Shown one piece after another: positions 1 through 64,000 of a DNA stretch of 64,000 nt. This DNA comes from a virus (lineage: Duplodnaviria > Heunggongvirae > Uroviricota > Caudoviricetes): the IMG/VR virus record IMGVR_UViG_3300034157_000063; one strand, written 5' to 3'. Within the stretch, counting starts at the first letter, position 1. The number at the start of each line of letters is the position of its first letter. The notes under the pieces were generated by a model. The model was given only the letters and a program-made list of their open reading frames with translations. It had not been told where the DNA came from and did not search any database. The position numbers and the translations under genes were made by a program.

Positions 1-684
1 TTAACAACAGAAGAAACTTCTATTATCAAAGCAAATGCAGACAATGTGCTTGCTCGATTTTATAGTAAGTGGAAATTCGCCTTTTCTAACGATAAAATCT
101 TCTTTGATGAAGCCACAACAGATTTGAACCCTGATTATCATCATGTTCTGAAAACAACAGGCGTTAATGTAAGTACTCTTAAGAAGTTTTCTATTATTGT
201 TTCCGCAAACATTAGGTCTGGAATTTATACTGAACATTATTACAATATCTATATGAGTGTTGATGCTGACAGTATCAACAACTTTAAAACAAAAGACATT
301 GACCCAGAAAAACTCAGAAATGACTTTCAAGCATTTTATCGAAAAGTTATTGGAGATGAATTAAATGAAAATGAAGCGTCTAAATTAATATTTTCTTTTG
401 ATCATAATGCTGTTTTGTTAAGTATTAAGATGACATTTACTCATTACGAAAATCAGGTAGGTCGGCGGGTTGATCAGTGTCTTTATAGAATTGATGATAT
501 TGATAATTTACGCAAACGTAATATGGTTCGTTCTGGCGTTGTTAATTTTTGTAATTTTACATTCCTTTGGGAACATACATTAATTGAAGACATTCTGAAC
601 ACAACTGATTTTTATGAGGCTTATAAAATCTATATTTCAGATATTGAACGTTATCACGATTTAATTCAAATGGAGCGTATTTAA
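1..684 (+). CDS. Hypothetical protein, 5'-truncated by the window; MxxI-tail family; paralog of 686..1387
   Basis: Frame is open from base 1 (LTTEETSIIKAN...). Shares FLWEHTxIEDIL...YxxDIxRYxxLI with the next ORF. Ends LIQMERI. Confidence 0.8.
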   Translation, partial: LTTEETSIIKANADNVLARFYSKWKFAFSNDKIFFDEATTDLNPDYHHVLKTTGVNVSTLKKFSIIVSANIRSGIYTEHYYNIYMSVDADSINNFKTKDIDPEKLRNDFQAFYRKVIGDELNENEASKLIFSFDHNAVLLSIKMTFTHYENQVGRRVDQCLYRIDDIDNLRKRNMVRSGVVNFCNFTFLWEHTLIEDILNTTDFYEAYKIYISDIERYHDLIQMERI

Positions 685-685
685 T

Positions 686-1387
686 ATGACGGACATTAAT
701 AAAACACTTATTGTTAATGATGAAGATATCATAGAGATGTCTTTTGATGTGTTGAGAGGTATATATGCGAAATGGAAAAATGTTTTTAATCAGTCAATTG
801 TAAATGTTAATGACTTTAATAGTGTTATCGAAGATGATCGAGTTCAAATTTTTTTTGCTGATGCACAGCCAATAGCTATCAATGTTTCAGCCACTAAAAC
901 AAGTCTTTTTTATGAAGACCTCAATTATGAAATACTGGCTTGGGTTCGTGAACCATTGGTTAAATTATTTGATACTGATGCACTTAGTATTTATGATCTT
1001 CGTGAAAGATTTTATTTAATGGCTCAAGAGCTGGGTGGTTTTGAATGTGAAAACAAAACACGAGCTAGCAGTGAGTTTTCATTTGATAAGTTTGGTAATT
1101 TAACGAAAGTTAGAGTGATATTTCAAAACCATAAAGATCCTACACTGAGTGATGAGAATTATCAACACCTTTCTGACCATTATATTTATGACATTGATGA
1201 TATAGTTTTTTTGAAAGAAAATGGATTAAATGAACTTTATCAGCCATATTTACGAGACTTCTATTTTTTGTGGGAGCATACACATATTGAAGACATTTTA
1301 ATTGCTGCCGATTTTTTGGCGTCATTTAAGTTGTATGCGGAAGACATTACACGTTATAATTCTTTGATTGCAATGACAAAAATATAA
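686..1387 (+). CDS. Hypothetical protein, MxxI-tail family
   Basis: 233 aa; paralog of upstream ORF; ends LIAMTKI. Confidence 0.85.
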   Translation: MTDINKTLIVNDEDIIEMSFDVLRGIYAKWKNVFNQSIVNVNDFNSVIEDDRVQIFFADAQPIAINVSATKTSLFYEDLNYEILAWVREPLVKLFDTDALSIYDLRERFYLMAQELGGFECENKTRASSEFSFDKFGNLTKVRVIFQNHKDPTLSDENYQHLSDHYIYDIDDIVFLKENGLNELYQPYLRDFYFLWEHTHIEDILIAADFLASFKLYAEDITRYNSLIAMTKI

Positions 1388-1471
1388 ACTAAATGAGCAG
1401 TCCGTCAAAAACAAGTTGATTTTTATGTTATATGTGTATATAATTTGGGAAATTTATATTAAAGGTGAACT

Positions 1472-2233
1472 ATGATTTTAATTGACAAATATGGTGTCCT
1501 ATATGCACAAGATGAACACACAGGAGAAAAATATAGAATTGAAGACAAGGAAGTTTTAAGTTTTTTAAGAAATTGCATTTCTGGTATGACTCATAACTTT
1601 GGTGTAAGAGATTTTATTTCAATGTTTGAAGCCTATCCATCATTGTTGCTTATTGTTCCAGAATTTGAAGAAGTCATCACTCAGGCCAAGGTCTATGATA
1701 ATTTTACGGAGTCTGATGTTGATTGTTTGTGTATGCAGATTGGTTCAGACATCGTTGCTCGTGAAGATGAAGAAAATTCTATCATGTATTTCAACCTTAT
1801 CGGTGTCACTAAGCTGCAGGAAAACTTTTCACTCAATGTGCAAGCGTGCTCATTGTCACTAAAAAACGTTATCAACTCCAAAATTAGAATCATGGATAGC
1901 TTGGCTTTGACATTTGAGATGGGTGATAGCAATTCGTATAAAGGTCATATCCCCTTTAATGTTAAGAACTTTACTTTATTCGATTTCATTGCAGTCGTAG
2001 CGAATAGTCTTGTTCAAAATACTGAGAATGAAGGTGCCGAAGATAGCTTCAATGAAATCAAAGATAAGCTATTTAAAATGCGTAATATTATGTCTCAAAG
2101 ATTGGGCTTGCCAAACTTTGAAAGTGAGCGTAAAGTGGATGAAGAAGATGTAAAAGAAAATACCAATCACATATTGAAGCAAATCGAAGATATGATGAAT
2201 CCGGGGAAAGATAAAGACAAGGGAAAACAATAA
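1472..2233 (+). CDS. Hypothetical protein, first of three tandem paralogs
   Basis: 253 aa; AAAGGTG SD; shares N-terminal KxG and 'F...F..M...YP' blocks with the next two ORFs. Confidence 0.8.
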   Translation: MILIDKYGVLYAQDEHTGEKYRIEDKEVLSFLRNCISGMTHNFGVRDFISMFEAYPSLLLIVPEFEEVITQAKVYDNFTESDVDCLCMQIGSDIVAREDEENSIMYFNLIGVTKLQENFSLNVQACSLSLKNVINSKIRIMDSLALTFEMGDSNSYKGHIPFNVKNFTLFDFIAVVANSLVQNTENEGAEDSFNEIKDKLFKMRNIMSQRLGLPNFESERKVDEEDVKENTNHILKQIEDMMNPGKDKDKGKQ

Positions 2234-2243
2234 GGAGTTTTTT

Positions 2244-2921
2244 ATGTTAAGATTAAGCAAAGAAGGTCATATTTTTACAGTTTCTGAACTCGATGAAAAA
2301 TCGGTTTTACTTGAAAATGAAGATCTCTATAATAGTGTTTTTCAAAATTTTGAAATAGAAGAAGATTTTTCAGTAGTATCGTTCTTTGAAATGATTAAAC
2401 AATATCCATTATTTTTGAAATTTTTTCAACAAGGGGCTTCATACCTTGAAGAATATGAAGCGATTGATAAGTCTGTTGGTCAAGATTGTGATAAAATTGC
2501 CGTTATAACTCCACACTTTATGCTTAAAGATGGCGTCATTAGTCAATTTAACAAAATGGAAATTTATTTTTATAACAATGCTGAGTCATTCTGTGAAGAT
2601 GACCTCAGTTCAATGTATTTGAAAGATTATATCCATTACAGAATTGGTATCAATAGTTTAGCTTTTGTTGACAGTATTGATGAAAATGGTGTCAGTGATT
2701 CGCTTTACTTAGAATACTTCCCAGAAACTCAATTCCACTTGCTTAACTTTGTTCATTTTGTATTTGATACCATTTCACTGCATGGTTTTGTTGAAGAGCG
2801 AAACACTGTTATTGAAGAGATTGAACGTGATGAAAAAGAAATGCAAGAACACCTTGAAATAGAAGCCAACGATTTAACTGCAAAATTTCTTGAACAAATC
2901 AAGTCTGGCGGCAAGTCATGA
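2244..2921 (+). CDS. Hypothetical protein, second tandem paralog
   Basis: 225 aa; AAGGAG SD; EEDFSVVSFFEMIKQYP block. Confidence 0.85.
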   Translation: MLRLSKEGHIFTVSELDEKSVLLENEDLYNSVFQNFEIEEDFSVVSFFEMIKQYPLFLKFFQQGASYLEEYEAIDKSVGQDCDKIAVITPHFMLKDGVISQFNKMEIYFYNNAESFCEDDLSSMYLKDYIHYRIGINSLAFVDSIDENGVSDSLYLEYFPETQFHLLNFVHFVFDTISLHGFVEERNTVIEEIERDEKEMQEHLEIEANDLTAKFLEQIKSGGKS

Positions 2922-3583
2922 TTAAAATAACTAAAAATGGTTACATCCATTTCAAAGATAAATGTATTCCTAATAGTGTTGTGTTAACGATGTTGAGTGA
3001 GCGGTTGGTTCTTGATGAAGATTTTACACTTAATTCATTTTTCAAAATGTTAAACCTTTATCCAAACTTACTGAAACTTGAAACTTGTATGCCTCTTTAT
3101 TTAGATTTTTATAATAAAACTGCAGAGAAAGGGGCTATTGAAGAAATTGACACCACTAAAAAAATTCTTTTTAATAGTTACATTGTAGAAGATGAAGGTT
3201 TGTCGATGGATAAGAAGCATAACCTCACCGTAAAGTTTAAATCAGGTCATCTGTCCAATGTTAATAATCATCAATTATTCGAACTGATTAATCACCCGAT
3301 TAAATTAAACGAAAAAATTGTAAATTTTAGAATGGAAGACAACCCAGACTATGTTGAAAATAAAGCGTATCCTAAAAAAGTCTATGTAAGACAACCACAA
3401 GTTAATAAATCGAAATATCCCTGTGATTTCTTTTCTTTTATTATGTTCTTGTCTGGTTCTTTGTTTAGAGGTATGACACCAGAAAGTAGACGAAACACTG
3501 TTGAAATTACTGAAATGTCTTATACTATGTTAGCCTCAGAAGTGTTTAGAGAAATTAATAAAATAGTTTCAGGCACACCATAA
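2918..3583 (+). CDS. Hypothetical protein, third tandem paralog
   Basis: 221 aa; ATGA overlap with previous gene; DEDFTLNSFFKMLNLYP block. Confidence 0.85.
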   Translation: MIKITKNGYIHFKDKCIPNSVVLTMLSERLVLDEDFTLNSFFKMLNLYPNLLKLETCMPLYLDFYNKTAEKGAIEEIDTTKKILFNSYIVEDEGLSMDKKHNLTVKFKSGHLSNVNNHQLFELINHPIKLNEKIVNFRMEDNPDYVENKAYPKKVYVRQPQVNKSKYPCDFFSFIMFLSGSLFRGMTPESRRNTVEITEMSYTMLASEVFREINKIVSGTP

Positions 3584-3668
3584 AATAAGGTTTGCAAACA
3601 TATCCTAGATTTGATATACTACTCTAAGTGTTGTATTAGAGTAGCAAATCTTTTTTTAGGAGAAAATT

Positions 3669-4199
3669 ATGAAAGATGTTAAGAAGTCGCTTACAGGACA
3701 AGAAAAAGCCAACTTAATTGCTAGTGCGGATAAGGCTCTCTGCGAATCAGTGCAGTCTATGCGTAAAAAACTTATTCAAGAAGGTTTTTTGACATCTTAT
3801 ACACAAGTTCAAGTGCTTGATAAACTTTTGTGGGGTGTTCGTGAAGCTGAAAATAACACGCTCAGTAAGGCTTTGTTGGATAACCTCGTTAAAACAAAAC
3901 AAGTCACACTCATTCAAAATATTGTTGAATTATTCCGTGAAGGCTGGAAGTTGTCTCGTGCTTTCAAGTTTTATACAGGTAGCGGTCCAGTCGCTGAAAT
4001 GAATGCTTGGAAAATTAAACGAATTCTTGAAGTTATTGTAAAAAAGGATCGTTCAGATTTTCCTAAAATGGAAGCAGAAGACAATAAAAAACCAGCTCTC
4101 CCTAAAAAGAAGCCAGTGAATAAGTCTGCCCAACCTGTTGTGAAGAAAGAAACGGCGGTTGTTCCTATCACTATTAAGACACAACCAGTAAAAAAATAA
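3669..4199 (+). CDS. Hypothetical basic protein with K/P-rich C-terminal tail
   Basis: 176 aa; AGGAG SD; own promoter; followed by terminator. Confidence 0.8.
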   Translation: MKDVKKSLTGQEKANLIASADKALCESVQSMRKKLIQEGFLTSYTQVQVLDKLLWGVREAENNTLSKALLDNLVKTKQVTLIQNIVELFREGWKLSRAFKFYTGSGPVAEMNAWKIKRILEVIVKKDRSDFPKMEAEDNKKPALPKKKPVNKSAQPVVKKETAVVPITIKTQPVKK

Positions 4200-4218
4200 G
4201 AAACATTTTTAACACTTT

Positions 4219-4250
4219 AAAAGACAACAAGCCTATTGTTGTCTTTTTTG
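4219..4250 (+). terminator. Intrinsic terminator
   Basis: AAGACAACAA-gccta-TTGTTGTCTT followed by T-tract. Confidence 0.75.
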
Positions 4251-4287
4251 TTTTGTGGTAAAATATTTAGATAAAAGAGGATTAATT

Positions 4288-5049
4288 ATGAGTTATGTTG
4301 TAAATGGTGATTGTTTAGATGTTTTGAAAAAAATGGATTCTTCAAGTGTTGATCTTATTGTTGCAGATCCACCTTATTTTCAGGTTTGTGGTGATTTTGA
4401 CTTTGTTTTTAAAAATCGTAAAGAATACATGGACTGGTGTTTGAATTGGTTGAAAGAAGCAAAAAGAGTGCTTAAAGATACTGGAACATTGATTCTATGG
4501 GGTGGTGTTGGCGAGAAAGAAATGAACATTGCTCGTTTAGCTATTATGGTAGAAGACGAAAACTTGTTCATCCGTAAGAATTGGATTACTCAACGTAATA
4601 GTCGTGGATACGGAACAAAAAGAAACTATATGTCAGCAAGAGAAGACTTTTTGTTTCTTACTAAGACTGAAAATTATACGTTCAATATTCCATATACCAA
4701 TGAAAAATCTAAACGTAAGGACTTGGGTGCTAATGGCAAACCAAGAACTAATGAATTTAAACGAGTGTCAAACGTCTGGAATGATATTACAGAAGCCAGT
4801 CAATCATCTATTGAAAGATGTTGGCACCCTACTGTAAAAGCTCAGGCATTGTGTGATAGATTGATTCAAACCCACTCTAATGAAGGTGATATTGTTTTTA
4901 TACCATTCATGGGTTCTGGTAGTGAAGTGGTGAGTGCTATCAATAATAAAAGAGAATATATTGGTGTTGAACTTGATAAAGAGCATTTTGATAACTCAAT
5001 AGAAAGAATTAAACAACTCACATTAACTGAACATATAGAAATTAAGTAA
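4288..5049 (+). CDS. Site-specific DNA methyltransferase, N6-A/N4-C, beta class
   Basis: GDCL...DPPY catalytic motif IV precedes HPTVK and FIPFMGSGS SAM-binding motif I; start placed at ATG 4288 after GAGG SD. Confidence 0.92.
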   Translation: MSYVVNGDCLDVLKKMDSSSVDLIVADPPYFQVCGDFDFVFKNRKEYMDWCLNWLKEAKRVLKDTGTLILWGGVGEKEMNIARLAIMVEDENLFIRKNWITQRNSRGYGTKRNYMSAREDFLFLTKTENYTFNIPYTNEKSKRKDLGANGKPRTNEFKRVSNVWNDITEASQSSIERCWHPTVKAQALCDRLIQTHSNEGDIVFIPFMGSGSEVVSAINNKREYIGVELDKEHFDNSIERIKQLTLTEHIEIK

Positions 5050-5052
5050 ATT

Positions 5053-5985
5053 ATGATCACTATTAAAGATATAGTAAGACTTGATAACGTTACTTTAACT
5101 AACGACGAAATTGATGTTTTAAAGAAAATATCTTCTAATACAAGTAACACTTGGCAAAGCAACCGAACACCAGAAGAGAAGTTGAAAGACACTCTTTTGG
5201 GTAAGTTTGCTGAAAAAGGTCTTGCCTTACTCTTTAATTATTCTAAAACACATACACCTATGATTTCATTCTATGATGAGTTTAGAATTGATGATTACAA
5301 AAAACATAATGGTGTTGATTTTATTTTTGAAGAACATCGTGAAAATGGTATTATTCTTGCAAAAGATAACACTTCCATTGTAAGAGTTCAAGACTATTTA
5401 AACAAAATTTATGCTTCAAAAAATGGCTATTATTCGTTATCTGATAAAGAGAGAGATAATTTAAGAAGTATTAATGTCTCCATAGGTGAAATAAAGTCTA
5501 CAAGAATAGGTTCACGACATTTGATGACAGATGGTAGTGTTAATTTAACAAAAATTATTTCTGACGACTTTCTGACTTATCCAAAGCATACAAGAAAATC
5601 ATCTACTATCTCTAATAAAAATGATTATATTGAGTATGTTAAAAAGCAAACTCAATTACAGGAACTTGATGAAATTATAAAAGCTGAACAAAGAAATCTA
5701 ACCGATTGGTATTTTCGAGTTTATGTTAAAGAGAAGGATTTTAATTCTTGTGATTTGTATATTGTTGGATGTTTAAGTGGTGTTTATTTTGCGAATAATT
5801 TTGATGTGAAAAAGATGTCAAAGCAAACGAAATCAGAAGAAGCTATTTATTTGTCTGTTCCGATTCGAAAGGGAACTCCAATTAAAGATTTTATAAAAGA
5901 GAACTTGATGTTTTCTGAGAACAGTAACGTAGGTTATCAAAACCTTTCTCAATATGGATTAAAAAAACAAAAAAACCAACAGTGA
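5053..5985 (+). CDS. Putative type II restriction endonuclease (PD-(D/E)XK-like)
   Basis: Starts 3 nt after the MTase; GKFAE helix, GVDF, GEIKS fit E...D...ExK. Confidence 0.55.
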   Translation: MITIKDIVRLDNVTLTNDEIDVLKKISSNTSNTWQSNRTPEEKLKDTLLGKFAEKGLALLFNYSKTHTPMISFYDEFRIDDYKKHNGVDFIFEEHRENGIILAKDNTSIVRVQDYLNKIYASKNGYYSLSDKERDNLRSINVSIGEIKSTRIGSRHLMTDGSVNLTKIISDDFLTYPKHTRKSSTISNKNDYIEYVKKQTQLQELDEIIKAEQRNLTDWYFRVYVKEKDFNSCDLYIVGCLSGVYFANNFDVKKMSKQTKSEEAIYLSVPIRKGTPIKDFIKENLMFSENSNVGYQNLSQYGLKKQKNQQ

Positions 5986-5998
5986 TGTTGGTTTTTTA
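5969..5998. terminator. Bidirectional intrinsic terminator
   Basis: AAAAAACCAACA-gtga-TGTTGGTTTTTT between convergent genes. Confidence 0.8.
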
Positions 5999-6012
5999 TT
6001 GTCTTTGATATT

Positions 6013-6312
6013 TTAAATTAAACCATACAAGACATCAGTAGGATCTAAACTCGCCAGTGTTGCTGCAGTTTGAGCTACATCAAGAGCATCACTCCACCCT
6101 TCAATACTGTCTTTATATGTCGATGTAATACGCAAGAGTAACGCTAAGTGCTCAGCGTTTACTTCTTCTGGCACTAATCCTGATAAATTAAGATTACTTA
6201 CACCATTTAAGAGTAACCATGCAAAAGCACTTTCAGCCGTCTTGGTTAAGTTATCAACTGAAGTGTCTTTATTTGATTTTGAAATGAAATCTGTAATATT
6301 AAATGAACTCAT
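6013..6312 (-). CDS. Hypothetical protein (about 99 aa)
   Basis: ATG 6312 preceded by AGGAG, directly downstream of 6314..7153. Confidence 0.75.
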   Translation of the reverse strand: MSSFNITDFISKSNKDTSVDNLTKTAESAFAWLLLNGVSNLNLSGLVPEEVNAEHLALLLRITSTYKDSIEGWSDALDVAQTAATLASLDPTDVLYGLI

Positions 6313-6313
6313 G

Positions 6314-7153
6314 TTATCTCCTAGGTTGAGCGTAAAGACAGAAAGAAGCATTTCTTCTGTATATTTTGTTAAAGGTTTGGTAGATCTCAGGTGTTAATCG
6401 TCCAACTAATTTCAAATTTAAAGCAAAGTACGCATATTCTAACATCGTTTGTTCTGATAAGTTTGCTGCTGGGTATGGAAACATTTTATAAGGGAACATT
6501 AAATAGGTCTTGTCACCATTCACCACTTTTGGATACATAGAAACAGCCGTCACATTGTTCATGATAAATTTTTCTTCAAGTCCTATCATTTTTATTCGGC
6601 TTTGATCTTTAACATAATCCACAACCTTCTGTGCGGATGGCACTGCTACAATGACCACGTTAGACGCATTATGGAACTGCAAGAAGTCTTGGTAGGCACT
6701 TACATCAGTTATTCTTAATTGCCTCTTAAATGGCACGATAGCGTTCATATCTGTCAATCTTTGCTCTACACCGTTGCAACTGTATGTTGTGTAGGATTGT
6801 TCCACATCAATTTTTGATACATTTTGTTTAAATTGAAAAACAATATCATTATAACTATTTGCTTGTTCTTCTATTTGATTTCTTTCACGCTGGTCAATCA
6901 ACCCTGAATCAAACAGCATGTTCAATGCATCATCTCTGTGATCACTGTTAACGACTGCTGTATGACGAAGCGACTCCCTTACAATCAGTTGCTTGTCTCT
7001 GTCATTTTTTAAAAACTGACCTAACTGTAATGCATAATCTTTGTTGCCTAAATTCTTTTGAGTTTCCATGAGTATGGAAGTTATCTTTTCATTACCAGCA
7101 AAGGCACTGGTTGTTGTAAGTGCTATGCAAATAGATAATAGTAATTTCTTCAT
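6314..7153 (-). CDS. Exported hypothetical protein
   Basis: Sec signal peptide MKKLLLSICIALTTTSAFA. Confidence 0.8.
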   Translation of the reverse strand: MKKLLLSICIALTTTSAFAGNEKITSILMETQKNLGNKDYALQLGQFLKNDRDKQLIVRESLRHTAVVNSDHRDDALNMLFDSGLIDQRERNQIEEQANSYNDIVFQFKQNVSKIDVEQSYTTYSCNGVEQRLTDMNAIVPFKRQLRITDVSAYQDFLQFHNASNVVIVAVPSAQKVVDYVKDQSRIKMIGLEEKFIMNNVTAVSMYPKVVNGDKTYLMFPYKMFPYPAANLSEQTMLEYAYFALNLKLVGRLTPEIYQTFNKIYRRNASFCLYAQPRR

Positions 7154-7272
7154 TATATAGACCTTTTTATGTTTCTATTATTGTAGTTTTTTTACGTTAA
7201 AAGTCAATGTTTACTTTTATTTTTAACCAAAATATGATATAATAGGTGTTCATTATAGGTGGAGAACATTAA

Positions 7273-7827
7273 ATGTCTATTTTTTTAAACGCTTTAAATC
7301 GTCTCAAAAATCCAGTAGAAAAACTGGAATTTTTTAGAAAGGAAGATTATCGAAGACAAGCTATCATTGCTAATTTGAATGCAATGAATGTGATGATTAG
7401 CACTCGTTATTCAATCTATGATAAACATACAAAATCAGATATCAATTATCTTGCTGAAAAATATAAGCTAATGTTTGGTGATTATCGTTCTGCTATGATT
7501 AAAGATTCTAAAAAAGTTGATCTCCCTAATACGCTTATTTCGATCAATAATCGTATGATCAAAGAAGCTGAAAGCTTTTATATTGAAAGCAATATTATTC
7601 TTGAACGTATTAAAAAAGAAATGAGCAATCATGTCAAACATCAATACGGTCAAAAACTACTGGAAAAGATTTATCCTCAGAAGGATGAGTATATGAGATC
7701 CTTTGATACAGTATCAGAAGGTGTTCGTGCTTGGGAATGTTTAGTATCTATTGTCGAAGATGGTACGATTCAGTTGAATGACTTACCAGAATATGGAATT
7801 GATATTGAAGGTATTGTGCTTGACTGA
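7273..7827 (+). CDS. Hypothetical protein
   Basis: 184 aa; GGAG SD; TGATATAAT promoter upstream. Confidence 0.8.
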   Translation: MSIFLNALNRLKNPVEKLEFFRKEDYRRQAIIANLNAMNVMISTRYSIYDKHTKSDINYLAEKYKLMFGDYRSAMIKDSKKVDLPNTLISINNRMIKEAESFYIESNIILERIKKEMSNHVKHQYGQKLLEKIYPQKDEYMRSFDTVSEGVRAWECLVSIVEDGTIQLNDLPEYGIDIEGIVLD

Positions 7828-8430
7828 TTAGATGGATGCCATATCAAATATGCTCATTAGCTTGTCAAATTCTTCTTTATTTAAATTTTTGATATATTCT
7901 TCTGAGCATTCTATTTCTATCTTATTAAATGACGTTAACAAAAGATCATATATATTTTTAAAATGATAAGGTTTTTTGTTGGCATGAAGATAACTATAAC
8001 ATTTATCCTTTTTCAAAAAGTTAAAGACTCCGGTGGCCGGAACGATTGAAAAAGTTATATCTATTATTAACCGTTCTATCCATGTCTTTTTATTGTTTGG
8101 ATTTAAATTGTTATAATGATATATTTGATTTGATTCTTCAGTTTGAAACTTATAGACTTGCTCTTTTAATCGCATAATTTTATACATTTCTAATTTTAAA
8201 TCGCAATCATTTATAAATACCTTATTTAAATCTTCAATATTAAATTTTAGAATCTCTCCCAAGTCGATGACACTGTTATTTTCTATATTTTTAATTTGAG
8301 CATAAATATATTTGATTGAAAAATCATCTGGCTTATATCTTTCTACTAGATCAAGAAAGGCCATGTAGTCAATAGAATACACATCATTTAATTTTTTTAT
8401 TAGTTTTTTGCTTATGTTGTAGTTTGACAT
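7828..8430 (-). CDS. Hypothetical protein, MxxI-tail family
   Basis: 200 aa; GGAGG SD; ends IFDMASI. Confidence 0.8.
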   Translation of the reverse strand: MSNYNISKKLIKKLNDVYSIDYMAFLDLVERYKPDDFSIKYIYAQIKNIENNSVIDLGEILKFNIEDLNKVFINDCDLKLEMYKIMRLKEQVYKFQTEESNQIYHYNNLNPNNKKTWIERLIIDITFSIVPATGVFNFLKKDKCYSYLHANKKPYHFKNIYDLLLTSFNKIEIECSEEYIKNLNKEEFDKLMSIFDMASI

Positions 8431-8480
8431 ACTTAAACCTCCTACAGTATTATTGTAGAAGGTTCAAAAAAGTCAACATA

Positions 8481-9149
8481 TTATCTTCTCATCTGATACA
8501 AATCAGCTAATCGGTATTCAACAGGAGATGGTGCTTTTTTTTCCAACCACTCTTGATTGAGTTTCACACAACGCCCATCAACCGTCATTTCAATAATTTT
8601 ATTGTCAATAGTATATGAATACTTGGCAAAAGTTCCATGTGTTGTTTTAGTATCACCTTTAAATAACATTGGTAGCGTCCATATTTCTTCATAGGTATGA
8701 ATTTTTGTTTCTATTTTCTTAAATTCATCCTTGTAACCAAACTCTTTTGAACGTTCACTGTAAGTATGAGCCGTCAACAGTTTAATATCGCCGTCAATCC
8801 ACTCATTAAGCAAATCATTAGTCTGTAAAAACGAATCCCAGTCTTCTTTGGCTTCATAAGTTCCTGCTTTAATGGCTAACCACGTATGCAGTTGTTCTAC
8901 GGAATACACGTTTTCAGCCGTAAGGATAGTTTCAGACACGTCTAAGACTTCTAATGCTTTGTGAACTGATTTATGTTTTTTTGTTTGAATGACGATTTCT
9001 TCAATAGTAATATTGTGGTCAATATTTTCAAGAGAACGGCTCATTCCATTCATGTAGTCATGAAAGTAAGTAGGGTCACTGGATACTATTGCGAATTTTT
9101 TGTTTGAGAGGTTGCAGAAGGCCACTTTCAATTTGATATTGCTTTTCAT
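8481..9149 (-). CDS. Hypothetical protein with structured 5' UTR
   Basis: 222 aa; AAGGAG SD. Confidence 0.8.
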   Translation of the reverse strand: MKSNIKLKVAFCNLSNKKFAIVSSDPTYFHDYMNGMSRSLENIDHNITIEEIVIQTKKHKSVHKALEVLDVSETILTAENVYSVEQLHTWLAIKAGTYEAKEDWDSFLQTNDLLNEWIDGDIKLLTAHTYSERSKEFGYKDEFKKIETKIHTYEEIWTLPMLFKGDTKTTHGTFAKYSYTIDNKIIEMTVDGRCVKLNQEWLEKKAPSPVEYRLADLYQMRR

Positions 9150-9353
9150 TTTTACACTCCTTTTTATGTGATTGAAGTGCCTCTTTTTATAGACTTGGGG
9201 TTGTCTTATTTATTAGTTATTTTAAATCAATTAAATCTCAATGTCAATCGTTTTTACCATTAAATAAGTTAAAATTTCATAATTATTGACTTTTAACATA
9301 GGGATGGTGTACTAAATTAGATTATAAAACTTATTATATAATGGAGAATAAGA

Positions 9354-9650
9354 ATGATTGACGATGATGATGAAAATAAAAAATGTATGTTTTTGGTATG
9401 GATTGATGAGTTAGATGAAGAATTTGCCTTTAAGTTATTCGATGAGGGTGAAGACAGAGAAAAAGACAGTTACCTAGCAGAAGATTTCATGGGGAACTTT
9501 ATTGAGGTGATTGATGGTAAGATTTATGCTTACGTTCATGATTCTGAACCGTTCCATTTCTTGCTCTTTAAAAATCAAAAAGAATTTCTCAAAAACATTG
9601 AATTATTAACATTTGATGAATATCAAGATATAGTTGATAGCCAAGATTAA
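9354..9650 (+). CDS. Acidic hypothetical protein
   Basis: 98 aa; GGAG SD. Confidence 0.75.
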   Translation: MIDDDDENKKCMFLVWIDELDEEFAFKLFDEGEDREKDSYLAEDFMGNFIEVIDGKIYAYVHDSEPFHFLLFKNQKEFLKNIELLTFDEYQDIVDSQD

Positions 9651-9687
9651 TTTTGGTATAATGACTGTATTAATTAGGAGTTAAATC

Positions 9688-10212
9688 ATGCAAGAAGAAA
9701 AAACTTATTATGGTGATGCTATTGTCTACCTAAGCTTTATTCCAGCTAAGCAGTTAGAATCCATCACAGATAAAACAGTGACTTCTGTGCATTGCTTTCC
9801 AGTGAAAGGTAACGAAATCATGTTTACAACGAATCCACGAGGTATTGATATTATCGGTGGACATGTTGAGAAAGGTGAAACACCAGAAGAAGCTATGAAA
9901 CGTGAAGGCATGGAAGAAGGTTATTTGACCATTAATACCATGAAGCTTATCGGAGCTGTTCGTGTTGACAACAGAGATAACCCGAAAGCTCTTGAATCAG
10001 GTTATCCAGCAGTAGGTTATCAATTGTTTTATGCCGTGACTGACTTCAATACCCATGAATTTAAAGCTGACTTTGAATGCACTAGCCGTATTTATCTTAC
10101 GCAAGATAAAGTCGCTGAAAAACATCATAAATGGTTGAATACTCATACAGAAATTCTCAATGAGATGAATGCTATTTTGAAACCTGTTAGAAAATTGAAA
10201 TCAAAAATGTAA
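9688..10212 (+). CDS. Nudix hydrolase
   Basis: Nudix box GGHVEKGETPEEAMKREGMEEG; basic tail KPVRKLKSKM. Confidence 0.9.
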   Translation: MQEEKTYYGDAIVYLSFIPAKQLESITDKTVTSVHCFPVKGNEIMFTTNPRGIDIIGGHVEKGETPEEAMKREGMEEGYLTINTMKLIGAVRVDNRDNPKALESGYPAVGYQLFYAVTDFNTHEFKADFECTSRIYLTQDKVAEKHHKWLNTHTEILNEMNAILKPVRKLKSKM

Positions 10213-10237
10213 AAAAGCGAACAAAATTAGGCTTCAT

Positions 10238-10600
10238 TTAAAAAAAGTAAAGGTAGATGAAGCCTATCATCAATAAAATCGCATAAAAAATAGTCAATCG
10301 TATTTTAATCTTCTTCAATCTATTAAAAAATGGTGTATCCGGCACTTTTCTGTTGAGCCTGTGATACTTATCATTTTCTCTTGAATAGAGATAGAGCATT
10401 CCATCTTTTTCACCAAAAGAAAAACTTAATCTTCCTTTGTTTTTTATAATTTTATTAACAATTTGTGCTTCTAACACATTTCTACTTCGTTCTTGTGGAA
10501 CGGTTAATATTAAGATATCAACGACTTCTTTGATAGTGAAGTGTCTGTCAGGTTCTTTGTTTAATATCTTTTCAACATGAGATAATATCATATCAGTCAC
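10238..10600 (-). CDS. Membrane-anchored hypothetical protein, possible winged-helix N-terminus
   Basis: C-terminal TM segment LTIFYAILLMIGFIYLYFF; GTG start with AGGA SD. Confidence 0.7.
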   Translation of the reverse strand: MTDMILSHVEKILNKEPDRHFTIKEVVDILILTVPQERSRNVLEAQIVNKIIKNKGRLSFSFGEKDGMLYLYSRENDKYHRLNRKVPDTPFFNRLKKIKIRLTIFYAILLMIGFIYLYFF

Positions 10601-10718
10601 TCCTATTTTTCTTTTTAATGTATTCGTTATACGACTAAAGTCAAATAGCTTCTTGTATTAATGATTGACAAATTATGCCATTTTTAGTAAAATAATGCTA
10701 ATTTATAGAGGTCATTTC

Positions 10719-11339
10719 ATGAATGAGCGAAACATTATATTTACGCCTGAAAATATTATTTCAACCTTTGGCCTAGTCATTGATGATCGCTTTCAATATG
10801 ACATTGAACAATCGAATGGTTCTTTTCTTATTTCCTCAAAATTTTCTATTACAAAAAAAAATCAATCTAAAAAGTCCGATGATTGTTTTTCAACTGATAA
10901 TTATGAGGATGTGCTAAATCCTTGTATTGTAGCACTTGTTAATACTAATTTTAATAAAGATGGCTCTTTTACAACCGCTATTGACTTTAATAATCAGGCT
11001 ATCAGCAATTTATTAAAAGTGAGCAATAGATATCTTGAAGTATATAAGCTTATGTATGACATTAAAGAATTTAATAAGTATGATAAAGTTGATCTGGTTT
11101 TCATTGCTGATTATGAATTTACCAATAAGTTAACAATGTCTCATGTTTATTGTCAAAAAATAAAATTTCTTGAATATGTTGACGATTATCAGGGGCCAAT
11201 CGAAACTGATGTTCATTATTTTGTTAATGATTTCTTAAAAAGTTTGGATATTAAGTGCATTGATGAGCATACAGACATGGAGAATCTATATCCACTAATA
11301 GAAATGCAAAGAACAATTAACCATATGGAGAGGATTTAA
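10719..11339 (+). CDS. Hypothetical protein, MxxI-tail family (triplet member 1)
   Basis: ATG 10719 after GAGG; IFTPENIISTFG N-terminus shared with next two ORFs; ends INHMERI. Confidence 0.85.
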   Translation: MNERNIIFTPENIISTFGLVIDDRFQYDIEQSNGSFLISSKFSITKKNQSKKSDDCFSTDNYEDVLNPCIVALVNTNFNKDGSFTTAIDFNNQAISNLLKVSNRYLEVYKLMYDIKEFNKYDKVDLVFIADYEFTNKLTMSHVYCQKIKFLEYVDDYQGPIETDVHYFVNDFLKSLDIKCIDEHTDMENLYPLIEMQRTINHMERI

Positions 11340-11341
11340 AT

Positions 11342-11968
11342 ATGTCATCAATGAACGGGAATAACGTCGTTTTTAGTGCTGAAAATATAATATCGACTTT
11401 AGGTATCAATATTCAAGATGACTATAATATTAAATTTGAACCTGACCCAAGTGCTATTGATATTACGTCGAGATTTATGATTGAAAGCAAATCAAATCCA
11501 TACTCTGGTTTCTACATTGCCAGCGATAACTTTGAGAACAGTGCGACTCCCGGTTATATCGCGTCATTGCCAACCAATTTGACACGAGATGGCGTTGTCA
11601 CAATTAAGCTTGATATGCATTTACCAGAAATGACAAAAATAATGAAACGTGTAAATGATTATATTCAATTTTTTATGGTGATTAATGACCAAAAAGGTTT
11701 CTATGTTCATGAGACAGTTAGATTAGAAATTATGACTGATTATAAGTATACAGATGTTTTGTTGCTTACAAATGTCGAACTTTTTAATTTTGTCCTATAC
11801 TCACCATTAGAAACAAATTATAAGAAAAAAGAAATTAACATTGAAGATTTTGTTAATACTTATCTTTCTAAACTAGGTGTAGATAAGATTGATGCACACA
11901 CTGATGTTGATGCTTTGATGGTATTGGTGAAAATGCAGAAAACACTGGAAGCTATGGTAGCCATATAA
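11342..11968 (+). CDS. Hypothetical protein, MxxI-tail family (triplet member 2)
   Basis: VFSAENIISTLG; ends LEAMVAI. Confidence 0.85.
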   Translation: MSSMNGNNVVFSAENIISTLGINIQDDYNIKFEPDPSAIDITSRFMIESKSNPYSGFYIASDNFENSATPGYIASLPTNLTRDGVVTIKLDMHLPEMTKIMKRVNDYIQFFMVINDQKGFYVHETVRLEIMTDYKYTDVLLLTNVELFNFVLYSPLETNYKKKEINIEDFVNTYLSKLGVDKIDAHTDVDALMVLVKMQKTLEAMVAI

Positions 11969-12032
11969 TTTAAATATCACATTATTGATTATACTTTAGT
12001 ATTAATGTACCTTGTGGTTTTGGAGATTTCTA

Positions 12033-12632
12033 ATGAATAACATTGCTGTTTTTACAGAACAAAATATGATATCAAGCTTAGGCATTGAGACTAATGATGA
12101 CTTTGATGTTGAATTTTTTCGAGAAGACTCTTATGAGCATATGACATCGAGCTTATCTGTTACAGGTAGAGAAAAACAAAGTTATGGACTTTTTATTAAC
12201 AATTTAGAAACAATTAACAAAATATCATCTGTAATAGAATTCGAACCGATGTTAAGCCTTGATGGTGTTATTAAGACTTTTGTTCCTATGAACAATCCTA
12301 AAATAAAAAGTGCTCTCTATTTAATTAATCAATATATCAAAGTATTTATGGCTATTTATAGCGTTGATGAATTTAACAAGTACGATAGTTTTATGTTAAA
12401 GTTGATTGTTGATTACAACAAGGATCTAGAAATTATTAATGTAACCTCTACCACCGATCTTTTTAAATTTTATAGCTGGCATCATGATCTTGTTGAAATT
12501 GAAATTGAATCATATATTAACAATCTACTGAATCAGGTTGGTATTGAATCTCTTAATGAAGATAGTGATATTGAACAAGCCATTGATCTTTTGAAAATGC
12601 AAGAGTTGATCTATGAGATGGATTTAATTTAA
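12033..12632 (+). CDS. Hypothetical protein, MxxI-tail family (triplet member 3)
   Basis: ATG 12033 after GGAG; VFTEQNMISSLG; ends IYEMDLI. Confidence 0.85.
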   Translation: MNNIAVFTEQNMISSLGIETNDDFDVEFFREDSYEHMTSSLSVTGREKQSYGLFINNLETINKISSVIEFEPMLSLDGVIKTFVPMNNPKIKSALYLINQYIKVFMAIYSVDEFNKYDSFMLKLIVDYNKDLEIINVTSTTDLFKFYSWHHDLVEIEIESYINNLLNQVGIESLNEDSDIEQAIDLLKMQELIYEMDLI

Positions 12633-12647
12633 TAAACCAGATAAAGA

Positions 12648-12670
12648 AAAAAGACACCCTAGTGTCTTTT
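12648..12670. terminator. Bidirectional terminator
   Basis: AAAAGACAC-ccta-GTGTCTTTT between convergent genes. Confidence 0.7.
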
Positions 12671-12690
12671 CTTATTTTTAAAATTTTTAA

Positions 12691-12894
12691 TCAATGATTA
12701 TGAAAGGTGAAATTATTGGTTGGTTCATGATCTATCTTGTTCCATACTTTTTCGTGGAAGTAGAAAACAACCGTATTAATCATTGGCTCAACAATCGCCA
12801 TTAGACCACCTACCATCCAGCTACCTGTAAAAGCGTAACCTACTGTAAAGGCAACCATCATGTGTAGAATACCAAAGCTAATTGTCTTTTTCAT
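12691..12894 (-). CDS. DUF2061-family small membrane protein
   Basis: KTISFGILHMMVAF...VEPMINTVVFYFHEKVW is the characteristic DUF2061 pattern. Confidence 0.85.
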   Translation of the reverse strand: MKKTISFGILHMMVAFTVGYAFTGSWMVGGLMAIVEPMINTVVFYFHEKVWNKIDHEPTNNFTFHNH

Positions 12895-12978
12895 TTTCTA
12901 TCTCCTTTTTCTTTTAGTTTTAGCACACAAAAAAGAAGATTTAAAATTTATTAAAATGATTGCTTTAATAGTTTATTA

Positions 12979-14163
12979 CTATTTGTTTTTTAAAGTGTTT
13001 CTTTTTCTTTCTTTTCTTTCTTTGACATCATCTTTAATGTTTTCCATTGTTTCTGGTAGATTATTGATCATGTTATTTAAGAATTTTTTTAATTTGTCCA
13101 TTTCATCATCAACCATTCTTGATCGTTGACTGGATGTTAAAGATTTATCTTTATAAATTTCTCTTAGCTTGTCATTATGACCTTCATAGGTTTCTTTTTG
13201 TTTATAACCAATCATTCTTTTGTAAAAGTCTTTATTTTGTTTGTCCAAATAAGGCGTAATACTCTTTAAGGCGGTATAATCAATAGGCGTAGAATCACGG
13301 TATTTAATGTGGATATCAAAAACATGTGCTATAAGATCATTCGCTATCTTTTTGACTAATTCACGTTGTGGTTTTCTTAATAGCTCGTAATTTTCAAAAA
13401 ATTTAGTGTCTGGCACGTATATTTTTATCGAACTGGATTCTTCACCAAACCTGTGGTGGTCTAATTTAACGATGACAATATTATCTTCTGCAACTAATAA
13501 TTTATCTTTTGTAAATCCTGTTTTCGTCTGGCTGAATTTTTCTAGATACTTGTCTAAGAGTAACTGACAATTAGCATCAGTTATTATTTTATTCTTATTG
13601 ATGATGAGATAGGTGAGTAAATCATCTTCATTTCCAGCATGTGTTTTTACATAGTTATTGACATCAAACTCTTTTGAGCGGACAAGTTCTTTGAAACTTT
13701 TTACTTTAAAGACTTCGCAAGGAATTAATGCATTAGGACGGAACAAGACTTCACTTTCCACTGCTTGGCCGGATAGGTTAACATCCACTACGGTGCCTTT
13801 CTTTGCCGTAGCAGTCAATATAACACCACAGTAGCCCGCGATCTTTTCGCCTTGAACGTTACGCTTTGCTTCTTCTATTACGACTTCCATTGTAGGGAAA
13901 TACGTTTTAGTCGTTGTTGAGAAATCGTAAGCTGTGTCGTAACGTGGTGAGAACCCAGCAGCTTCTGATGATTGATAACCACCAGTAGCCTTTAACTCTT
14001 TTAAAAAGTCTTCATATTTTTCTTTTGTTGAAAAGTTAATTCCACGATATACTGTAATGTCTTCTTCGTTAGGCCATTCAGCAAGCATTTTATTAAAATC
14101 GGATTCAAGATAAATAGGATTTTCGTCTTTTGTGTAACTTCTTAACTTTTGTTCTATGTCCAT
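12979..14163 (-). CDS. Putative ADP-ribosyltransferase (R-S-E clade) with helical C-terminal region
   Basis: TVYRG ... SSEAAGFS ... VESEVLF motifs in canonical order in the N-terminal ~150 aa; basic tail. Confidence 0.55.
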   Translation of the reverse strand: MDIEQKLRSYTKDENPIYLESDFNKMLAEWPNEEDITVYRGINFSTKEKYEDFLKELKATGGYQSSEAAGFSPRYDTAYDFSTTTKTYFPTMEVVIEEAKRNVQGEKIAGYCGVILTATAKKGTVVDVNLSGQAVESEVLFRPNALIPCEVFKVKSFKELVRSKEFDVNNYVKTHAGNEDDLLTYLIINKNKIITDANCQLLLDKYLEKFSQTKTGFTKDKLLVAEDNIVIVKLDHHRFGEESSSIKIYVPDTKFFENYELLRKPQRELVKKIANDLIAHVFDIHIKYRDSTPIDYTALKSITPYLDKQNKDFYKRMIGYKQKETYEGHNDKLREIYKDKSLTSSQRSRMVDDEMDKLKKFLNNMINNLPETMENIKDDVKERKERKRNTLKNK

Positions 14164-14284
14164 TGTCAATAAGATCTAGTGTTTGTATTACTATTGTATC
14201 ATTGATTGATTTTTTTGAAAGAACTGTTGTGTTATACTTTATAATCTTATATAATAAAACCATTTAAATGAGGTTTAAATAGTT

Positions 14285-14992
14285 ATGTTGTTATTGATGC
14301 GAAGTCTTCTTGAATCTTGTTTGAAAATGATGACGTTTAGAACTATAAAAAAATACCATTATCGAGTTATTATTGAGCAAATTTTTATGCGTTTAAATAA
14401 ACTCTATAATACAACTGAATATACTTCTTTAAACTATCCAATGAAAGTTTCTGGTAATGTATTTGTTGAGTGTTGTAATCATACCAGTGGTGAAACATTG
14501 ATCTCTTTTGCTATACCATGGGAAGATGGCATAGCTGTAATAAAAAATTTTGATTTAAGTTGTCTAGATTTTTTTAAAGAGCATTTTTGTTACATAACTC
14601 GTTATTCAACAATCAACAATTTCCATTCAGTGGCTTATTTCAATAATGGAAAAATTACTAGATTTTACTTTATTATGACCATATGCTCGGCTTCAGGCCC
14701 GAGAAAAGATAATAATTATATAGAATTATCTATTACTACTGATGATCAATTTCATCTCTTGGAAATAGTAAAAAAATTATGTGTGTACTCTCCTACTTCC
14801 ATTGTTTCCAAACACTTAATTAAAAATAATGTTTCTTTTGATGATGAACTCAAATTAATAAAGCTGAAAGCTCAATCTCAAAATCCAGAAATTAATATAT
14901 TGATACCTGAAATCAATACACCATCAGCCTACGATTTCAATTCAGATGATTTTAACAATCGTTTGTTATTGGTATCAATGCTGGAGAGTTAA
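14285..14992 (+). CDS. Hypothetical protein, MxxI-tail variant
   Basis: Ends LVSMLES; start uncertain (14285 or 14387). Confidence 0.75.
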   Translation: MLLLMRSLLESCLKMMTFRTIKKYHYRVIIEQIFMRLNKLYNTTEYTSLNYPMKVSGNVFVECCNHTSGETLISFAIPWEDGIAVIKNFDLSCLDFFKEHFCYITRYSTINNFHSVAYFNNGKITRFYFIMTICSASGPRKDNNYIELSITTDDQFHLLEIVKKLCVYSPTSIVSKHLIKNNVSFDDELKLIKLKAQSQNPEINILIPEINTPSAYDFNSDDFNNRLLLVSMLES

Positions 14993-15003
14993 TCATTTAA
15001 TGG

Positions 15004-15032
15004 TTGACCAAAGGTTAGTATTATGGTATTAT
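15004..15032 (+). promoter_or_regulatory. Sigma70-type promoter of the leader-alkB unit
   Basis: TTGACC-17 nt-TATTAT with TG extension. Confidence 0.7.
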
Positions 15033-15062
15033 AATCTCTCTCAAATAAAAGGATAAATTATC

Positions 15063-15095
15063 ATGAAACTCCAAAGTCTACGACAACGGCATTAA
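15063..15095 (+). CDS. Leader peptide MKLQSLRQRH upstream of the AlkB-like gene
   Basis: AAAGGA SD; rare CTA/CGA/CGG codons; 15064-15073 is complementary to the alkB SD region 15146-15155. Confidence 0.65.
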   Translation: MKLQSLRQRH

Positions 15096-15159
15096 ACCTA
15101 AACTTTCGTTTAATTGTATTACATTGTCTTAAATTTAACTAATTATGGAGTTTTAAAAA

Positions 15160-15711
15160 ATGAAACCTATTTATGTCGCAAATTTCGTGGCTAATCCTGA
15201 TGCTGTGTTCAAAAGATTATTGAACGAGTTAGAATGGAAAAGATACGGAAACAAACCTAGAAAAGAATACTACTGCAACGATCACGATGTGCCTTATAGT
15301 TATGGCAATCCCGAGTTTGCGGATACCTATACTAGAAGTCCTTACAGTGATGACATCTTGGATATCAGATACAAGTTGGAAGAAGAATTGAAATCTATTT
15401 TTGATGTCTGCTTTTTAAATTTGTATGATGACTTTGCCGGTCACATTGGATGGCACGCTGATGACAGTCCAGAAATGGACCCTGACAGACCTATTGTCAC
15501 TGTTAGTTTGGGTGCTGAAAGAGAAATCTGGTTTAAAGAAAGACCTTCTGAAACCAGTTCTAAGGAAGTCACTAAGATTAAGTTAGGACATGGGAGTGCT
15601 TGTATCATGCCAGCCGGTATGCAAGCTACAGACTTACACAGAATCCCTAAGAATGACAGACCTTGTGGTGAAAGGGTTAGTTTGACTTACAGAGGTTATA
15701 AGTTCATATGA
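15160..15711 (+). CDS. AlkB-family 2OG-Fe(II) dioxygenase
   Basis: IGWHADD (HxD), VSLGAER, distal H, RVSLTYR motif. Confidence 0.92.
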   Translation: MKPIYVANFVANPDAVFKRLLNELEWKRYGNKPRKEYYCNDHDVPYSYGNPEFADTYTRSPYSDDILDIRYKLEEELKSIFDVCFLNLYDDFAGHIGWHADDSPEMDPDRPIVTVSLGAEREIWFKERPSETSSKEVTKIKLGHGSACIMPAGMQATDLHRIPKNDRPCGERVSLTYRGYKFI

Positions 15712-16406
15712 CCGATTTTTTGAAGCGTGTGTTTGATGTTAAATTCACTTGTCAACACGAAGAAGATAAGTTCCTAGCGGATCTCGCTATGGAACTTATT
15801 CGTGTTCATACAGATTGTGTTGTACATGAGCTGATTTCAGTGAAAAAACATATGATTAAATTAAAAAATACACACACAGGTCTTTTTTATTTTGTTTATC
15901 TCTATAAAGTTATTGACTATACTTCTGATGGTCGATACTTCTATAAAGAGCTTTCTTTTGAATTCAACATGTTATTTACTAAACGTCTTCATCTCACCTT
16001 GTCTAATTTCTACAATTACTATTCTAGACGTTATGATGTTGGTTATTTTTCTGAATTGAGAAGTAAAGTGGTATTTTCGAATAACACACAAAGCCTTCAT
16101 TTTAGATTCATCGGTGTTGATGACCATTGCACCAAGTTTATTATTGAAGATGACAAAGTTTGTCAATATAATTATTATGACGCGGAATTAATGTCCACTC
16201 AATTATTAACATTTGCAGAATTTGAAATATTATTTAAATGTTCCATATTGCATGAACATGCTAATCATCTATTGTTGGAGTATATTCCAGAGTTTTTTGG
16301 CCCTCAACAAAAAATGCCTTCTAATGATTCATTAATTGCAAATTTAGCACTGATTGATATTTTGATGTTTACACAAGGATTGTCGGGAATTGATTACACA
16401 TTGTAG
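15708..16406 (+). CDS. Hypothetical protein
   Basis: 232 aa; ATGA overlap with alkB-like gene; C-terminus resembles an extended MxxI tail. Confidence 0.7.
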   Translation: MTDFLKRVFDVKFTCQHEEDKFLADLAMELIRVHTDCVVHELISVKKHMIKLKNTHTGLFYFVYLYKVIDYTSDGRYFYKELSFEFNMLFTKRLHLTLSNFYNYYSRRYDVGYFSELRSKVVFSNNTQSLHFRFIGVDDHCTKFIIEDDKVCQYNYYDAELMSTQLLTFAEFEILFKCSILHEHANHLLLEYIPEFFGPQQKMPSNDSLIANLALIDILMFTQGLSGIDYTL

Positions 16407-17086
16407 ATGTCAGTAAGGTTAACAATGGTAAACTCTTCGTAACAAAATGCTCCTGTATCAATGTAAAATACATTACCTAAAACTAATGGATCTCTCACAA
16501 TGGTATGACCCACATACACATAATCAATATTTCTAATTTTTGATTTATCTTTACGTTTGAGCTTAGACCTACCCCAGAGAGCTTCATCGAGAGCACGAAG
16601 TGCCTCTACGCCTTTGGTGCTTTTCAATCTAGCGTCAAATATTTTCCAGTTGTCATCAGGAACCTCGGCATGAATGATGCCAATCCTTTTATTATGGACT
16701 TCTAATTCAATCGCTGCTGGTAATGTTTCAAGTTTTAAAACAACGGCTTCTTTTTTATCATCTGATAAGTTTAAGAACCATTCACCACCATATTCATCTA
16801 AATGATTAGGGTAATCACCATAACGCCAGAAATCAATCACAATAATTTCATGGTTACCTAACACGGGATAAAACCACGGCTCATCAATTAAAGCAAACAC
16901 TGCTAATGAATCAAGTCCCTTGTTCACCAAATCACCCACAGAAAATAATCTATCTTTTTCAAAGTCGAATTTAATGAATACGAGATATTCCATTAATAAT
17001 TCGTAGGAACCATGAATATCACCAATGACAAAATCTCTACCATTCATGTTTTTACTGACTTTCCTTATATGCGGTATTAATGCCAT
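16394..17086 (-). CDS. Ser/Thr protein phosphatase (lambda NinI/PphA-like metallophosphoesterase)
   Basis: GDIHG, GDLVNKG, GNHE, GHT, IDTG motifs. Confidence 0.92.
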   Translation of the reverse strand: MALIPHIRKVSKNMNGRDFVIGDIHGSYELLMEYLVFIKFDFEKDRLFSVGDLVNKGLDSLAVFALIDEPWFYPVLGNHEIIVIDFWRYGDYPNHLDEYGGEWFLNLSDDKKEAVVLKLETLPAAIELEVHNKRIGIIHAEVPDDNWKIFDARLKSTKGVEALRALDEALWGRSKLKRKDKSKIRNIDYVYVGHTIVRDPLVLGNVFYIDTGAFCYEEFTIVNLTDIYNV

Positions 17087-17089
17087 TAT

Positions 17090-17791
17090 TTACTCCAAAT
17101 ACATTTCAAATAATTTCAACTCTCTTTTCGTTAATTTCAAAAACTCTTTACCAAACAATTCCATTGTGTGTTTTTCAGATATAACATCATTAAGACCTTT
17201 TTTAAAGTCCATTCTTTTACTGGTTGATACCGTTGTTCCGCCTAACTTTAAAATATATTTCTCAACATATTGTGAACTCAACACATGTTCGTGATCAACT
17301 TTCATTTTGACGTATGATTTATTCAAAATCGCATAATCACCTTTTTCTAACATAACAAAATCTTTATGATGTCCAAATAATTTCGCAACCAATGTAATAA
17401 AATTAGCATTAGCCGGGGTAACTTCGTGTTCACCAGCCGCTGATTGATTATAAAATGAGCGTCTAATGTAATGTCTAGGTATCGTAATGGCTAATATATC
17501 GTCAGTTAATGCCCCTAGAAACTCAACAGTGTATAAATTTCTTGAAGTTTCAATACTGTTATCTATAATGCTATTGTATAATTTCATAGTATTTGACGAA
17601 TTGAATAGCTTCCAGTAAATTTCATATCTTAATTTTCTTTCGACAAGATCAGGCACATTCTCATAATCAGCAATATCTCTTAAAAACTCATTATGATAAG
17701 TTGATAAGTCATCAATAAGAATTTGACTTCTCAATGTATGAGTTATATTTTTCATTAAGGAATCATTTAAAACTATTTTATTCAAGATCAT
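17090..17791 (-). CDS. Hypothetical protein, MxxI-tail variant
   Basis: Ends LFEMYLE; shares 'EK.T..L..K....LT' with neighbours. Confidence 0.8.
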   Translation of the reverse strand: MILNKIVLNDSLMKNITHTLRSQILIDDLSTYHNEFLRDIADYENVPDLVERKLRYEIYWKLFNSSNTMKLYNSIIDNSIETSRNLYTVEFLGALTDDILAITIPRHYIRRSFYNQSAAGEHEVTPANANFITLVAKLFGHHKDFVMLEKGDYAILNKSYVKMKVDHEHVLSSQYVEKYILKLGGTTVSTSKRMDFKKGLNDVISEKHTMELFGKEFLKLTKRELKLFEMYLE

Positions 17792-17797
17792 ATCCTT

Positions 17798-18502
17798 TCA
17801 AGTATTGTTCATTTCTAAGACTAAAATGTCAGCATATGTCAAATCTGTTAACTTTTTATTTAGTAGTGGCAACGTATATTTATTTTCAATCATCTGCACC
17901 AGTTTTTCTTCAAAATCATCTTCACCTGTTGAAGCAATCGTATGATAGTAGCCTTTCACGCCCATAGCTGTGTTAAGTCCAGTAGTATCATAGTAGGTAT
18001 ACCTCATGATGTAGTCTATATTATTATTATTATCAATTTCTATAACATCATATTTTACAACATTGTGTTGGTAATGCATCCGATTTTGATGAGCACCCTC
18101 TTTATGATTTCTAAATATTCTTTGATATAATGTTATCAGTTCATACTCAGATTCTGATATAGCTAATTGAACATTGTTGTTGTAAAAGCTTCTATCAATT
18201 AAACATTCCGGTAACTGTATCTCTGTTGTCAAAAGAACAGAGTTACCTTCAATCGGGAAAGACGTTGACGCTTTTATTATACCACAATCTGGATTGTTTT
18301 CATAGCGAAATGACACTTTTAACATATGAAATGAAAATTTAGTTGTCGTTTCCCATTCTATCTGAATACGATGCCTATCCCTTGTTAAGATTTCTAATAT
18401 TTCATCATCGTAATTACTAAAAATCAACCAATTTTCTTTCTTAAAATTACTGAAGTCTTTTATTAATGTAAACGCTGTCAACATTTCAGTATAGGATGTC
18501 AT
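17798..18502 (-). CDS. Hypothetical protein, MxxI-tail variant
   Basis: Ends VLEMNNT; paralog of 18499..19260. Confidence 0.8.
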   Translation of the reverse strand: MTSYTEMLTAFTLIKDFSNFKKENWLIFSNYDDEILEILTRDRHRIQIEWETTTKFSFHMLKVSFRYENNPDCGIIKASTSFPIEGNSVLLTTEIQLPECLIDRSFYNNNVQLAISESEYELITLYQRIFRNHKEGAHQNRMHYQHNVVKYDVIEIDNNNNIDYIMRYTYYDTTGLNTAMGVKGYYHTIASTGEDDFEEKLVQMIENKYTLPLLNKKLTDLTYADILVLEMNNT

Positions 18503-19260
18503 ATTAGCCCCATTTGGATAACAGTGATGTCATCTTCGGTTAACTCATTAATTTTTTTTGCAACCATTGGTAAAGTATATTCAGTTTCTAAAAGATACCT
18601 TAATTTTTCTGCAAATAACGCATTGGATGTGTCACTTATTTTCATAAAGTGTCTGGACATTCCCGCATTTATTTGTTTTCTAGCTAATAATTCGTATGAA
18701 ACTAGATATTGAAAATCATCACTTACGCTTATTGTATTTTTTTGTTTTATTGCATGTTTTGTATTATAGGTGATAGGTGACTTAGTATTGAATAATTTAT
18801 TGTATAGTTCAATTAATTGGTAATCTTCTTCTGTGTAAATGTTTATTGTATGTTTTTTTAAAAACGATTCTTTTAAATAAATAGCTTCGATGTCAAATTC
18901 AATGTCAACAGGTATACCATTGCTATCAATGTTCGAAGCTGTTCTAAGCTCTATTGTCTCACCTGTTTTTGGTATTGTTATTGCATAAATAAGTCCAAAA
19001 GTATCCCAACTTTGAATCCAATTGACACTCTTTTCTATTACGCATTCTTTAAGAAGTATGTCTTTTTTATTCTCAAAAAGATAATCTATATGTTCTATTT
19101 TATCGACTGGAACGATGAATTCTATTTGTTCTTTGTTTAAATGAGACAAGTTTTCAACAAAAACACCTTGATTCAGTCTAATCAAGGCTTCTTTTACTTT
19201 CTTCTCTTTTTCCACTTTTACATGATTTCCAAAATCATTAAAATTATTATATTTTCTCAT
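18499..19260 (-). CDS. Hypothetical protein, MxxI-tail family
   Basis: Ends VIQMGLI. Confidence 0.8.
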   Translation of the reverse strand: MRKYNNFNDFGNHVKVEKEKKVKEALIRLNQGVFVENLSHLNKEQIEFIVPVDKIEHIDYLFENKKDILLKECVIEKSVNWIQSWDTFGLIYAITIPKTGETIELRTASNIDSNGIPVDIEFDIEAIYLKESFLKKHTINIYTEEDYQLIELYNKLFNTKSPITYNTKHAIKQKNTISVSDDFQYLVSYELLARKQINAGMSRHFMKISDTSNALFAEKLRYLLETEYTLPMVAKKINELTEDDITVIQMGLI

Positions 19261-19361
19261 ATAAGCCTCATTTTTAAGACGGTTAACTGCTCATTTTCAA
19301 ACAACATTAATCTCCAATCATTTTCAGTTAATATTGAAAGGTCATATATCAATTTCTTCAT
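19257..19361 (-). CDS. 34-aa mini-protein consisting mostly of the MxxI tail (possibly a frameshifted 42-aa gene starting at 19386)
   Basis: MKKLIYDLSILTENDWRLMLFENEQLTVLKMRLI; stop overlaps next start (ATGA); fills the gap in the operon. Confidence 0.55.
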   Translation of the reverse strand: MKKLIYDLSILTENDWRLMLFENEQLTVLKMRLI

Positions 19362-19394
19362 GTGTTAATGGTTGTTTTCTGTTCATAATATAGC

Positions 19395-19937
19395 TTATTT
19401 ATAGTGATAAATTCTGACCATCATTAATTCATCATTAGATAATTCGGAAAATTTTTTATCTGCTACCATTGCAACGAGCTTTGTTGTTAACATGTCATCT
19501 AGTATTTCAAAAAAAAATGGTTCTTTAATATTGGTTATTTGATAATCTCCATGATTAACAAGTAAATGTACGGCATAATCTTCGTCATAGGTTGTCTGAT
19601 TTGATTGCTTATCAAACGTGATATTGGAACAGTTTATTAAAACATTCTGTTTGTCTTTTTCAAATGTCATTACAAAAGGTGCGTCTAATACTTTTTCTAA
19701 TTTTCTAATCAACTTAATATTATCATAGTAATGAATAGGTACTTCATTTGAGACAAGTCTATATTTCTTATTAATGGCTGTATAGGGCACTCGATGAACA
19801 CTCACTGCATTACCATCAGTAAAGGTTAACTGGGGCGTATACCCCAGCTCCTTATTTCCTAATAAAATATCATTCGAAGTGAGCGTGTCATTAAAGACTT
19901 CCGCAAACCAGAATAATAAATCTTTTGGACTGTTCAA
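19395..19937 (-). CDS. Hypothetical protein, divergent MxxI-tail variant
   Basis: C-terminal KKFSELSNDELMMVRIYHYK resembles neighbours. Confidence 0.75.
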   Translation of the reverse strand: MNSPKDLLFWFAEVFNDTLTSNDILLGNKELGYTPQLTFTDGNAVSVHRVPYTAINKKYRLVSNEVPIHYYDNIKLIRKLEKVLDAPFVMTFEKDKQNVLINCSNITFDKQSNQTTYDEDYAVHLLVNHGDYQITNIKEPFFFEILDDMLTTKLVAMVADKKFSELSNDELMMVRIYHYK

Positions 19938-19938
19938 C

Positions 19939-21855
19939 TTAACTTACACCGTAGTAACTTAGGAAGTTATCAATACTCACTTCTTGACCACGGAAGTTAT
20001 CATACAATTTCAATGGTTCAACACTGCTACCTTTTTCCAAGAATTCTTTCTTGAATTTGATAGCATTCTTTTCTTTGTCTTCAATGACATGCATAAACGC
20101 ATCGACTGAGTAAATATCAGCCCACATGTAACCATAATAACCAGCACTGTAACCACCCGCGAAGATGTGACCGAACGTATTTGGGAAAGAAGTGTCGTCA
20201 TCCACTTTTGATGGAAGAATTTCATTCGCAATAGATTTGTAGAAATCAGTAATATCACCTTCAAACGTGTTATAAAGGTTAATATCGAAGGTGGCAAGCA
20301 CCAACTGACGGGCATACATACTACCTACGTTGTAGTTCTTTGAAGCAATGATTGAATTCAGCATAACTTGTGGTATTTTCTCGCCTGTTTCAACATGCCC
20401 AGACACTGACATCAAAAACTCAGGATCGTAGGCGAATTGCTCAAGCATCTGACTTGGGATTTCAACCGCATCACGAGCCATGCCGCTGGTACCGGCCATA
20501 TCCGAATATTGAACCTTGGAACTGAAGTGGTGAACCGCATGACCCATTTCGTGTAAGAAGGTGACAATCTCATCAATATCCATACCGATATCTTTCTTGT
20601 TGATGTTGCAGCAAAGCGAAACAAGACCTACTTCGTCCAGCGTTACACCAGAAAGACAGGATACCCAAGCACCGCTACCTTTCAATTCTCTTTCATACAT
20701 GTCCACAATAAGGCGAGCTTTCAATACATTACCTTCGTACACTTTGAAACATTCACTGTCTTCATAAGGAAGGTCAAAAGCTTCTGTATCTTTGACAAAA
20801 GTAAAACCAAACAGTTTTTCAACCAGATTAAAAACACCTTCAAATACACGATCCTTATTGAAATATGGACGTTCCATGTTGAATTCATAGTTAAGCAATT
20901 TTTCTTTCTTGATGTTGCCATAGAAACCACGATTCCATTTTGGAATGGTATCCACACCAAATTCAGTTTTAGCAAACTGATTAAGGGCTTCGTATTCTAC
21001 TTTTGCCAACGGTTGCATTTTTTCTTTGATACGACCAAGGAAGTTGGTTACAACATCGTAAGTGGGAGCCATACGATCTTCTAACGCCATTTCAGTGTAA
21101 GATTTATAACCCATGATAGCGGCAATCTGTTGTTTCAAGCTCAAAATCTTTTTAGTCACTTCGGTGTTATCAAAGTTTGAACGTGGTGACCCCGGATATC
21201 CACTGGCTTCATAGATGATTTGTTTCAGTTCATCTGATGGCGATTTAACCATGATGTCACCCATCGCATTCTGGTTGAATTTCATTACCAGTTCGCCATC
21301 AATCTCTTTAAATGATTCAAGGTCTTTTTCTGATAGAGTCGCTTTGACTTCAGTTGTTAGGGTGTAGGACCACTCTTTTTTCGAGTCAATGAGGTTTTTG
21401 CTGAATAGCATTTGAGCAGTAGATAGCTCTTGGCTAATAGCATTCAGTTCATCCTGCTTGTCTTTTGGCAAATCAATACCAGACTTCTCGAACGCTTCGA
21501 TATAACGTTTTTTAAGACGTTCTTCTGTTTCATTTTCTGTTACCAATGATTTGATAAACTCGTAATGCACAGGGTCTTGGCTAAAAGGGTCAGAGTATTT
21601 TTCATATTCAGTGACCATAAATTCATACAGTTCACTGACTTCATCCGTTTTCTTGACATTTGAGAGGTAGTTGTAACGCAGGAAAATATCAGACATAGCT
21701 TTAGATTGGATATCGCTTTCTTTCATGTAATCATTGAACTTCATGCCTTTGTTATTTTTGATGAAGTCATAAATCCAAGTTTTATAACTTTCGAAGACAG
21801 CGAGAAATGTTTCTTTATCATTTGCTTTTGGTTGAAATAAGTCTTTATTGAACAT
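19939..21855 (-). CDS. M3-family zinc oligopeptidase (oligopeptidase A/PrlC-like)
   Basis: HEMGH, DAVEIPSQ, HIFAGGYSAGYYGYMWA; 638 aa; AAGGAG SD. Confidence 0.93.
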   Translation of the reverse strand: MFNKDLFQPKANDKETFLAVFESYKTWIYDFIKNNKGMKFNDYMKESDIQSKAMSDIFLRYNYLSNVKKTDEVSELYEFMVTEYEKYSDPFSQDPVHYEFIKSLVTENETEERLKKRYIEAFEKSGIDLPKDKQDELNAISQELSTAQMLFSKNLIDSKKEWSYTLTTEVKATLSEKDLESFKEIDGELVMKFNQNAMGDIMVKSPSDELKQIIYEASGYPGSPRSNFDNTEVTKKILSLKQQIAAIMGYKSYTEMALEDRMAPTYDVVTNFLGRIKEKMQPLAKVEYEALNQFAKTEFGVDTIPKWNRGFYGNIKKEKLLNYEFNMERPYFNKDRVFEGVFNLVEKLFGFTFVKDTEAFDLPYEDSECFKVYEGNVLKARLIVDMYERELKGSGAWVSCLSGVTLDEVGLVSLCCNINKKDIGMDIDEIVTFLHEMGHAVHHFSSKVQYSDMAGTSGMARDAVEIPSQMLEQFAYDPEFLMSVSGHVETGEKIPQVMLNSIIASKNYNVGSMYARQLVLATFDINLYNTFEGDITDFYKSIANEILPSKVDDDTSFPNTFGHIFAGGYSAGYYGYMWADIYSVDAFMHVIEDKEKNAIKFKKEFLEKGSSVEPLKLYDNFRGQEVSIDNFLSYYGVS

Positions 21856-21963
21856 TTAATTCTCCTTAATAATTCCCATGATTATACCTGTAACAATTGA
21901 AAAAATCAATTGACTTTTGAATAATATTTCTGTTATTCTATGTGCTATTATAGGAGAAGTTAT

Positions 21964-22467
21964 ATGGGAACTGATGTGATGATATATTTGGGTCCGACTA
22001 TTGTTGTGCCAACAAAAACTGTTAAAACCACTGTAGATTTGTATTGTTGTTCGTCTACTTCCTGTAAAAAGCATACCAAAGCAGCTTCTGAAGCTGATAA
22101 GTTTTGTTCGAGTTGTGGATCAGCTAATCAAAATAGACAAGTTGCGTCTTCATCAAGTCTTGAACCTTATGAGGAAGATGCTGATAATGATTATGACCAT
22201 TGGTATGAATTGTTTGAAAATCATAATGTTGATGATCGAACCATTTACACTCCTAATTTTGATTTGGATGAAAAGGATATTTTTAGTGTTTATGACTCTG
22301 AAAAATATAGTGAATTCGATTTTGATTTGAGTAATGTTGATTTAAAGAGTAATCTTGACAAATTTAAACAATTACCCGAAACAAAAGAAGTGCTTGAATT
22401 GCTTCAACGTTTTTATAACGATGATGAAATTATTATCAGTTATAGATTATTTAAATACTGTTGTTAA
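21964..22467 (+). CDS. Zinc-ribbon-containing acidic protein
   Basis: CCxxxxC...FCSSCG; ATG 21964 after AGGAG. Confidence 0.75.
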   Translation: MGTDVMIYLGPTIVVPTKTVKTTVDLYCCSSTSCKKHTKAASEADKFCSSCGSANQNRQVASSSSLEPYEEDADNDYDHWYELFENHNVDDRTIYTPNFDLDEKDIFSVYDSEKYSEFDFDLSNVDLKSNLDKFKQLPETKEVLELLQRFYNDDEIIISYRLFKYCC

Positions 22468-22480
22468 TGAATGATTGTTA

Positions 22481-22507
22481 AAAAAGCCACTTTCGAGTGG
22501 CTTTTTT
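22481..22507. terminator. Bidirectional terminator
   Basis: AAAAAGCCACT-ttcg-AGTGGCTTTTTT. Confidence 0.85.
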
Positions 22508-22525
22508 GTCTTTAATAAGTCGCTA

Positions 22526-23065
22526 TTAGATTAAAGATTTCAACAACGGTGTTGGATCAAGTAAATATTCTGGCTTATCTGTGTGTAATGTCCATTCTGT
22601 AATAGGTGTAACAGCTTCTGGTTGATACATTTCAATATGCAACATTGCCATCGGGCGACCTTTGTCTTTTAATAGAACGGTTCTAATATGACCAATCACT
22701 TCACCTGCTTTGACAACGTAGCCTTCTTTCATGTGTTCTGCAGGAATAAGTTCTCCATAGTTAATAATGTAACCATCATGCTCAATAAAGATAGAATAGG
22801 TATTGTTCCACCAAGGAGTGTTAGCAATTTCACCTGTGAATGGGATTATTTTGCGAATGATACCCTTTTCAATAGCAACCACATCGTCACCTTCTTCAGC
22901 ATACAGATCAACACCTTCATGAATATGGTTCTTACGCACATAGCCAAATGACCCCGGATGAGGTGCAACGGGAATTTCAGTTGTTTCTTTATATGAAAGA
23001 AGAAATGCTGTATTGCTATCATTAATGGTGATGTTATCTTTTTTCAAAGGAAAATATCTTAACAT
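22526..23065 (-). CDS. M23-family metallopeptidase
   Basis: HEGVDLY (HxxxD), VKAGEVIG, LHIE, LLDP motifs. Confidence 0.85.
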   Translation of the reverse strand: MLRYFPLKKDNITINDSNTAFLLSYKETTEIPVAPHPGSFGYVRKNHIHEGVDLYAEEGDDVVAIEKGIIRKIIPFTGEIANTPWWNNTYSIFIEHDGYIINYGELIPAEHMKEGYVVKAGEVIGHIRTVLLKDKGRPMAMLHIEMYQPEAVTPITEWTLHTDKPEYLLDPTPLLKSLI

Positions 23066-23120
23066 GTGATGAACTCCTAATAATGCTTTATTATACTCTA
23101 TTTTTAATTAAATATAAAGT

Positions 23121-23146
23121 AAAAAGACCATCGCTGGTCTTTTTTA
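23121..23146. terminator. Intrinsic terminator
   Basis: AAAAAGACCA-tcgc-TGGTCTTTTT. Confidence 0.8.
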
Positions 23147-23149
23147 TTA

Positions 23150-23923
23150 TTAAAATTTCAATTTTCCTACATTTTTTGGTTTATGGTACACCATTTCATC
23201 GGGTCTAATGATTTTGTTAATATGACTCCCAATCATAACAGGGTTTTTCATGTTGGTCATAAGTTGAAAGGCTTCTTCACTGTCCAATATAGTTGATCTT
23301 TTAACGTTTCCTTTAAAATTTTGTTTAAGTGAAGCAATGGTTATCTCATCTTGAATATCGCTGAGCTTTTCTTTGTTGTCTGCATACACTTTAATATCAA
23401 AGTTTCCACGGTCTTTACTTCCATTGTCATAATAGTTTTTTGTAATGTGAACGCCTTCTTTTTCTAATATTTTATTGATAGTTTCAACTTTATCCATTGT
23501 TAATCCTAATATCTGAACATTCAATACTTGTGTTAAATATCCTGTGTTTTCTTTTGCTTCGTCAAATGAACGTTGAAGATTATTTAATTTTTGTGTAGCC
23601 GTATGATCGAGAACTTTCAATTTTTCATTGATAGCAGTAGAGTTTAATTTTGCATAAGCGTCAGTTAATAGTTTATCAACACTGGCAGAGTCTTTTGAAT
23701 TTATTAATCCTGCTTTTGCCATATCATCCAACCAATTTACAAGTTTGTCTTTAACATCAGTAAAAGGTTCCTCGTAGGATAAGCTATCAATGCTGGTTAA
23801 TTTGTCAGTTTCTGCTTGATATTCGTTTCTTTCTATACAGGCTCCCTGATACATCTTGAAAAATCCTTGCATATTGTTTCTATTATAATCAATTTGTGTT
23901 GTATGAGTTGAGTATTCTTTCAT
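23150..23923 (-). CDS. Hypothetical protein with basic C-terminal tail
   Basis: 257 aa; ends KPKNVGKLKF. Confidence 0.8.
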   Translation of the reverse strand: MKEYSTHTTQIDYNRNNMQGFFKMYQGACIERNEYQAETDKLTSIDSLSYEEPFTDVKDKLVNWLDDMAKAGLINSKDSASVDKLLTDAYAKLNSTAINEKLKVLDHTATQKLNNLQRSFDEAKENTGYLTQVLNVQILGLTMDKVETINKILEKEGVHITKNYYDNGSKDRGNFDIKVYADNKEKLSDIQDEITIASLKQNFKGNVKRSTILDSEEAFQLMTNMKNPVMIGSHINKIIRPDEMVYHKPKNVGKLKF

Positions 23924-24064
23924 CAGATATTCCTGTTATTTTAATACATTATACTTTATTTTTGATAAATTGACAAATATTGTAAAAAACAAATAGAATC
24001 AACCAAAATAACTTGTCTTAGAGCTTTCTTAGTGTATAATTGAAAGTGAAAAGGAGTATTTGTT

Positions 24065-24685
24065 ATGAAAAAGAAACTGATTATATTTGACTGCTACGGT
24101 ACATTGTTAACGTCAACAGTTAGTAATCCACATGGTAAATTTTTAAGTTCTGTGGGCCTTAATCCGAGAGAGTTCCGTCGAAAAATAATGACTGAAAAAA
24201 ATGTTGACTGGCGTAGTTTAATTCCAGCCGATGTGAATGATGAATTTATTGCAGAAAATCTTGATAGTATGCAGTTAGAGCTTAAATTAGAATTAAAAAA
24301 TATCACACCTTACTTAAAAGATATCGGAAACAAACTGGATGAGTTAAGAAAGGATTACACCGTTGTGTTGCTTTCCAATCTTTCAGAAGAGTATGCTAAG
24401 CCGATTGAGAAATATTTAGCAAAACACGTTGACTACTGTTTCTATTCATTTGAAATAGGGAAGGCTAAGCCAGACCAAGAAGCGTTTGAACATGTTATTA
24501 CTTGGTATGAAGATAATTTTGAAACCATCAACCCGATGGAAATATTAGTTGTCGATGATAATAGTCAAAATATTAGTAAATGTAAGTTTATGGGTTGTCA
24601 TACATTTTTGGTGAATAATAGTTATTCAGAATCACCATTTTCCATTAAATCTTTCTTTGCTTGGTTAGACACCAAAGACCTTTAA
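24065..24685 (+). CDS. HAD-superfamily hydrolase
   Basis: FDCYGTL motif I, LSN, KP, VDD motif IV. Confidence 0.9.
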   Translation: MKKKLIIFDCYGTLLTSTVSNPHGKFLSSVGLNPREFRRKIMTEKNVDWRSLIPADVNDEFIAENLDSMQLELKLELKNITPYLKDIGNKLDELRKDYTVVLLSNLSEEYAKPIEKYLAKHVDYCFYSFEIGKAKPDQEAFEHVITWYEDNFETINPMEILVVDDNSQNISKCKFMGCHTFLVNNSYSESPFSIKSFFAWLDTKDL

Positions 24686-24693
24686 TCCATAAA

Positions 24694-24921
24694 TTAGCTC
24701 TGTTTCGACAGAGCTTTTTGTTTTTCTAAGGCTATTAGCATTTCAAGCTTATTTAAGTGGAGATGAAGCCCGCCTGCAGAATCTGTTCCACATGCTGAAC
24801 AATGAACCATTCTGAATAAATACGTGATTCTTTTGTCAGTTTTTAACTTTTTCATATGGATAATTTCAGCCAATGTATTTAAAGTACCGCAGATTGTACA
24901 TTCTTCGTCCATTTCATTCAT
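24694..24921 (-). CDS. Small zinc-ribbon protein (YgiT/MqsA-type finger-like)
   Basis: CTICG...CSACG; AAGGTG SD. Confidence 0.65.
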   Translation of the reverse strand: MNEMDEECTICGTLNTLAEIIHMKKLKTDKRITYLFRMVHCSACGTDSAGGLHLHLNKLEMLIALEKQKALSKQS

Positions 24922-25058
24922 ATCTTCACCTTTTAATTTGATGTCATTATAGTAATGTATCGCCTTTTCGTCAAGTTAACTGATCATAATTTATTTGTTA
25001 TTCATAGTCTTTTGTGGTATAATTTCGTCAACTTATAAACATAGGATATTTACTAATT

Positions 25059-25757
25059 ATGATTGATTATCATGTAGAAAAGAAATATGAATTGCCAAAA
25101 CGTTTCTTTGGTAAGTTTCCAAGTGAAAAATGGGATGAAATGATTGCCGATATCAATGATGACATAAATTATGAAGAAGCTAATGCTAAAATCATCAGCT
25201 TTATGACACAACTTAAACCTATTTTTGAAGGTGGTAAGGGATATCGTGTAAAAATATATAAATCATGCACACCCGCTTATAATAACCATGTGACGGTTTC
25301 AACTTTTAATATTGAAATATATTTGGATAAACAACGTATTGTTGAATTTGACTATTTTCCACTACGTTCTGATGGTTTGCCTAGTATTCATGACTATTAT
25401 ACTTTTTGGATTGATAGTACATTGTTTAACAAACAGTTATTGATTAAAAATTTGTATCATTTCAATGATGATTTCAAAATTGAATTTGTTAATCACATTT
25501 TCTTTAATTCTGGTTTTACAATTGATGCTGTGAGTGAACGAATTATTACTAAGGTTAGAACTCGAATCAAAGTAGATGGCAAAACCCGCGATGTTGCAGA
25601 TCTAAATTATGACTTTGAATCATTGTGTCATGATCTTATGAAAGAACCTAAGAAAGTCGTTCATGCCCTTTATTTTAGAAATAATGAAGTAACCTATGAA
25701 GACTTTATCAACAACGAAAAAGATTCACATGTACTATCAGCAATGGTTAATATTTAA
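25059..25757 (+). CDS. Hypothetical protein, MxxI-tail family
   Basis: Ends LSAMVNI; TGGTATAAT promoter. Confidence 0.8.
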   Translation: MIDYHVEKKYELPKRFFGKFPSEKWDEMIADINDDINYEEANAKIISFMTQLKPIFEGGKGYRVKIYKSCTPAYNNHVTVSTFNIEIYLDKQRIVEFDYFPLRSDGLPSIHDYYTFWIDSTLFNKQLLIKNLYHFNDDFKIEFVNHIFFNSGFTIDAVSERIITKVRTRIKVDGKTRDVADLNYDFESLCHDLMKEPKKVVHALYFRNNEVTYEDFINNEKDSHVLSAMVNI

Positions 25758-25768
25758 TAGGAGTTATT

Positions 25769-26992
25769 ATGTTGTTTGATCATTTAAAAGTAAATAAAGC
25801 TGATTTTAAAGAATTGTTATCTTCTAAACACTTTAAATTCAATGAAATTCCTATTGTTGATGATTATTTTTCACTGGACCCAGTAAAAGAAAAAGGCTAT
25901 ATTATTTTAGTAGAGCATCAACTATCTAGCATTATTGGTCTTATATTTTCCAGTATAAAAAAATCGCAATCAGCGACAATAATGCCATACATTGAAGATA
26001 TAGTTTCAGTTTCAGATAAAAATATTCCGTTTTCTATACCTGAAAAAACACATTTATTTTTTCATAATTCTGATAAAGTTGTTGTTTATTTCATATTTAA
26101 AGATAGTAAAATTAGTGTAATAATAAAAGACCTTTTACATATTATTATTGATGACACTGATGTTGTTAATTTATCCATCTCAGGATTTACATTATCTTTC
26201 AAGGATACGTTGAGATTTGACAAATTTTTACAATTGCTTCACGAAAACAATAAAGCGTATTTTGAGAGAAATTATGACTTGCCTTACACTGTTGAAAACA
26301 TTGCTAACATTAAGAAAATTATTAACACTAAATACAACATCAATGCAGTTAATTATCAAGATTCAGTTAATAAAAAATATAATCAAACAAAAATTGCCCA
26401 ACATATGAATGAACATTATGTAGGTGTTATGCTTTCATCCGTTGTTAACAATAATATATCTCTGAGTTTGTTGGTCACTGAACCAACAGTTGACATGTCA
26501 AGGAAACTTAATTCTGATGGCAAGTTTTCAGGCTGTGAACGTATTACCTTTCCAGTTAATAATTTGAATAAAGCAGAAAAGCTTTTCGATCATATATTAA
26601 TCAATGAATGGTCAAAACAAACACTGCAAATGGTTAATGCAATGATTTTGTATCAATCAGCGATTAATGGCGTCACCATTAAACATGTTTCAGTAGTCAT
26701 GCCTAAGCTGTATGAAGATAAAAAGAACCTTAGTAGCTTTGAATTGTTTAATGTGGTATCGGAAGCTGATGTTTATTTTGATAATCAACAACACTTTAAG
26801 ATTATTTTTGGTTTAAATATAAAAATTCAGGTTAAGGATGGTATTAAAATTGTTTATGACCATGAATTTAAGACTTTGGATGAGGCTTATGTTCATTTTA
26901 TTGATTATTTTAGAAAACGTATTATAAAGAAGATACCTTCTAGTGACATTAATAATAATACATTTAAATTGTTATCAATGATCAATATCTAA
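25769..26992 (+). CDS. Hypothetical protein, MxxI-tail family (long form)
   Basis: 407 aa; ends LLSMINI; similar size and weak resemblance to the 37230 and 38493 ORFs. Confidence 0.8.
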   Translation: MLFDHLKVNKADFKELLSSKHFKFNEIPIVDDYFSLDPVKEKGYIILVEHQLSSIIGLIFSSIKKSQSATIMPYIEDIVSVSDKNIPFSIPEKTHLFFHNSDKVVVYFIFKDSKISVIIKDLLHIIIDDTDVVNLSISGFTLSFKDTLRFDKFLQLLHENNKAYFERNYDLPYTVENIANIKKIINTKYNINAVNYQDSVNKKYNQTKIAQHMNEHYVGVMLSSVVNNNISLSLLVTEPTVDMSRKLNSDGKFSGCERITFPVNNLNKAEKLFDHILINEWSKQTLQMVNAMILYQSAINGVTIKHVSVVMPKLYEDKKNLSSFELFNVVSEADVYFDNQQHFKIIFGLNIKIQVKDGIKIVYDHEFKTLDEAYVHFIDYFRKRIIKKIPSSDINNNTFKLLSMINI

Positions 26993-27018
26993 AAATTTAA
27001 AGAAATATCTTTTGTTTA

Positions 27019-27048
27019 TTGACATAATAAGCTTTTTGATGTTATTAT
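27019..27048 (+). promoter_or_regulatory. Sigma70-type promoter of the AlaRS-like unit
   Basis: TTGACA-18 nt-TATTAT with TG extension. Confidence 0.7.
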
Positions 27049-27081
27049 GTTATAGACAACTTTTATAAATAGGAGGAAGCT

Positions 27082-27105
27082 ATGTCACAGCTAAACGCAA
27101 TCTAA
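27082..27105 (+). CDS. Leader ORF MSQLNAI (zero-frame start of the AlaRS-like gene)
   Basis: Perfect AGGAGG SD 5 nt before ATG; ATG TCA CAG CTA AAC GCA ATC TAA. Confidence 0.7.
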   Translation: MSQLNAI

Positions 27106-27980
27106 TTATCGAAACATACAAAGACCATTCCAGATTATATGAATTGGACTTTCATATAAATTCATCTGTCAAAAGTCCTGACGATACAACTCTGTTTACC
27201 ACATCTGGTATGCAACAATTTAAACCCTTATATTCTAATCTAGAATACACCAACACATTTACCAACATCCAGCAATGTCTAAGAATTAATGATCTAGACG
27301 AAATAGGCGATGGCACACACTTTTTAAAATTTGAAATGATAGGTTTATTTTCATTTAGACAATGGACACTTAAACAAGCTATTGATTTCATGTATTCCTT
27401 TGTTAACAAGCTGGGTATTATTCCAGACTATGTAACTATTCACCCTGATAAATATGAAGACTGGAAAGACCTTTATTCTGAATATGGCGTTGAAATACGT
27501 TTAGATCCTGAATGTGTCTGGTCAGATGGTAGTATTGGTGGATATTGCACAGAGTTTTACAAGAACGATGTTGAGATAGGGAATATTGTGAATACAATGG
27601 ATACTTGCATAGATGTGGGTTTTGGACTTGAAAGACTGCTTGAAGTGACTGGAAGCTTAAGACCGAAAAGTAAGCTTCAAATCCTTGAAGAAACTGCTTT
27701 ATTATTGATAGACGATGGTGTATTACTTGGTCACAATAAGAAAGAATACATTTTGAAAAAACTAATCACTGAATCTATTTTTCATGGTAGTCAAATAAGT
27801 AATGAATTTTTTGATCGAATTCGTTTCAATCAAGAAAAAGCTTATTCTACTTATATGAGGAAAAGAAACCATAAACGCTTTAAAGATAAAGATTCCATTT
27901 TCTGGATGGATACCTATGGTTTTAATATTAGTCGAATGGATGAATATGTATCAGTGTTTGGAAAAAAAGAAGACTCGTAA
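27082..27980 (+). CDS. Alanyl-tRNA synthetase-like protein, catalytic core only (no editing or C-Ala domain); probably expressed by -1 frameshift from the leader
   Basis: DDTTLFTTSGMQQFK, QQCLRINDL...HFLKFEMIGLFSF, YCTEFY, VEIGNIV, IDVGFGLERL match class II AlaRS motifs 1-3. The frame is open upstream of TTG 27144 back to 27069. Confidence 0.88.
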
Positions 27981-27992
27981 GAGTCTTTTTTT
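27966..27992. terminator. Bidirectional terminator
   Basis: AAGACTC-gtaa-GAGTCTT flanked by A and T tracts. Confidence 0.8.
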
Positions 27993-28006
27993 ATTTTAAA
28001 CTTTTC

Positions 28007-28195
28007 CTATAAATTTATCGGACCTATATATTCTGCTTTGATGTAATAACTTGGTGTTGTTAAACGACCACCATATTTTTCATAAGTCTCTTGAACCATT
28101 TTTTTCGCCTCTTCTTCTGTTGGATAATCAGTGTTCCAAGTCTCTTGCTTCCAACTGTCACTGTCAAAATACTTAACTCTATATACTGTAGGCAT
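28007..28195 (-). CDS. Small hypothetical protein
   Basis: 62 aa; AAGGAG SD; own TTGACA promoter. Confidence 0.75.
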   Translation of the reverse strand: MPTVYRVKYFDSDSWKQETWNTDYPTEEEAKKMVQETYEKYGGRLTTPSYYIKAEYIGPINL

Positions 28196-28253
28196 AATAG
28201 CATCTCCTTTTTGTTATTCATAACACATTGAAGAGTGAAATGTCAACTATTTT

Positions 28254-28445
28254 TTAAGATGTTTTTGCTTTAATTATATACGCTTTCCACTTTCCATGTT
28301 TTAAATGGAATCTTGAATACTTTTCAGGCACGAAGTGATTGCCTTCGCATGGAGGATGAGATTCAGGACCGTATAGACGCTCCCATAACGCAATGTTTCT
28401 GAATCTTACTTTCGGTTGTAGAAATTTGTTCATCATTTTATTCAT
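28254..28445 (-). CDS. Small hypothetical protein
   Basis: 63 aa; AAGGAG SD right after the PcfJ-like gene. Confidence 0.7.
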   Translation of the reverse strand: MNKMMNKFLQPKVRFRNIALWERLYGPESHPPCEGNHFVPEKYSRFHLKHGKWKAYIIKAKTS

Positions 28446-28456
28446 AATAAATCTCC

Positions 28457-29584
28457 TTAGTAACGGTAGCTTAGGTTAAGGTTGTTCTCGTTAGACCAAA
28501 GTCTAATAAGATTGTCTTCTTCACCCGTTGTTTTTCTGTTTGCAAAACCACGAGCTTGGACAACACAACGGTTGGATCTGACTTCAATGGTGACTTTACG
28601 TTTACCATTGACTTTCAATGACCAGATTGAGGCAGAGCCATCAATGCAAGAGTTTTTGTAGCCAAATACACAATGGTGTTGTTGTTTACCTTCATCCAAG
28701 AGTTCTTTGGATGACTTAATTTGTGTGATGGTCCATTCTTCTGCGTTATATTCATCTTTACGTTTGGTCAAGCTGAAATCTTTAAAATCATGCCCAGCCC
28801 AAGTGAATGAACCCATCTTTTTGGAACGACGAAGGTCATAGTGCCAGTCATGCATTCTCTTGGTGAGTGAGGCCAATGTCCATCCATTACCGAAAATATT
28901 GAAATTGTTGTTTTCGAGTTTTTGTGCGTTGATAAAGTCTACCAAGTCGTTAATTTGTTCAACGGTTTCTGGTGTTTTACCTTCTTGGGAGAAGAACTTA
29001 ACCACATTCTTCCAGAATTCAGTTTCATAACTCTTTTCATTGAGTTTGGATTTAGCAATACGCAACGCTGCACCCGCACGACCATCTTCTGCCAACGCAA
29101 TAGAATAAACGAGAGCTTGATCAATGGTGAGGTCAAAAGGGCAGTTAACAAACAGCAACCCTTCTTTTTTTGTCAAGAATGTTTTCAAATGTTCTTTGTA
29201 AAGAGAACCACCTGTTGCGGCACAGACAAACCATTTACGGTAACGAATGGCTGATGATTTTTTCTTGGTGTTGGTACGACCCGGAATAGATGGGCCATCC
29301 CATACTTGTTCAAGAATTTTTGGCGTTTTGTATTTTGAAAAAAGGAATTTAGCCAACATCCTTACTTTTTTATCACGATTGCTGGATTTTAACGTGTATT
29401 TAAAGCTGTCAGGATCGTTAATGGCGAACGTCAACAATTCAGGCTCAATTTCGCTGATAGCTGGCACTTCTTGTTTGGTTGAGTTTTCGACTTTAATTTT
29501 ATTGGAATGATTGGCAATAGATTGCTTGAATCGCATTTCACTGGATTCAAACTCTTCAATTTTCTTTTTATTTTGCTTACCCAT
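28457..29584 (-). CDS. PcfJ-domain protein
   Basis: C-terminal ELLDEGKQQHHCVFGY...IWSL...TIEV...QARGFANR pattern. Confidence 0.8.
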   Translation of the reverse strand: MGKQNKKKIEEFESSEMRFKQSIANHSNKIKVENSTKQEVPAISEIEPELLTFAINDPDSFKYTLKSSNRDKKVRMLAKFLFSKYKTPKILEQVWDGPSIPGRTNTKKKSSAIRYRKWFVCAATGGSLYKEHLKTFLTKKEGLLFVNCPFDLTIDQALVYSIALAEDGRAGAALRIAKSKLNEKSYETEFWKNVVKFFSQEGKTPETVEQINDLVDFINAQKLENNNFNIFGNGWTLASLTKRMHDWHYDLRRSKKMGSFTWAGHDFKDFSLTKRKDEYNAEEWTITQIKSSKELLDEGKQQHHCVFGYKNSCIDGSASIWSLKVNGKRKVTIEVRSNRCVVQARGFANRKTTGEEDNLIRLWSNENNLNLSYRY

Positions 29585-29682
29585 TTTTCAATACCTTTAA
29601 TTGAATATCTTTAATACTTTAATGATAGCACAAAATAACCCATTAGATCAAGTCTTTTTCTGTGTTTATTTCGGCTTATTTA

Positions 29683-29711
29683 TTGACTTTTTTTGATAAA
29701 AAATGTATAAT
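29683..29711 (+). promoter_or_regulatory. Sigma70-type promoter (representative of many in the window)
   Basis: TTGACT-17 nt-TATAAT. Confidence 0.75.
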
Positions 29712-29737
29712 TTTCGCTACATTATTGAGGATGACTA

Positions 29738-30445
29738 ATGGACAGACGAAAAAATCATAAGATTCTTAGACGTTTTAAAAATGGTTCACAACTTGAAAAC
29801 ACTTTTGAGACATCTAAGACCGAGGGCATGAATACTGTATTTAGTCCGTCTGCTGAAAATATTCTTGTTCATTATTCTAATGGTATTCGTCATTGTGTGA
29901 TTGATGAAGGGTTTCCTTATTTTTACACATTAGAACAAGACGGTAGTTTTTCTTTTTCAGCTACTGGTTATAGTTCAATTGGTTTTATTGCTAGTGATCA
30001 TTATTCTAATTTTGAAGAAGTTTTTGCAGTTTTTAAGAAATTAAATACACTCAATAGTGCTCATGCTGAACAGTTTTTTATTGACGCTTATGAACACTTT
30101 ACACATCAAAAGAATGCTACCTTTACTTATAGCTATAATTTAGGATTTAAAGATTTAGAAAATGATGTTCATGGTGGCGATCATGTCGTTATCTATGATA
30201 TTAAAGGTGAATTTAATTTAAACATGGAATTTCATTTTCTTGATTCAACAATAGTCCTTCGTTGCAAATACAGTGATAGTAAGAAAACAAAAAACAAAGT
30301 GAAAATATACAGTGGTGATTTTGAATCTGTCTGCAAGCATATTTTCAAAGAAGCTGAGATATTTTCTTGCTTGGAAGATGACATTATTGATTTTGATAGT
30401 GATCTTAATGAGTTGTTTCGTTTAAGTGAAATTGTTGATTTTTAA
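29738..30445 (+). CDS. Hypothetical protein, MxxI-tail variant
   Basis: Ends LSEIVDF; GAGG SD. Confidence 0.8.
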   Translation: MDRRKNHKILRRFKNGSQLENTFETSKTEGMNTVFSPSAENILVHYSNGIRHCVIDEGFPYFYTLEQDGSFSFSATGYSSIGFIASDHYSNFEEVFAVFKKLNTLNSAHAEQFFIDAYEHFTHQKNATFTYSYNLGFKDLENDVHGGDHVVIYDIKGEFNLNMEFHFLDSTIVLRCKYSDSKKTKNKVKIYSGDFESVCKHIFKEAEIFSCLEDDIIDFDSDLNELFRLSEIVDF

Positions 30446-30506
30446 AATTTACTTTTTTTGGTTATGTTGTATAATGTAGTTATAATTAACAACTACTGGT
30501 CAATTA

Positions 30507-32072
30507 ATGCCATTATTTAAAAAATCCATTTCTGAGAAATTAAATCTCGATTTGATAAATTTTGCAGATAAAGAGAAAGAAAATCTTGCAAAAAAAACCG
30601 TATACCTAAGAAAAGACGTTGAAAAAGATCAAAAAAGTTTGATGGTTGTAGGTCTTGCAACAGGTGTATCTACTATTTTAGTTGTAGGTAGTCTTCTTGC
30701 TCACGTCACCAACACGATACCACTTGATGTGGCTAAATCAATGGCTCAAATGGCAATCGTTACTTCCGCAGGAGCTTTTGCTGCAACGCCTTTAATGAAT
30801 CTTTATGACAAAATGAAAGACGGTTTATGTAAAATATCAGGTGAAAAATTAAAATCTGTCAATGATTATGAATATGACTATCAAGAATTATCTATTTTTA
30901 AAGAGCGTATTGCTGGAAAGATCGAAACACCTATCAATCAAGAAAATAGATATATTACTGCAGAAGAAGTTAAACTTGAAGGCAGGGATTATCTTTACAA
31001 TTCATTCGCTACGGGTGTTGTAGGCACTATGCTTGCAGCCGGATTAACTAATAGCATGACCAATGTTCTTCCAGTTAGTTCTGTGGAACCCATTATGACC
31101 GCTGGTTTGTATTCATTGCCTTTGTATGCGATCTCTCCTTTGTTAACGCTTGTTGATAAGTGTAAAGAGAATTACAGTAAAATTACTTCATCATTAAAAA
31201 CGAATGCAGCTTTGGCTAATGAAATTGACAATGGTTTAACAAATGTTGTTTTTGCTGCACCTATCATGGAAGCTAATAAATTAGATGTCAATGTAGCTAC
31301 GATGCCAACAATAGATTATCAATTACCTGCTAAAAAACCAGAAGTGCCTATGAACCAAGATGGCTTAATGGATAAGTCTGATTACTTAAATTTAGTGAGT
31401 GATGTGAGAAAGTCTTATGCTGCTTTACTTCCTGCTCCAACTACTAAACTTATTAGCTTACATGATGATAATTATTTTGTTGAAGCTCAACTTGAAAATG
31501 AAATCAATATTGCAATTGAGAATTCAACTATTAACGTTAATACACCAACTGCTAACATTATAGAAGTTCCTTATGTGAAAGATAACTTGAAGAAGCCATT
31601 GTTTATAGACTCTTTTATAAAACAAGAAAAAGAAGAAAAACCTGTTAATGTTGCCACAGTAGAAAATGACAATTTAACTACGAGTGACTTACTTAAATTT
31701 GTGACAAAAATTAAGGAAACGTATCAACCATTACCAGAGCCAACTACCAGACAAATACCTAAAGAAGTATTTATCTTTGAAGAGCCAGAGTTAATAGACA
31801 TGCCAGTATCAGGTATTAGTACTAAACAAGCTTCAACTACTGAACTTAATATCAATATACCAAAAGAACTTGAAGGTTTAAAAGCGAGCAAAGCTGATGA
31901 TGTTTTACCTATTCTTGAAATTCAAGATAATGGATTTAAAGTTAAAAAAGGTGATCACATTAAACAATTCTTCAAAGATCAAATTCTTAAACAACAAGCT
32001 ATGGATAATCCTAAACCAGAAAATCTTGTTGCTAATAAGCAAGATCGTGTTAAAAGCCGTATGACTGTATAA
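30507..32072 (+). CDS. Membrane-associated protein with duplicated hydrophobic hairpins and internal repeats
   Basis: GLATGVSTILVVG / SFATGVVGTMLAAG repeats; LPAPTT / LPEPTT repeats; basic tail DRVKSRMTV. Confidence 0.8.
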   Translation: MPLFKKSISEKLNLDLINFADKEKENLAKKTVYLRKDVEKDQKSLMVVGLATGVSTILVVGSLLAHVTNTIPLDVAKSMAQMAIVTSAGAFAATPLMNLYDKMKDGLCKISGEKLKSVNDYEYDYQELSIFKERIAGKIETPINQENRYITAEEVKLEGRDYLYNSFATGVVGTMLAAGLTNSMTNVLPVSSVEPIMTAGLYSLPLYAISPLLTLVDKCKENYSKITSSLKTNAALANEIDNGLTNVVFAAPIMEANKLDVNVATMPTIDYQLPAKKPEVPMNQDGLMDKSDYLNLVSDVRKSYAALLPAPTTKLISLHDDNYFVEAQLENEINIAIENSTINVNTPTANIIEVPYVKDNLKKPLFIDSFIKQEKEEKPVNVATVENDNLTTSDLLKFVTKIKETYQPLPEPTTRQIPKEVFIFEEPELIDMPVSGISTKQASTTELNINIPKELEGLKASKADDVLPILEIQDNGFKVKKGDHIKQFFKDQILKQQAMDNPKPENLVANKQDRVKSRMTV

Positions 32073-32086
32073 TTTATTGATGTATT

Positions 32087-32112
32087 AAAAAAGGCCGATG
32101 AGGTCTTTTTTT
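32087..32112 (+). terminator. Intrinsic terminator
   Basis: AAAAAGGCC-gatga-GGTCTTTTTTT. Confidence 0.7.
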
Positions 32113-32171
32113 ATTGTTTAAACATTTAAAATATGATATAATTAACCAAATTTAAATTGAGGAAATTATTC

Positions 32172-32963
32172 ATGAATGACGTTATATTGAAAAAAGACGT
32201 GATTATTGATCAGCACTTTGGTGAACTTATTTTTATTGAATACGAAAATAAAATCATCAATAGTCTTGTGTTCGATTATTTTGGTGAGTCTGTATCAATT
32301 GATTATTTTAGTCAATCTATCTTAGAACATAATATTTTAGATGTGAAAGGGTTTATTCGTTGTGATAACATCCGTATCCCCTTTAAATTTTGTGGCGATA
32401 TGACAAGTAATAAAGGTCATTCAATGGATATTTCTTTGTATTATGATGTGGTTTATTCTCGTGACAAAGATTTTAAAGATGATAATTATTACAATATCAA
32501 TACACCGATTAAAAATGTTTTACGTGAACAGGTTGAAGATTACACTCAAAAATTAATTGCTTGTTTACCCAGTAAACATTCAAAAGATTTTACTGACGTG
32601 CTCTCTTTTCTATATTTTTATCCCCACATAGACAAAAAAAATGGAAAGACGTTAAAAGTTTTTATTGATATGAATAGAAAAAGTATTATTTATTTCATTA
32701 ATCATTATCAAAGTACATCCACTAGATTTAATTCTAATTTATCATTTTTTTACGATGGTGAAACCTTTTCACTTAATTCATCAAATTTTACCAGTGTTGA
32801 TGTTAGTGATGTGACGATTGAAGATTGTTGGAAACATTTGATTACTCGTCACTTTAGATATTCAAATATTTATAGCTTTATCAACAGCAGTTATACATCC
32901 CTTAATGAGCTTATGGCTCATATAGATGAAGCTTTTTTAGTTTTTGAAATGGATAATATTTAG
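32172..32963 (+). CDS. Hypothetical protein, MxxI-tail family
   Basis: ATG 32172 after GAGG; ends VFEMDNI. Confidence 0.8.
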   Translation: MNDVILKKDVIIDQHFGELIFIEYENKIINSLVFDYFGESVSIDYFSQSILEHNILDVKGFIRCDNIRIPFKFCGDMTSNKGHSMDISLYYDVVYSRDKDFKDDNYYNINTPIKNVLREQVEDYTQKLIACLPSKHSKDFTDVLSFLYFYPHIDKKNGKTLKVFIDMNRKSIIYFINHYQSTSTRFNSNLSFFYDGETFSLNSSNFTSVDVSDVTIEDCWKHLITRHFRYSNIYSFINSSYTSLNELMAHIDEAFLVFEMDNI

Positions 32964-33021
32964 TTGAATTTTGGTATTATAATGTGGTATAATAGGTCAA
33001 ATGAAAAAAAGGAGTTACACC

Positions 33022-33672
33022 ATGAAAACTATTCAATATGTTGTGAATAAAGAAAAAGCTAAGGTTGCCTCATTTGATGTTGACCCTCAAAAAAGCTTCA
33101 CTCCACTGTTTCCAGATGAATTGCCGGTAGCAGGCGGTCACCTGATTGCTGCTGCACTTAACGCACAAGCTGAACTGGCTGGTTTTCGTGTAGGTTCAAA
33201 AGATATTCATGCTACCAATGCTTATTGGGTAGCCGATGAAAAGAACCCCCAATTCAGCCCAGTGGCTCCACAGTTTCTTGATATGGATATTCACTGGAAA
33301 GCTCACTGTATTCTTGGCACAGAAGGTGTTGAGTTCTTGGATGAACTCCCAAAGGCCGATAAGTATGATTTTATGGTCTATAAAGGTATTGAGCGACATA
33401 TGCACCCTTATGGTGCTTGCTATCATGACCTCGGCAACAAAAAAACTACGGGTGTGATTGAAGTTCTTCGTGCTAATGGCATTGAACTTGTTCTGGTAGG
33501 TGGTCTTGCGACTGACTATTGTGTTAAGAACACCGCAATCCAGTTAAAACTCGCCGGTTTTGATGTGGTGGTTAACTTGTCAGCCTGTCGTCATATTGCT
33601 GATGAAACCTTGGATATTGCTATCAAAGAAATGATTGAGCATGGTATTGTGGTTGCTGATACTGTCGCTTAA
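33022..33672 (+). CDS. pncA: Nicotinamidase (isochorismatase family)
   Basis: DVDPQKSF, SKDIH, WKAHC, VYKG, GLATDYCV; ATG 33022 after AAGGAG. Confidence 0.88.
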   Translation: MKTIQYVVNKEKAKVASFDVDPQKSFTPLFPDELPVAGGHLIAAALNAQAELAGFRVGSKDIHATNAYWVADEKNPQFSPVAPQFLDMDIHWKAHCILGTEGVEFLDELPKADKYDFMVYKGIERHMHPYGACYHDLGNKKTTGVIEVLRANGIELVLVGGLATDYCVKNTAIQLKLAGFDVVVNLSACRHIADETLDIAIKEMIEHGIVVADTVA

Positions 33673-33690
33673 TCGGTTTATCCAGTAAAT

Positions 33691-33720
33691 GAAGCCATGA
33701 CTTTTGTTGTGGCTTTTTTT
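33691..33720 (+). terminator. Intrinsic terminator
   Basis: AAGCCATGAC-tttt-GTTGTGGCTT followed by T-tract. Confidence 0.7.
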
Positions 33721-33774
33721 GTTTACAGCATTAAGGTGTTGTGCTATAATTGTTCAAATTTTAGGAGAGATAAC

Positions 33775-34620
33775 ATGAATACGATTGATTTTGTGCAACA
33801 AGGAAATAAGCGTAAGAAAGCCTTTGTTGTAGATACCTTTGCTCGTAAAGTGCTTAATGACATTTTTCCTGTTATCAACGATCTTTCTAATAATGATATT
33901 CATGTTATCAATTATGTTGTTTTTCGTGGTAAACGTCTCATTGATGTTATTGTTCGTTATAAAGATCTTTGCTTGCCTATGGCTCTTGATTTCTCCATTG
34001 ACAGTGATTTAGATTGCACATACATTAAAGGCTACAGGGCTATTTATAAGTTTAATATTTCTATTGTTAATGACCGATTCCAAAGTATTCTGTTTGATGA
34101 CAATCGTGAAGATAACTTCAACGTTGAAACACTTAAAGAATTTTTAGGGGATGACGCGGAACGTTTTAGCATTCTGTATGACAGTTATTACAATAAATAT
34201 AACTCACCCATGCAGTATAAGCAGCATGTATTGAAAGCCACCGCTCCTGATGCTAAACCAACATCTGATATTTCTTTTGATTGTGAGTTTCAATACATGA
34301 GCGATACATCAGGATTCTTTTTTAATATTTATAGCAATGGTATTGAATATAAGAAGAATGTAGCGAGAGTGGAAGAACTGTGTTATCAATTGAAACCAAT
34401 GGAAGGCACTATCTCGGGTAAGTTCACCAGTATTGATTTTTGGTCAACTATTAAAGAAAACCCTTCTATGATTTCTGAACCTTTTAGGGTTGCCATTCAG
34501 AAACATTACAATGTGGATGATTATGTTATTCCTCATTTTGATTCTCATATTGAATTGTTTGATTTTTACAATGAAGAAAAAATACGAATTAAGGAAATCA
34601 GTGAAATGATAAAAATTTAA
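33775..34620 (+). CDS. Hypothetical protein, MxxI-tail family
   Basis: ATG 33775 after AGGAG; ends ISEMIKI. Confidence 0.8.
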   Translation: MNTIDFVQQGNKRKKAFVVDTFARKVLNDIFPVINDLSNNDIHVINYVVFRGKRLIDVIVRYKDLCLPMALDFSIDSDLDCTYIKGYRAIYKFNISIVNDRFQSILFDDNREDNFNVETLKEFLGDDAERFSILYDSYYNKYNSPMQYKQHVLKATAPDAKPTSDISFDCEFQYMSDTSGFFFNIYSNGIEYKKNVARVEELCYQLKPMEGTISGKFTSIDFWSTIKENPSMISEPFRVAIQKHYNVDDYVIPHFDSHIELFDFYNEEKIRIKEISEMIKI

Positions 34621-34643
34621 AACTATTAATCAGGAGTTTAATC

Positions 34644-35447
34644 ATGCGTCGTAGTCATTTTAAACATTTCTTTGAAACCTATTTCAATTATCCTTATGAA
34701 AAACTTGAATTATGGGACGCTGATTGCGTGCGTAAAGAAATTGCTACTTCGTATGAGTGTACGCTGGATGAAGTCGATTGTTTCTTTCTTTTTAGTAACC
34801 CATTGACTTACCGCTATAAAGAAATACAGCACTATGGATTTTATAGGATAAAAAATTCAGATTTTTACGTTCCTTTTTTTGCTCATTGCTCGCCATCATT
34901 GGTTACGGCTCATGTTGAAATGAAATTTAATTATGACATTAACAATTCTGTATTTGATTTTCGTCACGTTCCTCTTAAAAAAGAGAGAACACGGGAATTT
35001 TATGAATTGACTATGGAGAATATTCAACCATTTATAAGAAATATTCTCAGCAGATCTGGTTTGTTGGTACTGGATGAACAGTTTAAGAAAAGTTCTATTT
35101 ACTTTGATTTTGATTTTTCTTATTTTACGTTGGAAGTGGCTCATAGAGGTCATAATTTCAATGAATCCTTTGCGATTACTTATAAAAACAATCTAGATAA
35201 CGATGTGACTGATGCTTTTTTTCATTGTCGTTATTATCTTCGATATTGCCTCAACAAAAAAGTAGAAAATCTTCAGGTTAGTAGCAGTAATATTAACTTG
35301 AATAATTTATTGTTCAATAAAGATGAAATGTTGCATCAATCTTTCAGTGGTATGAATGATTTTGGTTGTTTTGAGTATACGACCATTGATGAGTTGGATA
35401 CGCTTGTCAAAGAATATAGAAAGGTAGAAAAGATGTATATTATTTAA
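34644..35447 (+). CDS. Hypothetical protein, MxxI-tail family; close paralog of next ORF
   Basis: Ends YTTIDELDTLVKEYRKVEKMYII. Confidence 0.85.
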   Translation: MRRSHFKHFFETYFNYPYEKLELWDADCVRKEIATSYECTLDEVDCFFLFSNPLTYRYKEIQHYGFYRIKNSDFYVPFFAHCSPSLVTAHVEMKFNYDINNSVFDFRHVPLKKERTREFYELTMENIQPFIRNILSRSGLLVLDEQFKKSSIYFDFDFSYFTLEVAHRGHNFNESFAITYKNNLDNDVTDAFFHCRYYLRYCLNKKVENLQVSSSNINLNNLLFNKDEMLHQSFSGMNDFGCFEYTTIDELDTLVKEYRKVEKMYII

Positions 35448-35459
35448 GTGGAGTCAATA

Positions 35460-36275
35460 ATGGAAAGTTTACATTTTAAATCTTACTTTGAACAATATTT
35501 TAACTACAATTATGATAAATTGAAATTTTATCAATCGGATCGTGTTCATGAGATTATCGCAAAATCTTACAATTGTTCGATGTCGGATGTAGAGTGTGTA
35601 TTCGTCCATCAGAAAATATTACCACAAATTCAAACTGATCTGGAATATCAAGACGAAGAAGAACAAACTTATGAGTTCTATGAAAGTCAGCTTTATGGTT
35701 TCTATCGAGTTCATCAATCTGATTTCTATATTCCTTTCTTTTCCTACTTGAATGACAAATATGTGTTACCACGTATTGAGTTAGTCTTTAATTATCAGAT
35801 TAACAATTCTGTGTTCGATTGTTTTCATTTACCACTTAAAAAAGAAAAAACACCTGAGTTTTATAAGTCTATTATTGCTAACTTAAATCCAATGGTTACC
35901 AAGGCTATCCAAACATCTGGCATTATGGTTTTAAATGAACCGCTTAGAAAAAGTAGTATTCATATTGATTTATATCTATCTCAGGTCGATTTAGCCAATA
36001 AAGGTACTCAATTTAAAGAAACGTTATCTTTTTGTTTTGGTGCTTCGTATGACGATATGTTGTTTTTCCATTATGACCTTAGATATTGTATCAATAATCA
36101 AATGGAACACCTTTTTGTTAGAGCCAACAATATGGCTGATTTTAATAAAGAAACGTTTCTTCGACATTCTTTTAAGTGTATAGACATTTTTTGTGATTTT
36201 AACTACACCACGATTGATGAACTTGATGTTCTGGTTAAGAAATATCGTCAAGTCGAAAAAATGTACACTATTTAG
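35460..36275 (+). CDS. Hypothetical protein, MxxI-tail family; tandem duplicate
   Basis: ATG 35460 after GGAG; ends YTTIDELDVLVKKYRQVEKMYTI. Confidence 0.85.
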   Translation: MESLHFKSYFEQYFNYNYDKLKFYQSDRVHEIIAKSYNCSMSDVECVFVHQKILPQIQTDLEYQDEEEQTYEFYESQLYGFYRVHQSDFYIPFFSYLNDKYVLPRIELVFNYQINNSVFDCFHLPLKKEKTPEFYKSIIANLNPMVTKAIQTSGIMVLNEPLRKSSIHIDLYLSQVDLANKGTQFKETLSFCFGASYDDMLFFHYDLRYCINNQMEHLFVRANNMADFNKETFLRHSFKCIDIFCDFNYTTIDELDVLVKKYRQVEKMYTI

Positions 36276-36334
36276 TTGATTTTTTGGTGTGATTTTGCTA
36301 TTATAGCAGGGTCTTAACCAAAAGGAGAAACATC

Positions 36335-37168
36335 ATGGTAGACCAAACTCTGCAACAACTTACGCTAGGCGAACGTATGAAAGCCTACGAAGATAAAGAA
36401 ACAAAACTTCGCTTTGATCGTACTCAACCTGTTTATGCTCGTATTGATGGCCGGTCTTTTAGTAAATTTACTAAGGGCATGAAAAAGCCTTTCGATGAAA
36501 AGCTCTCAATGGCAATGATTGAAGTCACTAAGTATCTTGTGAAAGAAACAGGTGCAACTGTGGGCTACACTCAATCCGACGAAATCAGTCTTGCTTGGTA
36601 TGGCAGCGATACACGTTCAAATATTTTCTTTGATGGACGGATTCAAAAAATGGTCAGTAACGTAGCCTCAATTGCGACTGCTAAGTTTATGGTCTACGCT
36701 CTTCAACATTGGGGCGAAAAGTGCCTTCAAAAGCTTCCTACGTTTGATTGCCGCATTATCAACATGCCCAACTTCTCAGAAGTGTCTAACATGTTTATGT
36801 GGCGATCAATGGACGCTTACAAGAACTCAATCAGTATGGCAGCAATGGCTGAATTCAGTCACAAGCAACTGACGGGTGTTAACGGTGCTGATAAAATTGA
36901 AATGATGATGAAGAAAGGTGTAGACTTTAATGCACTCCCTAACTTCTTTAAGTATGGTACTTTTGTCCGTAACGAATCATTCTTTATCACTGCGAAAGAA
37001 GCTAACATTCCAGAACAGTTCTTGAATGAAGAAAACTCCAAAGGTTTCATGCGTCGTCGTGTTGTAGAAGTTGACCTTGGAAACTTTGTTGATGTTGCTA
37101 ACAAAGTTGCGTTCATCTTCAACGGTGCTGAACCGGAGTTTAAGATTGATAATGCCATTCTTGTTTGA
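36335..37168 (+). CDS. tRNA(His) guanylyltransferase Thg1-like 3'-5' polymerase
   Basis: RMKAYE, RIDGRSFSKFT, KPFD, YTQSDEISL, FDGRIQK, FDCR, WRSMDAYKNS motifs. Confidence 0.93.
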   Translation: MVDQTLQQLTLGERMKAYEDKETKLRFDRTQPVYARIDGRSFSKFTKGMKKPFDEKLSMAMIEVTKYLVKETGATVGYTQSDEISLAWYGSDTRSNIFFDGRIQKMVSNVASIATAKFMVYALQHWGEKCLQKLPTFDCRIINMPNFSEVSNMFMWRSMDAYKNSISMAAMAEFSHKQLTGVNGADKIEMMMKKGVDFNALPNFFKYGTFVRNESFFITAKEANIPEQFLNEENSKGFMRRRVVEVDLGNFVDVANKVAFIFNGAEPEFKIDNAILV

Positions 37169-37189
37169 TTGAAATGTAAAAGTTGTAAC

Positions 37190-37228
37190 AAAAAAATGTA
37201 GCTTTCTCACGATTGCTGCATTTTTTTT
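37190..37228. terminator. Bidirectional terminator
   Basis: AAAAAAATGTAGC...GCTGCATTTTTTT between convergent genes. Confidence 0.65.
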
Positions 37229-37229
37229 G

Positions 37230-38477
37230 TCAAGAATTTTTCATTTGTTCTAATTTTACATGTTGATACGTTAATTCATACGGCTCGATATCTGATGATT
37301 TTGCTAGTGTATTACATATATGCTCACACAGTTTTTTATAAATGGCTGCAAAATCATCATGCTTATAACTAAAATCATAAGTGTGTAGTTCTGTGTCTCT
37401 CCCTATACTAATGTTAAAATCTTTGCAAGCAAAATTAAAGATGAAATTGCTAGTATAGGCACTTTCTTTTGAGATCATTCTTTTTGGATCTTTATAAATT
37501 GTCAGTAATATTTCATTAACATAAGGATTTTTTAATTGATGATGAAAATCAAATAATGCTATGATAGACAATAAATAGGATAAATTCTTATCTTGAAAGA
37601 CAGGTGTTAACAATTTTCTTAAGGTTTTAATATTTTTTGTATACAGATAAAGAGTCACTTGGTCATCTGTGGATATTCTATCAATAATTTTGGCTACACT
37701 TTTATTTCTTTCTGGATTGTGTTTCAATATCACTACCTCATGACCATTACTGAGTTCTGATTCAGGTTCCATATTGCAATGAACGTAATCTTTTATCATG
37801 ATGGTCTTATAACGTATATGCGTATTTTTGATATTGATAAAAAAATCATAATCAGTATAATCTTTGAAAAAGGCGGTTTGATTTATTCTTTTATTGTAGG
37901 CATCAACACTTTCAGTCAACACTTTATTTATTAATTCAACATTTACATCTTTTATTGTTTTCTTAAAATAATTGGATAACGACATTTTTAATTGTTTGAT
38001 AATTATTTTTTGAAAATCTGTTACATTCATTTTTTCTGCCATTGAAACTTTTAACGAATGGTTTTTCTTGAAAAATGCTGATTCTTGTTGAATATTATAA
38101 TGAGATTTTGTTATCATTATGTCAATAATCTTACTGCTGAATGTAATGGTTGTGTCCGTACTCATGATATAGATCAGATCATGATCAGGTAGAGCATCAT
38201 TGAACAATTGATAATGAAAATTAAACATTGATACTATTTGTTTGAGTTCATTTTTGCTTAATTGTGGAAGAAAGAAGGATAGACACGTCTCTATACTGGA
38301 CGTGGTATAGTATTCCATGATGTTAAAACTAAGTTGATGATCCTTCATTATGAAGCTATTGATACTGTCATCAATATTATCATTATCGACTTCTACAATT
38401 CCATTGGATAGAAAGTAATCTCTTAAACAAAGCGGATTAGACATAAGTTTATCAGTATTTGAAATCGTATTTTTCAT
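37230..38477 (-). CDS. Hypothetical protein, MxxI-tail variant; paralog of 38493..39716
   Basis: 415 aa; ends HVKLEQMKNS. Confidence 0.85.
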   Translation of the reverse strand: MKNTISNTDKLMSNPLCLRDYFLSNGIVEVDNDNIDDSINSFIMKDHQLSFNIMEYYTTSSIETCLSFFLPQLSKNELKQIVSMFNFHYQLFNDALPDHDLIYIMSTDTTITFSSKIIDIMITKSHYNIQQESAFFKKNHSLKVSMAEKMNVTDFQKIIIKQLKMSLSNYFKKTIKDVNVELINKVLTESVDAYNKRINQTAFFKDYTDYDFFINIKNTHIRYKTIMIKDYVHCNMEPESELSNGHEVVILKHNPERNKSVAKIIDRISTDDQVTLYLYTKNIKTLRKLLTPVFQDKNLSYLLSIIALFDFHHQLKNPYVNEILLTIYKDPKRMISKESAYTSNFIFNFACKDFNISIGRDTELHTYDFSYKHDDFAAIYKKLCEHICNTLAKSSDIEPYELTYQHVKLEQMKNS

Positions 38478-38492
38478 TTTATTGATCGCCCT

Positions 38493-39716
38493 TTATGAAT
38501 TTTTCATTTGCTGTAGTTTTACGTGTTCAAACCTTAATTCTTTTGGTTCGACATCTAACGATTTAGTGAGCCATTTTTTTAAAAGATTAACAAGACTTTT
38601 ATAAATCAAATTGAATTTGTCAGATGAATAATTGTAATCATGAAGGCTATAAGACCTTATTTCAGTTTCTCTACCAATATTCAAGCTAAAATCACCTACA
38701 CTGATGTTGAAAATGTAGTTGGTGCAAAATACATATTCTTTCGAATCAAACAGAGTCGGTTCTTTTTCAATGGATATTAACTTCTGTATAGAGTAAGGGT
38801 TTTCAATCTGTTCTATAAAATTCATCAGGGATATAATTGAGAGTAAGGAAGACAATTCTTTTTCATGAAAGATTGGCTTCAATACTGTTCTGATTACATC
38901 CATTTTATTGACATCGACAAAGAGTGATACTCTGTCTTTTAAGTTCTCTAACTCAACAATATGGGTTTCTGACTCTTGTTTAATGATCGCTATATTCTTA
39001 TTTTCTAGAAAACTAAGAGACGAATCAGACTCTTCATCTTCATAAATATAATTTTTCAAGATATAGGATAATTTAGAATCATTGATGTTTTTATAAAAGC
39101 TATGATCAGTCCATTTTTTGAAAAAAGCTTTATGATTGATGCGAACATCATAAGATTCAATAGACTCATTCACAACATTGGCAATGGTTGTATTATTTAC
39201 TTTTTTTATGTCTTCATTGAAATAGAGTGATAGCGATTTCTTTAACTGTTCAATGATGACTTTTTGAAAATCATCTACGGTTAATTTTTTTAATGAATAG
39301 GCACTTTCAAAAAATGAGCATTCCTGATATATCTCGAAAGAGTGCTTAGTCACTTGAAATTCAACCAGTTTGCTGCTAAATGTAACATGATTATTAGTGA
39401 CAACAAAATGAAACACTTCATTTTTACCCATTGGAACACAAAAAAGATTATGATGAAATTCAAACATGGAGACAACTTGATTTATTTCATTCTTAGTAAA
39501 GTGAGGCATAAAAAATGACAGTATTATTCTTATATCAACTGCAGCATAATATTCAGTCAACTGGAAGTTCAAATTGTTCTCACTGACAGAAAACGTATTA
39601 AGCTTACCTTTGATATTATTATCTTTTGATTCAACAACACCCATTTTTAAAAGGTATTCTTTCAAGAAAAGGTGATTTCCAAATAATCCCAGTATATTGG
39701 CATTTGTATTTTTCAT
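38493..39716 (-). CDS. Hypothetical protein, MxxI-tail variant; tandem duplicate
   Basis: 407 aa; ends HVKLQQMKNS. Confidence 0.85.
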   Translation of the reverse strand: MKNTNANILGLFGNHLFLKEYLLKMGVVESKDNNIKGKLNTFSVSENNLNFQLTEYYAAVDIRIILSFFMPHFTKNEINQVVSMFEFHHNLFCVPMGKNEVFHFVVTNNHVTFSSKLVEFQVTKHSFEIYQECSFFESAYSLKKLTVDDFQKVIIEQLKKSLSLYFNEDIKKVNNTTIANVVNESIESYDVRINHKAFFKKWTDHSFYKNINDSKLSYILKNYIYEDEESDSSLSFLENKNIAIIKQESETHIVELENLKDRVSLFVDVNKMDVIRTVLKPIFHEKELSSLLSIISLMNFIEQIENPYSIQKLISIEKEPTLFDSKEYVFCTNYIFNISVGDFSLNIGRETEIRSYSLHDYNYSSDKFNLIYKSLVNLLKKWLTKSLDVEPKELRFEHVKLQQMKNS

Positions 39717-39839
39717 CTGGTATCCGTTAGTTGTTTATTACTTTATATTACTATTATTTTAAGTAAAAACAATGATGAAACAACATTGATTTTTTGATAT
39801 TTTGTGGTAAATTCCTTTTAACTGTAAAGAGAGGTTGTT

Positions 39840-40283
39840 ATGAGAATTAGTAGTAAATATTACTTTATGCTTTTTTTAGTGTTATTGTGTTATGGGTTTA
39901 ACTATATGTTTTACTCTACCATCAAGACCAATATGGATGGTATAGTCAATAGTTATATTGTTCCACAAGCCAGTCTTGCTAATAAAGAGAAATTAAATAT
40001 GTTGATGGCAAAGCCTTATTATTTCAAGGCTGATATGGAGGCACTTTCCGATCAAGCATTCAAGTCTTATAAGGATTCTCTCTATAAAAAAGAATTATTA
40101 GTTGATAAAATGAAGAATATTCTATTATTAAACATTAAAATTGTGTTAATTGATAATGTTAAGTCATCATTCATCTTTAATTATGTCATCAATATCGGCT
40201 TGTTGTTCAGCTTTTTATTTGCTATATTGTTTAAAGAAGGAACCGTGGAGTTAAAACGAAATGAGCCAGAGATCGATGTTTAA
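39840..40283 (+). CDS. Two-TM membrane protein
   Basis: Hydrophobic N- and C-terminal segments; GAGG SD. Confidence 0.75.
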   Translation: MRISSKYYFMLFLVLLCYGFNYMFYSTIKTNMDGIVNSYIVPQASLANKEKLNMLMAKPYYFKADMEALSDQAFKSYKDSLYKKELLVDKMKNILLLNIKIVLIDNVKSSFIFNYVINIGLLFSFLFAILFKEGTVELKRNEPEIDV

Positions 40284-40836
40284 AGAGTTGTTTAAGGATA
40301 TCCCTTTTTCACAGAAATCAAAGATGAGTTATTTCCAATGGTGTGGTGCGTTGGCATCACTGACTATTAGTGGCAAAATCTTTACTGAGTTAAAGGCGGA
40401 TTATGATTATTTGAAAGGCTATTTGACGATTGGCAGTGCATTATCTTATATGGGCCTAGTTTTGCTTTGGGTCAGTAATATTGTGTTGTTTCCAGTGTAT
40501 GCAGTCTTCTTAAAGCTGTATTGGTCGAGAAATTACAAATCCATTATGTCAAAAGGTGAAGATCCACTTTTCGATATGATGGTGAACACCCCAGAGCTTC
40601 CAGAATTAAATGGATTGAAGATCATTAAAATATTAAGCACGCAAGATTTTGGATCATATCGTAGCTATTCCGTGATGTTATCGAACAATGAGATAGTATC
40701 ACTTAATGACAATCAAATCCTTTCTAAAAACGTGTTATTAATTGAAAGGGATAAATTGTTAAAAGAATTAGCTAAGATAGATTATAAGTTAGAATATTTT
40801 AATAAGTTATTGATTGAACATAAGAAAGAGGCGTAA
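40261..40836 (+). CDS. Membrane protein
   Basis: Hydrophobic segment around residues 55-85; GGAG SD. Confidence 0.75.
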   Translation: MSQRSMFKELFKDIPFSQKSKMSYFQWCGALASLTISGKIFTELKADYDYLKGYLTIGSALSYMGLVLLWVSNIVLFPVYAVFLKLYWSRNYKSIMSKGEDPLFDMMVNTPELPELNGLKIIKILSTQDFGSYRSYSVMLSNNEIVSLNDNQILSKNVLLIERDKLLKELAKIDYKLEYFNKLLIEHKKEA

Positions 40837-40846
40837 GTCTCTTTTT

Positions 40847-41005
40847 TTACATTCCACTATATTCTGGGATGGTGTTGTATTCGGATAGTGCTTGGAATTC
40901 GTAACCAGAGCTATGATGTTTGAAACCAAAGAAAATCCACATTCCCATCATAAATAAAATACTGACCACACATAATTTTACGGCTTTTGTTTCATTATCG
41001 TTCAT
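40847..41005 (-). CDS. 52-aa single-TM protein (not in ORF track)
   Basis: MNDNETKAVKLCVVSILFMMGMWIFFGFK...EYSGM; GGGAGG SD; starts 1 nt after upstream stop. Confidence 0.7.
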   Translation of the reverse strand: MNDNETKAVKLCVVSILFMMGMWIFFGFKHHSSGYEFQALSEYNTIPEYSGM

Positions 41006-41006
41006 A

Positions 41007-41438
41007 TTATTCCTCCCGATTGTCTTCGAAATTAAGTTCTTCGATTATTGTCTTCGTGAGAATATATTCAGGAATTTTCAATTGTAGGCAATACAGAACC
41101 CCTCTCCAGTTATTAAGTTTGCCATTTTCTGTCATGAAATCATACTTTTTAACTGTCGAAAGATATTGAAGCCGTCCTTCTTTATTTAATTTTTGTAGCT
41201 TAGATTTTGTTTTCTTTTTAAATTTTCTAATTTTACTGCAAAGGTGTTGGCTGTACAGAAATAATGAACAACCTACAACGAAGAAAACAATGCTAATGAT
41301 ATTAAATATGATGGACAATGAAGGGCTGTTTTTTAAGAACGCGAAATCGGCTAATAATGTAATAGCCACCAGTAACCAACAGATCCCACTTAGTAATGTT
41401 GCAATCGAAAACATAACAATATCCTTTTTTATTCTCAT
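41007..41438 (-). CDS. Two-TM membrane protein
   Basis: Two N-terminal TM helices followed by a basic stretch; GAGG SD. Confidence 0.75.
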   Translation of the reverse strand: MRIKKDIVMFSIATLLSGICWLLVAITLLADFAFLKNSPSLSIIFNIISIVFFVVGCSLFLYSQHLCSKIRKFKKKTKSKLQKLNKEGRLQYLSTVKKYDFMTENGKLNNWRGVLYCLQLKIPEYILTKTIIEELNFEDNREE

Positions 41439-41617
41439 TAAAGTGCCTCATAATATATCATAAAATAATTATAATTCAACGCCTCATCAATAGCCTCCTG
41501 ATGAGTGGTATTTAAGTGGTTTAGTGTTATTGAACGCTTTCTTTTGATACATCATAGAAATTTATTGATATTTCCATTGAATTTTGATATAATCCGTCAA
41601 ACTCATGAGGGGCTTCT

Positions 41618-41983
41618 ATGTTTGGTAACTATTTTGCGAGGAAACGAATTGTCAATGCGATTATTGATGAATTACGTTTTGACACGACCTACAATGATCT
41701 TCCAGAACTCCCTTTCTATTATGAGATTAAGAATCATTTCTTATTTATTCGTAGAGAGGAAGAACCTACACTTCTTGTCTATAATTTTGAAGCGAATACT
41801 TTTAAAATACTCGGTAATGATCCTTACAACATTTGTAAGTCTGGTCATTATAAGCGGGTGTTGCAGGCTCTCATAATGGCACATGCTGAATTGACGAAAC
41901 GAAATTTAGTTTTGGCAAGACTGAAAAACTCCGAAAAAGAATCGTCTGTAAACATAGATAAACTACGAAATAAACTTTATTAA
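41618..41983 (+). CDS. Hypothetical protein
   Basis: 121 aa; GAGGGG SD; TGATATAAT promoter. Confidence 0.75.
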   Translation: MFGNYFARKRIVNAIIDELRFDTTYNDLPELPFYYEIKNHFLFIRREEEPTLLVYNFEANTFKILGNDPYNICKSGHYKRVLQALIMAHAELTKRNLVLARLKNSEKESSVNIDKLRNKLY

Positions 41984-41994
41984 GGACTGTTAAT

Positions 41995-42798
41995 ATGACA
42001 ATCATGACTATTTGCTCACTGGGTAAGGCTGAATTACAAGAAATTGCATCATCTTTTGGTGGTGGATTTACACAAGCTCGTGAGTATGCTGATAGATTTA
42101 CATCTATTCAGGACGCTAAATTTAATTTGATTAGTGTATCGAACCATAACTATGCGGCTTCGATACATCTCAACTATCCTGACGCCAAAATGGCATTGCC
42201 TATTATTGACTTTCTTAAGAAGACGTATCCATTAGATTTTTCTTATTATCAAGAAATTATTGATAAAGCTAACCCGATCTATGCAATCAATAATTTTTTT
42301 GATGAACCTTTAAAAATTCCATTTGAAGATTCTACATGGGAACAGTTTAAGCCAGCCCCAAGAAAGAGAAAACTATGTGATGACTTTTCAAGAAATATTA
42401 AAATCCGTCACACCTCGGCGGGGCAACGTGATTCTCGCATGGTGTTGAAACATAGGCTTTCAATTGCTAAAATTAAATTTTCTAATTGCACTTATGAATA
42501 TGTGCCAGTCATAAAATTTACGTTACCTATGTCCAGCATCACGAATAGAACAGTGATTGTATCAGCCAGTAAAAAACATGATTTTATGTTTTATCAACAT
42601 AGTGGTAAAATGATTTACCTTGACCGCTCAGAACATGATGTGTTTTTTGAAAAGCACAATAAATCATTGGTCACTCATATTTATAACAGTTTATCAAAAT
42701 CTATTGGAATGGATGATGTAGCCTTGAAAGACTTTAAACAATTTGATGATGAAGAAAGAGAGCGATTTGTAATGGTTTCAAACATGTTAAAAGTTTAA
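41995..42798 (+). CDS. Hypothetical protein, MxxI-tail family
   Basis: Ends VSNMLKV. Confidence 0.8.
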   Translation: MTIMTICSLGKAELQEIASSFGGGFTQAREYADRFTSIQDAKFNLISVSNHNYAASIHLNYPDAKMALPIIDFLKKTYPLDFSYYQEIIDKANPIYAINNFFDEPLKIPFEDSTWEQFKPAPRKRKLCDDFSRNIKIRHTSAGQRDSRMVLKHRLSIAKIKFSNCTYEYVPVIKFTLPMSSITNRTVIVSASKKHDFMFYQHSGKMIYLDRSEHDVFFEKHNKSLVTHIYNSLSKSIGMDDVALKDFKQFDDEERERFVMVSNMLKV

Positions 42799-42889
42799 AT
42801 AATAATTATTTTTATAGTCCATTTATGCTTATCTTTTTGTTGAAAAAACAATGGGTAAATGGTATAATCTTGTAAATTACGAGGATTTG

Positions 42890-45025
42890 ATGATGCAGAC
42901 GAATGAAGCACTTATTGTAAACTTTTTCAATGATTATAGAATCAATCGACATTATGCACAGATGCCTAATGTTCCTTTTATTTTTAATGCACTTGAAAAT
43001 TTGGCATCTAACAAAGATGTTACAAAATCATTCATGTTTGGTCAAAACAAGCATCGTTCTCAATATCAATCAGACTCATCTTCTTTTTCGCTAAGTAATA
43101 TAGATGTGAATACTTTGAAGTCTTTGTCTGGTCTTGATTATGCCTTTATTCTTGAAGGTTCTGGTCAACCTTTCAAACAACAATTAGCCCGCATCACAAG
43201 AGATGAACGTTTTGATGATGATTTTTTGGATAATGAACCTTGTCATGGTAACAGTTTTTTTCATTCTAATCCAAGAAATAAACAAGATGCTTCTCAGTAT
43301 AGCAAAGAAGGTCTGGCGACCATTAAATTTGTGAGCAAATGTCGTAGTTTGTATCAACAAATGCATTCTGTTATTCAGTATATGATTGGTTATTATAGTT
43401 ATAGCCTGTCTGTGGATTACTCAACATTGTTGAAAAAATGGGAGCAGGCTGTTCCGTCACTGCATATGAGTTGTGCCAAAGAAGTTAAAGAATTGAATAA
43501 AATTATTGAATCGACTTATGAATCCAATAAATTTTTTAAAGATCGTTATGAAACGTTTGTAGACTTTGTTGTTAAATCTAGTGCTTTTGTCGATATGTTC
43601 ATGGACTTTACTGAAAATCGTCATAGCTCTGCCCCACGAGGTTTTGAAAATTCAACAGGACACAGTAACTTTTTTGGTCATCAGGGTATGCCAGTTAATC
43701 GTCCAGTCGGCCCAGTCTTGAACGAGAAATTCAAAGAACTTTTTGCTCAGCAAGAGCGTAGGTTGACTGATTTTATTGAATCCAATAAAGACATTCTGGT
43801 ATCGCGTGAAGCTCATGAATTTTTTAATCAAGACACCTTGATCGCAGACTATAAGAAAGTTTTGAAAATTTGTGAGATTTTGATTGAAAAAACTGACATT
43901 CATCTGAATTGTAAATCGTTGCAGGCGATTAGATTTTTAGACACCTATGCTTCACGTCATGAAGACATTATGAAAGCTACTGACTTTGATACTGAATTTA
44001 GAGATCTTAATATTGTAGCAGCTATTAATAATATTAAAAATTCTAGTATTACAGCAGCCATCGTATTTGATGACAAATCAGTAGCTGTTAAGAAAAAAGG
44101 CTATGAAGGCTTCCAGTATAGTCCTAGTTCTTTTATGGGCACCGAATTAGTGCTGGATGGTTACATGGATGAAGTCAATCACATGTTGCGTAAAAATCCA
44201 TCAATGAATAAATCAGTTAAGGTGTTAATGCGTAACTTGAAAACCAAACATATCAATAACCAGCCGCTTCTATTTAGCTCGCTTAAAGGTTTAAAAGTTG
44301 GTTTGAAAAGCTATTTTGATAATGAAAACATTTTGAAGGCTCATAGTTTTGACATGATTAATGAATTGAAGACTTCTCGCACCTTTGAAGAATTCGATGA
44401 CAAAATTCACAAAGTGGTGCGTAAGCATAAAATTGAGCAATATGCCATGAGTATTGTTAGTAACAAGTATAAGAATCTATACAGTGATAAAACACTCTCA
44501 ATCATGGAAGAACTCTATGATATGGGCATTAGCACTCACATTCTTCAAGATATGATTGGTAAAAAGATGGCAAGCATTAAAAACACTCGCTCTTTGAATG
44601 CTGCATTGAAGTCGTTGTTGAACAGTATTAATGGATTTGAAATTTCAAATATTAAGATGAAAGCTGCAGCCAACAATGTGAAAGTGTTGTTTGAAACAGA
44701 AGACTACTTGGTTCTTGAAATTGATACGTTCAAGCAGTCAAAAGCAATGGGTAGTCCTTCTTGGTGTATCAGCCGTGAAGACTATCACTTTACCACTTAT
44801 ACTGAGGGTGGTAATATTCAAATCTTTGCTTACGACTTTAGTCTTACTTCAAAAGACAATAAATCTATTGTGGGTATCACATTGACCAGACACATGAAGG
44901 TTCATGCCGCTCACAACAAGAACGATACTGAATTGCGGGATAAGGCAACAAAGGAAAAAGTGATTAAGATTGTAGCAGATGCCAAAGGTATTGTGCTCAA
45001 AGAACATAAGCCAAAATCTGCATAA
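42890..45025 (+). CDS. Large protein with a C-terminal PcfJ-related (G-x-x-x-WCI) domain
   Basis: YLVLEIDTFKQSKAMGSPSWCISR motif; start moved to 42890 (GAGGA SD, TGGTATAAT upstream); basic tail KEHKPKSA. Confidence 0.6.
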   Translation: MMQTNEALIVNFFNDYRINRHYAQMPNVPFIFNALENLASNKDVTKSFMFGQNKHRSQYQSDSSSFSLSNIDVNTLKSLSGLDYAFILEGSGQPFKQQLARITRDERFDDDFLDNEPCHGNSFFHSNPRNKQDASQYSKEGLATIKFVSKCRSLYQQMHSVIQYMIGYYSYSLSVDYSTLLKKWEQAVPSLHMSCAKEVKELNKIIESTYESNKFFKDRYETFVDFVVKSSAFVDMFMDFTENRHSSAPRGFENSTGHSNFFGHQGMPVNRPVGPVLNEKFKELFAQQERRLTDFIESNKDILVSREAHEFFNQDTLIADYKKVLKICEILIEKTDIHLNCKSLQAIRFLDTYASRHEDIMKATDFDTEFRDLNIVAAINNIKNSSITAAIVFDDKSVAVKKKGYEGFQYSPSSFMGTELVLDGYMDEVNHMLRKNPSMNKSVKVLMRNLKTKHINNQPLLFSSLKGLKVGLKSYFDNENILKAHSFDMINELKTSRTFEEFDDKIHKVVRKHKIEQYAMSIVSNKYKNLYSDKTLSIMEELYDMGISTHILQDMIGKKMASIKNTRSLNAALKSLLNSINGFEISNIKMKAAANNVKVLFETEDYLVLEIDTFKQSKAMGSPSWCISREDYHFTTYTEGGNIQIFAYDFSLTSKDNKSIVGITLTRHMKVHAAHNKNDTELRDKATKEKVIKIVADAKGIVLKEHKPKSA

Positions 45026-45041
45026 TAACAGGAGTACATAA

Positions 45042-45530
45042 ATGAAATTAACAATAAAACCGATAGAAAAGAAATATAAGAATTGTTTCGTTATTACGTT
45101 TGAATACAAACATGGCACTGGTAATGATGATTTGTATACTTACAGGACGTATACGATTCATAATTCAGATTATGCAATGTTGGAAGCATATTTAAAAGAG
45201 TTTATCATTGTTTCAGAAGAATTAGACAATGCTATCGTTGAAGAAAAAATGTATAACAGTGGAGCCAATTTTTTTGATGAGCGAATTAATCCCAAACGTG
45301 AATATCAGGATGGCGTTGTTTATTCTCTCAGTAATATGACATTCATTGATATTAACTATGATATTGTTCAATTCAGTATGCATAGACCTGTGATTGGCAC
45401 ACCTTATGTCATCTTATACGAACAGGATGTGTTATCAGAAGGTTTTGCAACGATGTCTGTTAAACGTATCGAATACTACGACGACAACGGTGATGTTTTT
45501 GAAGTGGTTGATGAAGATAATTCTTTTTAA
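45042..45530 (+). CDS. Hypothetical protein
   Basis: 162 aa; AGGAG SD. Confidence 0.8.
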   Translation: MKLTIKPIEKKYKNCFVITFEYKHGTGNDDLYTYRTYTIHNSDYAMLEAYLKEFIIVSEELDNAIVEEKMYNSGANFFDERINPKREYQDGVVYSLSNMTFIDINYDIVQFSMHRPVIGTPYVILYEQDVLSEGFATMSVKRIEYYDDNGDVFEVVDEDNSF

Positions 45531-45532
45531 AC

Positions 45533-45564
45533 TTTACAAACTTTTTAATTTACAAACTTTTTAA
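45533..45564 (+). repeat. Perfect 16-nt tandem duplication
   Basis: TTTACAAACTTTTTAA x2 immediately before a terminator. Confidence 0.85.
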
Positions 45565-45588
45565 AAGGCCACTTATGTGGTCTTTTTT
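45563..45588 (+). terminator. Intrinsic terminator
   Basis: AAAAGGCCAC-ttat-GTGGTCTTTT. Confidence 0.8.
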
Positions 45589-45644
45589 ATTGATAAAATA
45601 TTATTATAATGCTATAATAGTGAAAATCCAAAAGGTAGACTACC

Positions 45645-46310
45645 ATGAAGAAAAACAATTTTGATTTCCTTAAAAAGATAGTGGTTAACTTTCTTAATCA
45701 ATTGTCTTTTCAAAATGTGAAGTCTATGGACATTAAAATTAAAATCAACGCCACCTCACCAAAAGCAGATTCGTTGCATGTTTTTATTGATGGTGTTCAT
45801 GCTGTTGATCTTGAAGTTGCCCTTGAAAAACATGATAAAGAAACAAACTACAAGATAGTCAAAAAAATTAGCCGTTTCAACATGCGAATTAAACATGAAT
45901 TTATTCAGAGCCATTCTTTTATTCATGATGGCATTACAAAAGAATACATATCCAGTATTTTTATTGAAGACATGAATTGGATCAATATTGGTTTGCGGCT
46001 TGATTATAAAATTGTTTATTGCCTTCTCGCTAAACACAAGCATTGGCGTGATGATATTAAGCATGTTATCTATTGCTTTATGAATAAAGATAATAAACCA
46101 TTAGGTGTCTATGGCGTTAATGGCAAAGAACAAGAACTATTAAAATTTTGCATGAATAAAGTCGATAAGATGGCAATTATGTATTTGTTTCATAAAAATT
46201 ATGAAGATTACTATAATGATACGTTTCCACCTTTTACTGAGACGCTGGATATCAATGCTATTGATGATTTAGATAATAAATTGACGCTTGTTTCTATGAT
46301 GCAGTTTTAA
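45645..46310 (+). CDS. Hypothetical protein, MxxI-tail family
   Basis: Ends LVSMMQF. Confidence 0.8.
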   Translation: MKKNNFDFLKKIVVNFLNQLSFQNVKSMDIKIKINATSPKADSLHVFIDGVHAVDLEVALEKHDKETNYKIVKKISRFNMRIKHEFIQSHSFIHDGITKEYISSIFIEDMNWINIGLRLDYKIVYCLLAKHKHWRDDIKHVIYCFMNKDNKPLGVYGVNGKEQELLKFCMNKVDKMAIMYLFHKNYEDYYNDTFPPFTETLDINAIDDLDNKLTLVSMMQF

Positions 46311-46393
46311 AAGAACCAGATTAACGGCCTTTGACAAAAAACTGGCATTGTGTTATAAGTTCACTGAATGTTTATTACATTGAGGTGATAAAA

Positions 46394-46993
46394 ATGACGC
46401 AAGTGACTAACACAAATAAGCCCAGTTTAATTTTTTCCAAGTTTAAAAAGATAAATTCTCATAACTTGATACTTTTCATCTTGTTACCCTTCATTCCATC
46501 CGTCTCCATGTTTCTAGGCTCTTACTTTGTAGGGTGGCACAACTTTCAACGTAGTCGAGAATTTCTATCTTATGAAGCTTCACTGACATTATCTGTCATT
46601 ATTTATTGTTCATTACTATCATTTGTGGTGATAGTGGCCTTGTTTATGGCCTACATAACCGATAAGCTCAATAAAGAGAATGGTTTTCTTTATTGCCTTA
46701 ACTATTGTATTTATTTATCCATTCCCTTTTCATTGCTGGGTGCATCAGCCATAACTCCTAATATTTTTATTTTAGGGCTGGCTTTCGTTGCATCAGTTGG
46801 ATTATCTTTTTATCAATTAGATTCAACAGTCGATGGTTTTTTAGGGGTGGACTCCGATAAGCGGGCTTACTTTATAACGCTTGTTACATTATTTTTCTTT
46901 TTACTGGTTGGCGTATTTTTAACTTTTTTCTTGACTTTTTGGCCTGAATACTTTGATTTCTTGACTTCTTTTTTCAACAAAGCGACCAAATAA
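46394..46993 (+). CDS. Multi-pass membrane protein, Yip1/DUF1282-like
   Basis: About 5 TM helices; YLSIPFSLLG resembles the Yip1 YxxxP motif; ATG 46394 after GAGGTG. Confidence 0.55.
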   Translation: MTQVTNTNKPSLIFSKFKKINSHNLILFILLPFIPSVSMFLGSYFVGWHNFQRSREFLSYEASLTLSVIIYCSLLSFVVIVALFMAYITDKLNKENGFLYCLNYCIYLSIPFSLLGASAITPNIFILGLAFVASVGLSFYQLDSTVDGFLGVDSDKRAYFITLVTLFFFLLVGVFLTFFLTFWPEYFDFLTSFFNKATK

Positions 46994-47063
46994 GCATTCG
47001 ACTCCTTGAAAATCTTTTTTTTGTAGATAAAATGAAAATGGCATTATTTAATAGGAGTTTTAT

Positions 47064-47423
47064 ATGTTTTCAAAATTAATAGTAGGCGTTTTACTTTCAG
47101 GTCTAGCTTCAATGTCTTTCGCTGAGGAACTTATAGATCCTGTTAAGATAGATGAAAAGTCACCTGATAGATGTTTTTACAGTAGTGATAAATATCAATT
47201 CAATGGTGTTCATATCATGCCAAATGGTGCTACAAGTTATGTTCTTAATAGTTTTGTAGAGTTTTATAGCCCTGATGGTAAAGAATTTCCACCTGATCTT
47301 TATCGTGGCCGTTTAGCCCTATCTGATGAGGAAGGTGATGTGTATGAAATTTGTGTTCGTGGTGGTGAAGAAGCCTTAATTTACAAGCTTGAAAAAATAG
47401 ATTCGCAACGACCAGAAGAATAA
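47064..47423 (+). CDS. Exported hypothetical protein
   Basis: Signal peptide MFSKLIVGVLLSGLASMSFA; AGGAG SD. Confidence 0.8.
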   Translation: MFSKLIVGVLLSGLASMSFAEELIDPVKIDEKSPDRCFYSSDKYQFNGVHIMPNGATSYVLNSFVEFYSPDGKEFPPDLYRGRLALSDEEGDVYEICVRGGEEALIYKLEKIDSQRPEE

Positions 47424-47455
47424 AATAAAAAACCATCATGAGATGGTTTTTATTT
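47424..47455. terminator. Bidirectional terminator; copy 1 of a direct repeat flanking argS
   Basis: AATAAAAAACCATCATGAGATGGTTTTTATTT. Confidence 0.8.
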
Positions 47456-47474
47456 GTCCACAATTTCTTATTTC

Positions 47475-49151
47475 TTATTTATTTTCAACCGTCATCTTTG
47501 ATAAACATGGATAGGTTTCAATACCTAAGATATTACAGCCTTTCTCAATGACATCCTTCACTGCCGCGATCAAACATAATTTCTTATACTCTTCTTCATG
47601 TCCCAATATTTTTTCACTTTCGTAATATTTGTGGAATAAAGTACATAAGCTGACTAGTTGAGTGGTTAAATAATGACTTTGATACTCAGTACTCATTTCA
47701 TTGATAATCTCTTGAGTTTTCAAAATATTAAAGAATAAAGCATTTTCCTGATTATTTAAAATCAGATCATCAGTGATGGTCAATTTAGGTTCATTCATAT
47801 TGTATTTCTTAAACAAAATTGAATCAATCCGCACATAAGCATTTTGAAGATAAGGAGCTGAACCACCAGAAAAGTTTAAGACATGTTTCCAGTCAAACAC
47901 ATAATCTTGATGCTTGCTTAATTTTAAATCATGAAATTTAAGACCACCTACAATCGTTTTATTCAACAACTCAGTTTGTGTCTCACCTGAAAGCTTTGTA
48001 AAGTGTGGAGACTTTAATAATTCATTTTTACCTTCCATTAACAAATCATCCAAATACAATGATTTTCCTGTTTTTGTTTTGATAGGTTTGTTATCTTCAC
48101 CTAAGATGGTACCGAAACCCAAATGGATAAGCTTATTTTTATCGGTTGCATAACCTACTTTTTTAGCAATCATGAAGATTGTTTCAAAATGCAGTGACTG
48201 CCGTTTATCAACCACATACACTATTTTATCTGGGTTATGTTGTTCTACCCGCCATTTGATAGCCGCTAAATCATAGAGAGCATACAAAAAGGTGCCATTC
48301 GTTTTTTTGATGACCAGCTTGTTATTTTCAAGTTGAACATACACCGAACCATTCTCATCAACACTGGCAATTTGTTTATTGATTAAGTCCACAACGATTT
48401 CATGACAGAACTGAGCAAAGAAGCTTTCACCTTTGGTATCCGCAATGGTCAATTTGAGCTTAAATTCTTTAATTGTAGATTCTAGGTCAATCAAACTAAT
48501 ATCGACACATTTTTGCCATAATGCTAGCAATTCATCATCAAGTTTATTTTGAAGCTTGTACGCAACATTATCAGATTCAAGTGCAAATGAATTATCATCA
48601 CTTTCTTTGGATAGGTTATAGGCAGTATAGGCGAGCTTATAATACTCAGTGAGCTTTTGATTGTCCAAGTTGTTTGCTAAATCATTCTTCATAATGTAAT
48701 TGAGTAGGAAACCAAACTGATTGCCCCAATCACCAACATGATTATATGAAATAACTTCATCACCCATGTTCTGATGGCTCCGAACAACAAAGTCGCCAAT
48801 AAACATAGACCGTATATGACCGATGTGCATTTTTTTTGCAACGTTAACACCACAGTAATCGACCACCACTGTTTCTTTTGGTTTTGTTTGCACTGTTTGT
48901 GCATTCATTAAATTCATTTTGAAAGACAAAAAAGCCTTACCCGTAATTTCAATGTTTTCGTAATGAGTTGTTTTCAATAAATAAGCAATCAAGCTGGCTG
49001 TGTCAAAGTCGCCTTTTTTATTTAATTGAAAAAGAATAGATGTTTGATAATGAAAATTTTCAAAACTTGAATACGATACATCAACCGTTAACGTGATGTT
49101 TTTTGATGTCAGATAATTTTGGATATCCGATTTAATAATGGACTTGTACAT
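47475..49151 (-). CDS. argS: Arginyl-tRNA synthetase
   Basis: VVVDY...NVAKKMHIGHIRS (HIGH), NHVGDWGNQFG, YVVDKRQSLHF, KTKTG, PYLQNAYVRI (DALR domain); 558 aa. Confidence 0.95.
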   Translation of the reverse strand: MYKSIIKSDIQNYLTSKNITLTVDVSYSSFENFHYQTSILFQLNKKGDFDTASLIAYLLKTTHYENIEITGKAFLSFKMNLMNAQTVQTKPKETVVVDYCGVNVAKKMHIGHIRSMFIGDFVVRSHQNMGDEVISYNHVGDWGNQFGFLLNYIMKNDLANNLDNQKLTEYYKLAYTAYNLSKESDDNSFALESDNVAYKLQNKLDDELLALWQKCVDISLIDLESTIKEFKLKLTIADTKGESFFAQFCHEIVVDLINKQIASVDENGSVYVQLENNKLVIKKTNGTFLYALYDLAAIKWRVEQHNPDKIVYVVDKRQSLHFETIFMIAKKVGYATDKNKLIHLGFGTILGEDNKPIKTKTGKSLYLDDLLMEGKNELLKSPHFTKLSGETQTELLNKTIVGGLKFHDLKLSKHQDYVFDWKHVLNFSGGSAPYLQNAYVRIDSILFKKYNMNEPKLTITDDLILNNQENALFFNILKTQEIINEMSTEYQSHYLTTQLVSLCTLFHKYYESEKILGHEEEYKKLCLIAAVKDVIEKGCNILGIETYPCLSKMTVENK

Positions 49152-49205
49152 ATTGAAGCTCCTTTTAATTATATAAAAAATAGTAATGGTTAATTTTTGA
49201 TTTAA

Positions 49206-49235
49206 TTAAAGTCGTCTCAATAGTTTAGTGTTCAT
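49206..49235 (-). CDS. Leader peptide MNTKLLRRL upstream of argS
   Basis: GGAG SD; ATG AAC ACT AAA CTA TTG AGA CGA CTT TAA; lies between promoter and argS. Confidence 0.75.
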   Translation of the reverse strand: MNTKLLRRL

Positions 49236-49259
49236 TATTTTTTCTCCGATTAGTGGTCT

Positions 49260-49289
49260 ATATTAACATAAATAACCCAATGATGTCAA
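49260..49289 (-). promoter_or_regulatory. Sigma70-type promoter of leader-argS
   Basis: TTGACA-18 nt-TAATAT with TG extension. Confidence 0.7.
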
Positions 49290-49320
49290 TAAAAAAACCA
49301 TCATGAGATGGTCTTTATTT
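49288..49320. terminator. Terminator; copy 2 of the direct repeat flanking argS
   Basis: AATAAAAAAACCATCATGAGATGGTCTTTATTT. Confidence 0.8.
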
Positions 49321-49321
49321 T

Positions 49322-50386
49322 TTAACTAACTTTCTGTTTTATGCGAGAGGTTGTTTCATTGATAAATTTCTCTTTCATCTCAGCAATATTAGAAGGCTTC
49401 TTTTCCATCATCGTTTGTATTGATTTTAAGTCTTTCACATCAATATTCAAATCTTGTGCAACTTTGTTCATGTGACGTTCCGCATCAAGCTCTAAGGCTC
49501 TTTCATTTCTTCCAGTTTGAGCAAAGCCTGCTTTTTTAATAGCTTGAATACCAATGTAACCCATTGCTGCTACACTTATTGCAATTCCGCCTGTTGCAAT
49601 AACAGCAGAACTTGCAGCAACCAAACCAGCCGCTGCACCAAATGAACCAAGAGCTGCAACTAATCCGCCATATCCCATTTTATTTTCTGCTTTGATTTGA
49701 TTGCTTTGATTTTCAAGACCATATAATTTTCTTTTGTACGTGTCAAAGAAGTTTCCAAGGTTTTGACTCAACTCATCAGCCACTGGTGCTTTAAATAGTT
49801 GATTTTTATTTTTACCTTCTGGAAGTTCAGCTCTTTCTACAATGGATTTTACTATTTCGTGAGCTTTCGTCATGTCTCCTTTTTTTACAGCATTTGTGAG
49901 ACTATGCAAATTCATGTGTTCTGAATATGTTTTGTAATCTGTTTGTTTATGAAATTTATCGCTAAATTGTCTTTCGAATTTACTATCTTCAATTTTCATT
50001 CTGTGTTCTTCAAATATCTTACTGGTAATGTCACCTAATTTACTTTCTTGATATTTTGTATACAACTTGCCTATACCTGCATAAGAAAGTCCAGCCATCA
50101 TACCAGCTCCACCACCTAACATAGCGACACCTGCAACAGTAAAACCACCAATTGCAGCCGTTGTAGCGATTGCTGGTATTAATGCGATACTGGCTATACC
50201 GCCTACAACACCTAATAAACCTATACCCAAACCACCCATTGTACCTAATTTTATGTGGCCTTCTGCATTTTTTACCTTAGTCGTAACTTCATCTTTTAAT
50301 CCGACTGTGTGTGAGAAACCATTAACGATATTCATTAATTTTTCTTCTAATTGATCGGCGGTCTTTGCTTTAAATAAGTTCATCAT
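49322..50386 (-). CDS. Glycine-zipper membrane protein with internal duplication
   Basis: LFKAKTADQL / LFKAPVADEL repeats, each followed by a long Gly/Ala-rich hydrophobic hairpin; tail SRIKQKVS. Confidence 0.8.
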   Translation of the reverse strand: MMNLFKAKTADQLEEKLMNIVNGFSHTVGLKDEVTTKVKNAEGHIKLGTMGGLGIGLLGVVGGIASIALIPAIATTAAIGGFTVAGVAMLGGGAGMMAGLSYAGIGKLYTKYQESKLGDITSKIFEEHRMKIEDSKFERQFSDKFHKQTDYKTYSEHMNLHSLTNAVKKGDMTKAHEIVKSIVERAELPEGKNKNQLFKAPVADELSQNLGNFFDTYKRKLYGLENQSNQIKAENKMGYGGLVAALGSFGAAAGLVAASSAVIATGGIAISVAAMGYIGIQAIKKAGFAQTGRNERALELDAERHMNKVAQDLNIDVKDLKSIQTMMEKKPSNIAEMKEKFINETTSRIKQKVS

Positions 50387-50521
50387 ACACCTAATTTATT
50401 ATATTCTTTTTTCAATTATAGCATAGTATTAAAATATACATAGTGTATTGTTCTATATTTATATAATAATGGTTGAACATAAAGATGAAATTATGCTATA
50501 ATTTAGCATTCAGGAGGGCTT

Positions 50522-51283
50522 ATGGATTACGAGACTATTGGCGAAATAAAATACTTTTTATCTGATAAGGAAACTCTTATTCGGGATGGTTTTGATCAAA
50601 AAAATGAACTTAAACGTCTTGAAAAATATATCATGAGAAGCAAAAATAGTTTTATGATTGCGGATAGTCAATTAGACTTGTTAATTGCATTAGGATTCGT
50701 TCGTGTAGATGGATATCAGCCTTCTGAAACATTAACGTCATTCATGGAAAACTTTCAATTGTTATCAAATGCTGATTTTAGTTATGTGAGAACTCGAAAG
50801 AATAAAACAGTTGAATTATTTTTTAAAAATTTTGAAATGCCATCTGATGGGCATGATTTCTATTATGTAAGCATGAAATCTTTTCAAGATAATCCTTTAA
50901 CATTAGGCAACGGAAAACAAAACTTTTTTTATTCCTATGATGAAATTTATAATGCCGAACCTAATTATCTATTCAAATATGTTGATGATTTTATAGAAAA
51001 GACAAATATGTTACCTTATTATAATTCTTATGCTCGAATTACAAAAACGTATTACCCTAACAATCCAGATAAAGAATTTGAATTCTACTTGTCTATGGTC
51101 GCTTTTAACAGTCAAAAAACCGCTACTATATTGGATTACACGTTATATGGGAAAACAATTTCATTCTATAATATTAAAAAATTACTTCCCGATTTAGAAT
51201 ACACTATGGATTCATTAAGTAAACGCAAAACAGTTATTGATGAAGGACATATTGAATTACTTAAAATTATTCGTTATTCATAG
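50522..51283 (+). CDS. Hypothetical protein, MxxI-tail variant
   Basis: AGGAGG SD; ends HIELLKIIRYS. Confidence 0.8.
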   Translation: MDYETIGEIKYFLSDKETLIRDGFDQKNELKRLEKYIMRSKNSFMIADSQLDLLIALGFVRVDGYQPSETLTSFMENFQLLSNADFSYVRTRKNKTVELFFKNFEMPSDGHDFYYVSMKSFQDNPLTLGNGKQNFFYSYDEIYNAEPNYLFKYVDDFIEKTNMLPYYNSYARITKTYYPNNPDKEFEFYLSMVAFNSQKTATILDYTLYGKTISFYNIKKLLPDLEYTMDSLSKRKTVIDEGHIELLKIIRYS

Positions 51284-52164
51284 AGTTTTTTAATCTCTGC
51301 TAACTTGGTAATTTTATTATCTTCTCTGATTATATAACTATCGTTGGTGTTAAGTGGTTCCTTGTAGTTTCTATTCCATTTGTTTGTTGATTTAAAATGT
51401 TCTTTTAGTTTATCTACATAGGGATCAAATTTATTAACTTGTCGCAATTGAAACATATTGAGAGTTTCTTTGTAACCAGCGTTGTGTTTATCTTCCAATA
51501 ACACTGACACTCTTGAATTCGCTAATTTACTATGATCTAACTCGTTATTTGAAAAGAAATTATAAATACCAAGCCCACGTCCCATTGAAATATAATTAGG
51601 ATTATGAATAATGTTGTCTTCTAGAAAGGCCATTATCATAAGAGTGTACGGGACTCTTAATCTATAGTTATTGTCTTGTTTTCCATTAAAATGATTCAAT
51701 AATGACCTATCGAATGTATTACTGAGTAAAGTCTTCTCGTGTTGCGAACTGTCATGGAAATGTACTATCATTGAGGCTTCTCTGGTTAAAATAGATAGCT
51801 TGTCATTTTCCAGATCTTCTTTCTCTATATTGTAAACAGGGTATTTATAAGAAGTCTTAGATAATTTATATTTTATTTTATCTTCGAGTTCTTCAGGTTG
51901 GAATATTGTATTAACGATAGAAAAGGGCACATCCGTTTCAATGGCTTGCATGATTATATTCAGATAGATTATTTTTATTTTTTCTATACAGCCATAAAAC
52001 GCAGTAGCCGAACGACATTCTTCCCAGTTGAGTATAAGGGGTTGTTTAGTGTCACTGTTTCCAATATAAATATCAGTTGATGAATAGGATAACTTTTTGT
52101 TTTTACTAAAATAGCCAATACTGTTGTTGTATTGATTGATTTCCCTTAATAACATTTGGCTCAT
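51274..52164 (-). CDS. Hypothetical protein, possibly a degenerate VirD4/TraG/IcmO-like fold
   Basis: IYIGNSDTKQPLIL and ISMGRGLGI resemble coupling-protein segments, but there is no Walker A; start 52164 after AAGGAG. Confidence 0.45.
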   Translation of the reverse strand: MSQMLLREINQYNNSIGYFSKNKKLSYSSTDIYIGNSDTKQPLILNWEECRSATAFYGCIEKIKIIYLNIIMQAIETDVPFSIVNTIFQPEELEDKIKYKLSKTSYKYPVYNIEKEDLENDKLSILTREASMIVHFHDSSQHEKTLLSNTFDRSLLNHFNGKQDNNYRLRVPYTLMIMAFLEDNIIHNPNYISMGRGLGIYNFFSNNELDHSKLANSRVSVLLEDKHNAGYKETLNMFQLRQVNKFDPYVDKLKEHFKSTNKWNRNYKEPLNTNDSYIIREDNKITKLAEIKKLYE

Positions 52165-52283
52165 GATAAACTCCTTTTTAAATATCACTATTTTTACATT
52201 GATTTTTAATTAGTCAATTAAAACGATTGTCATTTTGGCGGAAATTTGATATAATTAGGCATATTTAATTATGAGGACATTTT

Positions 52284-53060
52284 ATGTCGATGACAGAAGC
52301 TGAACGTAAAGACTATATCCAACAAGAAATTTGCTCAGTAGCCACTGCTGGTATTGATATTGAACCCGAAGATAACTATACGCAACACAACATTGTCTAT
52401 TGCTTGAAACATAAATATTTAACATCGAAAGAATACTGGCTCAGTCATACTGATGATATGGCTCATCGTGGTATTCGTATTCATAAATCTAAAACCCAAC
52501 CATGCCCACGTCGAAATTTCGATGATCTTTTTACTTCTGTGAATAAGTTTAATGACTCACAAGCTCGCTATATTGCAAAGACAGTGGCTTACTTGATTGA
52601 ATGTATTACACCATCAGAACAAGACATTGCTGATACTATTCTGGCTCATTATGCAGGGCAGCATAAACAATATTGTTTTAATTATTATACATCAGTCTCG
52701 CATCTAGAATCTTTTTATGTCATTGACGACTATGTTAAGTTTCCAGATGAGGGCTTGTGTGAGCATATGAAAATTCACTTCAACTCTTATCGTGATGACT
52801 TTCACATTCATCGAAACATTCATTTCTATGTGATTGGGACAGACTTAATTTGCTCAGCCAGTATGAAAGGCACTAATTATGTGGTGGTTGATCGTAATCA
52901 AGACCATAGGGTGTTGGCCTGTAAGATTCTTGAATCCATACTTGAACCTTTGCTTAAAGGATTGGATTATAATCATGAAGATATTACGCCAGCTAATGTT
53001 AAAGAGTTCTTCAGTAAAATTGTTGAATTTAAACAATTGACTGAAATGGTTGATATTTGA
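52284..53060 (+). CDS. Hypothetical protein, MxxI-tail family
   Basis: Ends LTEMVDI. Confidence 0.8.
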   Translation: MSMTEAERKDYIQQEICSVATAGIDIEPEDNYTQHNIVYCLKHKYLTSKEYWLSHTDDMAHRGIRIHKSKTQPCPRRNFDDLFTSVNKFNDSQARYIAKTVAYLIECITPSEQDIADTILAHYAGQHKQYCFNYYTSVSHLESFYVIDDYVKFPDEGLCEHMKIHFNSYRDDFHIHRNIHFYVIGTDLICSASMKGTNYVVVDRNQDHRVLACKILESILEPLLKGLDYNHEDITPANVKEFFSKIVEFKQLTEMVDI

Positions 53061-53104
53061 TCATGAATATCAAGCCATTCAGTAAAAAGAATAGGATGTT
53101 TTAA

Positions 53105-53950
53105 ATGCATTTAAATGAAAAATCAAAATTAGATGATGTTTTAAAGGTTCTCAAAAATGACCTCGGCGGGGATGATGTCGATGATGGTTATATCTATTCA
53201 CAAGCTTTATTAAAAAAGCTAACTTACGCTAATGAGCCATTAGAAATCAGATTTATTGATATTACAGGACTTGGGTTTTATTCACTGACAATGGCTGGTG
53301 CAAGTGTTGAGAATATGTTTAGTGGTTTGATGGCATTACATTGTAATTATAGTATTAATTTTGACTACTTTAATAAGGTAATGCGGGCTATCTCTGATGT
53401 GGCTTCTAAGGCTTACGTTATCAAGAAACCTTTTAAAGAAATCAATTTAACGGGATTGAATTGGCAAGACGCTTACATTCGTTATACCCGAACTGACAAT
53501 CAATCTCATCGTCACTCTTTTAATATTAATGGTGCTCATACCATTTTTAACAATAATAAAGTTTCTTATGACGTTGAACCTAGCTTGATGTACGAATCCA
53601 GTACGTTCAATGGTTGTATCGGTTATTTTGATGCTGGTAATCGAGACAATTCGTGCTCTGGTTTTGTTATGAGAATGCAGTGTTCTTGTCGATCTCTTAC
53701 TGACCACTCTTTTGCCAACTATTCATTTTTTGTTTCATTAGATGAAAATAATCCATTTATTTTAATGGAAGATGGAAAGATTGTAACAGAAGAACGTTTT
53801 AAATTTTACGTTGAACAACACTTATATAAGTTTCTTTATAGAACTTTTATTTCGACGGGTGTTGGGACAGATACTATCAATGAATTGAAAGCATTCACCA
53901 AAACTGAAATGCAAGACATTGTTAAAATACATGAGATGGTAAAAATGTAG
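53105..53950 (+). CDS. Hypothetical protein, MxxI-tail family
   Basis: Ends IHEMVKM. Confidence 0.8.
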   Translation: MHLNEKSKLDDVLKVLKNDLGGDDVDDGYIYSQALLKKLTYANEPLEIRFIDITGLGFYSLTMAGASVENMFSGLMALHCNYSINFDYFNKVMRAISDVASKAYVIKKPFKEINLTGLNWQDAYIRYTRTDNQSHRHSFNINGAHTIFNNNKVSYDVEPSLMYESSTFNGCIGYFDAGNRDNSCSGFVMRMQCSCRSLTDHSFANYSFFVSLDENNPFILMEDGKIVTEERFKFYVEQHLYKFLYRTFISTGVGTDTINELKAFTKTEMQDIVKIHEMVKM

Positions 53951-53956
53951 CAGGCA

Positions 53957-53988
53957 CAAAAAAAGGACTCGAAAGTCCTTTTTTTTTT
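53957..53988. terminator. Bidirectional terminator
   Basis: AAAAAAAGGACT-cgaa-AGTCCTTTTTTT. Confidence 0.85.
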
Positions 53989-53993
53989 CTTTG

Positions 53994-54335
53994 TTATTGG
54001 TTGATTTCATTTCGTTCCAAGAGTGTCCAAAAAGTTGTCTCACCGACTTTAACTTCACGGACAAGCCAATCTTCAGAACCAATAGCATTCTTTGTCCAAT
54101 ATTCTTTAACATTGACTTTATCAGTCAGTGATAGACGCAGTGTAGTATAAGGTTCTTTCATGATGCTATTGGTATACCAAGGCGTTTTGTATTGAGCCGA
54201 AGTGATCTCTTGAAACGATATAAAGTCCTTAATGGCTATAATAGACGTAAAGATCAATAGGGCTACACCGATAAGAGTAAGTGTATTTTTAAATTCAGTT
54301 TTAAAACTCATAGCAACACTTTCATTCGCAGTCAT
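53994..54335 (-). CDS. Single-TM hypothetical protein
   Basis: N-terminal TM segment; GGAG SD. Confidence 0.75.
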   Translation of the reverse strand: MTANESVAMSFKTEFKNTLTLIGVALLIFTSIIAIKDFISFQEITSAQYKTPWYTNSIMKEPYTTLRLSLTDKVNVKEYWTKNAIGSEDWLVREVKVGETTFWTLLERNEINQ

Positions 54336-54493
54336 AAAAAAATCTCCATGTCATTTAATTAACATTATTATATCAAAAAATCAGTCTATAATCAATCATT
54401 ACATGGCTTTAAATGGTCTTTTTTATTTCTATTTTTCATTGACTAAATGTTGAAAATTTGCTATCATTTATTAATATTTATAGGAGTTATACA

Positions 54494-56071
54494 ATGTCCA
54501 ATATTTCAACCGAAGAGTGTAAAGATTTCCTTATCTCAAAATTTCCACACAGTAAACGTGCTCTTTGGAAACGTGAACGAAAATATAAAAATGACGCGGG
54601 TGATTGGTGTCGTGATTTTAGCAACCCCGATGTCGGTAATGTTTCACTGGTTGAAGTTAATGGCGTATTAGGCTTCTTTAAAAAGGCGGCAGCAACTACG
54701 TCCACCAGCACAACACAAACACAACAGTCAGCACCTGCACCTAAAATTGAATTAGGCACCCATGATATCTTTGTCAAAACATTTAGTAAAGATGACGTTG
54801 AACTGGCTAGTGATCTGGTTGATCATTTTGTCAGCACTTATAATGAACCTCGTTCGACGGCGAAAGGTTTCTTTGCAATACCTTCACAATTTACTTATTC
54901 CTTCACTGATATGGAGAATGATGAATCAGGCCGTATGTCCAGAGCTAATCGTAATTTGGATATCAATGCGAAGTTTGAAACATTTAGTCTCTATTTAACG
55001 CCAATTGAGCATGATGATTACGATCAACATTTGCAACCACTATTGCAACAATTTTTCCCACGTAACTCTGGTGAAGAAATGGAATGTGTGTTTGGTTTTT
55101 ATTATGACAACCCTATATCCATTAAAGATTTCGTGATCATGATGGCGAAACAAGGGTTTAAATATGAATTTGACCGTGATGATCGTTATGATGACCGTTG
55201 CTTGTTTAAAGACGTAATGAGAACTTTTAATTTTGTTGAAGGTCAGACGATTGAAGAAGCTTTCAAACCAGTTGTCTCATCGACATCAACTCAGTCAACA
55301 AAGGAGCAAGATAGTGTTTCGGTAGCCAAACCGAAGTTGGTAACGACAATTGATTTGTTCTGTAACATTGTTAAAGATGACAATGCGGTTGCTCTGGAAG
55401 AAGCTATTGCTGATGGGCTTGATTTGTGTTTTATGATTAACCGTATTTCAATGCACTCTTATTGCTTGAATAATGATTTACATGAATGCTTTAAAGTGTT
55501 GGTTCAACATACTCCTAATTTGGCTGTTGGTCACAATGGAGAGGCGAATACTGTATGGCGTGATGCTATTTTGTTTAATGATGAGAGTTCATTCAATTAC
55601 ATTCAATACCTTCTTGAACATGCAAACTATGACTTCACAAAAGAAAGTTACCTTGCAAACGCAGCATGTGTCTATTTCCTTCATTCAGTTGATAAGCTTG
55701 AAGAGAAATTTGATAAACTTAATGAAATGTATGCAGCCTGTATTTGTTATGCTAACGCTATTTCAAATGAAGATTTCTATAACAGTGATTTTGTCAAAAC
55801 ACAAGTGAGAAAAGCGTTATTTGATTATGCTGACTTCTCTAATGCTGATATGAACGTTGCGATTGCACTGACGAATGATGTTATTATTTCAGAAGTCTTA
55901 GATGTCATGATTGAGAAAGGTGATGTCTGTATTGCTGGTAAGACGCTTCGTGTCTACTTGACAATGGTTGTTGACCGCTTCAAACATGGTTTCTGGGGTT
56001 ATGATGAAATCGAACGTAAAGACAATATTGTTTATTATGAAAATGCATTGAAAAAAATTGCGGGACTTTAA
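54494..56071 (+). CDS. Multi-domain hypothetical protein with S/T-rich linkers and a helical-repeat (ankyrin-like?) C-half
   Basis: ATG 54494 after AGGAG; AATTSTSTTQTQQSAPAP and SSTSTQST linkers. Confidence 0.75.
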   Translation: MSNISTEECKDFLISKFPHSKRALWKRERKYKNDAGDWCRDFSNPDVGNVSLVEVNGVLGFFKKAAATTSTSTTQTQQSAPAPKIELGTHDIFVKTFSKDDVELASDLVDHFVSTYNEPRSTAKGFFAIPSQFTYSFTDMENDESGRMSRANRNLDINAKFETFSLYLTPIEHDDYDQHLQPLLQQFFPRNSGEEMECVFGFYYDNPISIKDFVIMMAKQGFKYEFDRDDRYDDRCLFKDVMRTFNFVEGQTIEEAFKPVVSSTSTQSTKEQDSVSVAKPKLVTTIDLFCNIVKDDNAVALEEAIADGLDLCFMINRISMHSYCLNNDLHECFKVLVQHTPNLAVGHNGEANTVWRDAILFNDESSFNYIQYLLEHANYDFTKESYLANAACVYFLHSVDKLEEKFDKLNEMYAACICYANAISNEDFYNSDFVKTQVRKALFDYADFSNADMNVAIALTNDVIISEVLDVMIEKGDVCIAGKTLRVYLTMVVDRFKHGFWGYDEIERKDNIVYYENALKKIAGL

Positions 56072-56080
56072 CTATTACAT

Positions 56081-56102
56081 TAACCCACTTCGGTGGGTTT
56101 TA
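56081..56102 (+). terminator. Intrinsic terminator
   Basis: AACCCAC-ttcg-GTGGGTTTT. Confidence 0.85.
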
Positions 56103-56170
56103 TATTAAAAAAATGGAGTATAGAAATGACTGTCATTTGAAAATGCAGTTATTTCATAAACAACTTATCG

Positions 56171-56199
56171 TTGATTGTGGTATTAAAATATGCTATAAT
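56171..56199 (+). promoter_or_regulatory. Sigma70-type promoter
   Basis: TTGATT-17 nt-TATAAT with TG extension. Confidence 0.75.
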
Positions 56200-56230
56200 T
56201 AACCAAATTTTAACCCTTTAAGGTAAATAA

Positions 56231-57133
56231 ATGACTCATTTAAAAGAATTGTACCCAACCATTGACCCCAAGTATCAGATTGTTTATAAAAATGAACGTT
56301 CATTATTGGGTAAATCAGAAGATCTGCACTATTTGATTAATAAAGCTGATAATGCCGTTGTTGTGATGGACAGCAATAAACATCCTAACCATATGGGGAT
56401 TTTTGTTTTCAGAGATAATCTCTTGGTTAACAGTTTTAATGTGAAGCACCTTTTTATTAGTCAGCATACTAGCTATACCCCAGAAGGCATTGAACAAGAG
56501 CGTTGGAAAATGTATGTTGAATTTCTCGAACCTTATTATTCAAATGATTGTGCTATCCAGTTAGGCACTGTTATTAATGATCAAGTGAATCATTTTATGA
56601 AAAGCGTAGCATATTATAAAGTGCATATTAATTTTGTCCAAGAACATGGTCAACAAGTTTTAAATAATATTGAAATTGAAGATAAAGTCTATAATTTTAA
56701 GTATAAAGCCATTGTTCGTGATGGACTTGTTTACTTTACAATGATGTTTAACGACGACCCAGACCAAGAAGAATTTGTTAAAGGTAAGTTTAATCTGCAG
56801 GACTATACGCATTATGAGTCAGCCGGTGGTTATGTGATTGATTCTTTTGCAGGTGACTGGTTTATTGCTGAGACACACTATGATCCTTATTTGAAGCTTT
56901 ATCAATACAAAACTGTTCGTTATGAGGATTCAAAAGTACTAAAAGACAGCGACCTACTGAAAGACTATCAGGAGTATGATGTTAACTTTATTTTCAATTT
57001 TATCTATGATAGTGTGATTATTCATCATCCAAAACACAGTTTTATTGAAAAGCTAGTTGAATTGTCTATTTTGAGTGATGGTGAAAAATTGACCCATGAA
57101 CACATGAATATTTATGCTATGGCAACCATTTAG
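56231..57133 (+). CDS. Hypothetical protein, MxxI-tail family
   Basis: Ends IYAMATI. Confidence 0.8.
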   Translation: MTHLKELYPTIDPKYQIVYKNERSLLGKSEDLHYLINKADNAVVVMDSNKHPNHMGIFVFRDNLLVNSFNVKHLFISQHTSYTPEGIEQERWKMYVEFLEPYYSNDCAIQLGTVINDQVNHFMKSVAYYKVHINFVQEHGQQVLNNIEIEDKVYNFKYKAIVRDGLVYFTMMFNDDPDQEEFVKGKFNLQDYTHYESAGGYVIDSFAGDWFIAETHYDPYLKLYQYKTVRYEDSKVLKDSDLLKDYQEYDVNFIFNFIYDSVIIHHPKHSFIEKLVELSILSDGEKLTHEHMNIYAMATI

Positions 57134-57160
57134 GTTGCTTTTTTACACAAATTTTAGGTA

Positions 57161-57190
57161 TAAAAAAAGCCACATCTCTGTGGCTTATTT
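57161..57190 (-). terminator. Terminator between convergent genes
   Basis: AAGCCACA-tctc-TGTGGCTT with an A-tract on the + strand. Confidence 0.75.
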
Positions 57191-57796
57191 GTATTGTGTG
57201 TTACGGTGTCTTTTCCAATTTCTGATACGCCAGTCGCTTCTTCCTTCGTCATCCCATGCAGTAGTGATAACACCTTTTGGTCTGCGATTTTTGACGTTGA
57301 ATTCAATTTCATCTTCATCAACTTCGCTGGTAGCATCTTTAAGCAAGGAAAGCGTTTGTGGTTTTCTGCGATAGCGGTAACGTCCGCGTTTCCCAGTATG
57401 AGGCACAGCACCTTCACCATTCCAAAACTGTTTACCGTAACCGATGTAAGTTTTTTCTTTCTTTTCTTTGAAAACAAACTCAGCAAAGTCAAGCACAGAA
57501 AGCTGTTCGTTGTATTCATTTTTGAGGATGAAATCACCGTATACTTTCATTTCGCCATAACGGTTAAGCTTTTTGTAAAGCTCACCGTAAGTTTGTCCCA
57601 ATCCTTCGTGTTTCTTTTTGGCAAAGCGACGGTTGGCATAACCATCCCAAATTTTGTCACGATCAGGGGACGCAAGTTCCACTGCTAACGAGTAGACAAT
57701 GAAGTTGTATCCCAACTTGTTAAATGCTTCTGCCTTATTTTGGTAGGTATTAACGATACCTTCCTTGTTGATAAGGTAAATAACTTCTGTTTTCAT
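57185..57796 (-). CDS. Basic protein with C-terminal WDD...RNWKxxRxxQY motif (putative RNA/ribosome-binding)
   Basis: GAVPHTGKRGRYRYRRKPQT and TAWDDEGRSDWRIRNWKRHRNTQYK; AGGAG SD. Confidence 0.8.
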   Translation of the reverse strand: MKTEVIYLINKEGIVNTYQNKAEAFNKLGYNFIVYSLAVELASPDRDKIWDGYANRRFAKKKHEGLGQTYGELYKKLNRYGEMKVYGDFILKNEYNEQLSVLDFAEFVFKEKKEKTYIGYGKQFWNGEGAVPHTGKRGRYRYRRKPQTLSLLKDATSEVDEDEIEFNVKNRRPKGVITTAWDDEGRSDWRIRNWKRHRNTQYK

Positions 57797-57817
57797 AAAG
57801 ACTCCTATTAAGTTTCC

Positions 57818-57862
57818 TTAATATTTGTCTACGATCACCTTTAATTCGTATTTGAAAAACAT
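57818..57862 (-). CDS. Leader peptide MFFKYELKVIVDKY
   Basis: GAGG SD; its stop codon lies within a GAAA-capped hairpin that also covers the downstream SD. Confidence 0.7.
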   Translation of the reverse strand: MFFKYELKVIVDKY

Positions 57863-57889
57863 AATGTGCTTCCTCTTTAATATGTTGCC

Positions 57890-57918
57890 ATTATAACTGT
57901 TTTGATGATAACAATCAA
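57890..57918 (-). promoter_or_regulatory. Sigma70-type promoter of the leader/203-aa unit
   Basis: TTGATT-17 nt-TATAAT. Confidence 0.75.
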
Positions 57919-57983
57919 GCGTTTTCTTTACATAATATTTTTTTTTGGTATGATGTAAAAATTATATAAATTGGAGCCTTTAC

Positions 57984-58565
57984 ATGCACGCTACATCTTT
58001 AATTCGTCAAAGTATATTGTTATGCTTTGCAGCCGGACTGTCATTCACTGCTATGGCAGATACCCCATCTGATAATTTTAAGCCTGCTTACAATGTCCAA
58101 GGACTTGATACACAATTCATTGATATTCCCCCAGAGAAAAAAGTTACATCCATTGATATGAACCTTCTGGGTCTAAAGGATACTGTTGTTTCTTTTAGAG
58201 AACGTCATCAAGAAGATTTGTTTGAGGTTTTGTGTATCACTAAAAAGCCATTTTTCGGCAAGGCTCATCATAGTCTGGTGTGTGTTAACGAATTGAAAGA
58301 ACTGGGTGAAAAACACACCTTTGATGGTCAAAATTTTGGTAATTTCATGGATGAGCCGACTGTCATTAACGTTGAGCCGGGATTTAAAGTGACTAAAATT
58401 AACTTTGATGTGGATATTGGCAGTGAACCTACGTTTGAAGTCGATAGAATGTTAGACAGTGATTTCCCAGAAGTTTACACGTTGGTCAGAATTGACCCAC
58501 AAACTAATGCATGGAATGGCAGTCGTCAATTCGTTGTTAAAGAAGGTGCTAATCCAAAAGAGTAA
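57984..58565 (+). CDS. Exported protein with an internal two-fold repeat
   Basis: Signal peptide ending FTAMA; FIDIPPEKKVTSI / VINVEPGFKVTKI. Confidence 0.75.
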   Translation: MHATSLIRQSILLCFAAGLSFTAMADTPSDNFKPAYNVQGLDTQFIDIPPEKKVTSIDMNLLGLKDTVVSFRERHQEDLFEVLCITKKPFFGKAHHSLVCVNELKELGEKHTFDGQNFGNFMDEPTVINVEPGFKVTKINFDVDIGSEPTFEVDRMLDSDFPEVYTLVRIDPQTNAWNGSRQFVVKEGANPKE

Positions 58566-58567
58566 TG

Positions 58568-58596
58568 TTGATAATTAAGTAGTTGTATGCTATAAT
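58568..58596 (+). promoter_or_regulatory. Sigma70-type promoter
   Basis: TTGATA-17 nt-TATAAT with TG extension. Confidence 0.75.
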
Positions 58597-58620
58597 CTTT
58601 CAACTTTTGCGAGGTTAACT

Positions 58621-59493
58621 ATGCAACTACACGATTACTACAAAAAATATGGACAATCTTTCCTGACTGCGGATGAATTCCTTACGCACTGGGGCGAATC
58701 TGTTCAATTTAAATTAATGGACAATCGTGTCTGTGCCAGTCCACTTTACATTCGCAAGCTTGTCACTGACAAATTAAACTCTTTGTTTAAAATTGATTCA
58801 GTATCTGATGAAATTCATCACAAGATGATGACTGCTTATTTCGAAGCTTTGATTGAATTCAATATTATTCCTTTGGAGACTGAGTTTAAAGATAACTTAC
58901 ACTTTGATTCAGATAAAGTTCGTATTTTCCAGAAAGGATTCCTTAATTTCCGTAGACCAAAAACTTTAGCCTTTCCACATGAGTTTGAGACTCAACACTT
59001 GGTTGATCGGGTTATTTTTAATAATGCCATTTTCATTGATGATAAAAGTCAATACAACTTTTACACCATTATGTCTAATTACGGTAATGGTAATGTTGAT
59101 AATGAGTTCATGAAATTCTCTTATTACATTATTGATGGTGTTTTTCATTTTCAAGCCCCTAAATCAGCAGATAAAATGCAAGTGATTGTTTCTATGCCTG
59201 TTGATGAAATAAATGACCATTATGACCACTTCAAGCAGTTAATAAAGAAAAAATTGTTTACCACCTTTTATGAAAACATCAGTAAAATTGTTTTCAGACG
59301 AGTGTTAGACTTTGACACCTTTAATTCGAAACATTTAGCGGTTTTAATTATGTTGGGTGGTCAACCTATTCGAGAGTTGATGTCGTTTATGGAAGAAAAT
59401 GAGTACTTGAATGATATATTCTCGTTAAACGATGATGAGATCTATGAACTTTACAAAGTTTCTTTAACCACTTTTGAGATGATAAAAATATGA
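58621..59493 (+). CDS. Hypothetical protein, MxxI-tail family
   Basis: Ends TFEMIKI. Confidence 0.8.
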   Translation: MQLHDYYKKYGQSFLTADEFLTHWGESVQFKLMDNRVCASPLYIRKLVTDKLNSLFKIDSVSDEIHHKMMTAYFEALIEFNIIPLETEFKDNLHFDSDKVRIFQKGFLNFRRPKTLAFPHEFETQHLVDRVIFNNAIFIDDKSQYNFYTIMSNYGNGNVDNEFMKFSYYIIDGVFHFQAPKSADKMQVIVSMPVDEINDHYDHFKQLIKKKLFTTFYENISKIVFRRVLDFDTFNSKHLAVLIMLGGQPIRELMSFMEENEYLNDIFSLNDDEIYELYKVSLTTFEMIKI

Positions 59494-60236
59494 CTACAAT
59501 CACGTCGAGTGCCAAACATAAACTTGAACATGATATTTTGGCGGAATTTCCTGAATTTGCTAAGAAGATTGGCTTGAATGGTTATTCTTATATGAAGTTG
59601 AATGAAGATAAGGATATGTTTCATATGAATGACAAAGATAAAACTTATTTGTTCACACCTTCGTATAAACTTGATGAAGGCTTTGGTGATTTTGATGCCG
59701 GTCATCCTGTTGAATTTAAAATGGTAGCCACTCTGTTTAAAGACGACACATTGAAAATTAATAATATAGATTTCGAATTCCATGATAATGATGACCATCT
59801 ATTAAAACAATTAGTTCATTTGCATGACCTCACCAATTATTTAGCTAATTTTAAAGAATTGTCATCTTTTATTTTGGCTCGTTCTGATATTGTTGAGCAC
59901 TTGGCACCCACATTGAAATTTAATTTTGAGGGTGTCTTGATTGAGCTTGGGGGCGTTTTTAAATATTCTGAAAGTTATCTGCATGGACCTTCATCCGCAA
60001 GAAGCAGTAATCGTTATTATACCAATTCATTAAGTCTTTATAATGAGGATTATAATAGATTCTATAAGATTACGAACCCACAAGAAGCCCTGATATTTGC
60101 TAAAATGTCTTTTTTAAGTATTCATGATGAAAATATTCAAGAGTTATTTGACACAGAAGACTGGGAAGATTTGTATAATAAATTTAAAGACAATCCAGAA
60201 GCATTTTTAAGTTTATATGACATGACAAAAATTTAA
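59490..60236 (+). CDS. Hypothetical protein, MxxI-tail family
   Basis: ATGA overlap; ends LYDMTKI. Confidence 0.8.
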   Translation: MTTITSSAKHKLEHDILAEFPEFAKKIGLNGYSYMKLNEDKDMFHMNDKDKTYLFTPSYKLDEGFGDFDAGHPVEFKMVATLFKDDTLKINNIDFEFHDNDDHLLKQLVHLHDLTNYLANFKELSSFILARSDIVEHLAPTLKFNFEGVLIELGGVFKYSESYLHGPSSARSSNRYYTNSLSLYNEDYNRFYKITNPQEALIFAKMSFLSIHDENIQELFDTEDWEDLYNKFKDNPEAFLSLYDMTKI

Positions 60237-60287
60237 CAATTCTTAATTTTATGCTATAATAAAGCAACTATTTAATGGAGTTTTAAC

Positions 60288-61403
60288 ATGAAAGATCTTG
60301 ATTATTCAATTATATTCAAAGCTGCCCATACATTGATGTTTGATGTTGATCCTGTAAAAGCTGAATCTGACGTTCATTATTTGGAAAAAGAAGAAGTGGC
60401 CTTTTTTGATACTTATTTCAAAGCAACTGTCATGACGAAGAAAGTTAATCTTCAAGGTCATCACAGAGGTGTATATGATGGGCTTACTTTGCAAGAAATT
60501 AAAGACACAATGGAATATGATTACCTTGTACAACGTTATTGTGACCAAATCAAATTTTTGATTTCTTATCAACTTTTTGGAGAGATCTTAAAACATAAAG
60601 AAGAACTTAAAAATGATACAGATAACGTTATCCAAGATAAAATCATAACAGCATTCATCAGAACATTTGATGCCTCTTTTTTGAAGGTTGATCATTATTG
60701 TTTTGTTTGTGGTGTTACCACTAAGTCATCATTCAAAAATGGGCTGTTTACTAGCGTTGTTTCAGAAGATAGCCGAATGGGTAAGTTTGAAGGACATCAG
60801 CCTTGTAAACTAACAAAAGGTATTGATGAATACACTTACAAACTCAATATCCCATCAGGAAAAATGTTGTTTGCTAATGACCTTCGTGAATTATTCCCAG
60901 AATTTTCTCGTTTTGAAGCTGATAAGTATATTACTGAAAAATCAGGTTACACCAATAGTATCAATAGTGAGCTAGGTGTAATGTATACACAAGAGTTTTG
61001 GAACAATCATGGTATGATTTATGTCCAAGTTGGGAATACTTCTCCACATGTATTTCAAGATTCCATTACAAAAAATATTGAAGTAAAATTTGAATCCATT
61101 TATACACCACGAGAAGTTGAAGAGGATCTTGATAGTGACGATGATGAAGATCCTGATTATGTAAAAAACTATACAGATACTGAAAAAGATTTGGGTTATG
61201 TTTGCACCGATCTTTGGGCTGTGTGTGCAATTGATCATGATTTGATGAAAGATCTTTGTAAGAAACATAAGATTGATTTTAAAGAATTGTCAGGTAGTTG
61301 CATTACCGTGAATGTTGAGCCGGGTGAATACAATGTACGTTCATTTAATGCGTCTCATGATTCCAGTAAGAATACATTCTTTTCTGTATCAAAGGCCGAA
61401 TGA
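60288..61403 (+). CDS. Hypothetical protein with CxxC and an acidic loop
   Basis: 371 aa; CFVCG; YVCTDLW; GGAG SD. Confidence 0.8.
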   Translation: MKDLDYSIIFKAAHTLMFDVDPVKAESDVHYLEKEEVAFFDTYFKATVMTKKVNLQGHHRGVYDGLTLQEIKDTMEYDYLVQRYCDQIKFLISYQLFGEILKHKEELKNDTDNVIQDKIITAFIRTFDASFLKVDHYCFVCGVTTKSSFKNGLFTSVVSEDSRMGKFEGHQPCKLTKGIDEYTYKLNIPSGKMLFANDLRELFPEFSRFEADKYITEKSGYTNSINSELGVMYTQEFWNNHGMIYVQVGNTSPHVFQDSITKNIEVKFESIYTPREVEEDLDSDDDEDPDYVKNYTDTEKDLGYVCTDLWAVCAIDHDLMKDLCKKHKIDFKELSGSCITVNVEPGEYNVRSFNASHDSSKNTFFSVSKAE

Positions 61404-62155
61404 TGATAAATAAAGTTAAAGACATTGATAAATCAAAGTTAGACCGTATGATTGCTATTGGACTTGAATCCATCAATCATAAAGGTCTACTAAAAAGATT
61501 GTTTACATTAGATGACGTTACAGTAATGACATCTTATGATGGGGTCAATGTTACTATTGAATTTAAAGACACCAAAACTAATGTGTCTATTATAGATTCC
61601 GTATATCAAAAAACAGTGGAAACAAAAACTGATCAATTTATTAAGATTGTTGATAGTCCGCTTGCGGCTCAATTTAAATATCATGTTCTTTTAAATATTG
61701 ATTTAACTTTATTTATTCATTGTGGAGATGAAAAGTCATTCAAAGATGCGATTGAAAATAAAATTATGTTTTATAATGACGACTTTGAACTTTGTTATAT
61801 TCATGAAGCCTTTCATCTTCATAATTATTTTAAAATTAAATATATGATGTCAGAATTCTATATTGGCTATGATTTTGATAAGGATTACAACCCTGTTGGA
61901 AAACTGTTTGTAGGCAATCAGCGGGGGCTTTTTAATGGTATTGTTGATAAATACAATTCTAAGTTTAGGACTTATCAACAGGGCTTTAATGTTGAAGACG
62001 AAAACTTACTCTTAAAACATTATGTGTTAATGGATTCATTAGAAACTTTTGATGAGATATTTACACAGTTTTATGGACCATTACCGAAACCATTAGACAT
62101 AGATTTAGTTCACGATCAACTTAAGTTAGCCAATATGGTTTTATTTAATCAATAG
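61400..62155 (+). CDS. Hypothetical protein, MxxI-tail variant
   Basis: Ends LANMVLFNQ (motif plus 2 residues). Confidence 0.8.
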   Translation: MMINKVKDIDKSKLDRMIAIGLESINHKGLLKRLFTLDDVTVMTSYDGVNVTIEFKDTKTNVSIIDSVYQKTVETKTDQFIKIVDSPLAAQFKYHVLLNIDLTLFIHCGDEKSFKDAIENKIMFYNDDFELCYIHEAFHLHNYFKIKYMMSEFYIGYDFDKDYNPVGKLFVGNQRGLFNGIVDKYNSKFRTYQQGFNVEDENLLLKHYVLMDSLETFDEIFTQFYGPLPKPLDIDLVHDQLKLANMVLFNQ

Positions 62156-62189
62156 GTGTGTTATTGTAGTTATCAATAGGAGAATAGCG

Positions 62190-62552
62190 ATGGAACATAA
62201 ACAAATATTACAAGAATTTGAAGGTTGTATTGATTCTGTGGATCTTGAAAACAAAACGTTTTGGGCTAAATTATTTGATATCACACAGCCAAGATACGAT
62301 ATTGAAGAAATGGCTGAATTTGATTTCTCTGTTTTTGACGTGACTGATTATCCTAATATCAAAGAAGGTTATCTTTTTGACTGGGTAATTGGTGAGATCG
62401 TAGATGAGCATAATATTCCTATTCGTAGCTTTTCAGAATTATCCTTTCAAAAAAGAACTCGAAAAGAACAAGCAGCTTGGCGAAAAAACTTTGTTAAATG
62501 CAAGAAAGAAGCGAAGAAAATGAGCTTGCGTATACAAAAATTGTTTGATTAA
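62190..62552 (+). CDS. Hypothetical protein
   Basis: 120 aa; AGGAG SD. Confidence 0.8.
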   Translation: MEHKQILQEFEGCIDSVDLENKTFWAKLFDITQPRYDIEEMAEFDFSVFDVTDYPNIKEGYLFDWVIGEIVDEHNIPIRSFSELSFQKRTRKEQAAWRKNFVKCKKEAKKMSLRIQKLFD

Positions 62553-62609
62553 TGTTTTTTGAATAAGTATACCACTTATGCTATAATGTAAAAAACAGTA
62601 GGCAAAAAC

Positions 62610-63677
62610 ATGAAGTCTTTAAAGGATCTTCCATCCATACGTCAAGTTAGACTTGATCACATGTTAGAGATAACACCACAACCAGACAATACATGCCCTT
62701 TGATAGATCCTTTAATCTATTTGGGGCAACGCCGAAGTCCTATCTACGACCTTGACATTGAATACGATCCAAAGCATTTGTTGCTGGATGAGAAAAGTCT
62801 TGCTGAACGTATTGAAACGCTTGAAAAATGGGCCAGTGAAGTGGTTGATGTTTATTCAATATTAGATAAATCCATTATTGATAATGATGATATCGTTAAT
62901 ATGGACGACTATATAAAAGATATTACAGACAGAATATCATGGAATAAAATGTATGAAGTGGGTTGCAGTGTCAAAAGCATTAATGACCTTATTTATGATT
63001 GGCAAGATAAGCATAATTATTACTTACGTGTTGAACGAGAACTCGATAATGCTCAAAAAGAACATGACCAGTTAGAAAGTAATTTTGACTGTGAACCAGA
63101 AGATGACGGTTATGAAGATGCTGTTGCTGCGATAGCAGCAGCGAAGGCTGCAGTTGAAGACATTAATGAAAAACTTGAAGAGTTAAAAGATGACTTTAAT
63201 TCTGATGTTTCTAAACCTTTTGAGAAAGAACTTAATGCCTTCACTGAATTAATGGAATCTATTCGATCAAATAATGATGAATTACGACATGCTGTTGTTT
63301 ATTTAAGAGACATGGTTATTGAATATGCCCACAATGATTTTAATGTTACCCAACCAATGGACTATCTAAAAAAACTCGAAACAGGCAAACCAGATGAAAT
63401 ATCATTAGGGCTTGTTGATAAGGCTTATTACTCCCATACATTTGAAAAATTAACTGAATACCTCAATAAGCATGATGTCATAAATAATATAGCAAAGATA
63501 TTATTAAAAAGATGTGATGACGTTGAACCTTTGTTAGACTTTTTGAAGAAGGCTGGTTATACCACAATACGATATTATGATGATCCGATTACTAGTATAA
63601 AACACCCAGAACTCTACAAAGAAGTAAATTTTAGTCAAGAGTTAATAAATGAAAGTAAACTTAAACCGAGAATTTAA
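62610..63677 (+). CDS. Coiled-coil protein with basic tail
   Basis: Long heptad region; QPDNTCPLID motif; ends ESKLKPRI. Confidence 0.8.
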   Translation: MKSLKDLPSIRQVRLDHMLEITPQPDNTCPLIDPLIYLGQRRSPIYDLDIEYDPKHLLLDEKSLAERIETLEKWASEVVDVYSILDKSIIDNDDIVNMDDYIKDITDRISWNKMYEVGCSVKSINDLIYDWQDKHNYYLRVERELDNAQKEHDQLESNFDCEPEDDGYEDAVAAIAAAKAAVEDINEKLEELKDDFNSDVSKPFEKELNAFTELMESIRSNNDELRHAVVYLRDMVIEYAHNDFNVTQPMDYLKKLETGKPDEISLGLVDKAYYSHTFEKLTEYLNKHDVINNIAKILLKRCDDVEPLLDFLKKAGYTTIRYYDDPITSIKHPELYKEVNFSQELINESKLKPRI

Positions 63678-63678
63678 T

Positions 63679-64000
63679 ATGAAATCATTAAAAGAGTTAT
63701 CATCCATTAGTCAAATTAAAGAAGATACGTTATTAGGGATTACTAATCAACCACCGAATACATGTCCTTTGATTAATACCCTTATCTTTAATAGCGAACG
63801 TTCATCTGTTGTTTATGAAATAGACATCTTATTTAATCCAGAAGATATGTATTTAACATTGCATGAATTACAAGACCGTGTGGCCCAATTACAGCAGTGG
63901 GCGGTTGATGTTAGTAACTTATTTGATGATGCGGATAAAGACTTAATTCCAGAAGCTCACAGAGAAGATATGCTTGAATATTATACAGACGTTGAAGAAC
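63679..64000 (+). CDS. Paralog of 62610..63677, 3'-truncated by the window
   Basis: MKSLKELSSISQIKEDTLLGITNQPPNTCPLIN matches MKSLKDLPSIRQVRLDHMLEITPQPDNTCPLID. Confidence 0.85.
   Translation, partial: MKSLKELSSISQIKEDTLLGITNQPPNTCPLINTLIFNSERSSVVYEIDILFNPEDMYLTLHELQDRVAQLQQWAVDVSNLFDDADKDLIPEAHREDMLEYYTDVEE

Follow-up and report, generated by a model that had tools for sequence, protein, structure and literature searches.

The question raised by this locus, a single stretch of DNA of 64,000 nucleotides (the window), is why so many of its proteins should share their last few residues when their bodies show no resemblance to one another, and what such an ending may be for.

Carriers of the shared C-terminal tail

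From the sequence alone, about 26 ORFs, i.e. roughly one third of the genes, had been said to end with a methionine exactly fourth from the C-terminus (position −4), and this count is upheld. Among the 75 non-nested window ORFs of at least 80 aa, 25 carried Met at −4 (binomial P 5e-21 on a background internal Met frequency of 2.6%), and the 26th case, VLKMRLI, was found on a 34-aa ORF that was counted apart. At each of the other positions from −1 to −15, Met was present in 0–4 ORFs. The full motif [LIV]xxMxx[ILVMF] occurred 54 times overall in the 75 ORFs and was terminal in 19 of them (19/54), and among 509 control ORFs from 80 unrelated bacterial loci, four had Met at −4 and the full motif was absent from all. 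The shared tail on the orphan proteins of the window is confirmed as a real signal.

Tagged ORFs on the plus strand include two paralogues at 46..684 (212 aa, LIQMERI) and 686..1387 (233 aa, LIAMTKI), and 10665..11339 (224 aa, INHMERI), the first member of a three-paralogue array that has four copies in L018, a locus from a syntenic 1.84-Mb relative. These are followed by 11342..11968 (208 aa, LEAMVAI), 12012..12632 (206 aa, IYEMDLI), 25059..25757 (232 aa, LSAMVNI), 25769..26992 (407 aa, LLSMINI), 32157..32963 (268 aa, VFEMDNI) and 33697..34620 (307 aa, ISEMIKI), and by a further pair of paralogues at 34644..35447 (267 aa, VEKMYII) and 35448..36275 (275 aa, VEKMYTI). The same strand also encodes 41995..42798 (267 aa, VSNMLKV), 45645..46310 (221 aa, LVSMMQF), 52284..53060 (258 aa, LTEMVDI), 53105..53950 (281 aa, IHEMVKM), 56231..57133 (300 aa, IYAMATI), 58621..59493 (290 aa, TFEMIKI) and 59490..60236 (248 aa, LYDMTKI).

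The minus strand carries 7828..8430 (200 aa, IFDMASI), three members of family A3 at 17090..17791 (233 aa, LFEMYLE), 17798..18502 (234 aa, VLEMNNT) and 18499..19260 (253 aa, VIQMGLI), and two members of family A6 at 37230..38477 (415 aa, LEQMKNS) and 38493..39716 (407 aa, LQQMKNS). The 34-aa ORF (19257..19364, minus strand) looks, by its sequence, like an in-frame deletion remnant in which an N-terminal piece was fused to the tail, the presumed parent being a tagged paralogue of 246 aa, still intact in L018.

The same tail was identified in about 38 of the 432 ORFs of a 290-kb relative (G001) and in 11 of the 24 ORFs of L018. All 27 relatives that the databases hold for family A3 had it, and so did each full-length remote homologue that an exhaustive search (1.84 billion representatives) retrieved for family A6.

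The signal resides in the protein and not in the DNA. Ile and Leu codons varied at the tagged gene ends, all three stop codons were used by the 25 tagged ORFs (16 TAA, 5 TGA, 4 TAG), no conserved sequence was found 3′ of the stop codon, and the orientation of the neighbouring gene varied. On this variation, a DNA-level signal or ORF-calling artefact, e.g. a conserved regulatory sequence overlapping the gene ends, was rejected; the protein tail is moreover kept across relatives of 27%, 31% and 32% G+C, and with no evidence found in its favour this explanation has practically no probability left.

The tail helix and the bodies that carry it

The conserved unit comprises about 15 residues, [DE]-L-T-x-[DE]-D-h-x-L-h-[EQ]-M-h-x-I-COOH, made up of a capping box and, after it, a helix in which about two-thirds of the residues are hydrophobic. 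Information content exceeded 0.35 bits at nearly all positions from −15 to −1, with the exception of −2, and was near background upstream of −15, where discrimination was accounted for by composition alone. Positions −15, −14, −13, −11, −9 and −5 were conserved as well, though not used in selection. Met was at −4 in 63/63 tagged proteins; Leu, Ile or Val at −7 and Ile at −1 also belong to the pattern, the last position being sometimes non-hydrophobic (endings MKNS, MNNT and MYLE). The acidic stretch reported to precede the tag is real, with D/E frequencies of 48% at −15, 41% at −11, 22% at −10 and 43% at −5; Asp is at least as frequent as Glu at the acidic positions, and there is no run of Glu. 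A second tail subtype, PSAYDFNSxxFxxRLxLxxM, was found in ORF 14285..14992 (plus strand, 235 aa, LVSMLES) and in proteins of the 290-kb relative.

Masking of the Met column left 60 of the 63 tagged tails above the score threshold, and the scan returned only about 3–4 other ends that were tail-like without Met and only three that were extended by 1–2 residues. Because such ends are few, Met at −4 and the exact stop position look selected; judged from these alignments, the helix, its Met and the stop of the chain three residues later all look as if kept by selection. Of the near variants proposed earlier, LANMVLFNQ, on a 251-aa ORF (61400..62155, plus strand), scored as a true tail with a two-residue extension (Met-masked score 9.4 at offset 2), whereas LSEIVDF and LLKIIRYS fell below the threshold. 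A 180-aa ORF (19395..19937, minus strand), noticed by eye for its ending ELMMVRIYHYK and likewise below the threshold, possibly holds a degenerate tail with Ile for Met and an extended end.

AF2 models were considered for two unrelated families. In the A3 protein of ORF 18499..19260, a terminal helix at residues 242–252 follows a helix at 213–233, and in the A6 protein of ORF 37230..38477 (pLDDT 85.8), a terminal helix at 404–414 follows one at 376–394. In both, the tail helix and the preceding loop had pLDDT values of 84–93, and both models are alpha+beta with the C-terminal order beta-meander, long helix, loop, terminal helix. The models thus show the tail as a terminal helix that is probably packed and part of the protein proper, as opposed to a flexible appendage, and since both models end in the same arrangement, a cryptic C-terminal domain common to the tagged proteins is possible. 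A helix buried within one common fold, which the sequence-only reading had itself named as the outcome contrary to it, is accordingly a possibility too.

Recognisable enzymes had been described as lacking the tag, and domain searches agree: a Pfam domain was detected in 0/25 tagged and about 13/50 untagged window ORFs (Fisher P 0.003), and in none of 61 tagged proteins when the 290-kb relative was included, whose 96 largest untagged ORFs held 36 Pfam families. There was no sign of the tail having been shuffled onto known domains. Families were nearly always all-tagged or all-untagged, and within deeply diverged superfamilies the tail is inherited vertically. Tagged bodies diverge faster than their neighbours, with orthologue identities of 67% for tagged and 87% for untagged bodies (P 0.003), and more than their own tail (79%). 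TM-like segments are rare in the tagged proteins, which are slightly acidic and have a distinct, AT-driven body composition common to the class.

The bodies themselves make up dozens of sequence-unrelated families, in line with the earlier description of many families without detectable similarity: no relationship across tagged families was found by BLAST, iterative HMM or superfamily profile, one profile-profile comparison (hhalign) gave a probability of 0.14%, and a 38-sequence superfamily profile matched no further tagged family even at E <1.

These comparisons bear on the alternative that the tail is purely structural, i.e. a constrained core or self-association element of an ancient shared C-terminal alpha/beta domain with no external hub, the tagged proteins descending from one or a few element-borne families diverged past recognition. 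The confident placement of the tail by AF2 within the same succession of strands, long helix, loop and tail helix is what this would predict, as is vertical inheritance of the tail in remote homologues. The best hhalign local alignment (78 columns) was anchored at the C-terminus, weak colinear similarities join several 340–390-aa tagged proteins of the 290-kb relative, twilight-zone BLAST matches linked tagged bodies with one another about twice as often as with untagged ones, and the common composition points the same way. The hhalign probability and the failure of the 38-sequence profile argue against such descent, however, as do tagged lengths ranging from 90 to 415 aa and the confinement of non-compositional discrimination to the last 15 residues. 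A buried site usually accepts Leu or Ile, yet Met is near-invariant in about 50 families, and extended ends are almost absent. Taken as one joint claim, structural constraint with common descent is a possibility to be reckoned with, and an unlikely one.

Nature of the element

Judged by its relatives, the element looks giant and plasmid-like rather than phage-like: besides redundant tRNAs, they have genes for shufflon, TnpB, pentapeptide and colicin-type nuclease proteins, and one of them is a 1.84-Mb contig. Pfam families in the 290-kb relative included Shufflon_N, pentapeptide, TnpB, Metallophos and a colicin-type nuclease, next to 35 redundant tRNAs; no tRNA was found in the window. The G+C content of window and relatives was 27–32%.

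The sequence-only reading had favoured an early host-takeover arsenal of a phage, and a phage setting, with the tails of takeover proteins or virion cargo docking on a phage clamp, protease or packaging hub, has a few observations behind it. Sigma-70-like promoters were somewhat enriched in the window (124 vs 98 ± 10 in shuffles), IMG/VR classes the 290-kb relative as viral, and one untagged window protein had a weak match to a 642-kb uncultured phage. Against these stand the plasmid-like gene content and size of the relatives, the lack of any capsid, terminase, portal or tail family among the large window ORFs (Pfam and PHROGs) or of a virion family among the 25 listed of the 36 Pfam families of the 290-kb relative, and a search of 50,697 phage records that gave no match. 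The host-takeover framing has found no support in the DNA analysed, and the phage explanation as a whole is very improbable.

A close likeness is to the pMEGA megaplasmids of Enterobacteriaceae. Their G+C content is very low, some 80% of their genes are hypothetical, and redundant tRNAs are numerous; genes for pentapeptide/beta-solenoid, shufflon/pilin and TnpB proteins and for phosphatases are present in several copies, and nuclease toxins and tandem paralogue arrays occur as well. Parts of a Vir/Dot/Icm-like T4SS are reported for them, together with a coupling protein (bioRxiv 10.1101/2025.09.30.679422). Low G+C (27–32%), mostly hypothetical genes, redundant tRNAs, shufflon, pentapeptide, TnpB and phosphatase genes, nuclease toxins and tandem paralogue arrays recur here, a likeness by features alone that concerns the element and not the tail. 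No sequence match to the element was found in E. coli RefSeq genomes or PLSDB. The two also differ, an abundant pMEGA protein class being alpha-solenoid, whereas both tagged AF2 models are alpha+beta, and the largest pMEGA being 1.58 Mb (bioRxiv 10.1101/2025.09.30.679422), against 1.84 Mb for a relative here. As the terms 'C-terminal' and 'C-terminus' do not occur in the pMEGA paper (bioRxiv 10.1101/2025.09.30.679422), no such shared motif is reported in it.

A proposed shared partner and known C-terminal signals

A constant helix that is present all-or-none by family, more conserved than its body and in exact C-terminal register is the pattern expected of a shared recognition element. To this extent the earlier proposal of variable bodies with a constant helix docking on one hub has held, the bodies being unrelatable and the tail absent from known-domain proteins; its modular-tag aspect has fared less well, with the helix packed in the AF2 models and no shuffling seen.

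In the mechanism that we propose, a capping box L-T-x-x-D/E followed by about 12 helical residues, hydrophobic at −9, −7, −6, −4 (Met), −3 and −1 and with one polar stripe, would complete a C-terminal helix-loop-helix in the orphans specific to the element and its relatives, a very large class of soluble proteins. This helix may act as a common recognition module engaging one shared partner, which would read it together with the free carboxyl terminus. More speculatively, the element may have its own coupling machinery for secretion or conjugation, a complex with an ATPase of VirD4/DotL or FtsK type, whose substrate-recognition site could be that partner; the tagged proteins would then form an exported arsenal, unless they are jointly handled in some other way. 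That the selected helix is a handle for one shared partner, possibly such machinery, is a credible reading to which we give somewhat less than an even chance; recognition by a secretion coupling machine is, by analogy, the leading guess, held with low confidence.

Enzymes acting in the donor cell would, under export, be without the tail. A helix packed in cis fits the pLDDT of 84–93 and the two-thirds hydrophobicity, and counts against its being a coupling signal, as do the C-terminal arrangement common to both models and the tails whose last residue is not hydrophobic. Neither the window ORFs nor the 25 listed Pfam families (of 36) of the 290-kb relative included a T4SS, FtsK-type, Clp or PDZ protein, and FtsK_SpoIIIE (PF01580) was absent from that relative in a targeted search and from the window ORFs.

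C-terminal degrons are familiar from ssrA and ClpX and from FtsH recognition of non-polar C-termini. The tail could likewise be a degron or a chaperone/adaptor handle for one AAA+ protease or unfoldase (Clp, FtsH, Lon), allowing joint turnover or activation of an arsenal, and its exact register is typical of such signals. Elements of the pMEGA type are reported with ClpP partners and three FtsH-like proteins (bioRxiv 10.1101/2025.09.30.679422), and the 290-kb relative encodes a trypsin-like protease (PF13365, Trypsin_2). The tail has no sequence likeness to known degrons, however, it is modelled as a packed helix, and no such protease was found among the window ORFs, which leaves turnover an improbable explanation.

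If the shared-partner reading is extended to its full reach, the helix would be the address label of a new sorting/export system of giant bacterial extrachromosomal elements, a claim that we regard as rather doubtful. Were it true, a single receptor, be it a complex with a coupling ATPase or some other machine, would recognise capped helices that end in M-x-x-h-COOH. Through it, fast-evolving proteins, several hundred in number and accounting for as much as a fifth or a third of the genes, would be handled, e.g. for delivery into recipient or competitor cells.

Sorting of unrelated cargo by a C-terminal tag is known from PTS1 (SKL-COOH, recognised by PEX5) and from the encapsulin cargo-loading peptides, where likewise a single short element at or near the free end defines a cargo class. 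Those tags are short, exposed and carried by known enzymes, whereas the present tail is a hydrophobic helix on orphans only, and neither a receptor nor a shell gene was found here.

In the ESX-1 system (type VII), LxxxMxF/I-COOH of EsxB, which ends a helical hairpin, is read by a pocket in the FtsK-type ATPase EccC, and binding needs the exact end (PMC6954902). With this signal the tail has in common Leu at −7, the conservation of a Met and a free C-terminus that ends in a hydrophobic residue, but Met is at −3 in ESX-1 and at −4 in 63/63 tagged proteins, the ESX-1 bodies are WXG100 hairpins of about 100 aa as against alpha+beta bodies of 200–415 aa, the ESX tail is disordered until bound where the present one is modelled as packed, and no EccC-type ATPase was found in the 290-kb relative or the window ORFs.

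Effector signals of the Dot/Icm system (type IVB) have a hydrophobic residue near −3/−4. DotM, a component of the coupling complex DotL-DotM-DotN, binds their acidic E-block (PMC5802825). The block lies at about −10 to −17, within the last 20–35 residues. Conservation here spans −15 to −1, with D/E frequencies of 48%, 41% and 22% at −15, −11 and −10. Dot/Icm signals lack an invariant residue and are disordered and degenerate, the present tail being in contrast stereotyped, helical (pLDDT 84–93), with an invariant Met and more Asp than Glu, and the DNA analysed showed no gene of the Dot/Icm system. In both cases, a signal in the last 20–30 residues is found on unrelated, fast-evolving and mostly orphan proteins, hundreds of them in Dot/Icm, with acidic residues about 10–15 from the end, and housekeeping enzymes are without it; IncI-type and Dot/Icm-type systems in turn accompany shufflons, and the 290-kb relative has a shufflon domain.

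A methionine-anchored C-terminal tail

The window has a G+C content of 31-32% along its whole length, and its two strands together encode 75 non-nested ORFs with a minimum length of 80 aa. Methionine is located exactly fourth from the end (position -4) in 25 of these 75 (binomial P ~5e-21 at an internal Met frequency of 2.6%), and at any other C-terminal position from -1 to -15 it occurs 0-4 times. The motif [LIV]xxMxx[ILVMF] is present 54 times in the window proteins, including 19 occurrences at the extreme C-terminus. Of 509 control ORFs from 80 unrelated bacterial loci, four had Met at -4 and none had the full motif. The shared C-terminal Met tag claimed in a sequence-only reading of the window is real, and comprises the 25 ORFs and a 34-aa ORF at 19257-19364(-) ending in VLKMRLI.

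The tail is a protein-level feature. Its conserved Ile and Leu residues use varied codons, sequence 3' of the tagged-gene stop codons shows no conservation in the window, and the following gene may lie in either orientation and at any spacing. A DNA-level motif was rejected, as synonymous codons vary and the 3' sequence is unconserved. An alternative code or readthrough was likewise rejected, because all three stop codons follow the tail (TAA 16, TGA 5, TAG 4) and nothing is conserved downstream.

A C-terminus-anchored profile was built from 63 tails, 25 from the window and 38 from G001, a 290-kb relative. Information content is elevated from -15 to -1 and is at background level further upstream. 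The consensus, [DE]-L-T-x-[DE]-D-h-x-L-h-[EQ]-M-h-x-I-COOH, consists of a capping box (T-x-x-D/E) and about 12 helical residues, with hydrophobic occupancies of 78% at -9, 98% at -7, 68% at -6, 100% at -4, 59% at -3 and 92% at -1. Polar positions are confined to a single stripe (-15, -12/-11, -8, -5 and -2), leaving about two-thirds of the helix surface hydrophobic. Since positions -15, -14, -13, -11, -9 and -5 were not used in selecting the set, their conservation gives independent support. The ORF at 14285-14992 and several G001 proteins have in common a second tail flavour, PSAYDFNSxxFxxRLxLxxMxxx.

When every ORF end was scored at offsets 0-7 with the Met column masked, 60 of the 63 tagged tails exceeded the threshold, set at the 99.9th percentile of internal windows, and just 3-4 or so other ends were tail-like without Met. 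Tail-like ends extended by 1-2 residues were found in only three cases, among them 61400-62155. Loss of a stop codon normally lengthens a protein by several residues, and the near absence of extended ends in about 50 families indicates selection against extension. Both the tail Met and the exact chain end are under selection.

HMMs of residues -45 to -16, trained on one genome, told tagged and untagged proteins of the other apart with an AUC of 0.77. Windows far upstream or near the N-terminus usually performed equally (AUC 0.55-0.74), and amino-acid composition of the bodies without the tail gave 0.86-0.92; the upstream signal is therefore put down to composition, and a conserved module reaching past -15 is not claimed.

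Bodies of the tagged proteins

After trimming of the last 16 residues, BLAST and iterative HMM clustering of the window and G001 proteins left about 50 separate families, nearly always wholly tagged or wholly untagged, which upholds the earlier claim of many mutually unalignable bodies. Neither iterative HMMs nor a superfamily profile of 38 sequences merged any families. This profile, built on the tagged family A6 at 37230-39716(-), retrieved no further tagged protein even at E <1, and hhalign of A6 against the tagged family A3 at 17090-19260(-) returned a probability of 0.14%. Weak colinear alignments connect several tagged G001 proteins of 340-390 aa, and twilight-zone matches between bodies were about twice as frequent in tagged-tagged as in tagged-untagged comparisons; these similarities hint at a deeper kinship among the tagged bodies.

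Pfam queries with 61 tagged proteins and PHROGs queries with 10 gave nothing significant, ESM Atlas yielded no usable neighbour, and the absence of the tag from recognisable enzymes, noted in the sequence-only reading, holds (0/61 with a Pfam domain). In comparison, 96 untagged G001 proteins matched 36 Pfam families, and about 13 of the 50 untagged window ORFs carry a domain. The latter include ArgRS, an M3 peptidase, a PcfJ-like protein, a DNA methylase, Thg1, a small AlaRS-like protein, an AlkB-type oxygenase, an isochorismatase, a phosphoesterase, a HAD hydrolase, an M23 peptidase and a NUDIX hydrolase.

Tagged bodies are low in Gly, Ala, Trp and Pro and high in Phe, Asn, Tyr and Ile (Gly and Ala ca. 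2.6% and 3.1%; the untagged values are 4.5% and 5.2%), with a slight excess of acidity and rare TM-like segments, and their genes have a G+C content of 30.2% versus 33.7% for untagged genes. The last 10 residues of untagged proteins contain 20% Lys plus Arg in the window (12% overall) and 15% in G001 (11% overall), as at 23150-23923, 12979-14169, 9688-10212 and 42851-45025, and tagged ends contain 6-10%. This enrichment of untagged ends may simply result from AT-rich gene ends.

Inheritance of the tail and nature of the element

The full tail is present in about 38 of the 432 ORFs of G001, an IMG/VR contig of 27% G+C obtained by a family-based scan and read whole. An identity look-up returned a 1,843,594-bp ENA contig (analysed stretch L018) syntenic with window positions ~9,000-27,000, where 11 of 24 ORFs carry the tail. 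For A3 (18499-19260 and two paralogues), 27 database relatives were found, all metagenomic; the Met is invariant in 27/27, and the 15-residue tail is near-identical in orthologues down to 56% identity. An exhaustive search of 1.84 billion representatives with A6 (37230-38477 and 38493-39716) matched only 26 proteins, and all full-length remote homologues (E 1e-32 to 3e-4) end in h-[TSNC]-x-x-x-h-x-h-h-x-M-x-x-h-COOH. Retention of the tail in the A3 relatives and remote A6 homologues indicates vertical inheritance within deeply diverged superfamilies.

Between the window and L018, body identity of orthologues is 67% for tagged and 87% for untagged proteins (P 0.003), and tail identity of the tagged orthologues is 79%. 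The tagged pair at 14285-14992 is just 33% identical, with flanking enzymes at 78-95%. Tandem tagged-paralogue arrays lose and gain members: the 10665 family has three copies in the window and four in L018, and the 17090 family three and a remnant versus four. The remnant, the 34-aa ORF at 19257-19364(-), looks like the product of an in-frame deletion in a 246-aa tagged gene, the counterpart of which is intact at L018:8501-9241. The tail survives: the last 9 residues of that gene product are joined to an N-terminal piece corresponding to roughly residues 24-46, a placement read by eye which automatic alignment did not reproduce. The deletion junction appears to lie at a repeated (D/E)xLT microhomology.

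No phage structural families were found by Pfam and PHROGs among the large window ORFs or in the families listed for untagged G001 ORFs, and a DNA-level search of 50,697 phage records with the window gave no match. G001 encodes a shufflon domain, pentapeptide repeats, TnpB, WHH and colicin-type nucleases, and phosphoesterases, together with 35 highly redundant tRNA genes, including 11 for tRNA-Leu(UAA), 6 for tRNA-Met and 4 for tRNA-Arg(UCU). Two tRNAs, at L011:19840-19914 and L012:849-923, have the amber-reading CUA anticodon, despite which TAG still terminates tagged genes in the window. These gene types and redundant tRNAs resemble those of the Enterobacteriaceae megaplasmids pMEGA; the element looks plasmid-like, and the original phage framing found no support in the ORFs scanned. 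E. coli RefSeq genomes and PLSDB contained no match, and the likeness is one of features. The terms "C-terminal" and "C-terminus" are absent throughout the pMEGA paper (bioRxiv 10.1101/2025.09.30.679422).

Against 185,579 species genomes, the best matches of the M3 peptidase reached just 24-30% identity and point to no host. The PcfJ-like protein at 28457-29584(-) is among the few plasmid-flavoured genes of the window; the conjugative plasmid pCF10 carries a member of its family, to which several PHROGs of unassigned function also belong. Translation-related genes also cluster on this mobile element: the window encodes a full ArgRS at 47475-49151(-), the small AlaRS-like (tRNA-synt_2c) protein at 27144-27980(+) and a tRNA-His guanylyltransferase of the Thg1 type. 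Sigma-70-like promoters show a modest enrichment in the window.

Structural models and a possible recognition role

A huge class of fast-evolving orphans, restricted to these elements, carries an exactly terminal, capped helix that is under selection and has an invariant Met. The main rival to a role in recognition is a structural one, in which the helix would be no more than the most constrained part of a cryptic C-terminal domain common to these proteins, and two AlphaFold2 models built with family alignments keep this explanation alive. Both the model of 18499-19260 (fair, pLDDT 74.7) and that of 37230-38477 (good, pLDDT 85.8) are alpha+beta, neither with a convincing PDB or BFVD relative, and they share an ending in which 3-4 beta strands lead into a long helix of 19-21 residues, and a short loop then connects to the tail helix, at residues 242-252 of 253 and 404-414 of 415, respectively. 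With a pLDDT of 84-93 for loop and tail helix in both, the latter is fixed relative to the body in the model. On the basis of pLDDT and the hydrophobic pattern, the models suggest that the helix is buried, packing in cis or forming part of an obligate complex, and is not a floppy tag.

We infer that, through the tail helix, all these proteins would be recognised by one partner needing a free chain end, as the sequence-only reading had proposed with its single docking hub. In a search of the window for such a hub, Pfam, PHROGs and PDB gave no relatives for the three largest unassigned proteins (724, 537 and 521 aa). The largest, at 42851-45025(+), has two paralogues in G001, of 633 and 628 aa, and weakly matches the 642-kb uncultured phage LR756502 (39% over 82 aa).

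In giant plasmid-like elements of 1-2 Mb, about 80% unannotated, one easily scored feature divides the proteome into a tagged class of element-born, fast-evolving orphans and an untagged class of which about a quarter are recognisable enzymes, and makes hundreds of dark proteins approachable together. If only structural, the tail still defines a very large family-of-families confined to these elements, in which one helix would have outlived all other detectable sequence similarity. If it is a recognition signal, the substrate list is ready-made, a change of Met -4 to Ala or a C-terminal extension provides a simple genetic test, and a bacterial mobile element would be able to run signal-based sorting or export of a protein set comparable in size to the effector repertoire of Legionella.

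For the recognition module, the partner might, speculatively and by analogy, be a coupling machine of secretion or conjugation. The ESX-1 signal LxxxMxF/I-COOH is read by EccC (PMC6954902), and the C-terminal signals of Dot/Icm by DotM (PMC5802825). The tail departs from features that define each of these signals, so the comparison extends at most to working like these systems, and not to membership in them.

Follow-up and report, generated by a model that had tools for sequence, protein, structure and literature searches.

The 64,000-nt stretch of DNA analysed here (the window) probably carries backup aminoacyl-tRNA synthetases under the control of switches that respond to scarcity of the cognate charged tRNA. 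Two further genes, alkB and the gene for a basic protein with a conserved WDD..R..NWK tail (hereafter WDD), would on the same explanation be preceded by leaders that unmask the downstream Shine-Dalgarno (SD) sequence. Sensing of the cognate charged tRNA by the synthetase switches is well supported by sequence comparison, from which their anatomy, their conservation, the specificity of their cognate codons and the purging of the corresponding amino acid from the enzymes can be read directly.

Short ORFs with their own SD in the window

A blind scan of the 46 genes that have 60 nt or more free upstream returned SD-led short ORFs at four of them, exactly the four ORFs of 7-14 codons that the original prediction had named, and each is conserved in orthologues. 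Since shuffled sequence yields 1.2 +/- 1.1 such ORFs (p about 0.05), the count alone is marginal and the case rests on conservation. Upstream of each ORF, at a distance of 24-34 nt, lies a sigma-70-like promoter with 10-11 of the 12 consensus bases. No intrinsic terminator was found between ORF and gene at any of the four window loci, no Rfam model matched at gathering score anywhere in the window (no T-box or other cis-element), and the window search for tRNA genes found none. Pairing between the leader and the downstream SD/AUG region, claimed at the outset for three of the four, is indeed predicted for argS, alkB and WDD, with z between -1.6 and -4.8 in eight of nine folds and only -0.25 in the remaining one. 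The four ORFs are not one kind of element, alaS differing from the other three.

Features of the four loci (window coordinates)
Feature	Coordinates	Strand	Basis or remark
Sigma-70-like promoter of alkB leader	15004..15032	+	10/12 consensus match
alkB leader ORF, 10 codons	15063..15095	+	core CTA CGA CAA (Leu-Arg-Gln)
AlkB-family 2OG-Fe(II) dioxygenase, 183 aa	15160..15711	+	PF13532 E 9e-20; phrog_21963 E 2e-65
Sigma-70-like promoter of alaS	27019..27048	+	11/12 consensus match
SD and zero-frame ORF1 of alaS (the 'leader' of the original prediction)	27071..27105	+	ATG 27082, stop 27103-27105; 7 codons
Proposed -1 shift site A_AAC_GCA	27093..27099	+	conserved slip site and Ala codon across lineages
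Compact AlaRS, -1 frame	27096..27980	+	PF01411, alignment, structure model
Hairpin and T run 3' of alaS, terminator-like	27970..27993	+	sequence
ArgRS, 558 aa	47475..49151	-	PF00750 and PF05746
Long hairpin, leader Arg codons to argS SD/AUG region	49150..49224	-	folding
argS leader ORF, 9 codons	49206..49235	-	TTG AGA CGA (Leu-Arg-Arg) at 49220-49212
Sigma-70-like promoter of argS leader	49260..49289	-	10/12 consensus match
Basic protein, 203 aa, WDD..R..NWK tail conserved	57185..57796	-	unnamed family, 183 relatives
WDD leader, 14 codons	57818..57862	-	peptide conservation; folding
Sigma-70-like promoter of WDD leader	57890..57918	-	10/12 consensus match

The beginning of alaS

The ORF at 27082-27105 is not a separate leader but the alaS gene's own beginning. 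From 27069 on, the reading frame of AlaRS is open and has no in-frame ATG, the sole SD-preceded ATG lying in the +1 frame. Both AlaRS homology (alignment) and a confident N-terminal helix (structure model) extend upstream of the TTG at 27144; two overlapping frames need to be joined for a full AlaRS, and in-frame orthologues start at the junction. At the proposed shift site the P-site Asn codon AAC can re-pair at AAA with an Ala codon in the A site. This anatomy suggests control by a -1 frameshift cassette rather than by leader-peptide attenuation. The original prediction had described the two synthetase ORFs as leaders that carry cognate codons and sense the loss of charged tRNA. The cognate codons are present at both (Leu-Arg-Arg at argS, Ala at alaS), and their conservation, together with the purging of the enzymes, speaks for sensing at both genes, but a leader, and with it leader-peptide attenuation, is the wrong description for alaS.

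The trans-frame product has three Ala in its body, a class II catalytic core with AlaRS motifs (PF01411, E 2e-20) and active-site motifs that align as those of true AlaRS, and all top fold matches of its structure model (pLDDT 88.8) are AlaRS. It appears to be a catalytic and tRNA-recognition fragment of AlaRS that is presumably able to charge. Known AlaRS N-terminal fragments and paralogues (PDB 3hxu, 1riq, 9jc7) share its class II fold, motifs 1-3 and acceptor-stem recognition segments. It differs from them in being about 290-299 aa long and in lacking editing and C-Ala domains, the ORF ending at 27980 and being followed by the terminator-like hairpin. No auxiliary AlaRS appears in the table of a review (PMC9437257).

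Among 68 AlaRS lineages (clusters at 80% identity), the cassette is found in 47/47 without an in-frame ATG versus 1/21 with one (Fisher p 3e-16, relatedness ignored), and the in-frame ATG mostly lies ~36 codons before the GMQ motif, the same point where the shift joins the frame. The 48 cassette lineages range from huge phages to Rhizobium, including Rhizobium plasmids, where the cassette sits among metabolic genes. Their slip sites are G_GAC (30), A_AAC (16), G_GAA (1) and G_GTC (1, a tetramer that re-pairs poorly), and the A-site codon is Ala in all 48 (GCA 28, GCC 18, GCG 1, GCT 1), so that the wobble base is variable and the amino acid constant; the -1 codon after the slip also varies (AGC in lineage L054). 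The motif is confined to the right register (44 occurrences versus 0 and 1 in the other registers). A quick tree places the frame-restored allele L048 beside the shifted L068 and has six label changes, at least three of them forced. In low-GC genes, Ala makes up 0.35% of cassette-bearing enzymes versus 1.8% of in-frame ones and 8.9% of the matching part of ordinary AlaRS. Simple slippage does not account for a G-C that is conserved seven bases ahead of the Ala codon. Many members of the compact AlaRS family are annotated with a wrong start: of 120 annotated proteins, 54 begin at or near an internal Met.

Two phage thrS genes, 74% alike, have slip sites of the same design but different sequence, G_GGA_ACG and G_GAG_ACA; each of these ends in a Thr codon, and both genes encode zero Thr. 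The A-site codon thereby matches the synthetase's amino acid in 48/48 alaS lineages and 2/2 thrS genes.

Might alaS instead be translated, in the absence of any frameshift, by termination and reinitiation at a near-cognate codon overlapping the stop (CTG in Rhizobium, ATT in the window)? An NTG does overlap the stop in 16/48 cassettes (CTG in 15 alphaproteobacterial-type lineages, TTG in one), ATT comes after the stop in the window, and RefSeq takes the overlapping CTG as the start of the R. etli gene (CFN42, RHE_RS22135). However, NTG arises automatically from TGA, and 32/48 lineages have TTA, CTA, GTA or ATA in its place. The stop is found 0-8 codons further downstream, at times within the conserved first helix; a stall at Ala would reduce rather than increase expression, and reinitiation leaves both the slip-compatible tetramer and the match of Ala to alaS and Thr to thrS unaccounted for; we consider it very unlikely. 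A sequencing error or a pseudogene as the source of the break in alaS, along with leaders that are chance ORFs, would sit well with an ORF count that barely exceeds shuffles. This reading is refuted by conservation, and we give it practically no credence, because the break recurs in an identical position in 48 lineages (42-100% identity, 25-69% GC), finished genomes among them, with catalytic motifs preserved. Two further candidates were ruled out at alaS: an SD-hiding hairpin (fold z +1.4) and transcriptional slippage, given that there is no homopolymer run. A hop of tRNA-Ala seven bases back to an upstream GCN is disfavoured: four GTG-started cassette lineages do not have that GCN.

For the frameshift cassette we infer both the shift and the direction of regulation: backup synthetase would be made when its own charged tRNA is scarce. 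Ribosomes would initiate at the strong SD-ATG and, as long as Ala-tRNA is plentiful, decode the Ala codon and terminate two codons further on. A shortage of Ala-tRNA would leave the A site empty, and the peptidyl-tRNA would slip one base back (AAC to AAA); translation would then go on in the -1 frame from CGC and yield a nearly Ala-free AlaRS, in a feedback loop resembling that of prfB. The prfB gene (release factor 2) is under autoregulatory control by a +1 frameshift at a stop codon. The two cases are alike in their short first frame, in an A-site codon that depends on the gene's own product and in feedback; alaS would differ in shifting by -1 at a sense codon and in sensing aminoacyl-tRNA. 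Leftward frameshifting at hungry codons (Gallant) is known from starved reporter constructs (reviewed in PMC5009743, which PMC10861913 cites), and shares with alaS the single peptidyl-tRNA slip and a slippery tetramer beside a slow A-site codon, although the alaS case appears conserved and gene-specific. As a natural bacterial sensor (alaS, thrS) the hungry-codon -1 frameshift is apparently undescribed. If true, it would be natural, conserved hungry-codon frameshifting serving as regulation, whereas a 2016 review knew no examples of such a shift making starvation-specific trans-frame proteins (PMC5009743).

Leaders of argS, alkB and WDD

A check of homologous loci for conserved leaders, which the original prediction had proposed, recovered them in orthologues of argS, alkB and WDD, just as it recovered the cassette in alaS lineages. 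The argS leader is present in four orthologues (66-87% protein identity) and absent in two distinct loci (53-56%), and its Leu-Arg-Arg is kept in five loci at fixed spacing. A hairpin over the argS SD is predicted in 5/5 loci (z -0.25 to -4.8), with two compensatory pairs among the five leaders and a weak consensus fold. In the folding model, a ribosome held at AGA frees the argS SD, which suggests SD unmasking of the ermC/cat type without a terminator: a ribosome stalled at the Arg-Arg codons would melt the hairpin over the ribosome-binding site. ArgRS contains only five Arg, a number equal to the median among 112 ArgRS homologues, and the enzyme would be makeable with these five alone, all of them CGG. 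All-CGG coding of Arg occurs in five argS loci and has a probability of about 7e-8 for one gene by window codon usage. In L245 the Arg leader is present, yet CGT occurs in the argS body, which weakens a simple isoacceptor model.

We regard the alkB and WDD leaders as genuine ribosome-coupled SD-unmasking switches, and general stalling is our best guess as to their trigger. For alkB, pairing is predicted between the 5' end of the leader and the alkB SD. The leader's core Arg/Gln-Gln is kept in 63-70% orthologues (L248-L254, L250 and L390); the leader is absent in L388 and was not detected among about 70 distant viral alkB genes. At WDD, the last codons of the leader and its stop form a predicted hairpin around the downstream SD. 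This leader is found in 3/3 orthologues (43-66%), each time 14 codons long and with Phe3, Lys8, Val9, Asp12 and Lys13 kept. No Pfam or PHROG family matched the WDD protein, and its Atlas feature scores were below 0.8; fold comparison (best Z 3.1, Atlas TM below 0.3 by query) gave no evidence of a new fold. A macrolide-type arrest motif is disfavoured for the Arg-rich leaders, as not every orthologue preserves it.

Purged synthetases and their purpose

The combination of sensor and purging recurs for about ten synthetase types, both in related elements and in huge phages. Among the synthetases of related huge phages are ones free of Asp, Asn, His, Ile, Val, Thr, Tyr or Trp, and several of these have cognate-codon attenuators. 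In the huge phages G006 and W01, synthetases have 0-1 cognate residues, several following cognate-codon leaders with terminators, and in the 437-kb relative G001 a Thr-free ThrRS is preceded by a seven-Thr leader with a terminator. SerRS is not purged, and no sensor is visible at the purged synthetases of L246, L255, L291 and L307. Purged synthetases reach 740 residues without a single copy of their own amino acid, which points to selection for enzymes that can be made while the cognate charged tRNA is lacking; such selection would in turn predict host defences or toxins with each of these synthetases as a target.

Leader-peptide attenuation is familiar from thrL, hisL and pheM/pheST, SD unmasking from ermC and cat, and a leader controls an antibiotic-resistant TrpRS in Streptomyces. 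The switches described here resemble these in their cognate codons within a short leader and their alternative hairpins, and the textbook attenuator layout is seen in the thrS leader of G001 and in huge-phage Asp, Asn, His, Ile, Val and Leu leaders. They differ in being carried by giant mobile elements or phages, in serving minimal purged synthetases and, at argS, in unmasking an SD without a terminator. A literature search, with subscription papers mostly outside its coverage, found no published description of these switches.

The most likely purpose of the synthetases is rescue when host charging fails, be it through synthetase-poisoning toxins, antibiotics or starvation. A counter-defence role may be envisaged: it is quite possible, if short of probable, that the purged minimal synthetases with their hungry-codon -1 sensor form a self-rescuing tRNA-charging system that restores translation upon host synthetase shutdown in infection. 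The same switches could instead serve amino-acid starvation, keeping tRNAs charged and damping the stringent response, possibly with editing-less enzymes inserting a near-cognate amino acid. Leader attenuation is classically a starvation sensor, the cassette sits on Rhizobium replicons among metabolic genes, AlaRS and ThrRS have no domains for editing, and the lengths of ValRS and LeuRS are roughly half of normal. However, a spare synthetase would be of little use if the amino acid itself were missing, the active-site motifs are those of true AlaRS, and the range of purged huge-phage synthetases equally fits the replacement of disabled host enzymes; we lean against starvation as the purpose while taking it seriously. 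For alkB and WDD one may further ask whether the leaders sense stress at all, or instead couple translation constitutively or encode functional small proteins. Neither shows any cognate-codon logic, conservation of the WDD leader is that of a 14-residue peptide, and in the folding model its hairpin is opened by every ribosome that gets to codon 9 or beyond. Against this, the Arg-Gln leader core of L248-L254 alkB precedes a terminator with an alternative pairing partner, the classical attenuator layout, and leaders occur at only 4/46 genes, three of which would act on translation or nucleic-acid repair, such that we find constitutive coupling unlikely on balance.

If true, rescue by backup synthetases would offer a reason for the many synthetases of huge phages. 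The consulted passages of the huge-phage paper report up to 15 per genome, distinct from the host's, propose that they charge phage tRNAs, and make no mention of attenuation, regulation or amino-acid purging (PMC7162821). The carrier of the window genes appears to be a very large mobile element and, at most, a putative phage; no terminase, sheath or virion genes were found in G001, which may itself be a piece of an element of 1.5-1.9 Mb. Neither argS nor alkB occurs in G001 or in four other records, and argS and WDD had no match in single-protein viral scans. In the phage collection, one record, LR745206, carries the alaS cassette.

Four short ORFs and the split alaS gene

All four short ORFs preceding the alkB-like, alaS, argS and WDD genes are present as described, each follows a good promoter match, and a search of homologous loci found all four conserved. 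Applied blind to the 46 eligible genes of the window, a rule requiring an ATG, 5-35 codons, an SD and intergenic space that is free returned exactly the same four ORFs, while shuffled sequence gave 1.2 (p about 0.05); their conservation is stronger evidence than this count. The observation itself is confirmed, with one correction of anatomy, at alaS.

There, the original prediction saw a separate leader, which was not borne out: the ORF is the first part of a gene that is split. From 27069 onwards the AlaRS frame is open, relatives align from its first residues, the helix before the called TTG start has a pLDDT of 95 in the predicted model, and the best fold matches of the whole model are AlaRS catalytic fragments. 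The sole SD-equipped ATG (27082) lies in a different frame, which runs into A_AAC_GCA and stops two codons later, and the full frame would be entered from this ORF by a -1 shift.

Metagenomes, viral contigs and GTDB genomes supplied some 220 alaS loci, which formed 68 lineages on clustering at 80% identity. An in-frame ATG is missing from 47, and all 47 carry a cassette with a start codon and, after a few more codons, a slip-compatible tetramer joined to an Ala codon, always in the same register; 20 have a plain in-frame ATG without the cassette and one has both. In most cases the in-frame ATG precedes the GMQ motif by about 36 codons, at the point where the shift joins the frame. Tetramers among the 48 cassettes are G_GAC (30), A_AAC (16), G_GAA (1) and G_GTC (1), the third base of the A-site Ala codon varies among lineages, and the zero-frame stop follows within 0-8 codons. 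Among the carriers, whose GC content spans 25% to 69%, are the terminase-bearing huge phages G005, G006 and LR745206 as well as genomes of Rhizobium, Inquilinus and Phyllobacterium; the compact AlaRS is encoded in 85 Rhizobium plasmid records, and direct reading of R. etli CFN42 confirmed the cassette. A quick tree suggests about six gains or losses, with a frame-restored allele adjoining a shifted one. Folding found no hairpin at the window's shift site. Four loci (L053, L078, L097, L130) have a variant in which a GTG start, nine bases behind a strong SD, directly precedes Asp-Ala codons. Seven bases ahead of the Ala codon, 44 lineages share an invariant G-C pair that simple slippage does not explain, and in L004 a tRNA-like sequence lacking an anticodon arm lies directly 5' of the cassette.

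Might AlaRS instead arise by termination-reinitiation, with no frameshift at all? In Rhizobium a CTG overlaps the zero-frame stop, and RefSeq annotates that CTG as the alaS start. Reinitiation cannot cover all lineages, however, leaving out the 32 without an NTG at the stop, and the direction of regulation would be wrong. Genes for thrS provide an independent check on the -1 shift. Of two huge-phage thrS genes, 74% identical, one has no in-frame start and a short first frame with G_GGA_ACG, and the other has G_GAG_ACA; each requires a -1 shift, presents a Thr codon at the A site and encodes a ThrRS without Thr. With Thr codons in thrS sites and Ala codons in alaS sites, the site codon follows the enzyme's amino acid.

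Leaders of argS, alkB and the WDD gene

The argS leader core Leu-Arg-Arg (TTR AGA CGA) is kept in orthologues at 87, 74, 66 and 66% identity, starting at -84 to -80 and stopping at -54 to -50, and is missing at 53-56% identity. For 5/5 loci, folding models predict a long hairpin in which the leader Arg codons pair with the SD/AUG region of argS, and in these models the SD comes free when the bases that a ribosome at the AGA codon would cover are blocked; covariation support is modest. No terminator lies between leader and argS, so that the arrangement resembles ermC/cat unmasking, where a stalled ribosome opens a hairpin over the SD. Of the 558 residues of ArgRS, 5 are Arg, against a window average of 3.2%, and 5 is also the median Arg count across 112 homologues. 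All five codons are CGG, which makes up <4% of window Arg codons; four homologues share this usage, and L245 has CGT instead. Under Arg limitation in E. coli, CGA is among the most sensitive Arg codons and CGG among the least.

The alkB leader core (CGA/CAA CAA) is kept in the element clade at 63-70% identity, either with SD pairing (window, L250, L390) or with a terminator and alternative pairing partner (L248-L254). L388 lacks the leader, and none was detected among the distant phage alkB genes examined. The WDD leader encodes a 14-residue peptide conserved through synonymous changes, and the predicted hairpin around the downstream SD is formed by other bases in L392. Both leaders look like true ribosome-coupled switches, the sequence pointing to no particular signal. 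Family and fold searches gave the WDD protein, which has 183 relatives, no named family or fold; a ribosome-related role is our guess from its basic tail and leader.

Synthetases poor in their own amino acid

The window AlaRS body contains 3 Ala; AlaRS is poorer in Ala than neighbouring proteins at 56/57 loci, and low-GC versions have 0.35% Ala with the cassette versus 1.8% in frame. The syntenic relative G001 encodes an editing-less ThrRS of 386 aa, its seven-Thr leader followed by a terminator, and a TrpRS with no Trp; its TyrRS leader has 15 codons, the last before the stop being Arg-Tyr (CGA TAT), and downstream, at about 259-260 kb, G001 has four genes for tRNA-Ser and two for tRNA-Tyr. 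G006 and LR745206 encode AspRS, HisRS, IleRS (735-742 aa) and ValRS devoid of their own amino acid and AsnRS with 0-1 Asn; G006 adds TyrRS (0 Tyr), TrpRS (0 Trp) and LysRS (1 Lys), LR745206 a GlyRS with 1 Gly. Several such enzymes lie behind leaders with cognate-codon runs and a terminator; at nine such loci most enzymes lack their own amino acid entirely, and ValRS and LeuRS are short (420-510 aa). SerRS is not purged, nor are AspRS and ThrRS of G005. Cognate purging, in several cases with cognate-codon control, is a general pattern among synthetases of these elements and phages.

Features discussed in the text
Feature	Position	Strand	Locus
ORF before alkB	window 15063-15095	+	
ORF before alaS	window 27082-27105	+	
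Invariant G-C pair	window 27090-27091		
ORF before argS	window 49206-49235	-	
ORF before WDD gene	window 57818-57862	-	
thrS with -1 cassette	G006 about 322100		L279
thrS with -1 cassette	440-475		L311
Thr-free ThrRS, seven-Thr attenuator (classical layout)	G001:208838-210170	-	L280
TyrRS with 2 Tyr	G001:243050-244309		L304
Huge-phage Asp, Asn, His, Ile, Val, Leu synthetases, cognate-codon leaders and terminators			L284, L285, L288, L292, L293, L294, L297, L299, L301
Thg1-like gene	window 36335-37168		
Met-x-x-Ile orphans (examples)	window 46-684, 686-1387, 10665-12632, 32157-36275, 58621-60236		
Methyltransferase and 310-aa gene	window 4255-5985		
TnpB/IS605-type insertion	5395-6774		L012
G001 tRNAs	15947-16020; 9162-9237		L274; L275

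The idea that the four ORFs sense codons as an inducible counter-defence is partly supported: cognate codons are conserved and the synthetases purged, but the alaS mechanism would be frameshifting rather than leader attenuation. Anatomy, conservation, cognate-codon match and purging are read directly from sequence. Peptidyl-tRNA would slip at the cassette and ribosomes would stall at the leaders, a shortage of charged cognate tRNA would induce the synthetase, and the purged enzymes would be active. Such a synthetase, which avoids the very amino acid that it attaches and would be switched on when its product is lacking, is best interpreted as a rescue enzyme. Candidate triggers, which sequence does not distinguish, are starvation, an antibiotic, or a host toxin or defence that disables synthetases. 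Against defences that cut tRNA, such as PrrC, a synthetase would not suffice by itself, and the loss of editing domains would be compatible with deliberate mischarging.

Attenuation and the prfB autoregulatory loop are already known. So are phage synthetases (PMC7162821). A 2016 review stated that hungry-codon shifting was not known to yield any trans-frame protein made specifically under starvation (PMC5009743), and our literature searches turned up no later account.

Setting of the element

The window is 32% GC and densely coding, with sigma-70-like promoters, SD sites and numerous orphan paralogues; no tRNA genes or Rfam elements were found within its 64 kb. The contigs most closely related to it are syntenic and measure 0.44-1.86 Mb. 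One of these, G001 (437 kb), is classed viral by IMG/VR, and a search of it found no terminase or sheath genes, for which reason we call the window element a giant mobile element, possibly a phage. A gene for a Thg1-like tRNA-His guanylyltransferase has no leader ORF. Across the window, many orphan proteins 200-310 aa long that look unrelated share a similar Met-x-x-Ile ending, possibly a shared signal or a paralogue family. A DNA methyltransferase followed by a 310-aa gene without assignment, possibly a restriction-modification pair, is missing from the syntenic part of G001. The 1.86-Mb relative carries an insertion of TnpB/IS605 type where the matching window site is empty. Of two G001 tRNAs, one has the anticodon call CUA (amber) and the other a four-base call.

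Follow-up and report, generated by a model that had tools for sequence, protein, structure and literature searches.

In the window, by which we mean the whole 64,000-nt stretch of DNA analysed, a gene for a minimal alanyl-tRNA synthetase (AlaRS) lies on the plus strand (Table 1). Its reading frame opens after a TAA at 27066-27068 and has its first methionine only within the GMQQ motif. The Shine-Dalgarno (SD) sequence AGGAGG upstream of the gene is followed by an ATG that is out of the AlaRS frame, the latter being -1 relative to the short leader that begins there. This arrangement had been described in a first-pass annotation of the DNA, and the coordinates of AGGAGG and ATG, the frame open back to 27069 without an ATG before GMQQ and the lack of an SD-like sequence upstream of the TTG at 27144 were all borne out. 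AGGAGG occurs only twice on the plus strand of the window and the generalised leader pattern once, compared with no occurrence in 100 shuffles. The SD-led ATG is the only strong start, and it is conserved; an identical leader is present in independent assemblies (loci L001, L010, L011 and L097). The hairpin at the end of the gene was called by the program on the minus strand, and the T-run on the plus strand was read from the sequence. A PcfJ-like gene (28457-29584, minus strand) is convergent on the AlaRS gene and is also present in L010 and L011.

Table 1 Features of the leader and the AlaRS gene in the window, with related features of other loci (L numbers)
Feature	Position	Strand	Remark
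Sigma-70-like promoter, TTGACA, 18 nt, TATTAT, extended TG	27019-27048	+	11/12 matches, consensus match only
Shine-Dalgarno sequence AGGAGG	27071-27076	+	5 nt 5' of leader ATG; kept in homologues
0-frame leader ORF, MSQLNAI-stop	27082-27105	+	ATG at 27082, TAA at 27103-27105; would give start codon and first five residues
Proposed shift site A_AAC_GCA	27093-27099	+	X_XNN_GCN in 114/114 leaders; putative mechanism
Proposed 0-frame P-site Asn codon AAC	27094-27096	+	
Proposed 0-frame hungry Ala codon GCA	27097-27099	+	
-1 frame codon AAA at the shift site	27093-27095	+	
-1 frame codon CGC at the shift site	27096-27098	+	
-1 frame ORF, minimal AlaRS	27096-27980	+	294 codons, ends at 27980
TTG, start chosen by gene callers	27144-27146	+	would cut off N-terminal helix
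Hairpin, stop codon in loop, A-run 5', T-run 3'	27970-27992		likely bidirectional terminator
Second-family member	L326:11369-11713	-	others L390-L423, L428-L431
Hairpin of one phage clade	L002, L004, L014, L130, L132, L138, L139, L146, L151, L159		

A slip from AAC to AAA at 27093-27096 would yield a product of 299 aa, as had been claimed and as the computed translation confirmed. Its N-terminal part, which had been aligned with AlaRS by eye, is indeed related: the window protein matches PF01411 (E 1.6e-20) as well as solved AlaRS chains. Its score against the full alaS family TIGR00344 is 73 bits, compared with a cut-off of 457. The structure model has a mean pLDDT of 91.8, and its closest match is the catalytic fragment of E. 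coli AlaRS (TM 0.73). The part of the gene upstream of TTG 27144 encodes the first helix (residues 2-14, pLDDT 97-98), which aligns with its counterpart in E. coli AlaRS; a start at this TTG would therefore truncate the fold. The class II catalytic core with its Ala-adenylate pocket, the mark of an AlaRS, is present and is combined with a shortened acceptor-stem recognition part, whereas neither an editing nor a C-Ala domain is present. The equivalents of E. coli R69, W170, E209, N212, V214, D235, G237, G239 and R242 are kept in 12/12 aligned members, and five of these residues, which were counted across 90 representatives, occur in 89-90 of them.

In E. coli AlaRS, G3:U70 is read by N303 and D400 (PMC10036535). 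These residues map to His213 and Asp272 in the window protein; the N303 equivalent is N or H in 63 and the D400 equivalent is D in 60 of the 90 representatives. From the conserved residues we infer that the mini-AlaRS charges tRNA-Ala. Copies in phages often adjoin tRNA-Ala genes with G3:U70. Five alphaproteobacterial genomes with the mini-AlaRS gene also hold a full-length alaS and separate matches to the editing region, and the mini-AlaRS is thus an accessory copy. In L002, L003 and L007 an 88-nt tRNA-Ala with the anticodon AGC, which is unusual for bacteria, lies upstream of the gene (ARAGORN).

The protein is poor in the amino acid whose tRNA it is predicted to charge. The window protein has 3 Ala in 294 residues (p about 0.001). 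At AT-rich leader loci Ala makes up 0.4% of the product compared with 4.0% in neighbouring proteins, which is a depletion of about ten-fold; at GC-rich leader loci it is 3.5-6% compared with 12-14%. Homologues with an in-frame start are also Ala-poor (1.8% compared with 5.3% in neighbours); residues 1-250 of E. coli AlaRS contain 6.4% Ala. The difference between leader and in-frame loci has a p of 5e-9, but it rests on few independent lineages (2 independent pairs). A copy from a Woesebacteria MAG (L083, shift site G_GAA_GCT) has no Ala in 296 aa, and an Armatimonadota copy without a leader (L074) has 1 Ala in 277 aa.

Homologues of the mini-AlaRS fall into 1033 clusters and are mostly called from internal starts or as read-through of the leader in the wrong frame. 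About 240 loci were collected from genomes, metagenomes and viruses, and 90 representatives were chosen at 85% identity. No in-frame ATG is present in 61 of these, and in 60 of the 61 the sequence X_XNN_GCN lies one base out of frame. The first-pass annotation had asked whether orthologues retain an ATG outside the frame together with the Ala codon, and they do: leaders occur in Rhizobiales, Inquilinus, phages and giant contigs. The clade of the window has AAC followed by GCA; in Rhizobium, Neorhizobium, Phyllobacterium, Inquilinus, Reyranella and Caulobacteraceae (53-71% GC) the order is SD, ATG, three codons, GAC, GCC and a stop. Among 107 leaders, Ala is encoded by GCC in 62, by GCA in 40, by GCT in 3 and by GCG in 2; the ATG lies five codons before the Ala codon in 92, and the 0-frame stop follows 0-8 codons after it. 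Between CGC and GMQ the -1 frame contains a stop in 0/62 loci, compared with 62 and 54 in the other two frames, and about 50% of the differences are at third positions. With an open frame and such a third-position bias, neither gene decay nor an error of assembly is tenable. The same frame offset is found in over 100 distinct loci with 25% to 71% GC, complete RefSeq genomes included. The recoding signal is thus real and conserved, and explanations by a pseudogene or by faulty assembly can be set aside.

The remaining 29 of the 90 representatives have an in-frame ATG, and X_XNN_GCN is absent from 26 of them. Orthologues of this kind had been named beforehand as evidence against a shift. They do exist, but they have lost the leader or have fused its ATG into the frame, which supports the frameshift model rather than contradicting it. 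L242 combines the same SD-ATG with one additional nucleotide, by which the leader is brought into frame, and with a decayed slip site; L126 is the in-frame sister of L138, and L243 is a similar in-frame fusion. Such natural fusions show that the leader ATG can act as N-terminus. According to a quick tree the shift was lost repeatedly among orthologues, and a single origin of the A_AAC AlaRS loci was not rejected (AU p 0.47; also from the quick tree). The leaders are related by descent, and these loci may form one clade, which counts against the proposal made below.

The junction itself is highly constrained. The sensor codon is Ala in 114/114 distinct leaders, and all four GCN codons are used. 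The base 5' of the P-site codon is identical to the first base of this codon in 114/114, and each of A, G, C and T occurs there; the class filter of the first family demanded this pattern, whereas the unfiltered listing of 90 loci and the second family described below did not. All twelve codon pairs keep the rule, including the four synonymous Arg codons CGG/G, CGA/A, CGC/C and CGT/T. This covariation is what slippage of one tRNA by -1 predicts, and the re-pairing in the P site proposed in the first-pass annotation agrees with it. The residue in the P site is Asn in the window and Asp, Lys, Glu, Gln, Leu or Val in relatives. Where the P-site residue is Asn or Asp, its codon always ends in C, although such codons are outnumbered elsewhere in these AT-rich genes. 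In the -1 frame the A site has CGC (107), AGC (6) or GGC (1) and never TGC; since this codon varies, the fixed GC is not a constraint of the protein. The re-pairing is imperfect, with a mismatch at the wobble position after a shift from AAC to AAA or from GAC to GGA. The sites are of the types A_AAC, G_GAC, C_CAA and T_TTA and lack an X_XXY_YYZ heptamer, which sets them apart from canonical -1 frameshifting.

Stimulatory elements are less uniform. SD sequences that stimulate frameshifting typically lie 10-14 nt from the P-site codon. In the window the distance is 17 nt, and this larger spacing counts against stimulation by the SD. In one phage clade the Ala codon is followed after 5-6 nt by a hairpin that covaries, both sides having changed in four pairs, and that is weak in the in-frame sister L115; no conserved 3' structure was seen in the clade of the window. 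A conserved RNA structure of the leader was not found, with folding z-scores near 0 and no Rfam match, and no terminator was called within the leader. Slippage of one tRNA by -1 at a hungry codon is established, including tRNA-Glu from GAA to GGA; it proceeds very slowly and requires no downstream structure (PMC6771820). Two other routes into the AlaRS frame were considered and dropped: a backward hop onto an upstream GCN, because five loci have no such GCN, and a +5 hop from AAC to AAT, because G_GAC loci have no landing codon.

We propose that ribosomes begin at the SD-led ATG, read four more codons and reach the Ala codon. With charged tRNA-Ala plentiful the codon would be read, translation would stop a few codons later and little enzyme would be made. 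With an empty A site the P-site peptidyl-tRNA would slip back by one base while at least its pairing at the first codon position is preserved; CGC (or AGC, GGC) would then occupy the A site and be read, and translation would enter the AlaRS frame, as the covariation suggests. The 299-aa, Ala-poor product could still be made during a shortage of Ala-tRNA and, judged by its conserved residues, would probably recharge tRNA-Ala as a back-up to the full-length alaS of the host, which would close a negative feedback loop. We thus infer induction upon scarcity of Ala-tRNA and a shut-off once the product has restored it. The frameshift itself is strongly supported by the comparison of homologues, and the fixed Ala codon together with the Ala-poor product makes sensing of Ala-tRNA likely. 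The complete proposal, in which a hungry Ala codon brings about a programmed -1 frameshift that provides feedback on Ala-tRNA, is in our judgement quite probable.

The leader is not restricted to AlaRS genes. A scan of IMG/VR with a DNA pattern that was blind to protein and allowed a mismatched junction gave 49 matches, 43 of which lie ahead of one of two gene families. Ten precede the mini-AlaRS and 31 a family of 100-130 aa, mostly in phage tRNA arrays; two more precede this second family with a further indel, and three precede other long -1 ORFs. The three matches that look like chance are exactly the three with a mismatched junction. As a control, the same leader pattern was scanned with a non-Ala sixth codon, and 0/59 matches precede either family, most being at ordinary gene starts. 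When the second family was collected by protein search, 33/36 loci read had an SD-ATG leader with Ala at codon six. The family comprises 618 clusters of all-helical proteins, is only mildly Ala-poor (3.0% compared with 6.4%) and is unrelated to the mini-AlaRS (hhalign 1.8%). No match was found in Pfam, PHROG, Foldseek, VIA or PDB, which does not imply a new fold. Apparently, phages deploy the cassette also for this unrelated tRNA-array protein, and it is not specific for AlaRS. Starvation, an inhibitor of AlaRS or an attack on tRNA-Ala could each be the natural trigger; the reuse before a tRNA-array protein hints at the attack.

Some single loci may be added. L381 and L306 resemble distant members of the second family. 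In L257 (1561-1875, plus strand) the same leader precedes a 105-aa ORF among tRNA genes that has a weak match to the acceptor-stem helix region of AlaRS (PF01411 376-420, E 0.035), and in L383 (5454-5708, plus strand) it precedes another unrelated ORF that is cut by the end of the locus. Two second-family genes on separate contigs (L256:9175-9249 and L286:582-656) have the leader plus an extra frame break about 20 codons on.

Other explanations have to be weighed against the proposed sensing of Ala-tRNA. The -1 shift could be real but roughly constitutive, or it could answer general translation stress or damage to tRNA-Ala, giving low-level expression without a feedback loop. The use of the cassette ahead of a protein unrelated to AlaRS, the hairpin of one phage clade, which is typical of constitutive -1 signals, and the repeated loss of the shift would all fit. 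This reading is nevertheless unlikely, as the codon is always Ala while neither the -1 codon (Arg, Ser, Gly) nor that in the P site is constant, and as the gene encodes the cognate synthetase, purged of Ala. A_AAC is also not among the efficient tetramers of E. coli (PMC4066793). Its inefficiency in fed E. coli speaks against a strong constitutive shift, and the efficiency of the shift proposed here may be low too. The event could further be placed in the A site, where tRNA-Ser(GCU) would decode GC as a two-base codon under a shortage of Ala-tRNA; the junction would then be N-S-N and not N-R-N. In the MS2 GCA case tRNA-Ser(GCU) reportedly decodes GC in this way, and the invariant GC, the varying third base and the imperfect re-pairing in the P site are compatible with it. 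Doublet decoding leaves the X_X identity in 114/114 leaders as well as the restriction of the -1 codon to CGC, AGC or GGC unexplained, and we regard it as quite unlikely.

Translational coupling, in which the leader ends and re-initiation occurs at a nearby non-ATG codon (ATT 27105 in the window, CTG overlapping TGA in Rhizobium), had been raised as an alternative for the window from the beginning. A CTG overlaps the stop in most Alphaproteobacteria, the NCBI annotation of the Rhizobium locus L012 puts the start at this CTG, and coupling could operate in Rhizobium; a near-cognate start lies by the stop in 70/107 leaders if CTG is counted and in 98/107 if ATH is added. As a general account coupling fails, since the stop wanders over 0-8 codons with ATG, GTG or TTG nearby in only 7/107. 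In addition, some loci have CTA at that position (L015, L221), ATH reflects a conserved Ile, and the fixed Ala, the X_X rule and the in-frame fusions are all left unexplained. We therefore consider coupling very unlikely. Slippage of RNA polymerase that inserts a base at the site would yield the same protein, but the runs are merely 2-4 bases of any letter and there would be no reason for an Ala codon, which makes it highly improbable. The one-base indel (pseudogene or assembly error) that had also been suggested finds some encouragement in the homologues with an in-frame ATG; it is already refuted by the conservation of the offset and of an intact ORF with third-position bias across the GC range given above, and virtually nothing is left of its probability.

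The preferred reading, a programmed slip at a hungry Ala codon, invites comparison with prfB (RF2), to which the first-pass annotation had likened the locus. Both have a shift near the 5' end that is required for the protein and is conserved across homologues, a slow A-site codon that depends on the product of the gene itself (here proposed), and lineages in which the signal was lost and the gene is in frame (PMC12421855). The likeness does not extend to the site: prfB shifts +1 at CUU before UGA with an internal SD 3 nt upstream, whereas the AlaRS leader would shift -1 at X_XNN_GCN without such an SD; its sensor is a sense codon, GCN, in place of UGA, and the position of its 0-frame stop is free. 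In our view the leader resembles prfB autoregulation in how it works yet falls outside this class, because direction, site and sensor differ. Leader-peptide attenuation and T-boxes also couple the expression of synthetases to charging of the cognate tRNA. The AlaRS leader differs from both in having no terminator or antiterminator or Rfam match, a single cognate codon and a leader that would enter the protein; it is neither a canonical -1 signal nor a T-box nor an attenuator.

The closest mechanistic relatives are cases of hungry slippage, i.e. the alternative route of dnaX, the FFR route of HIV and the suppression at GGG-GAA-AGA, in which a single P-site tRNA moves by -1 next to an empty A site; the G_GAA variant of the leader matches the last example (PMC6771820). 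The P-site pair at the first position would be kept after the shift in 114/114 leaders, with the wobble position often mismatched. Elsewhere hungry slippage is known as a by-product of starvation or a compensating route, whereas here we propose it to be programmed. According to a review from 2016 there was no known case in which hungry shifting gives rise to a functional protein specific to starvation (PMC5009743). As regards the enzyme, the mini-AlaRS of Tupanvirus is also viral, does without an editing and a C-Ala domain and charges G3:U70 tRNA-Ala, but it is eukaryote-derived, has about 461 aa and lacks the N/D pair (PMC10036535); the family described here is bacterial or phage-borne, has 270-300 aa and often keeps N/H and D. 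A literature search, mostly without subscription papers, found no description of the Ala leader or of the mini-AlaRS family.

Taken in its widest form, the proposal is a portable cassette of about 30 nt that would switch on any downstream gene via programmed one-tRNA -1 slippage when charged tRNA-Ala collapses, deployed by huge phages and rhizobia for a back-up synthetase low in Ala as well as for at least one further, uncharacterised tRNA-array protein. We lean towards this generalisation. Possibly, the cassette serves to counter a depletion of Ala-tRNA by antibiotics or by defences of the host. If true, this would be the first case in bacteria or phages in which hungry-codon frameshifting is used as an amino-acid sensor, and a third route beside attenuators and T-boxes by which a synthetase is coupled to tRNA charging. 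The leader is in any case a conserved candidate for purposeful hungry shifting, and with RHE_RS22135 on p42b of Rhizobium etli CFN 42 it is present in a cultured strain. The N-terminus is corrected for a family of over 1000 database clusters, the second phage family (618 clusters) is flagged as part of a response to the loss of Ala-tRNA, and the 299-aa AlaRS is smaller than the Tupanvirus enzyme.

The nearest IMG/VR relative of the window has 437 kb and 27 tRNAs, and no match to ribosomal protein S3, RNA polymerase beta or a full alaS was found in it. Syntenic or close relatives (L010/L095 and L097) belong to contigs of 1.86 and 1.54 Mb that are rich in orphan genes. The window also has a gene for ArgRS (47475-49151, minus strand) that encodes only 5 Arg, all CGG; a short leader at about 49206-49235 holds AGA-CGA, but its layout differs, with argS having its own SD and ATG. 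Several orphan proteins of the window (ORF ends 25757, 26992, 32963, 34620 and 35447) have a Met four residues from the C terminus and a final Ile.

Follow-up and report, generated by a model that had tools for sequence, protein, structure and literature searches.

The window (the whole 64,000-nt stretch analysed, IMG/VR virus record IMGVR_UViG_3300034157_000063) carries on its minus strand argS, which encodes a 558-aa arginine-tRNA ligase (47475..49151). The product matches TIGR00456 (PF00750 + PF05746) at 302.1 bits, against a cut-off of 261.65, over residues 6-546, and its HIGH region is invariant in the alignment of the ArgRS family. The surrounding region is AT-rich (32% GC). Upstream of argS, on the same strand, a sigma-70-type promoter (49260..49289, 10 of 12 matches) was found, composed of TTGACA (49289-84), an 18-nt gap and a TG-extended TAATAT (49265-60), and placed directly after it is a short leader ORF, MNTKLLRRL plus stop (9 codons, 49206..49235). 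The leader has its own SD, GGAG (49247-49244), 8 nt 5' of its ATG (49235-49233), and continues with AAC ACT AAA CTA TTG AGA CGA CTT to the stop codon TAA (49208-49206). The argS SD, AAGGAG, lies at 49164-49159 and the argS ATG at 49151-49149.

All features of the original prediction, which had been made from the letters of the sequence alone, were confirmed in place on the minus strand, and on re-reading the leader does hold the tandem arginine codons AGA (49217-15) and CGA (49214-12) that had been proposed as the stall site (49212..49217). Tandem cognate codons in a short ORF are the mark of classical leaders, and here they occur as AGA-CGA, or as AGA-CGA-CGC in two related lineages; two Arg codons make a short sensor beside those leaders. 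The premise that AGA and CGA are rare codons was wrong for this element: among the 597 Arg codons of the window outside argS, AGA is the commonest (226; CGA, 71) and there is no sign of an enteric host, so the argument from codon rarity does not apply.

The argS unit is flanked on both sides by copies of a 29-nt direct repeat (28 of 29 nt identical), each a terminator hairpin: copy 1 stands 3' of argS (47427..47455), and copy 2 terminates the upstream ORF (49292..49320; A-run, stem ACCATC/GATGGT, T-run). A scan of the interval between leader and argS (minus strand, 49206 to 49151) for terminator-like sites was empty, bearing out the earlier statement that no terminator hairpin lies there. The intrinsic terminator with competing antiterminator of a classical transcription attenuator is absent, the hairpin in the spacer consisting of A-U pairs only. 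In an Rfam scan (E<=10) no T-box appeared and none of the families came close to its threshold; among the amino-acid leader families (Phe, His, Leu, Thr, Trp) the sole match was Phe_leader, which fell on the upstream terminator, off the leader, with 18 bits where the gathering threshold is 55. The 10-mer box of the leader has its only exact occurrence in the 64-kb window at this site, and the leader motif, searched for in IMG/VR, gave 7 matches, all of them chance occurrences inside unrelated sequence.

Arginine content of the synthetase and reach of its family

ArgRS contains five Arg residues, or 0.9% where the window averages 3.26% (binomial P=2e-4), and these are the alignment-invariant R114, R124, R301, R317 and R441. 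All five are encoded by CGG (minus strand, 48810-12, 48780-82, 48249-51, 48201-03 and 47829-31), which is the rarest Arg codon elsewhere in the window (17/597); an all-CGG set would arise by chance with a probability of 2e-8. Depletion of Arg is common to more than 100 relatives of the enzyme, and all-CGG, all-CGT and all-AGA coding of Arg occur among relatives. The original prediction had further suggested that AGA and CGA, through their different isoacceptors, could be sensed separately. This is plausible, but it is not general: two relatives, L167 and L170, combine the AGA-CGA leader with an ArgRS that uses CGT, and in most bacteria CGT and CGA are read by one tRNA (ICG) under the established wobble rules, so that the codon sensed and the codon used would share a tRNA.

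A search covering the genomes of 185,579 species gave this ArgRS family no relative beyond 36% identity. The genome collection gave no match when scanned with the single ArgRS protein, and when scanned with the family alignment gave only relatives at up to 36%, for example in Xenorhabdus, Arsenophonus and Planctomycetota/Verrucomicrobiota; matches in the phage and plasmid collections reached 35% at most. Analysis of 30 window ORFs with Pfam and PHROGs identified Peptidase_M3, PcfJ and Yip1 only, and a terminase was searched for in a 180-kb IMG/VR relative and not found. On the contig of one relative (L168), a leader containing 6 Thr codons, together with a terminator, precedes a ThrRS-like gene whose 379-aa product has a single Thr.

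Conservation of the leader

The informative relatives came from exact-protein look-ups, and a metagenome scan added few close loci. Across six distinct metagenomic lineages, with ArgRS identity down to 66%, the short upstream ORF is kept with its own initiation signals, as translational attenuation calls for: frame, SD (7-10 nt from the ATG in all six) and AGA-CGA are all retained, and promoters equivalent in position were seen by eye. The AGA-CGA pair is invariant at the nucleotide level in every leader-bearing relative, while the first codons of the leader (codons 3-4) and the spacer diverge, giving the peptides MNTT/MNTQ-LLRRL, MKNTCLRRR, MNLLRRR and MYIKSLRRN. Indels, such as a 6-nt in-frame difference in L166, leave the ORF with its SD, ATG, frame and stop. 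The spacer, although variable in sequence, holds the distance from leader stop to argS AUG at 50-56 nt, and by eye its 45-50 nt contain almost no G in any relative. In L165 and L166 the next codon is CGC, a third Arg, gained at the loss of two pairs of the helix described below, which suggests that Arg coding itself is under selection.

More distant members of the ArgRS family are without the leader. In a clade at 53% identity (L086, L087 and L175) a strong terminator follows an upstream ORF of 32-36 codons that contains RRR; this ORF was considered as an attenuator and rejected, as constrained folds gave no antiterminator.

Predicted structure of the leader transcript

The pairing of CTTTAATTA (49211-03) with TAATTAAAAGG (49171-61), on which the original prediction was built, exists in the sequence, and in the folds it forms one end of a predicted helix of about 20 bp joining 49224-49203 to 49171-49148. 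The 5' arm of this helix (minus strand, 49203..49224; MFE folds, RNAalifold consensus and duplex test) comprises the Leu-Leu-Arg-Arg-Leu codons, the stop and 3 more nt, and the 3' arm (49148..49171; MFE folds and opening energy) comprises the argS SD, the SD-AUG spacer and the ATG; between them the MFE folds place an AU-only apical hairpin and U-tract (49173..49201). The strand pairing with the argS SD is thus longer than had been described, and the Arg codons lie inside it, the AGA-CGA pair at its centre, rather than merely 5' of it. Too weak a pairing, given its AU-rich composition, had been named as what would speak against the model; the 9-bp pairing alone is indeed weak, at -3.2 kcal/mol, while the full helix, AU-rich in composition and moderately stable, reaches -10.2 as a duplex.

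The whole leader folds with an MFE of -16.5 (z about -2.2). The same two-part helix is shared by independent MFE folds of seven sequences from the six lineages (z-scores -2.3, -0.9, -3.6, -2.5, -2.3, -2.8 and -4.5, the -0.9 of L082 being unremarkable), and the RNAalifold consensus likewise predicts the leader-on-RBS helix, so that both kinds of fold would have the argS SD and start sequestered by a stem of the leader ORF. When the leader arm was compared against 69 other RBSs of the window, its own argS RBS paired better than 68 of them. The predicted cost of opening the argS RBS, 15.5 kcal/mol, ranks 4 of 69, the window median being 7.3. For six of the seven sequences the duplex between leader arm and own RBS was matched or beaten by no more than 1 of the 69 other window RBSs and no more than 5 of 300 shuffles; the score of L166 was unremarkable. 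From the RBS comparison, the opening cost and the recurrence in six distinct relatives, the pairing of leader and RBS is more than chance.

Covariation is statistically weak. One compensatory change was seen (leader UUG to UUA with spacer C to U), the covariation score was reached by 147 of 500 shuffles, and the covariation term of RNAalifold was unfavourable. Since both arms are also constrained by coding and by the SD, some of their complementarity could be incidental. A further, outer helix that pairs the leader RBS with early argS codons was significant in L166 and L167 only and marginal in L083 and L169, and no claim is made that it is general to the family.

Modelling of a stalled ribosome

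A ribosome with AGA or CGA in its A site was modelled with a footprint covering -12 to +15. When AGA occupies the A site, the footprint takes in the 5' arm as far as the leader stop codon, and when CGA does, it extends to the end of the arm; by geometry and modelling, the argS SD would lie about 50 nt downstream of the stall, outside the footprint. Opening energy was chosen as the measure because the unpaired probability of the SD is uninformative on stalling: its mean is hardly altered, as weak local pairings between U-tract and A-tract take over from the main helix. Folding with and without the footprint, the check that had been proposed with the original prediction, showed most of the modelled opening cost of the argS RBS to be removed by a ribosome stalled at the Arg codons, leaving 3-6 kcal/mol; across the seven sequences the cost fell from 9.4-18.8 kcal/mol in free RNA to 2.9-5.8 with AGA in the A site. 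In the same models a ribosome on the last codons, the stop codon included, lowered the cost to 3-10 kcal/mol. Since the helix would be opened to a similar degree whether the ribosome sits at the stop codon or is stalled, the switch would depend on dwell time.

Proposed mechanism and alternatives

We propose, with a probability of roughly 0.6, that the leader is a ribosome-mediated translational attenuator which reports the supply of charged tRNA-Arg. The promoter would yield an mRNA starting with a well-initiated ORF of 9 codons. In the finished RNA, the last five sense codons, CUA UUG AGA CGA CUU, together with the stop and a few bases beyond it, would pair with the argS SD, spacer and AUG, and by this pairing 30S subunits would largely be kept off argS. 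Where the leader is translated and terminated quickly, the helix would form; a ribosome waiting at AGA or CGA for charged tRNA-Arg would instead keep all of the 5' arm covered, the argS site some 50 nt further on would stay single-stranded, and ArgRS would be made. The enzyme should still be makeable in that state, needing five Arg insertions at one codon (here CGG) little used by the element. The central claim of the original prediction, that stalling at AGA/CGA places a ribosome over the strand sequestering the SD and so acts at the translational level, is in this form supported by the folds, the conservation and the modelled footprint. We infer the stalling, the switch and its physiological trigger from sequence, conservation, folds and energies.

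The modelled effect of a ribosome anywhere on the last codons, the stop included, would also suit a constitutive coupling in which translation of the leader just unwinds the argS site, output tracks general translation and the Arg codons are merely an imperfect anti-SD; an RNA-level constraint of this sort could equally explain why AGA-CGA is kept as nucleotides. Such coupling seems unlikely, however: CGAC complements GGAG poorly, with two G.A mismatches where a pure anti-SD should resemble CUCC, and two lineages have gained a third Arg codon while losing pairs. Nor would it account for the downstream gene being an ArgRS purged of Arg, or for the parallel of a Thr leader and a Thr-poor ThrRS on a relative. 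Arg could instead be sensed with another output, the stalled ribosome blocking Rho entry or RNase attack on a G-poor, unstructured spacer rather than releasing the SD. The spacer is nearly G-free in every relative, but it has little C either (A+U is at least about 90%), whereas rut sites are C-rich. It is also short for Rho loading, and the conserved pairing with SD and AUG would be left without explanation; we regard this output as distinctly improbable.

The tRNA-Arg(ICG) anticodon in its unmodified form is ACG, and ACG is contained in the nucleotide-invariant UUGAGACGAC box, which might therefore be an operator bound in trans by ArgRS, in the manner of the thrS tRNA mimic, or by another protein or RNA, the ORF being incidental. 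No predicted fold sets this ACG in a 7-nt loop with a U33-like context, and every fold has the box inside a helix; as the ORF also keeps its SD, ATG, frame and stop despite indels, an operator seems very unlikely. A chance short ORF with a chance pairing and no regulatory role would find some footing in the ease of AU-rich pairing at 32% GC, the -3.2 kcal/mol of the 9-bp pairing alone and the weak covariation. It is disfavoured to the point of being hardly credible by the conservation of ORF, SD, Arg codons, helix and spacing over six lineages with ArgRS identity down to 66%, and by duplex and opening-energy values that are outliers among the window RBSs.

If the translational attenuator model holds, the leader is a very compact sensor of charged tRNA-Arg, built from about 100 nt, two codons and one helix, which is easily tested and could be reused as a reporter. 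Five Arg residues in a single codon together with such a leader point to a bootstrapping problem, that of making a charging enzyme without its own product, and the same logic would apply to the ThrRS on the related contig. As a tentative extension, held at rather less than even odds, very large ORFan-rich elements with bacterial-type expression signals may carry a hitherto undescribed emergency translation kit, of which the argS leader would be one module, comprising ArgRS, ThrRS and apparently AlaRS and GlyRS, each purged of its own amino acid and each gated by a stall sensor of cognate codons. If so, the synthetases could be made once their own charged tRNA has collapsed, and the residual Arg of ArgRS would be inserted at one codon by one isoacceptor (CGG, CGT or AGA by lineage), the CGG of the window lineage differing from the codons its sensor reads. 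The remoteness of the ArgRS family (<=36%) and the almost complete lack of known function among the genes of the element flag large elements, so far unexplored as a class, which manipulate aminoacylation.

Comparison with known systems

A close architecture is that of cat, cmlA and ermC, in which drug-induced translational attenuation works through a leader of about 9 codons and a stalled ribosome that melts an RBS-hiding stem, with no terminator. As in the argS leader, the 3' codons of the leader lie in the 5' arm of that stem. The stall in cat, cmlA and ermC requires an antibiotic and a specific nascent peptide, whereas codon starvation is proposed for argS, and ermC uses four segments where the argS leader would use a simple helix of two arms. 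The known controls of synthetase genes are T-boxes, the usual leader in Firmicutes, transcription attenuators (pheST, trpRS1) and tRNA-mimic operators; pheM-pheST of E. coli is a leader-peptide transcription attenuator of this kind. In a full-text literature search, no case emerged of argS being controlled by a leader peptide, nor of a codon-starvation switch that targets a synthetase gene's RBS. In pheM-pheST and trpRS1, as proposed here, the level of a synthetase is set by stalling at cognate codons in a short leader; both act through a terminator and antiterminator, whereas the argS leader has no terminator and its alternative structure targets the SD and AUG. The trpRS1 of Streptomyces coelicolor is, according to the account of Vecchione and Sello 2010 in PMC4787780, an auxiliary synthetase under attenuator control that is induced on failure of charging.

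Further candidate leader-peptide attenuators of synthetase genes are given in PMC1262725, together with the LEU element of actinobacterial leuA, in which, as at argS, a run of cognate codons in a candidate ORF pairs with a downstream SD. The LEU element differs in forming a pseudoknot and in its biosynthetic-gene target, and its authors deemed leader-based attenuation unlikely because mutation of the Leu codons was without effect on regulation (PMC1262725). The composition of ArgRS recalls cognate bias, by which proteins needed when an amino acid is scarce are poor in that amino acid; as outlined by Fasani and Savageau (PMC4209129), this is a modest statistical effect in biosynthetic pathways, whereas ArgRS here is reduced to five invariant Arg in one codon. 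In mechanism, the poly-Cys short ORFs of mycobacteria, on which stalled ribosomes block structures that sequester a downstream RBS, resemble the argS leader in that codons for the sensed amino acid lie within a short ORF upstream (bioRxiv 10.1101/834739). They are leaderless and longer, with runs of Cys codons, a very stable duplex and targets in cysteine metabolism (bioRxiv 10.1101/834739), whereas the argS leader is SD-led, has 9 codons with 2-3 for Arg, relies on an AU-rich helix and precedes a synthetase.

Organization of the argS unit

All features of the argS unit lie on the minus strand, and those named in the original prediction were confirmed at its coordinates. The upstream ORF ends at 49322 and is followed by its terminator hairpin with a T-run (49312-49297) and by a near-consensus promoter (TTGACA at 49289-84, an 18-nt spacer, and a TG-extended TAATAT at 49265-60). 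A leader SD, GGAG (49247-44), lies ~10 nt past the likely transcription start, and 8 nt after it an ATG (49235) opens the Arg-Arg leader ORF of the original prediction, MNTKLLRRL-stop, with codons AGA (49217-15) and CGA (49214-12) and stop codon TAA (49208-06). The argS SD AAGGAG (49164-59) precedes the argS ATG (49151), which is 54 nt beyond the leader stop; argS (47475-49151) encodes a full-length arginine-tRNA ligase (ArgRS; TIGR00456, 302 bits, above the cut-off of 262). A terminator search of the interval between leader and argS found no terminator-like site, as had been proposed, and an Rfam scan of the leader returned no family close to its threshold. Because a 29-nt direct repeat (47427-47455 and 49292-49320, 28/29 identical), itself a bidirectional-looking terminator hairpin, flanks the promoter-leader-argS unit on both sides, the arrangement suggests a cassette.

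The window has a GC content of 32%, SD-like motifs before 45 of its 69 ORFs (~70 ORFs in 64 kb) and almost no Pfam or PHROG matches (Peptidase_M3, PcfJ-like, Yip1 and synthetases only). Syntenic copies occur on contigs reaching 1.86 Mb, and a relative with 53% ArgRS identity sits on a 180-kb IMG/VR record (L192) classed as a provirus, 28% complete, which carries a permuted-type tmRNA (L192:4004-4379, tag ANDTNYSLAA). No tRNA genes were found within the 64-kb window or in the 180,000 bases examined of the L192 record. Nothing in the analysis points to an enteric host.

Structure and conservation of the leader

In the minimum-energy fold, a main helix joins leader positions 49224-49203 to 49171-49148. 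Its 5' arm is CUA UUG AGA CGA CUU UAA UUA and its 3' arm is UAAUUAAAAGGAG, followed by the spacer and ending in AUGU. The arginine codons face the argS SD, CGAC lying opposite GGAG with two G.A mismatches between C-G pairs, and UUGAGA(C) of the leader pairs with the spacer between SD and AUG. The 9-bp A-U pairing named in the original prediction exists, as just the inner half of this longer helix; the 9 bp alone are weak (-3.2 kcal/mol), and the extended duplex reaches -10.2 kcal/mol. The whole leader has an MFE of -16.5 kcal/mol (z about -2.2), and the duplex between the leader arm and its own RBS was matched or bettered by only one of 69 other window RBSs. Opening the argS RBS costs 15.5 kcal/mol, rank 4 of 69 window genes (median 7.3). 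The higher costs, 23.3, 21.1 and 16.2 kcal/mol, belong to genes at 7828-8430, 33697-34620 and 58621-59493, whose starts may be mis-called or which may carry their own leader structures.

Graded relatives were drawn from metagenome assemblies, and their DNA was compared at ArgRS identities of 97, 87, 74 (three lineages), 66 (two lineages), 57, 56 and 53%. In all lineages to 66% identity, the region between promoter and argS contains a short ORF whose start lies 7-10 nt past a good SD and which encodes MNTKLLRRL, MNTTLLRRL, MNTQLLRRL, MKNTCLRRR, MNLLRRR or MYIKSLRRN. AGA-CGA is unchanged in these lineages, the preceding codons vary both synonymously and non-synonymously, and the reading frame is maintained despite a 6-nt length difference; the leader stop is 50-56 nt from the argS AUG, across a spacer almost wholly diverged in sequence. 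In two lineages the CUU after AGA-CGA has become CGC, and since a third arginine is thereby gained while two helix pairs are lost, this argues that arginine coding itself is under selection, not the bases alone.

Seven leader-bearing sequences, folded independently, all formed the same helix in two parts on either side of the SD, which was also the RNAalifold consensus. Their MFE z-scores were -2.3, -0.9, -3.6, -2.5, -2.3, -2.8 and -4.5, and the leader-RBS duplex was an outlier in 6 of the 7. The spacer between SD and AUG takes two forms, G(C/U)UU(C/U)AA and UCU(C/U)A, each complementary to its local leader, and 84% of cells were paired, against 27-52% in slid registers. Formal covariation is weak: there is a single compensatory, double-sided change (UUG to UUA with C to U), the covariation score was reached by 147 of 500 shuffles, and RNAalifold gives an unfavourable covariation term. 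Because of this, and because both arms are subject to further constraints, we regard the predicted main helix as having good support from energy and recurrence and as unproven by covariation. An outer helix was significant in two lineages only.

Predicted effect of a leader ribosome

The ribosome was modelled on the seven sequences as covering -12 to +15 relative to the P site, the argS RBS being taken as -18 to +12. Opening the RBS cost 9.4-18.8 kcal/mol in free RNA, 2.9-5.8 with AGA in the A site, 2.8-7.3 with CGA in the A site and 3.1-9.8 with the ribosome at the leader stop codon. The proposal that a ribosome stalled on AGA or CGA frees the argS SD is thus reproduced in the model, in which the edge of the stalled ribosome lies ~35-40 nt short of that SD and so leaves it unblocked. 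Since a modelled ribosome anywhere on the last leader codons opens the argS site, regulation would have to come from dwell time on those codons, as in attenuation of the cat and erm type. In the modelled nascent RNA the leader's own RBS is accessible (1-3 kcal/mol), and in the full-length fold it is moderately closed (5-13), which would fit a co-transcriptional decision. We consider the arrangement to be probably an Arg-tRNA-sensing translational attenuator (probability roughly 0.6); the original reading is supported in its core and corrected in its details.

Arginine depletion of ArgRS and the codons sensed

The window ArgRS has 5 Arg in 558 residues (0.9%), the window minimum (mean 3.26%, binomial P=2e-4), and all five are encoded by CGG (chance about 2e-8) and coincide exactly with the five alignment-invariant Arg positions. 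The depletion is common to more than 100 ArgRS homologue clusters, with 4-6 Arg in the majority of the 120 homologues listed; ordinary ArgRS, those of Arsenophonus symbionts (loci of 15-16% GC) included, have 21-50. Each ArgRS lineage keeps essentially to one Arg codon, which is CGG, CGT or AGA depending on the lineage. Such an enzyme fits synthesis when charged tRNA-Arg is nearly exhausted. No relative with an identity higher than 36% turned up in three collections: the genomes of 185,579 species of Bacteria and Archaea, the phages, and the plasmids.

Outside argS, the 597 Arg codons include 226 AGA, 71 CGA and 17 CGG. AGA is therefore the commonest Arg codon of the element, and the sensor here is not based on codon rarity, which was invoked originally. 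By established wobble rules, different tRNAs (UCU and ICG) normally decode AGA and CGA, which together with CGU are the element's most used Arg codons, so that the leader would sample both Arg tRNAs important to it. In one lineage (L167/L170) the leader AGA-CGA is kept and the ArgRS Arg codons are CGT, which limits the argument for ArgRS synthesis at low charged tRNA-Arg because CGT and CGA share tRNA(ICG).

Other synthetases and leaders

In the 57% relative (L168), a ThrRS-like gene with a leader (175-1532) lies two genes upstream of argS. It lacks the N-terminal part (TIGR00418, 376 bits against a cut-off of 384), has 1 Thr in 379 residues (neighbours 3-6%), and is preceded by a promoter, a leader MFNNLFTTRTTTTLVKAGAVELLFLKV (L168 234-317) and a strong terminator, whose 3' arm recurs by eye within the leader as a candidate antiterminator. 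This looks like a trp-style attenuator before a Thr-purged synthetase. An AlaRS-like ORF in the window (27144-27980; the N-terminal catalytic part alone, TIGR00344 73 bits) contains 3 Ala among 278 residues. These cases make the Arg leader look like one example of a recurring design, which raises confidence in the sensing reading.

In the 53% clade (L086:2290-2500, L087:1440-1652, L175:2290-2500), a conserved ORF of 32-36 codons lies ahead of argS, MKN..(L/I)RRR..GKV.G.., with three Arg in mixed codons (CGC AGG AGA or CGC AGG CGA) and a strong terminator downstream; no antiterminator was predicted in this region. The 56% relative (L172:2440-2503 and L173; 1.69-Mb contig) has no Arg leader at argS. 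It carries a perfect inverted repeat of 9 nt, ATGGTGGTA / TACCACCAT, which could sequester the argS start if its 5' copy is transcribed.

Comparison with known systems

A full-text literature search, limited in reach, turned up no account of argS being controlled by a leader peptide. As in classical synthetase attenuators (pheST, Streptomyces trpRS1), the sensor consists of cognate codons in a short leader, but the argS leader falls outside that class because the defining terminator is missing. Its output resembles the translational attenuation of cat, cmlA and ermC. The actinobacterial LEU element likewise has cognate codons paired with an SD, although its authors were doubtful of a leader mechanism (PMC1262725). 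The closest match is to mycobacterial poly-Cys short ORFs, on which stalled ribosomes block structures sequestering the downstream RBS (bioRxiv 10.1101/834739). The argS leader would be a variant of a known switch type, joined to an unusually Arg-purged synthetase.
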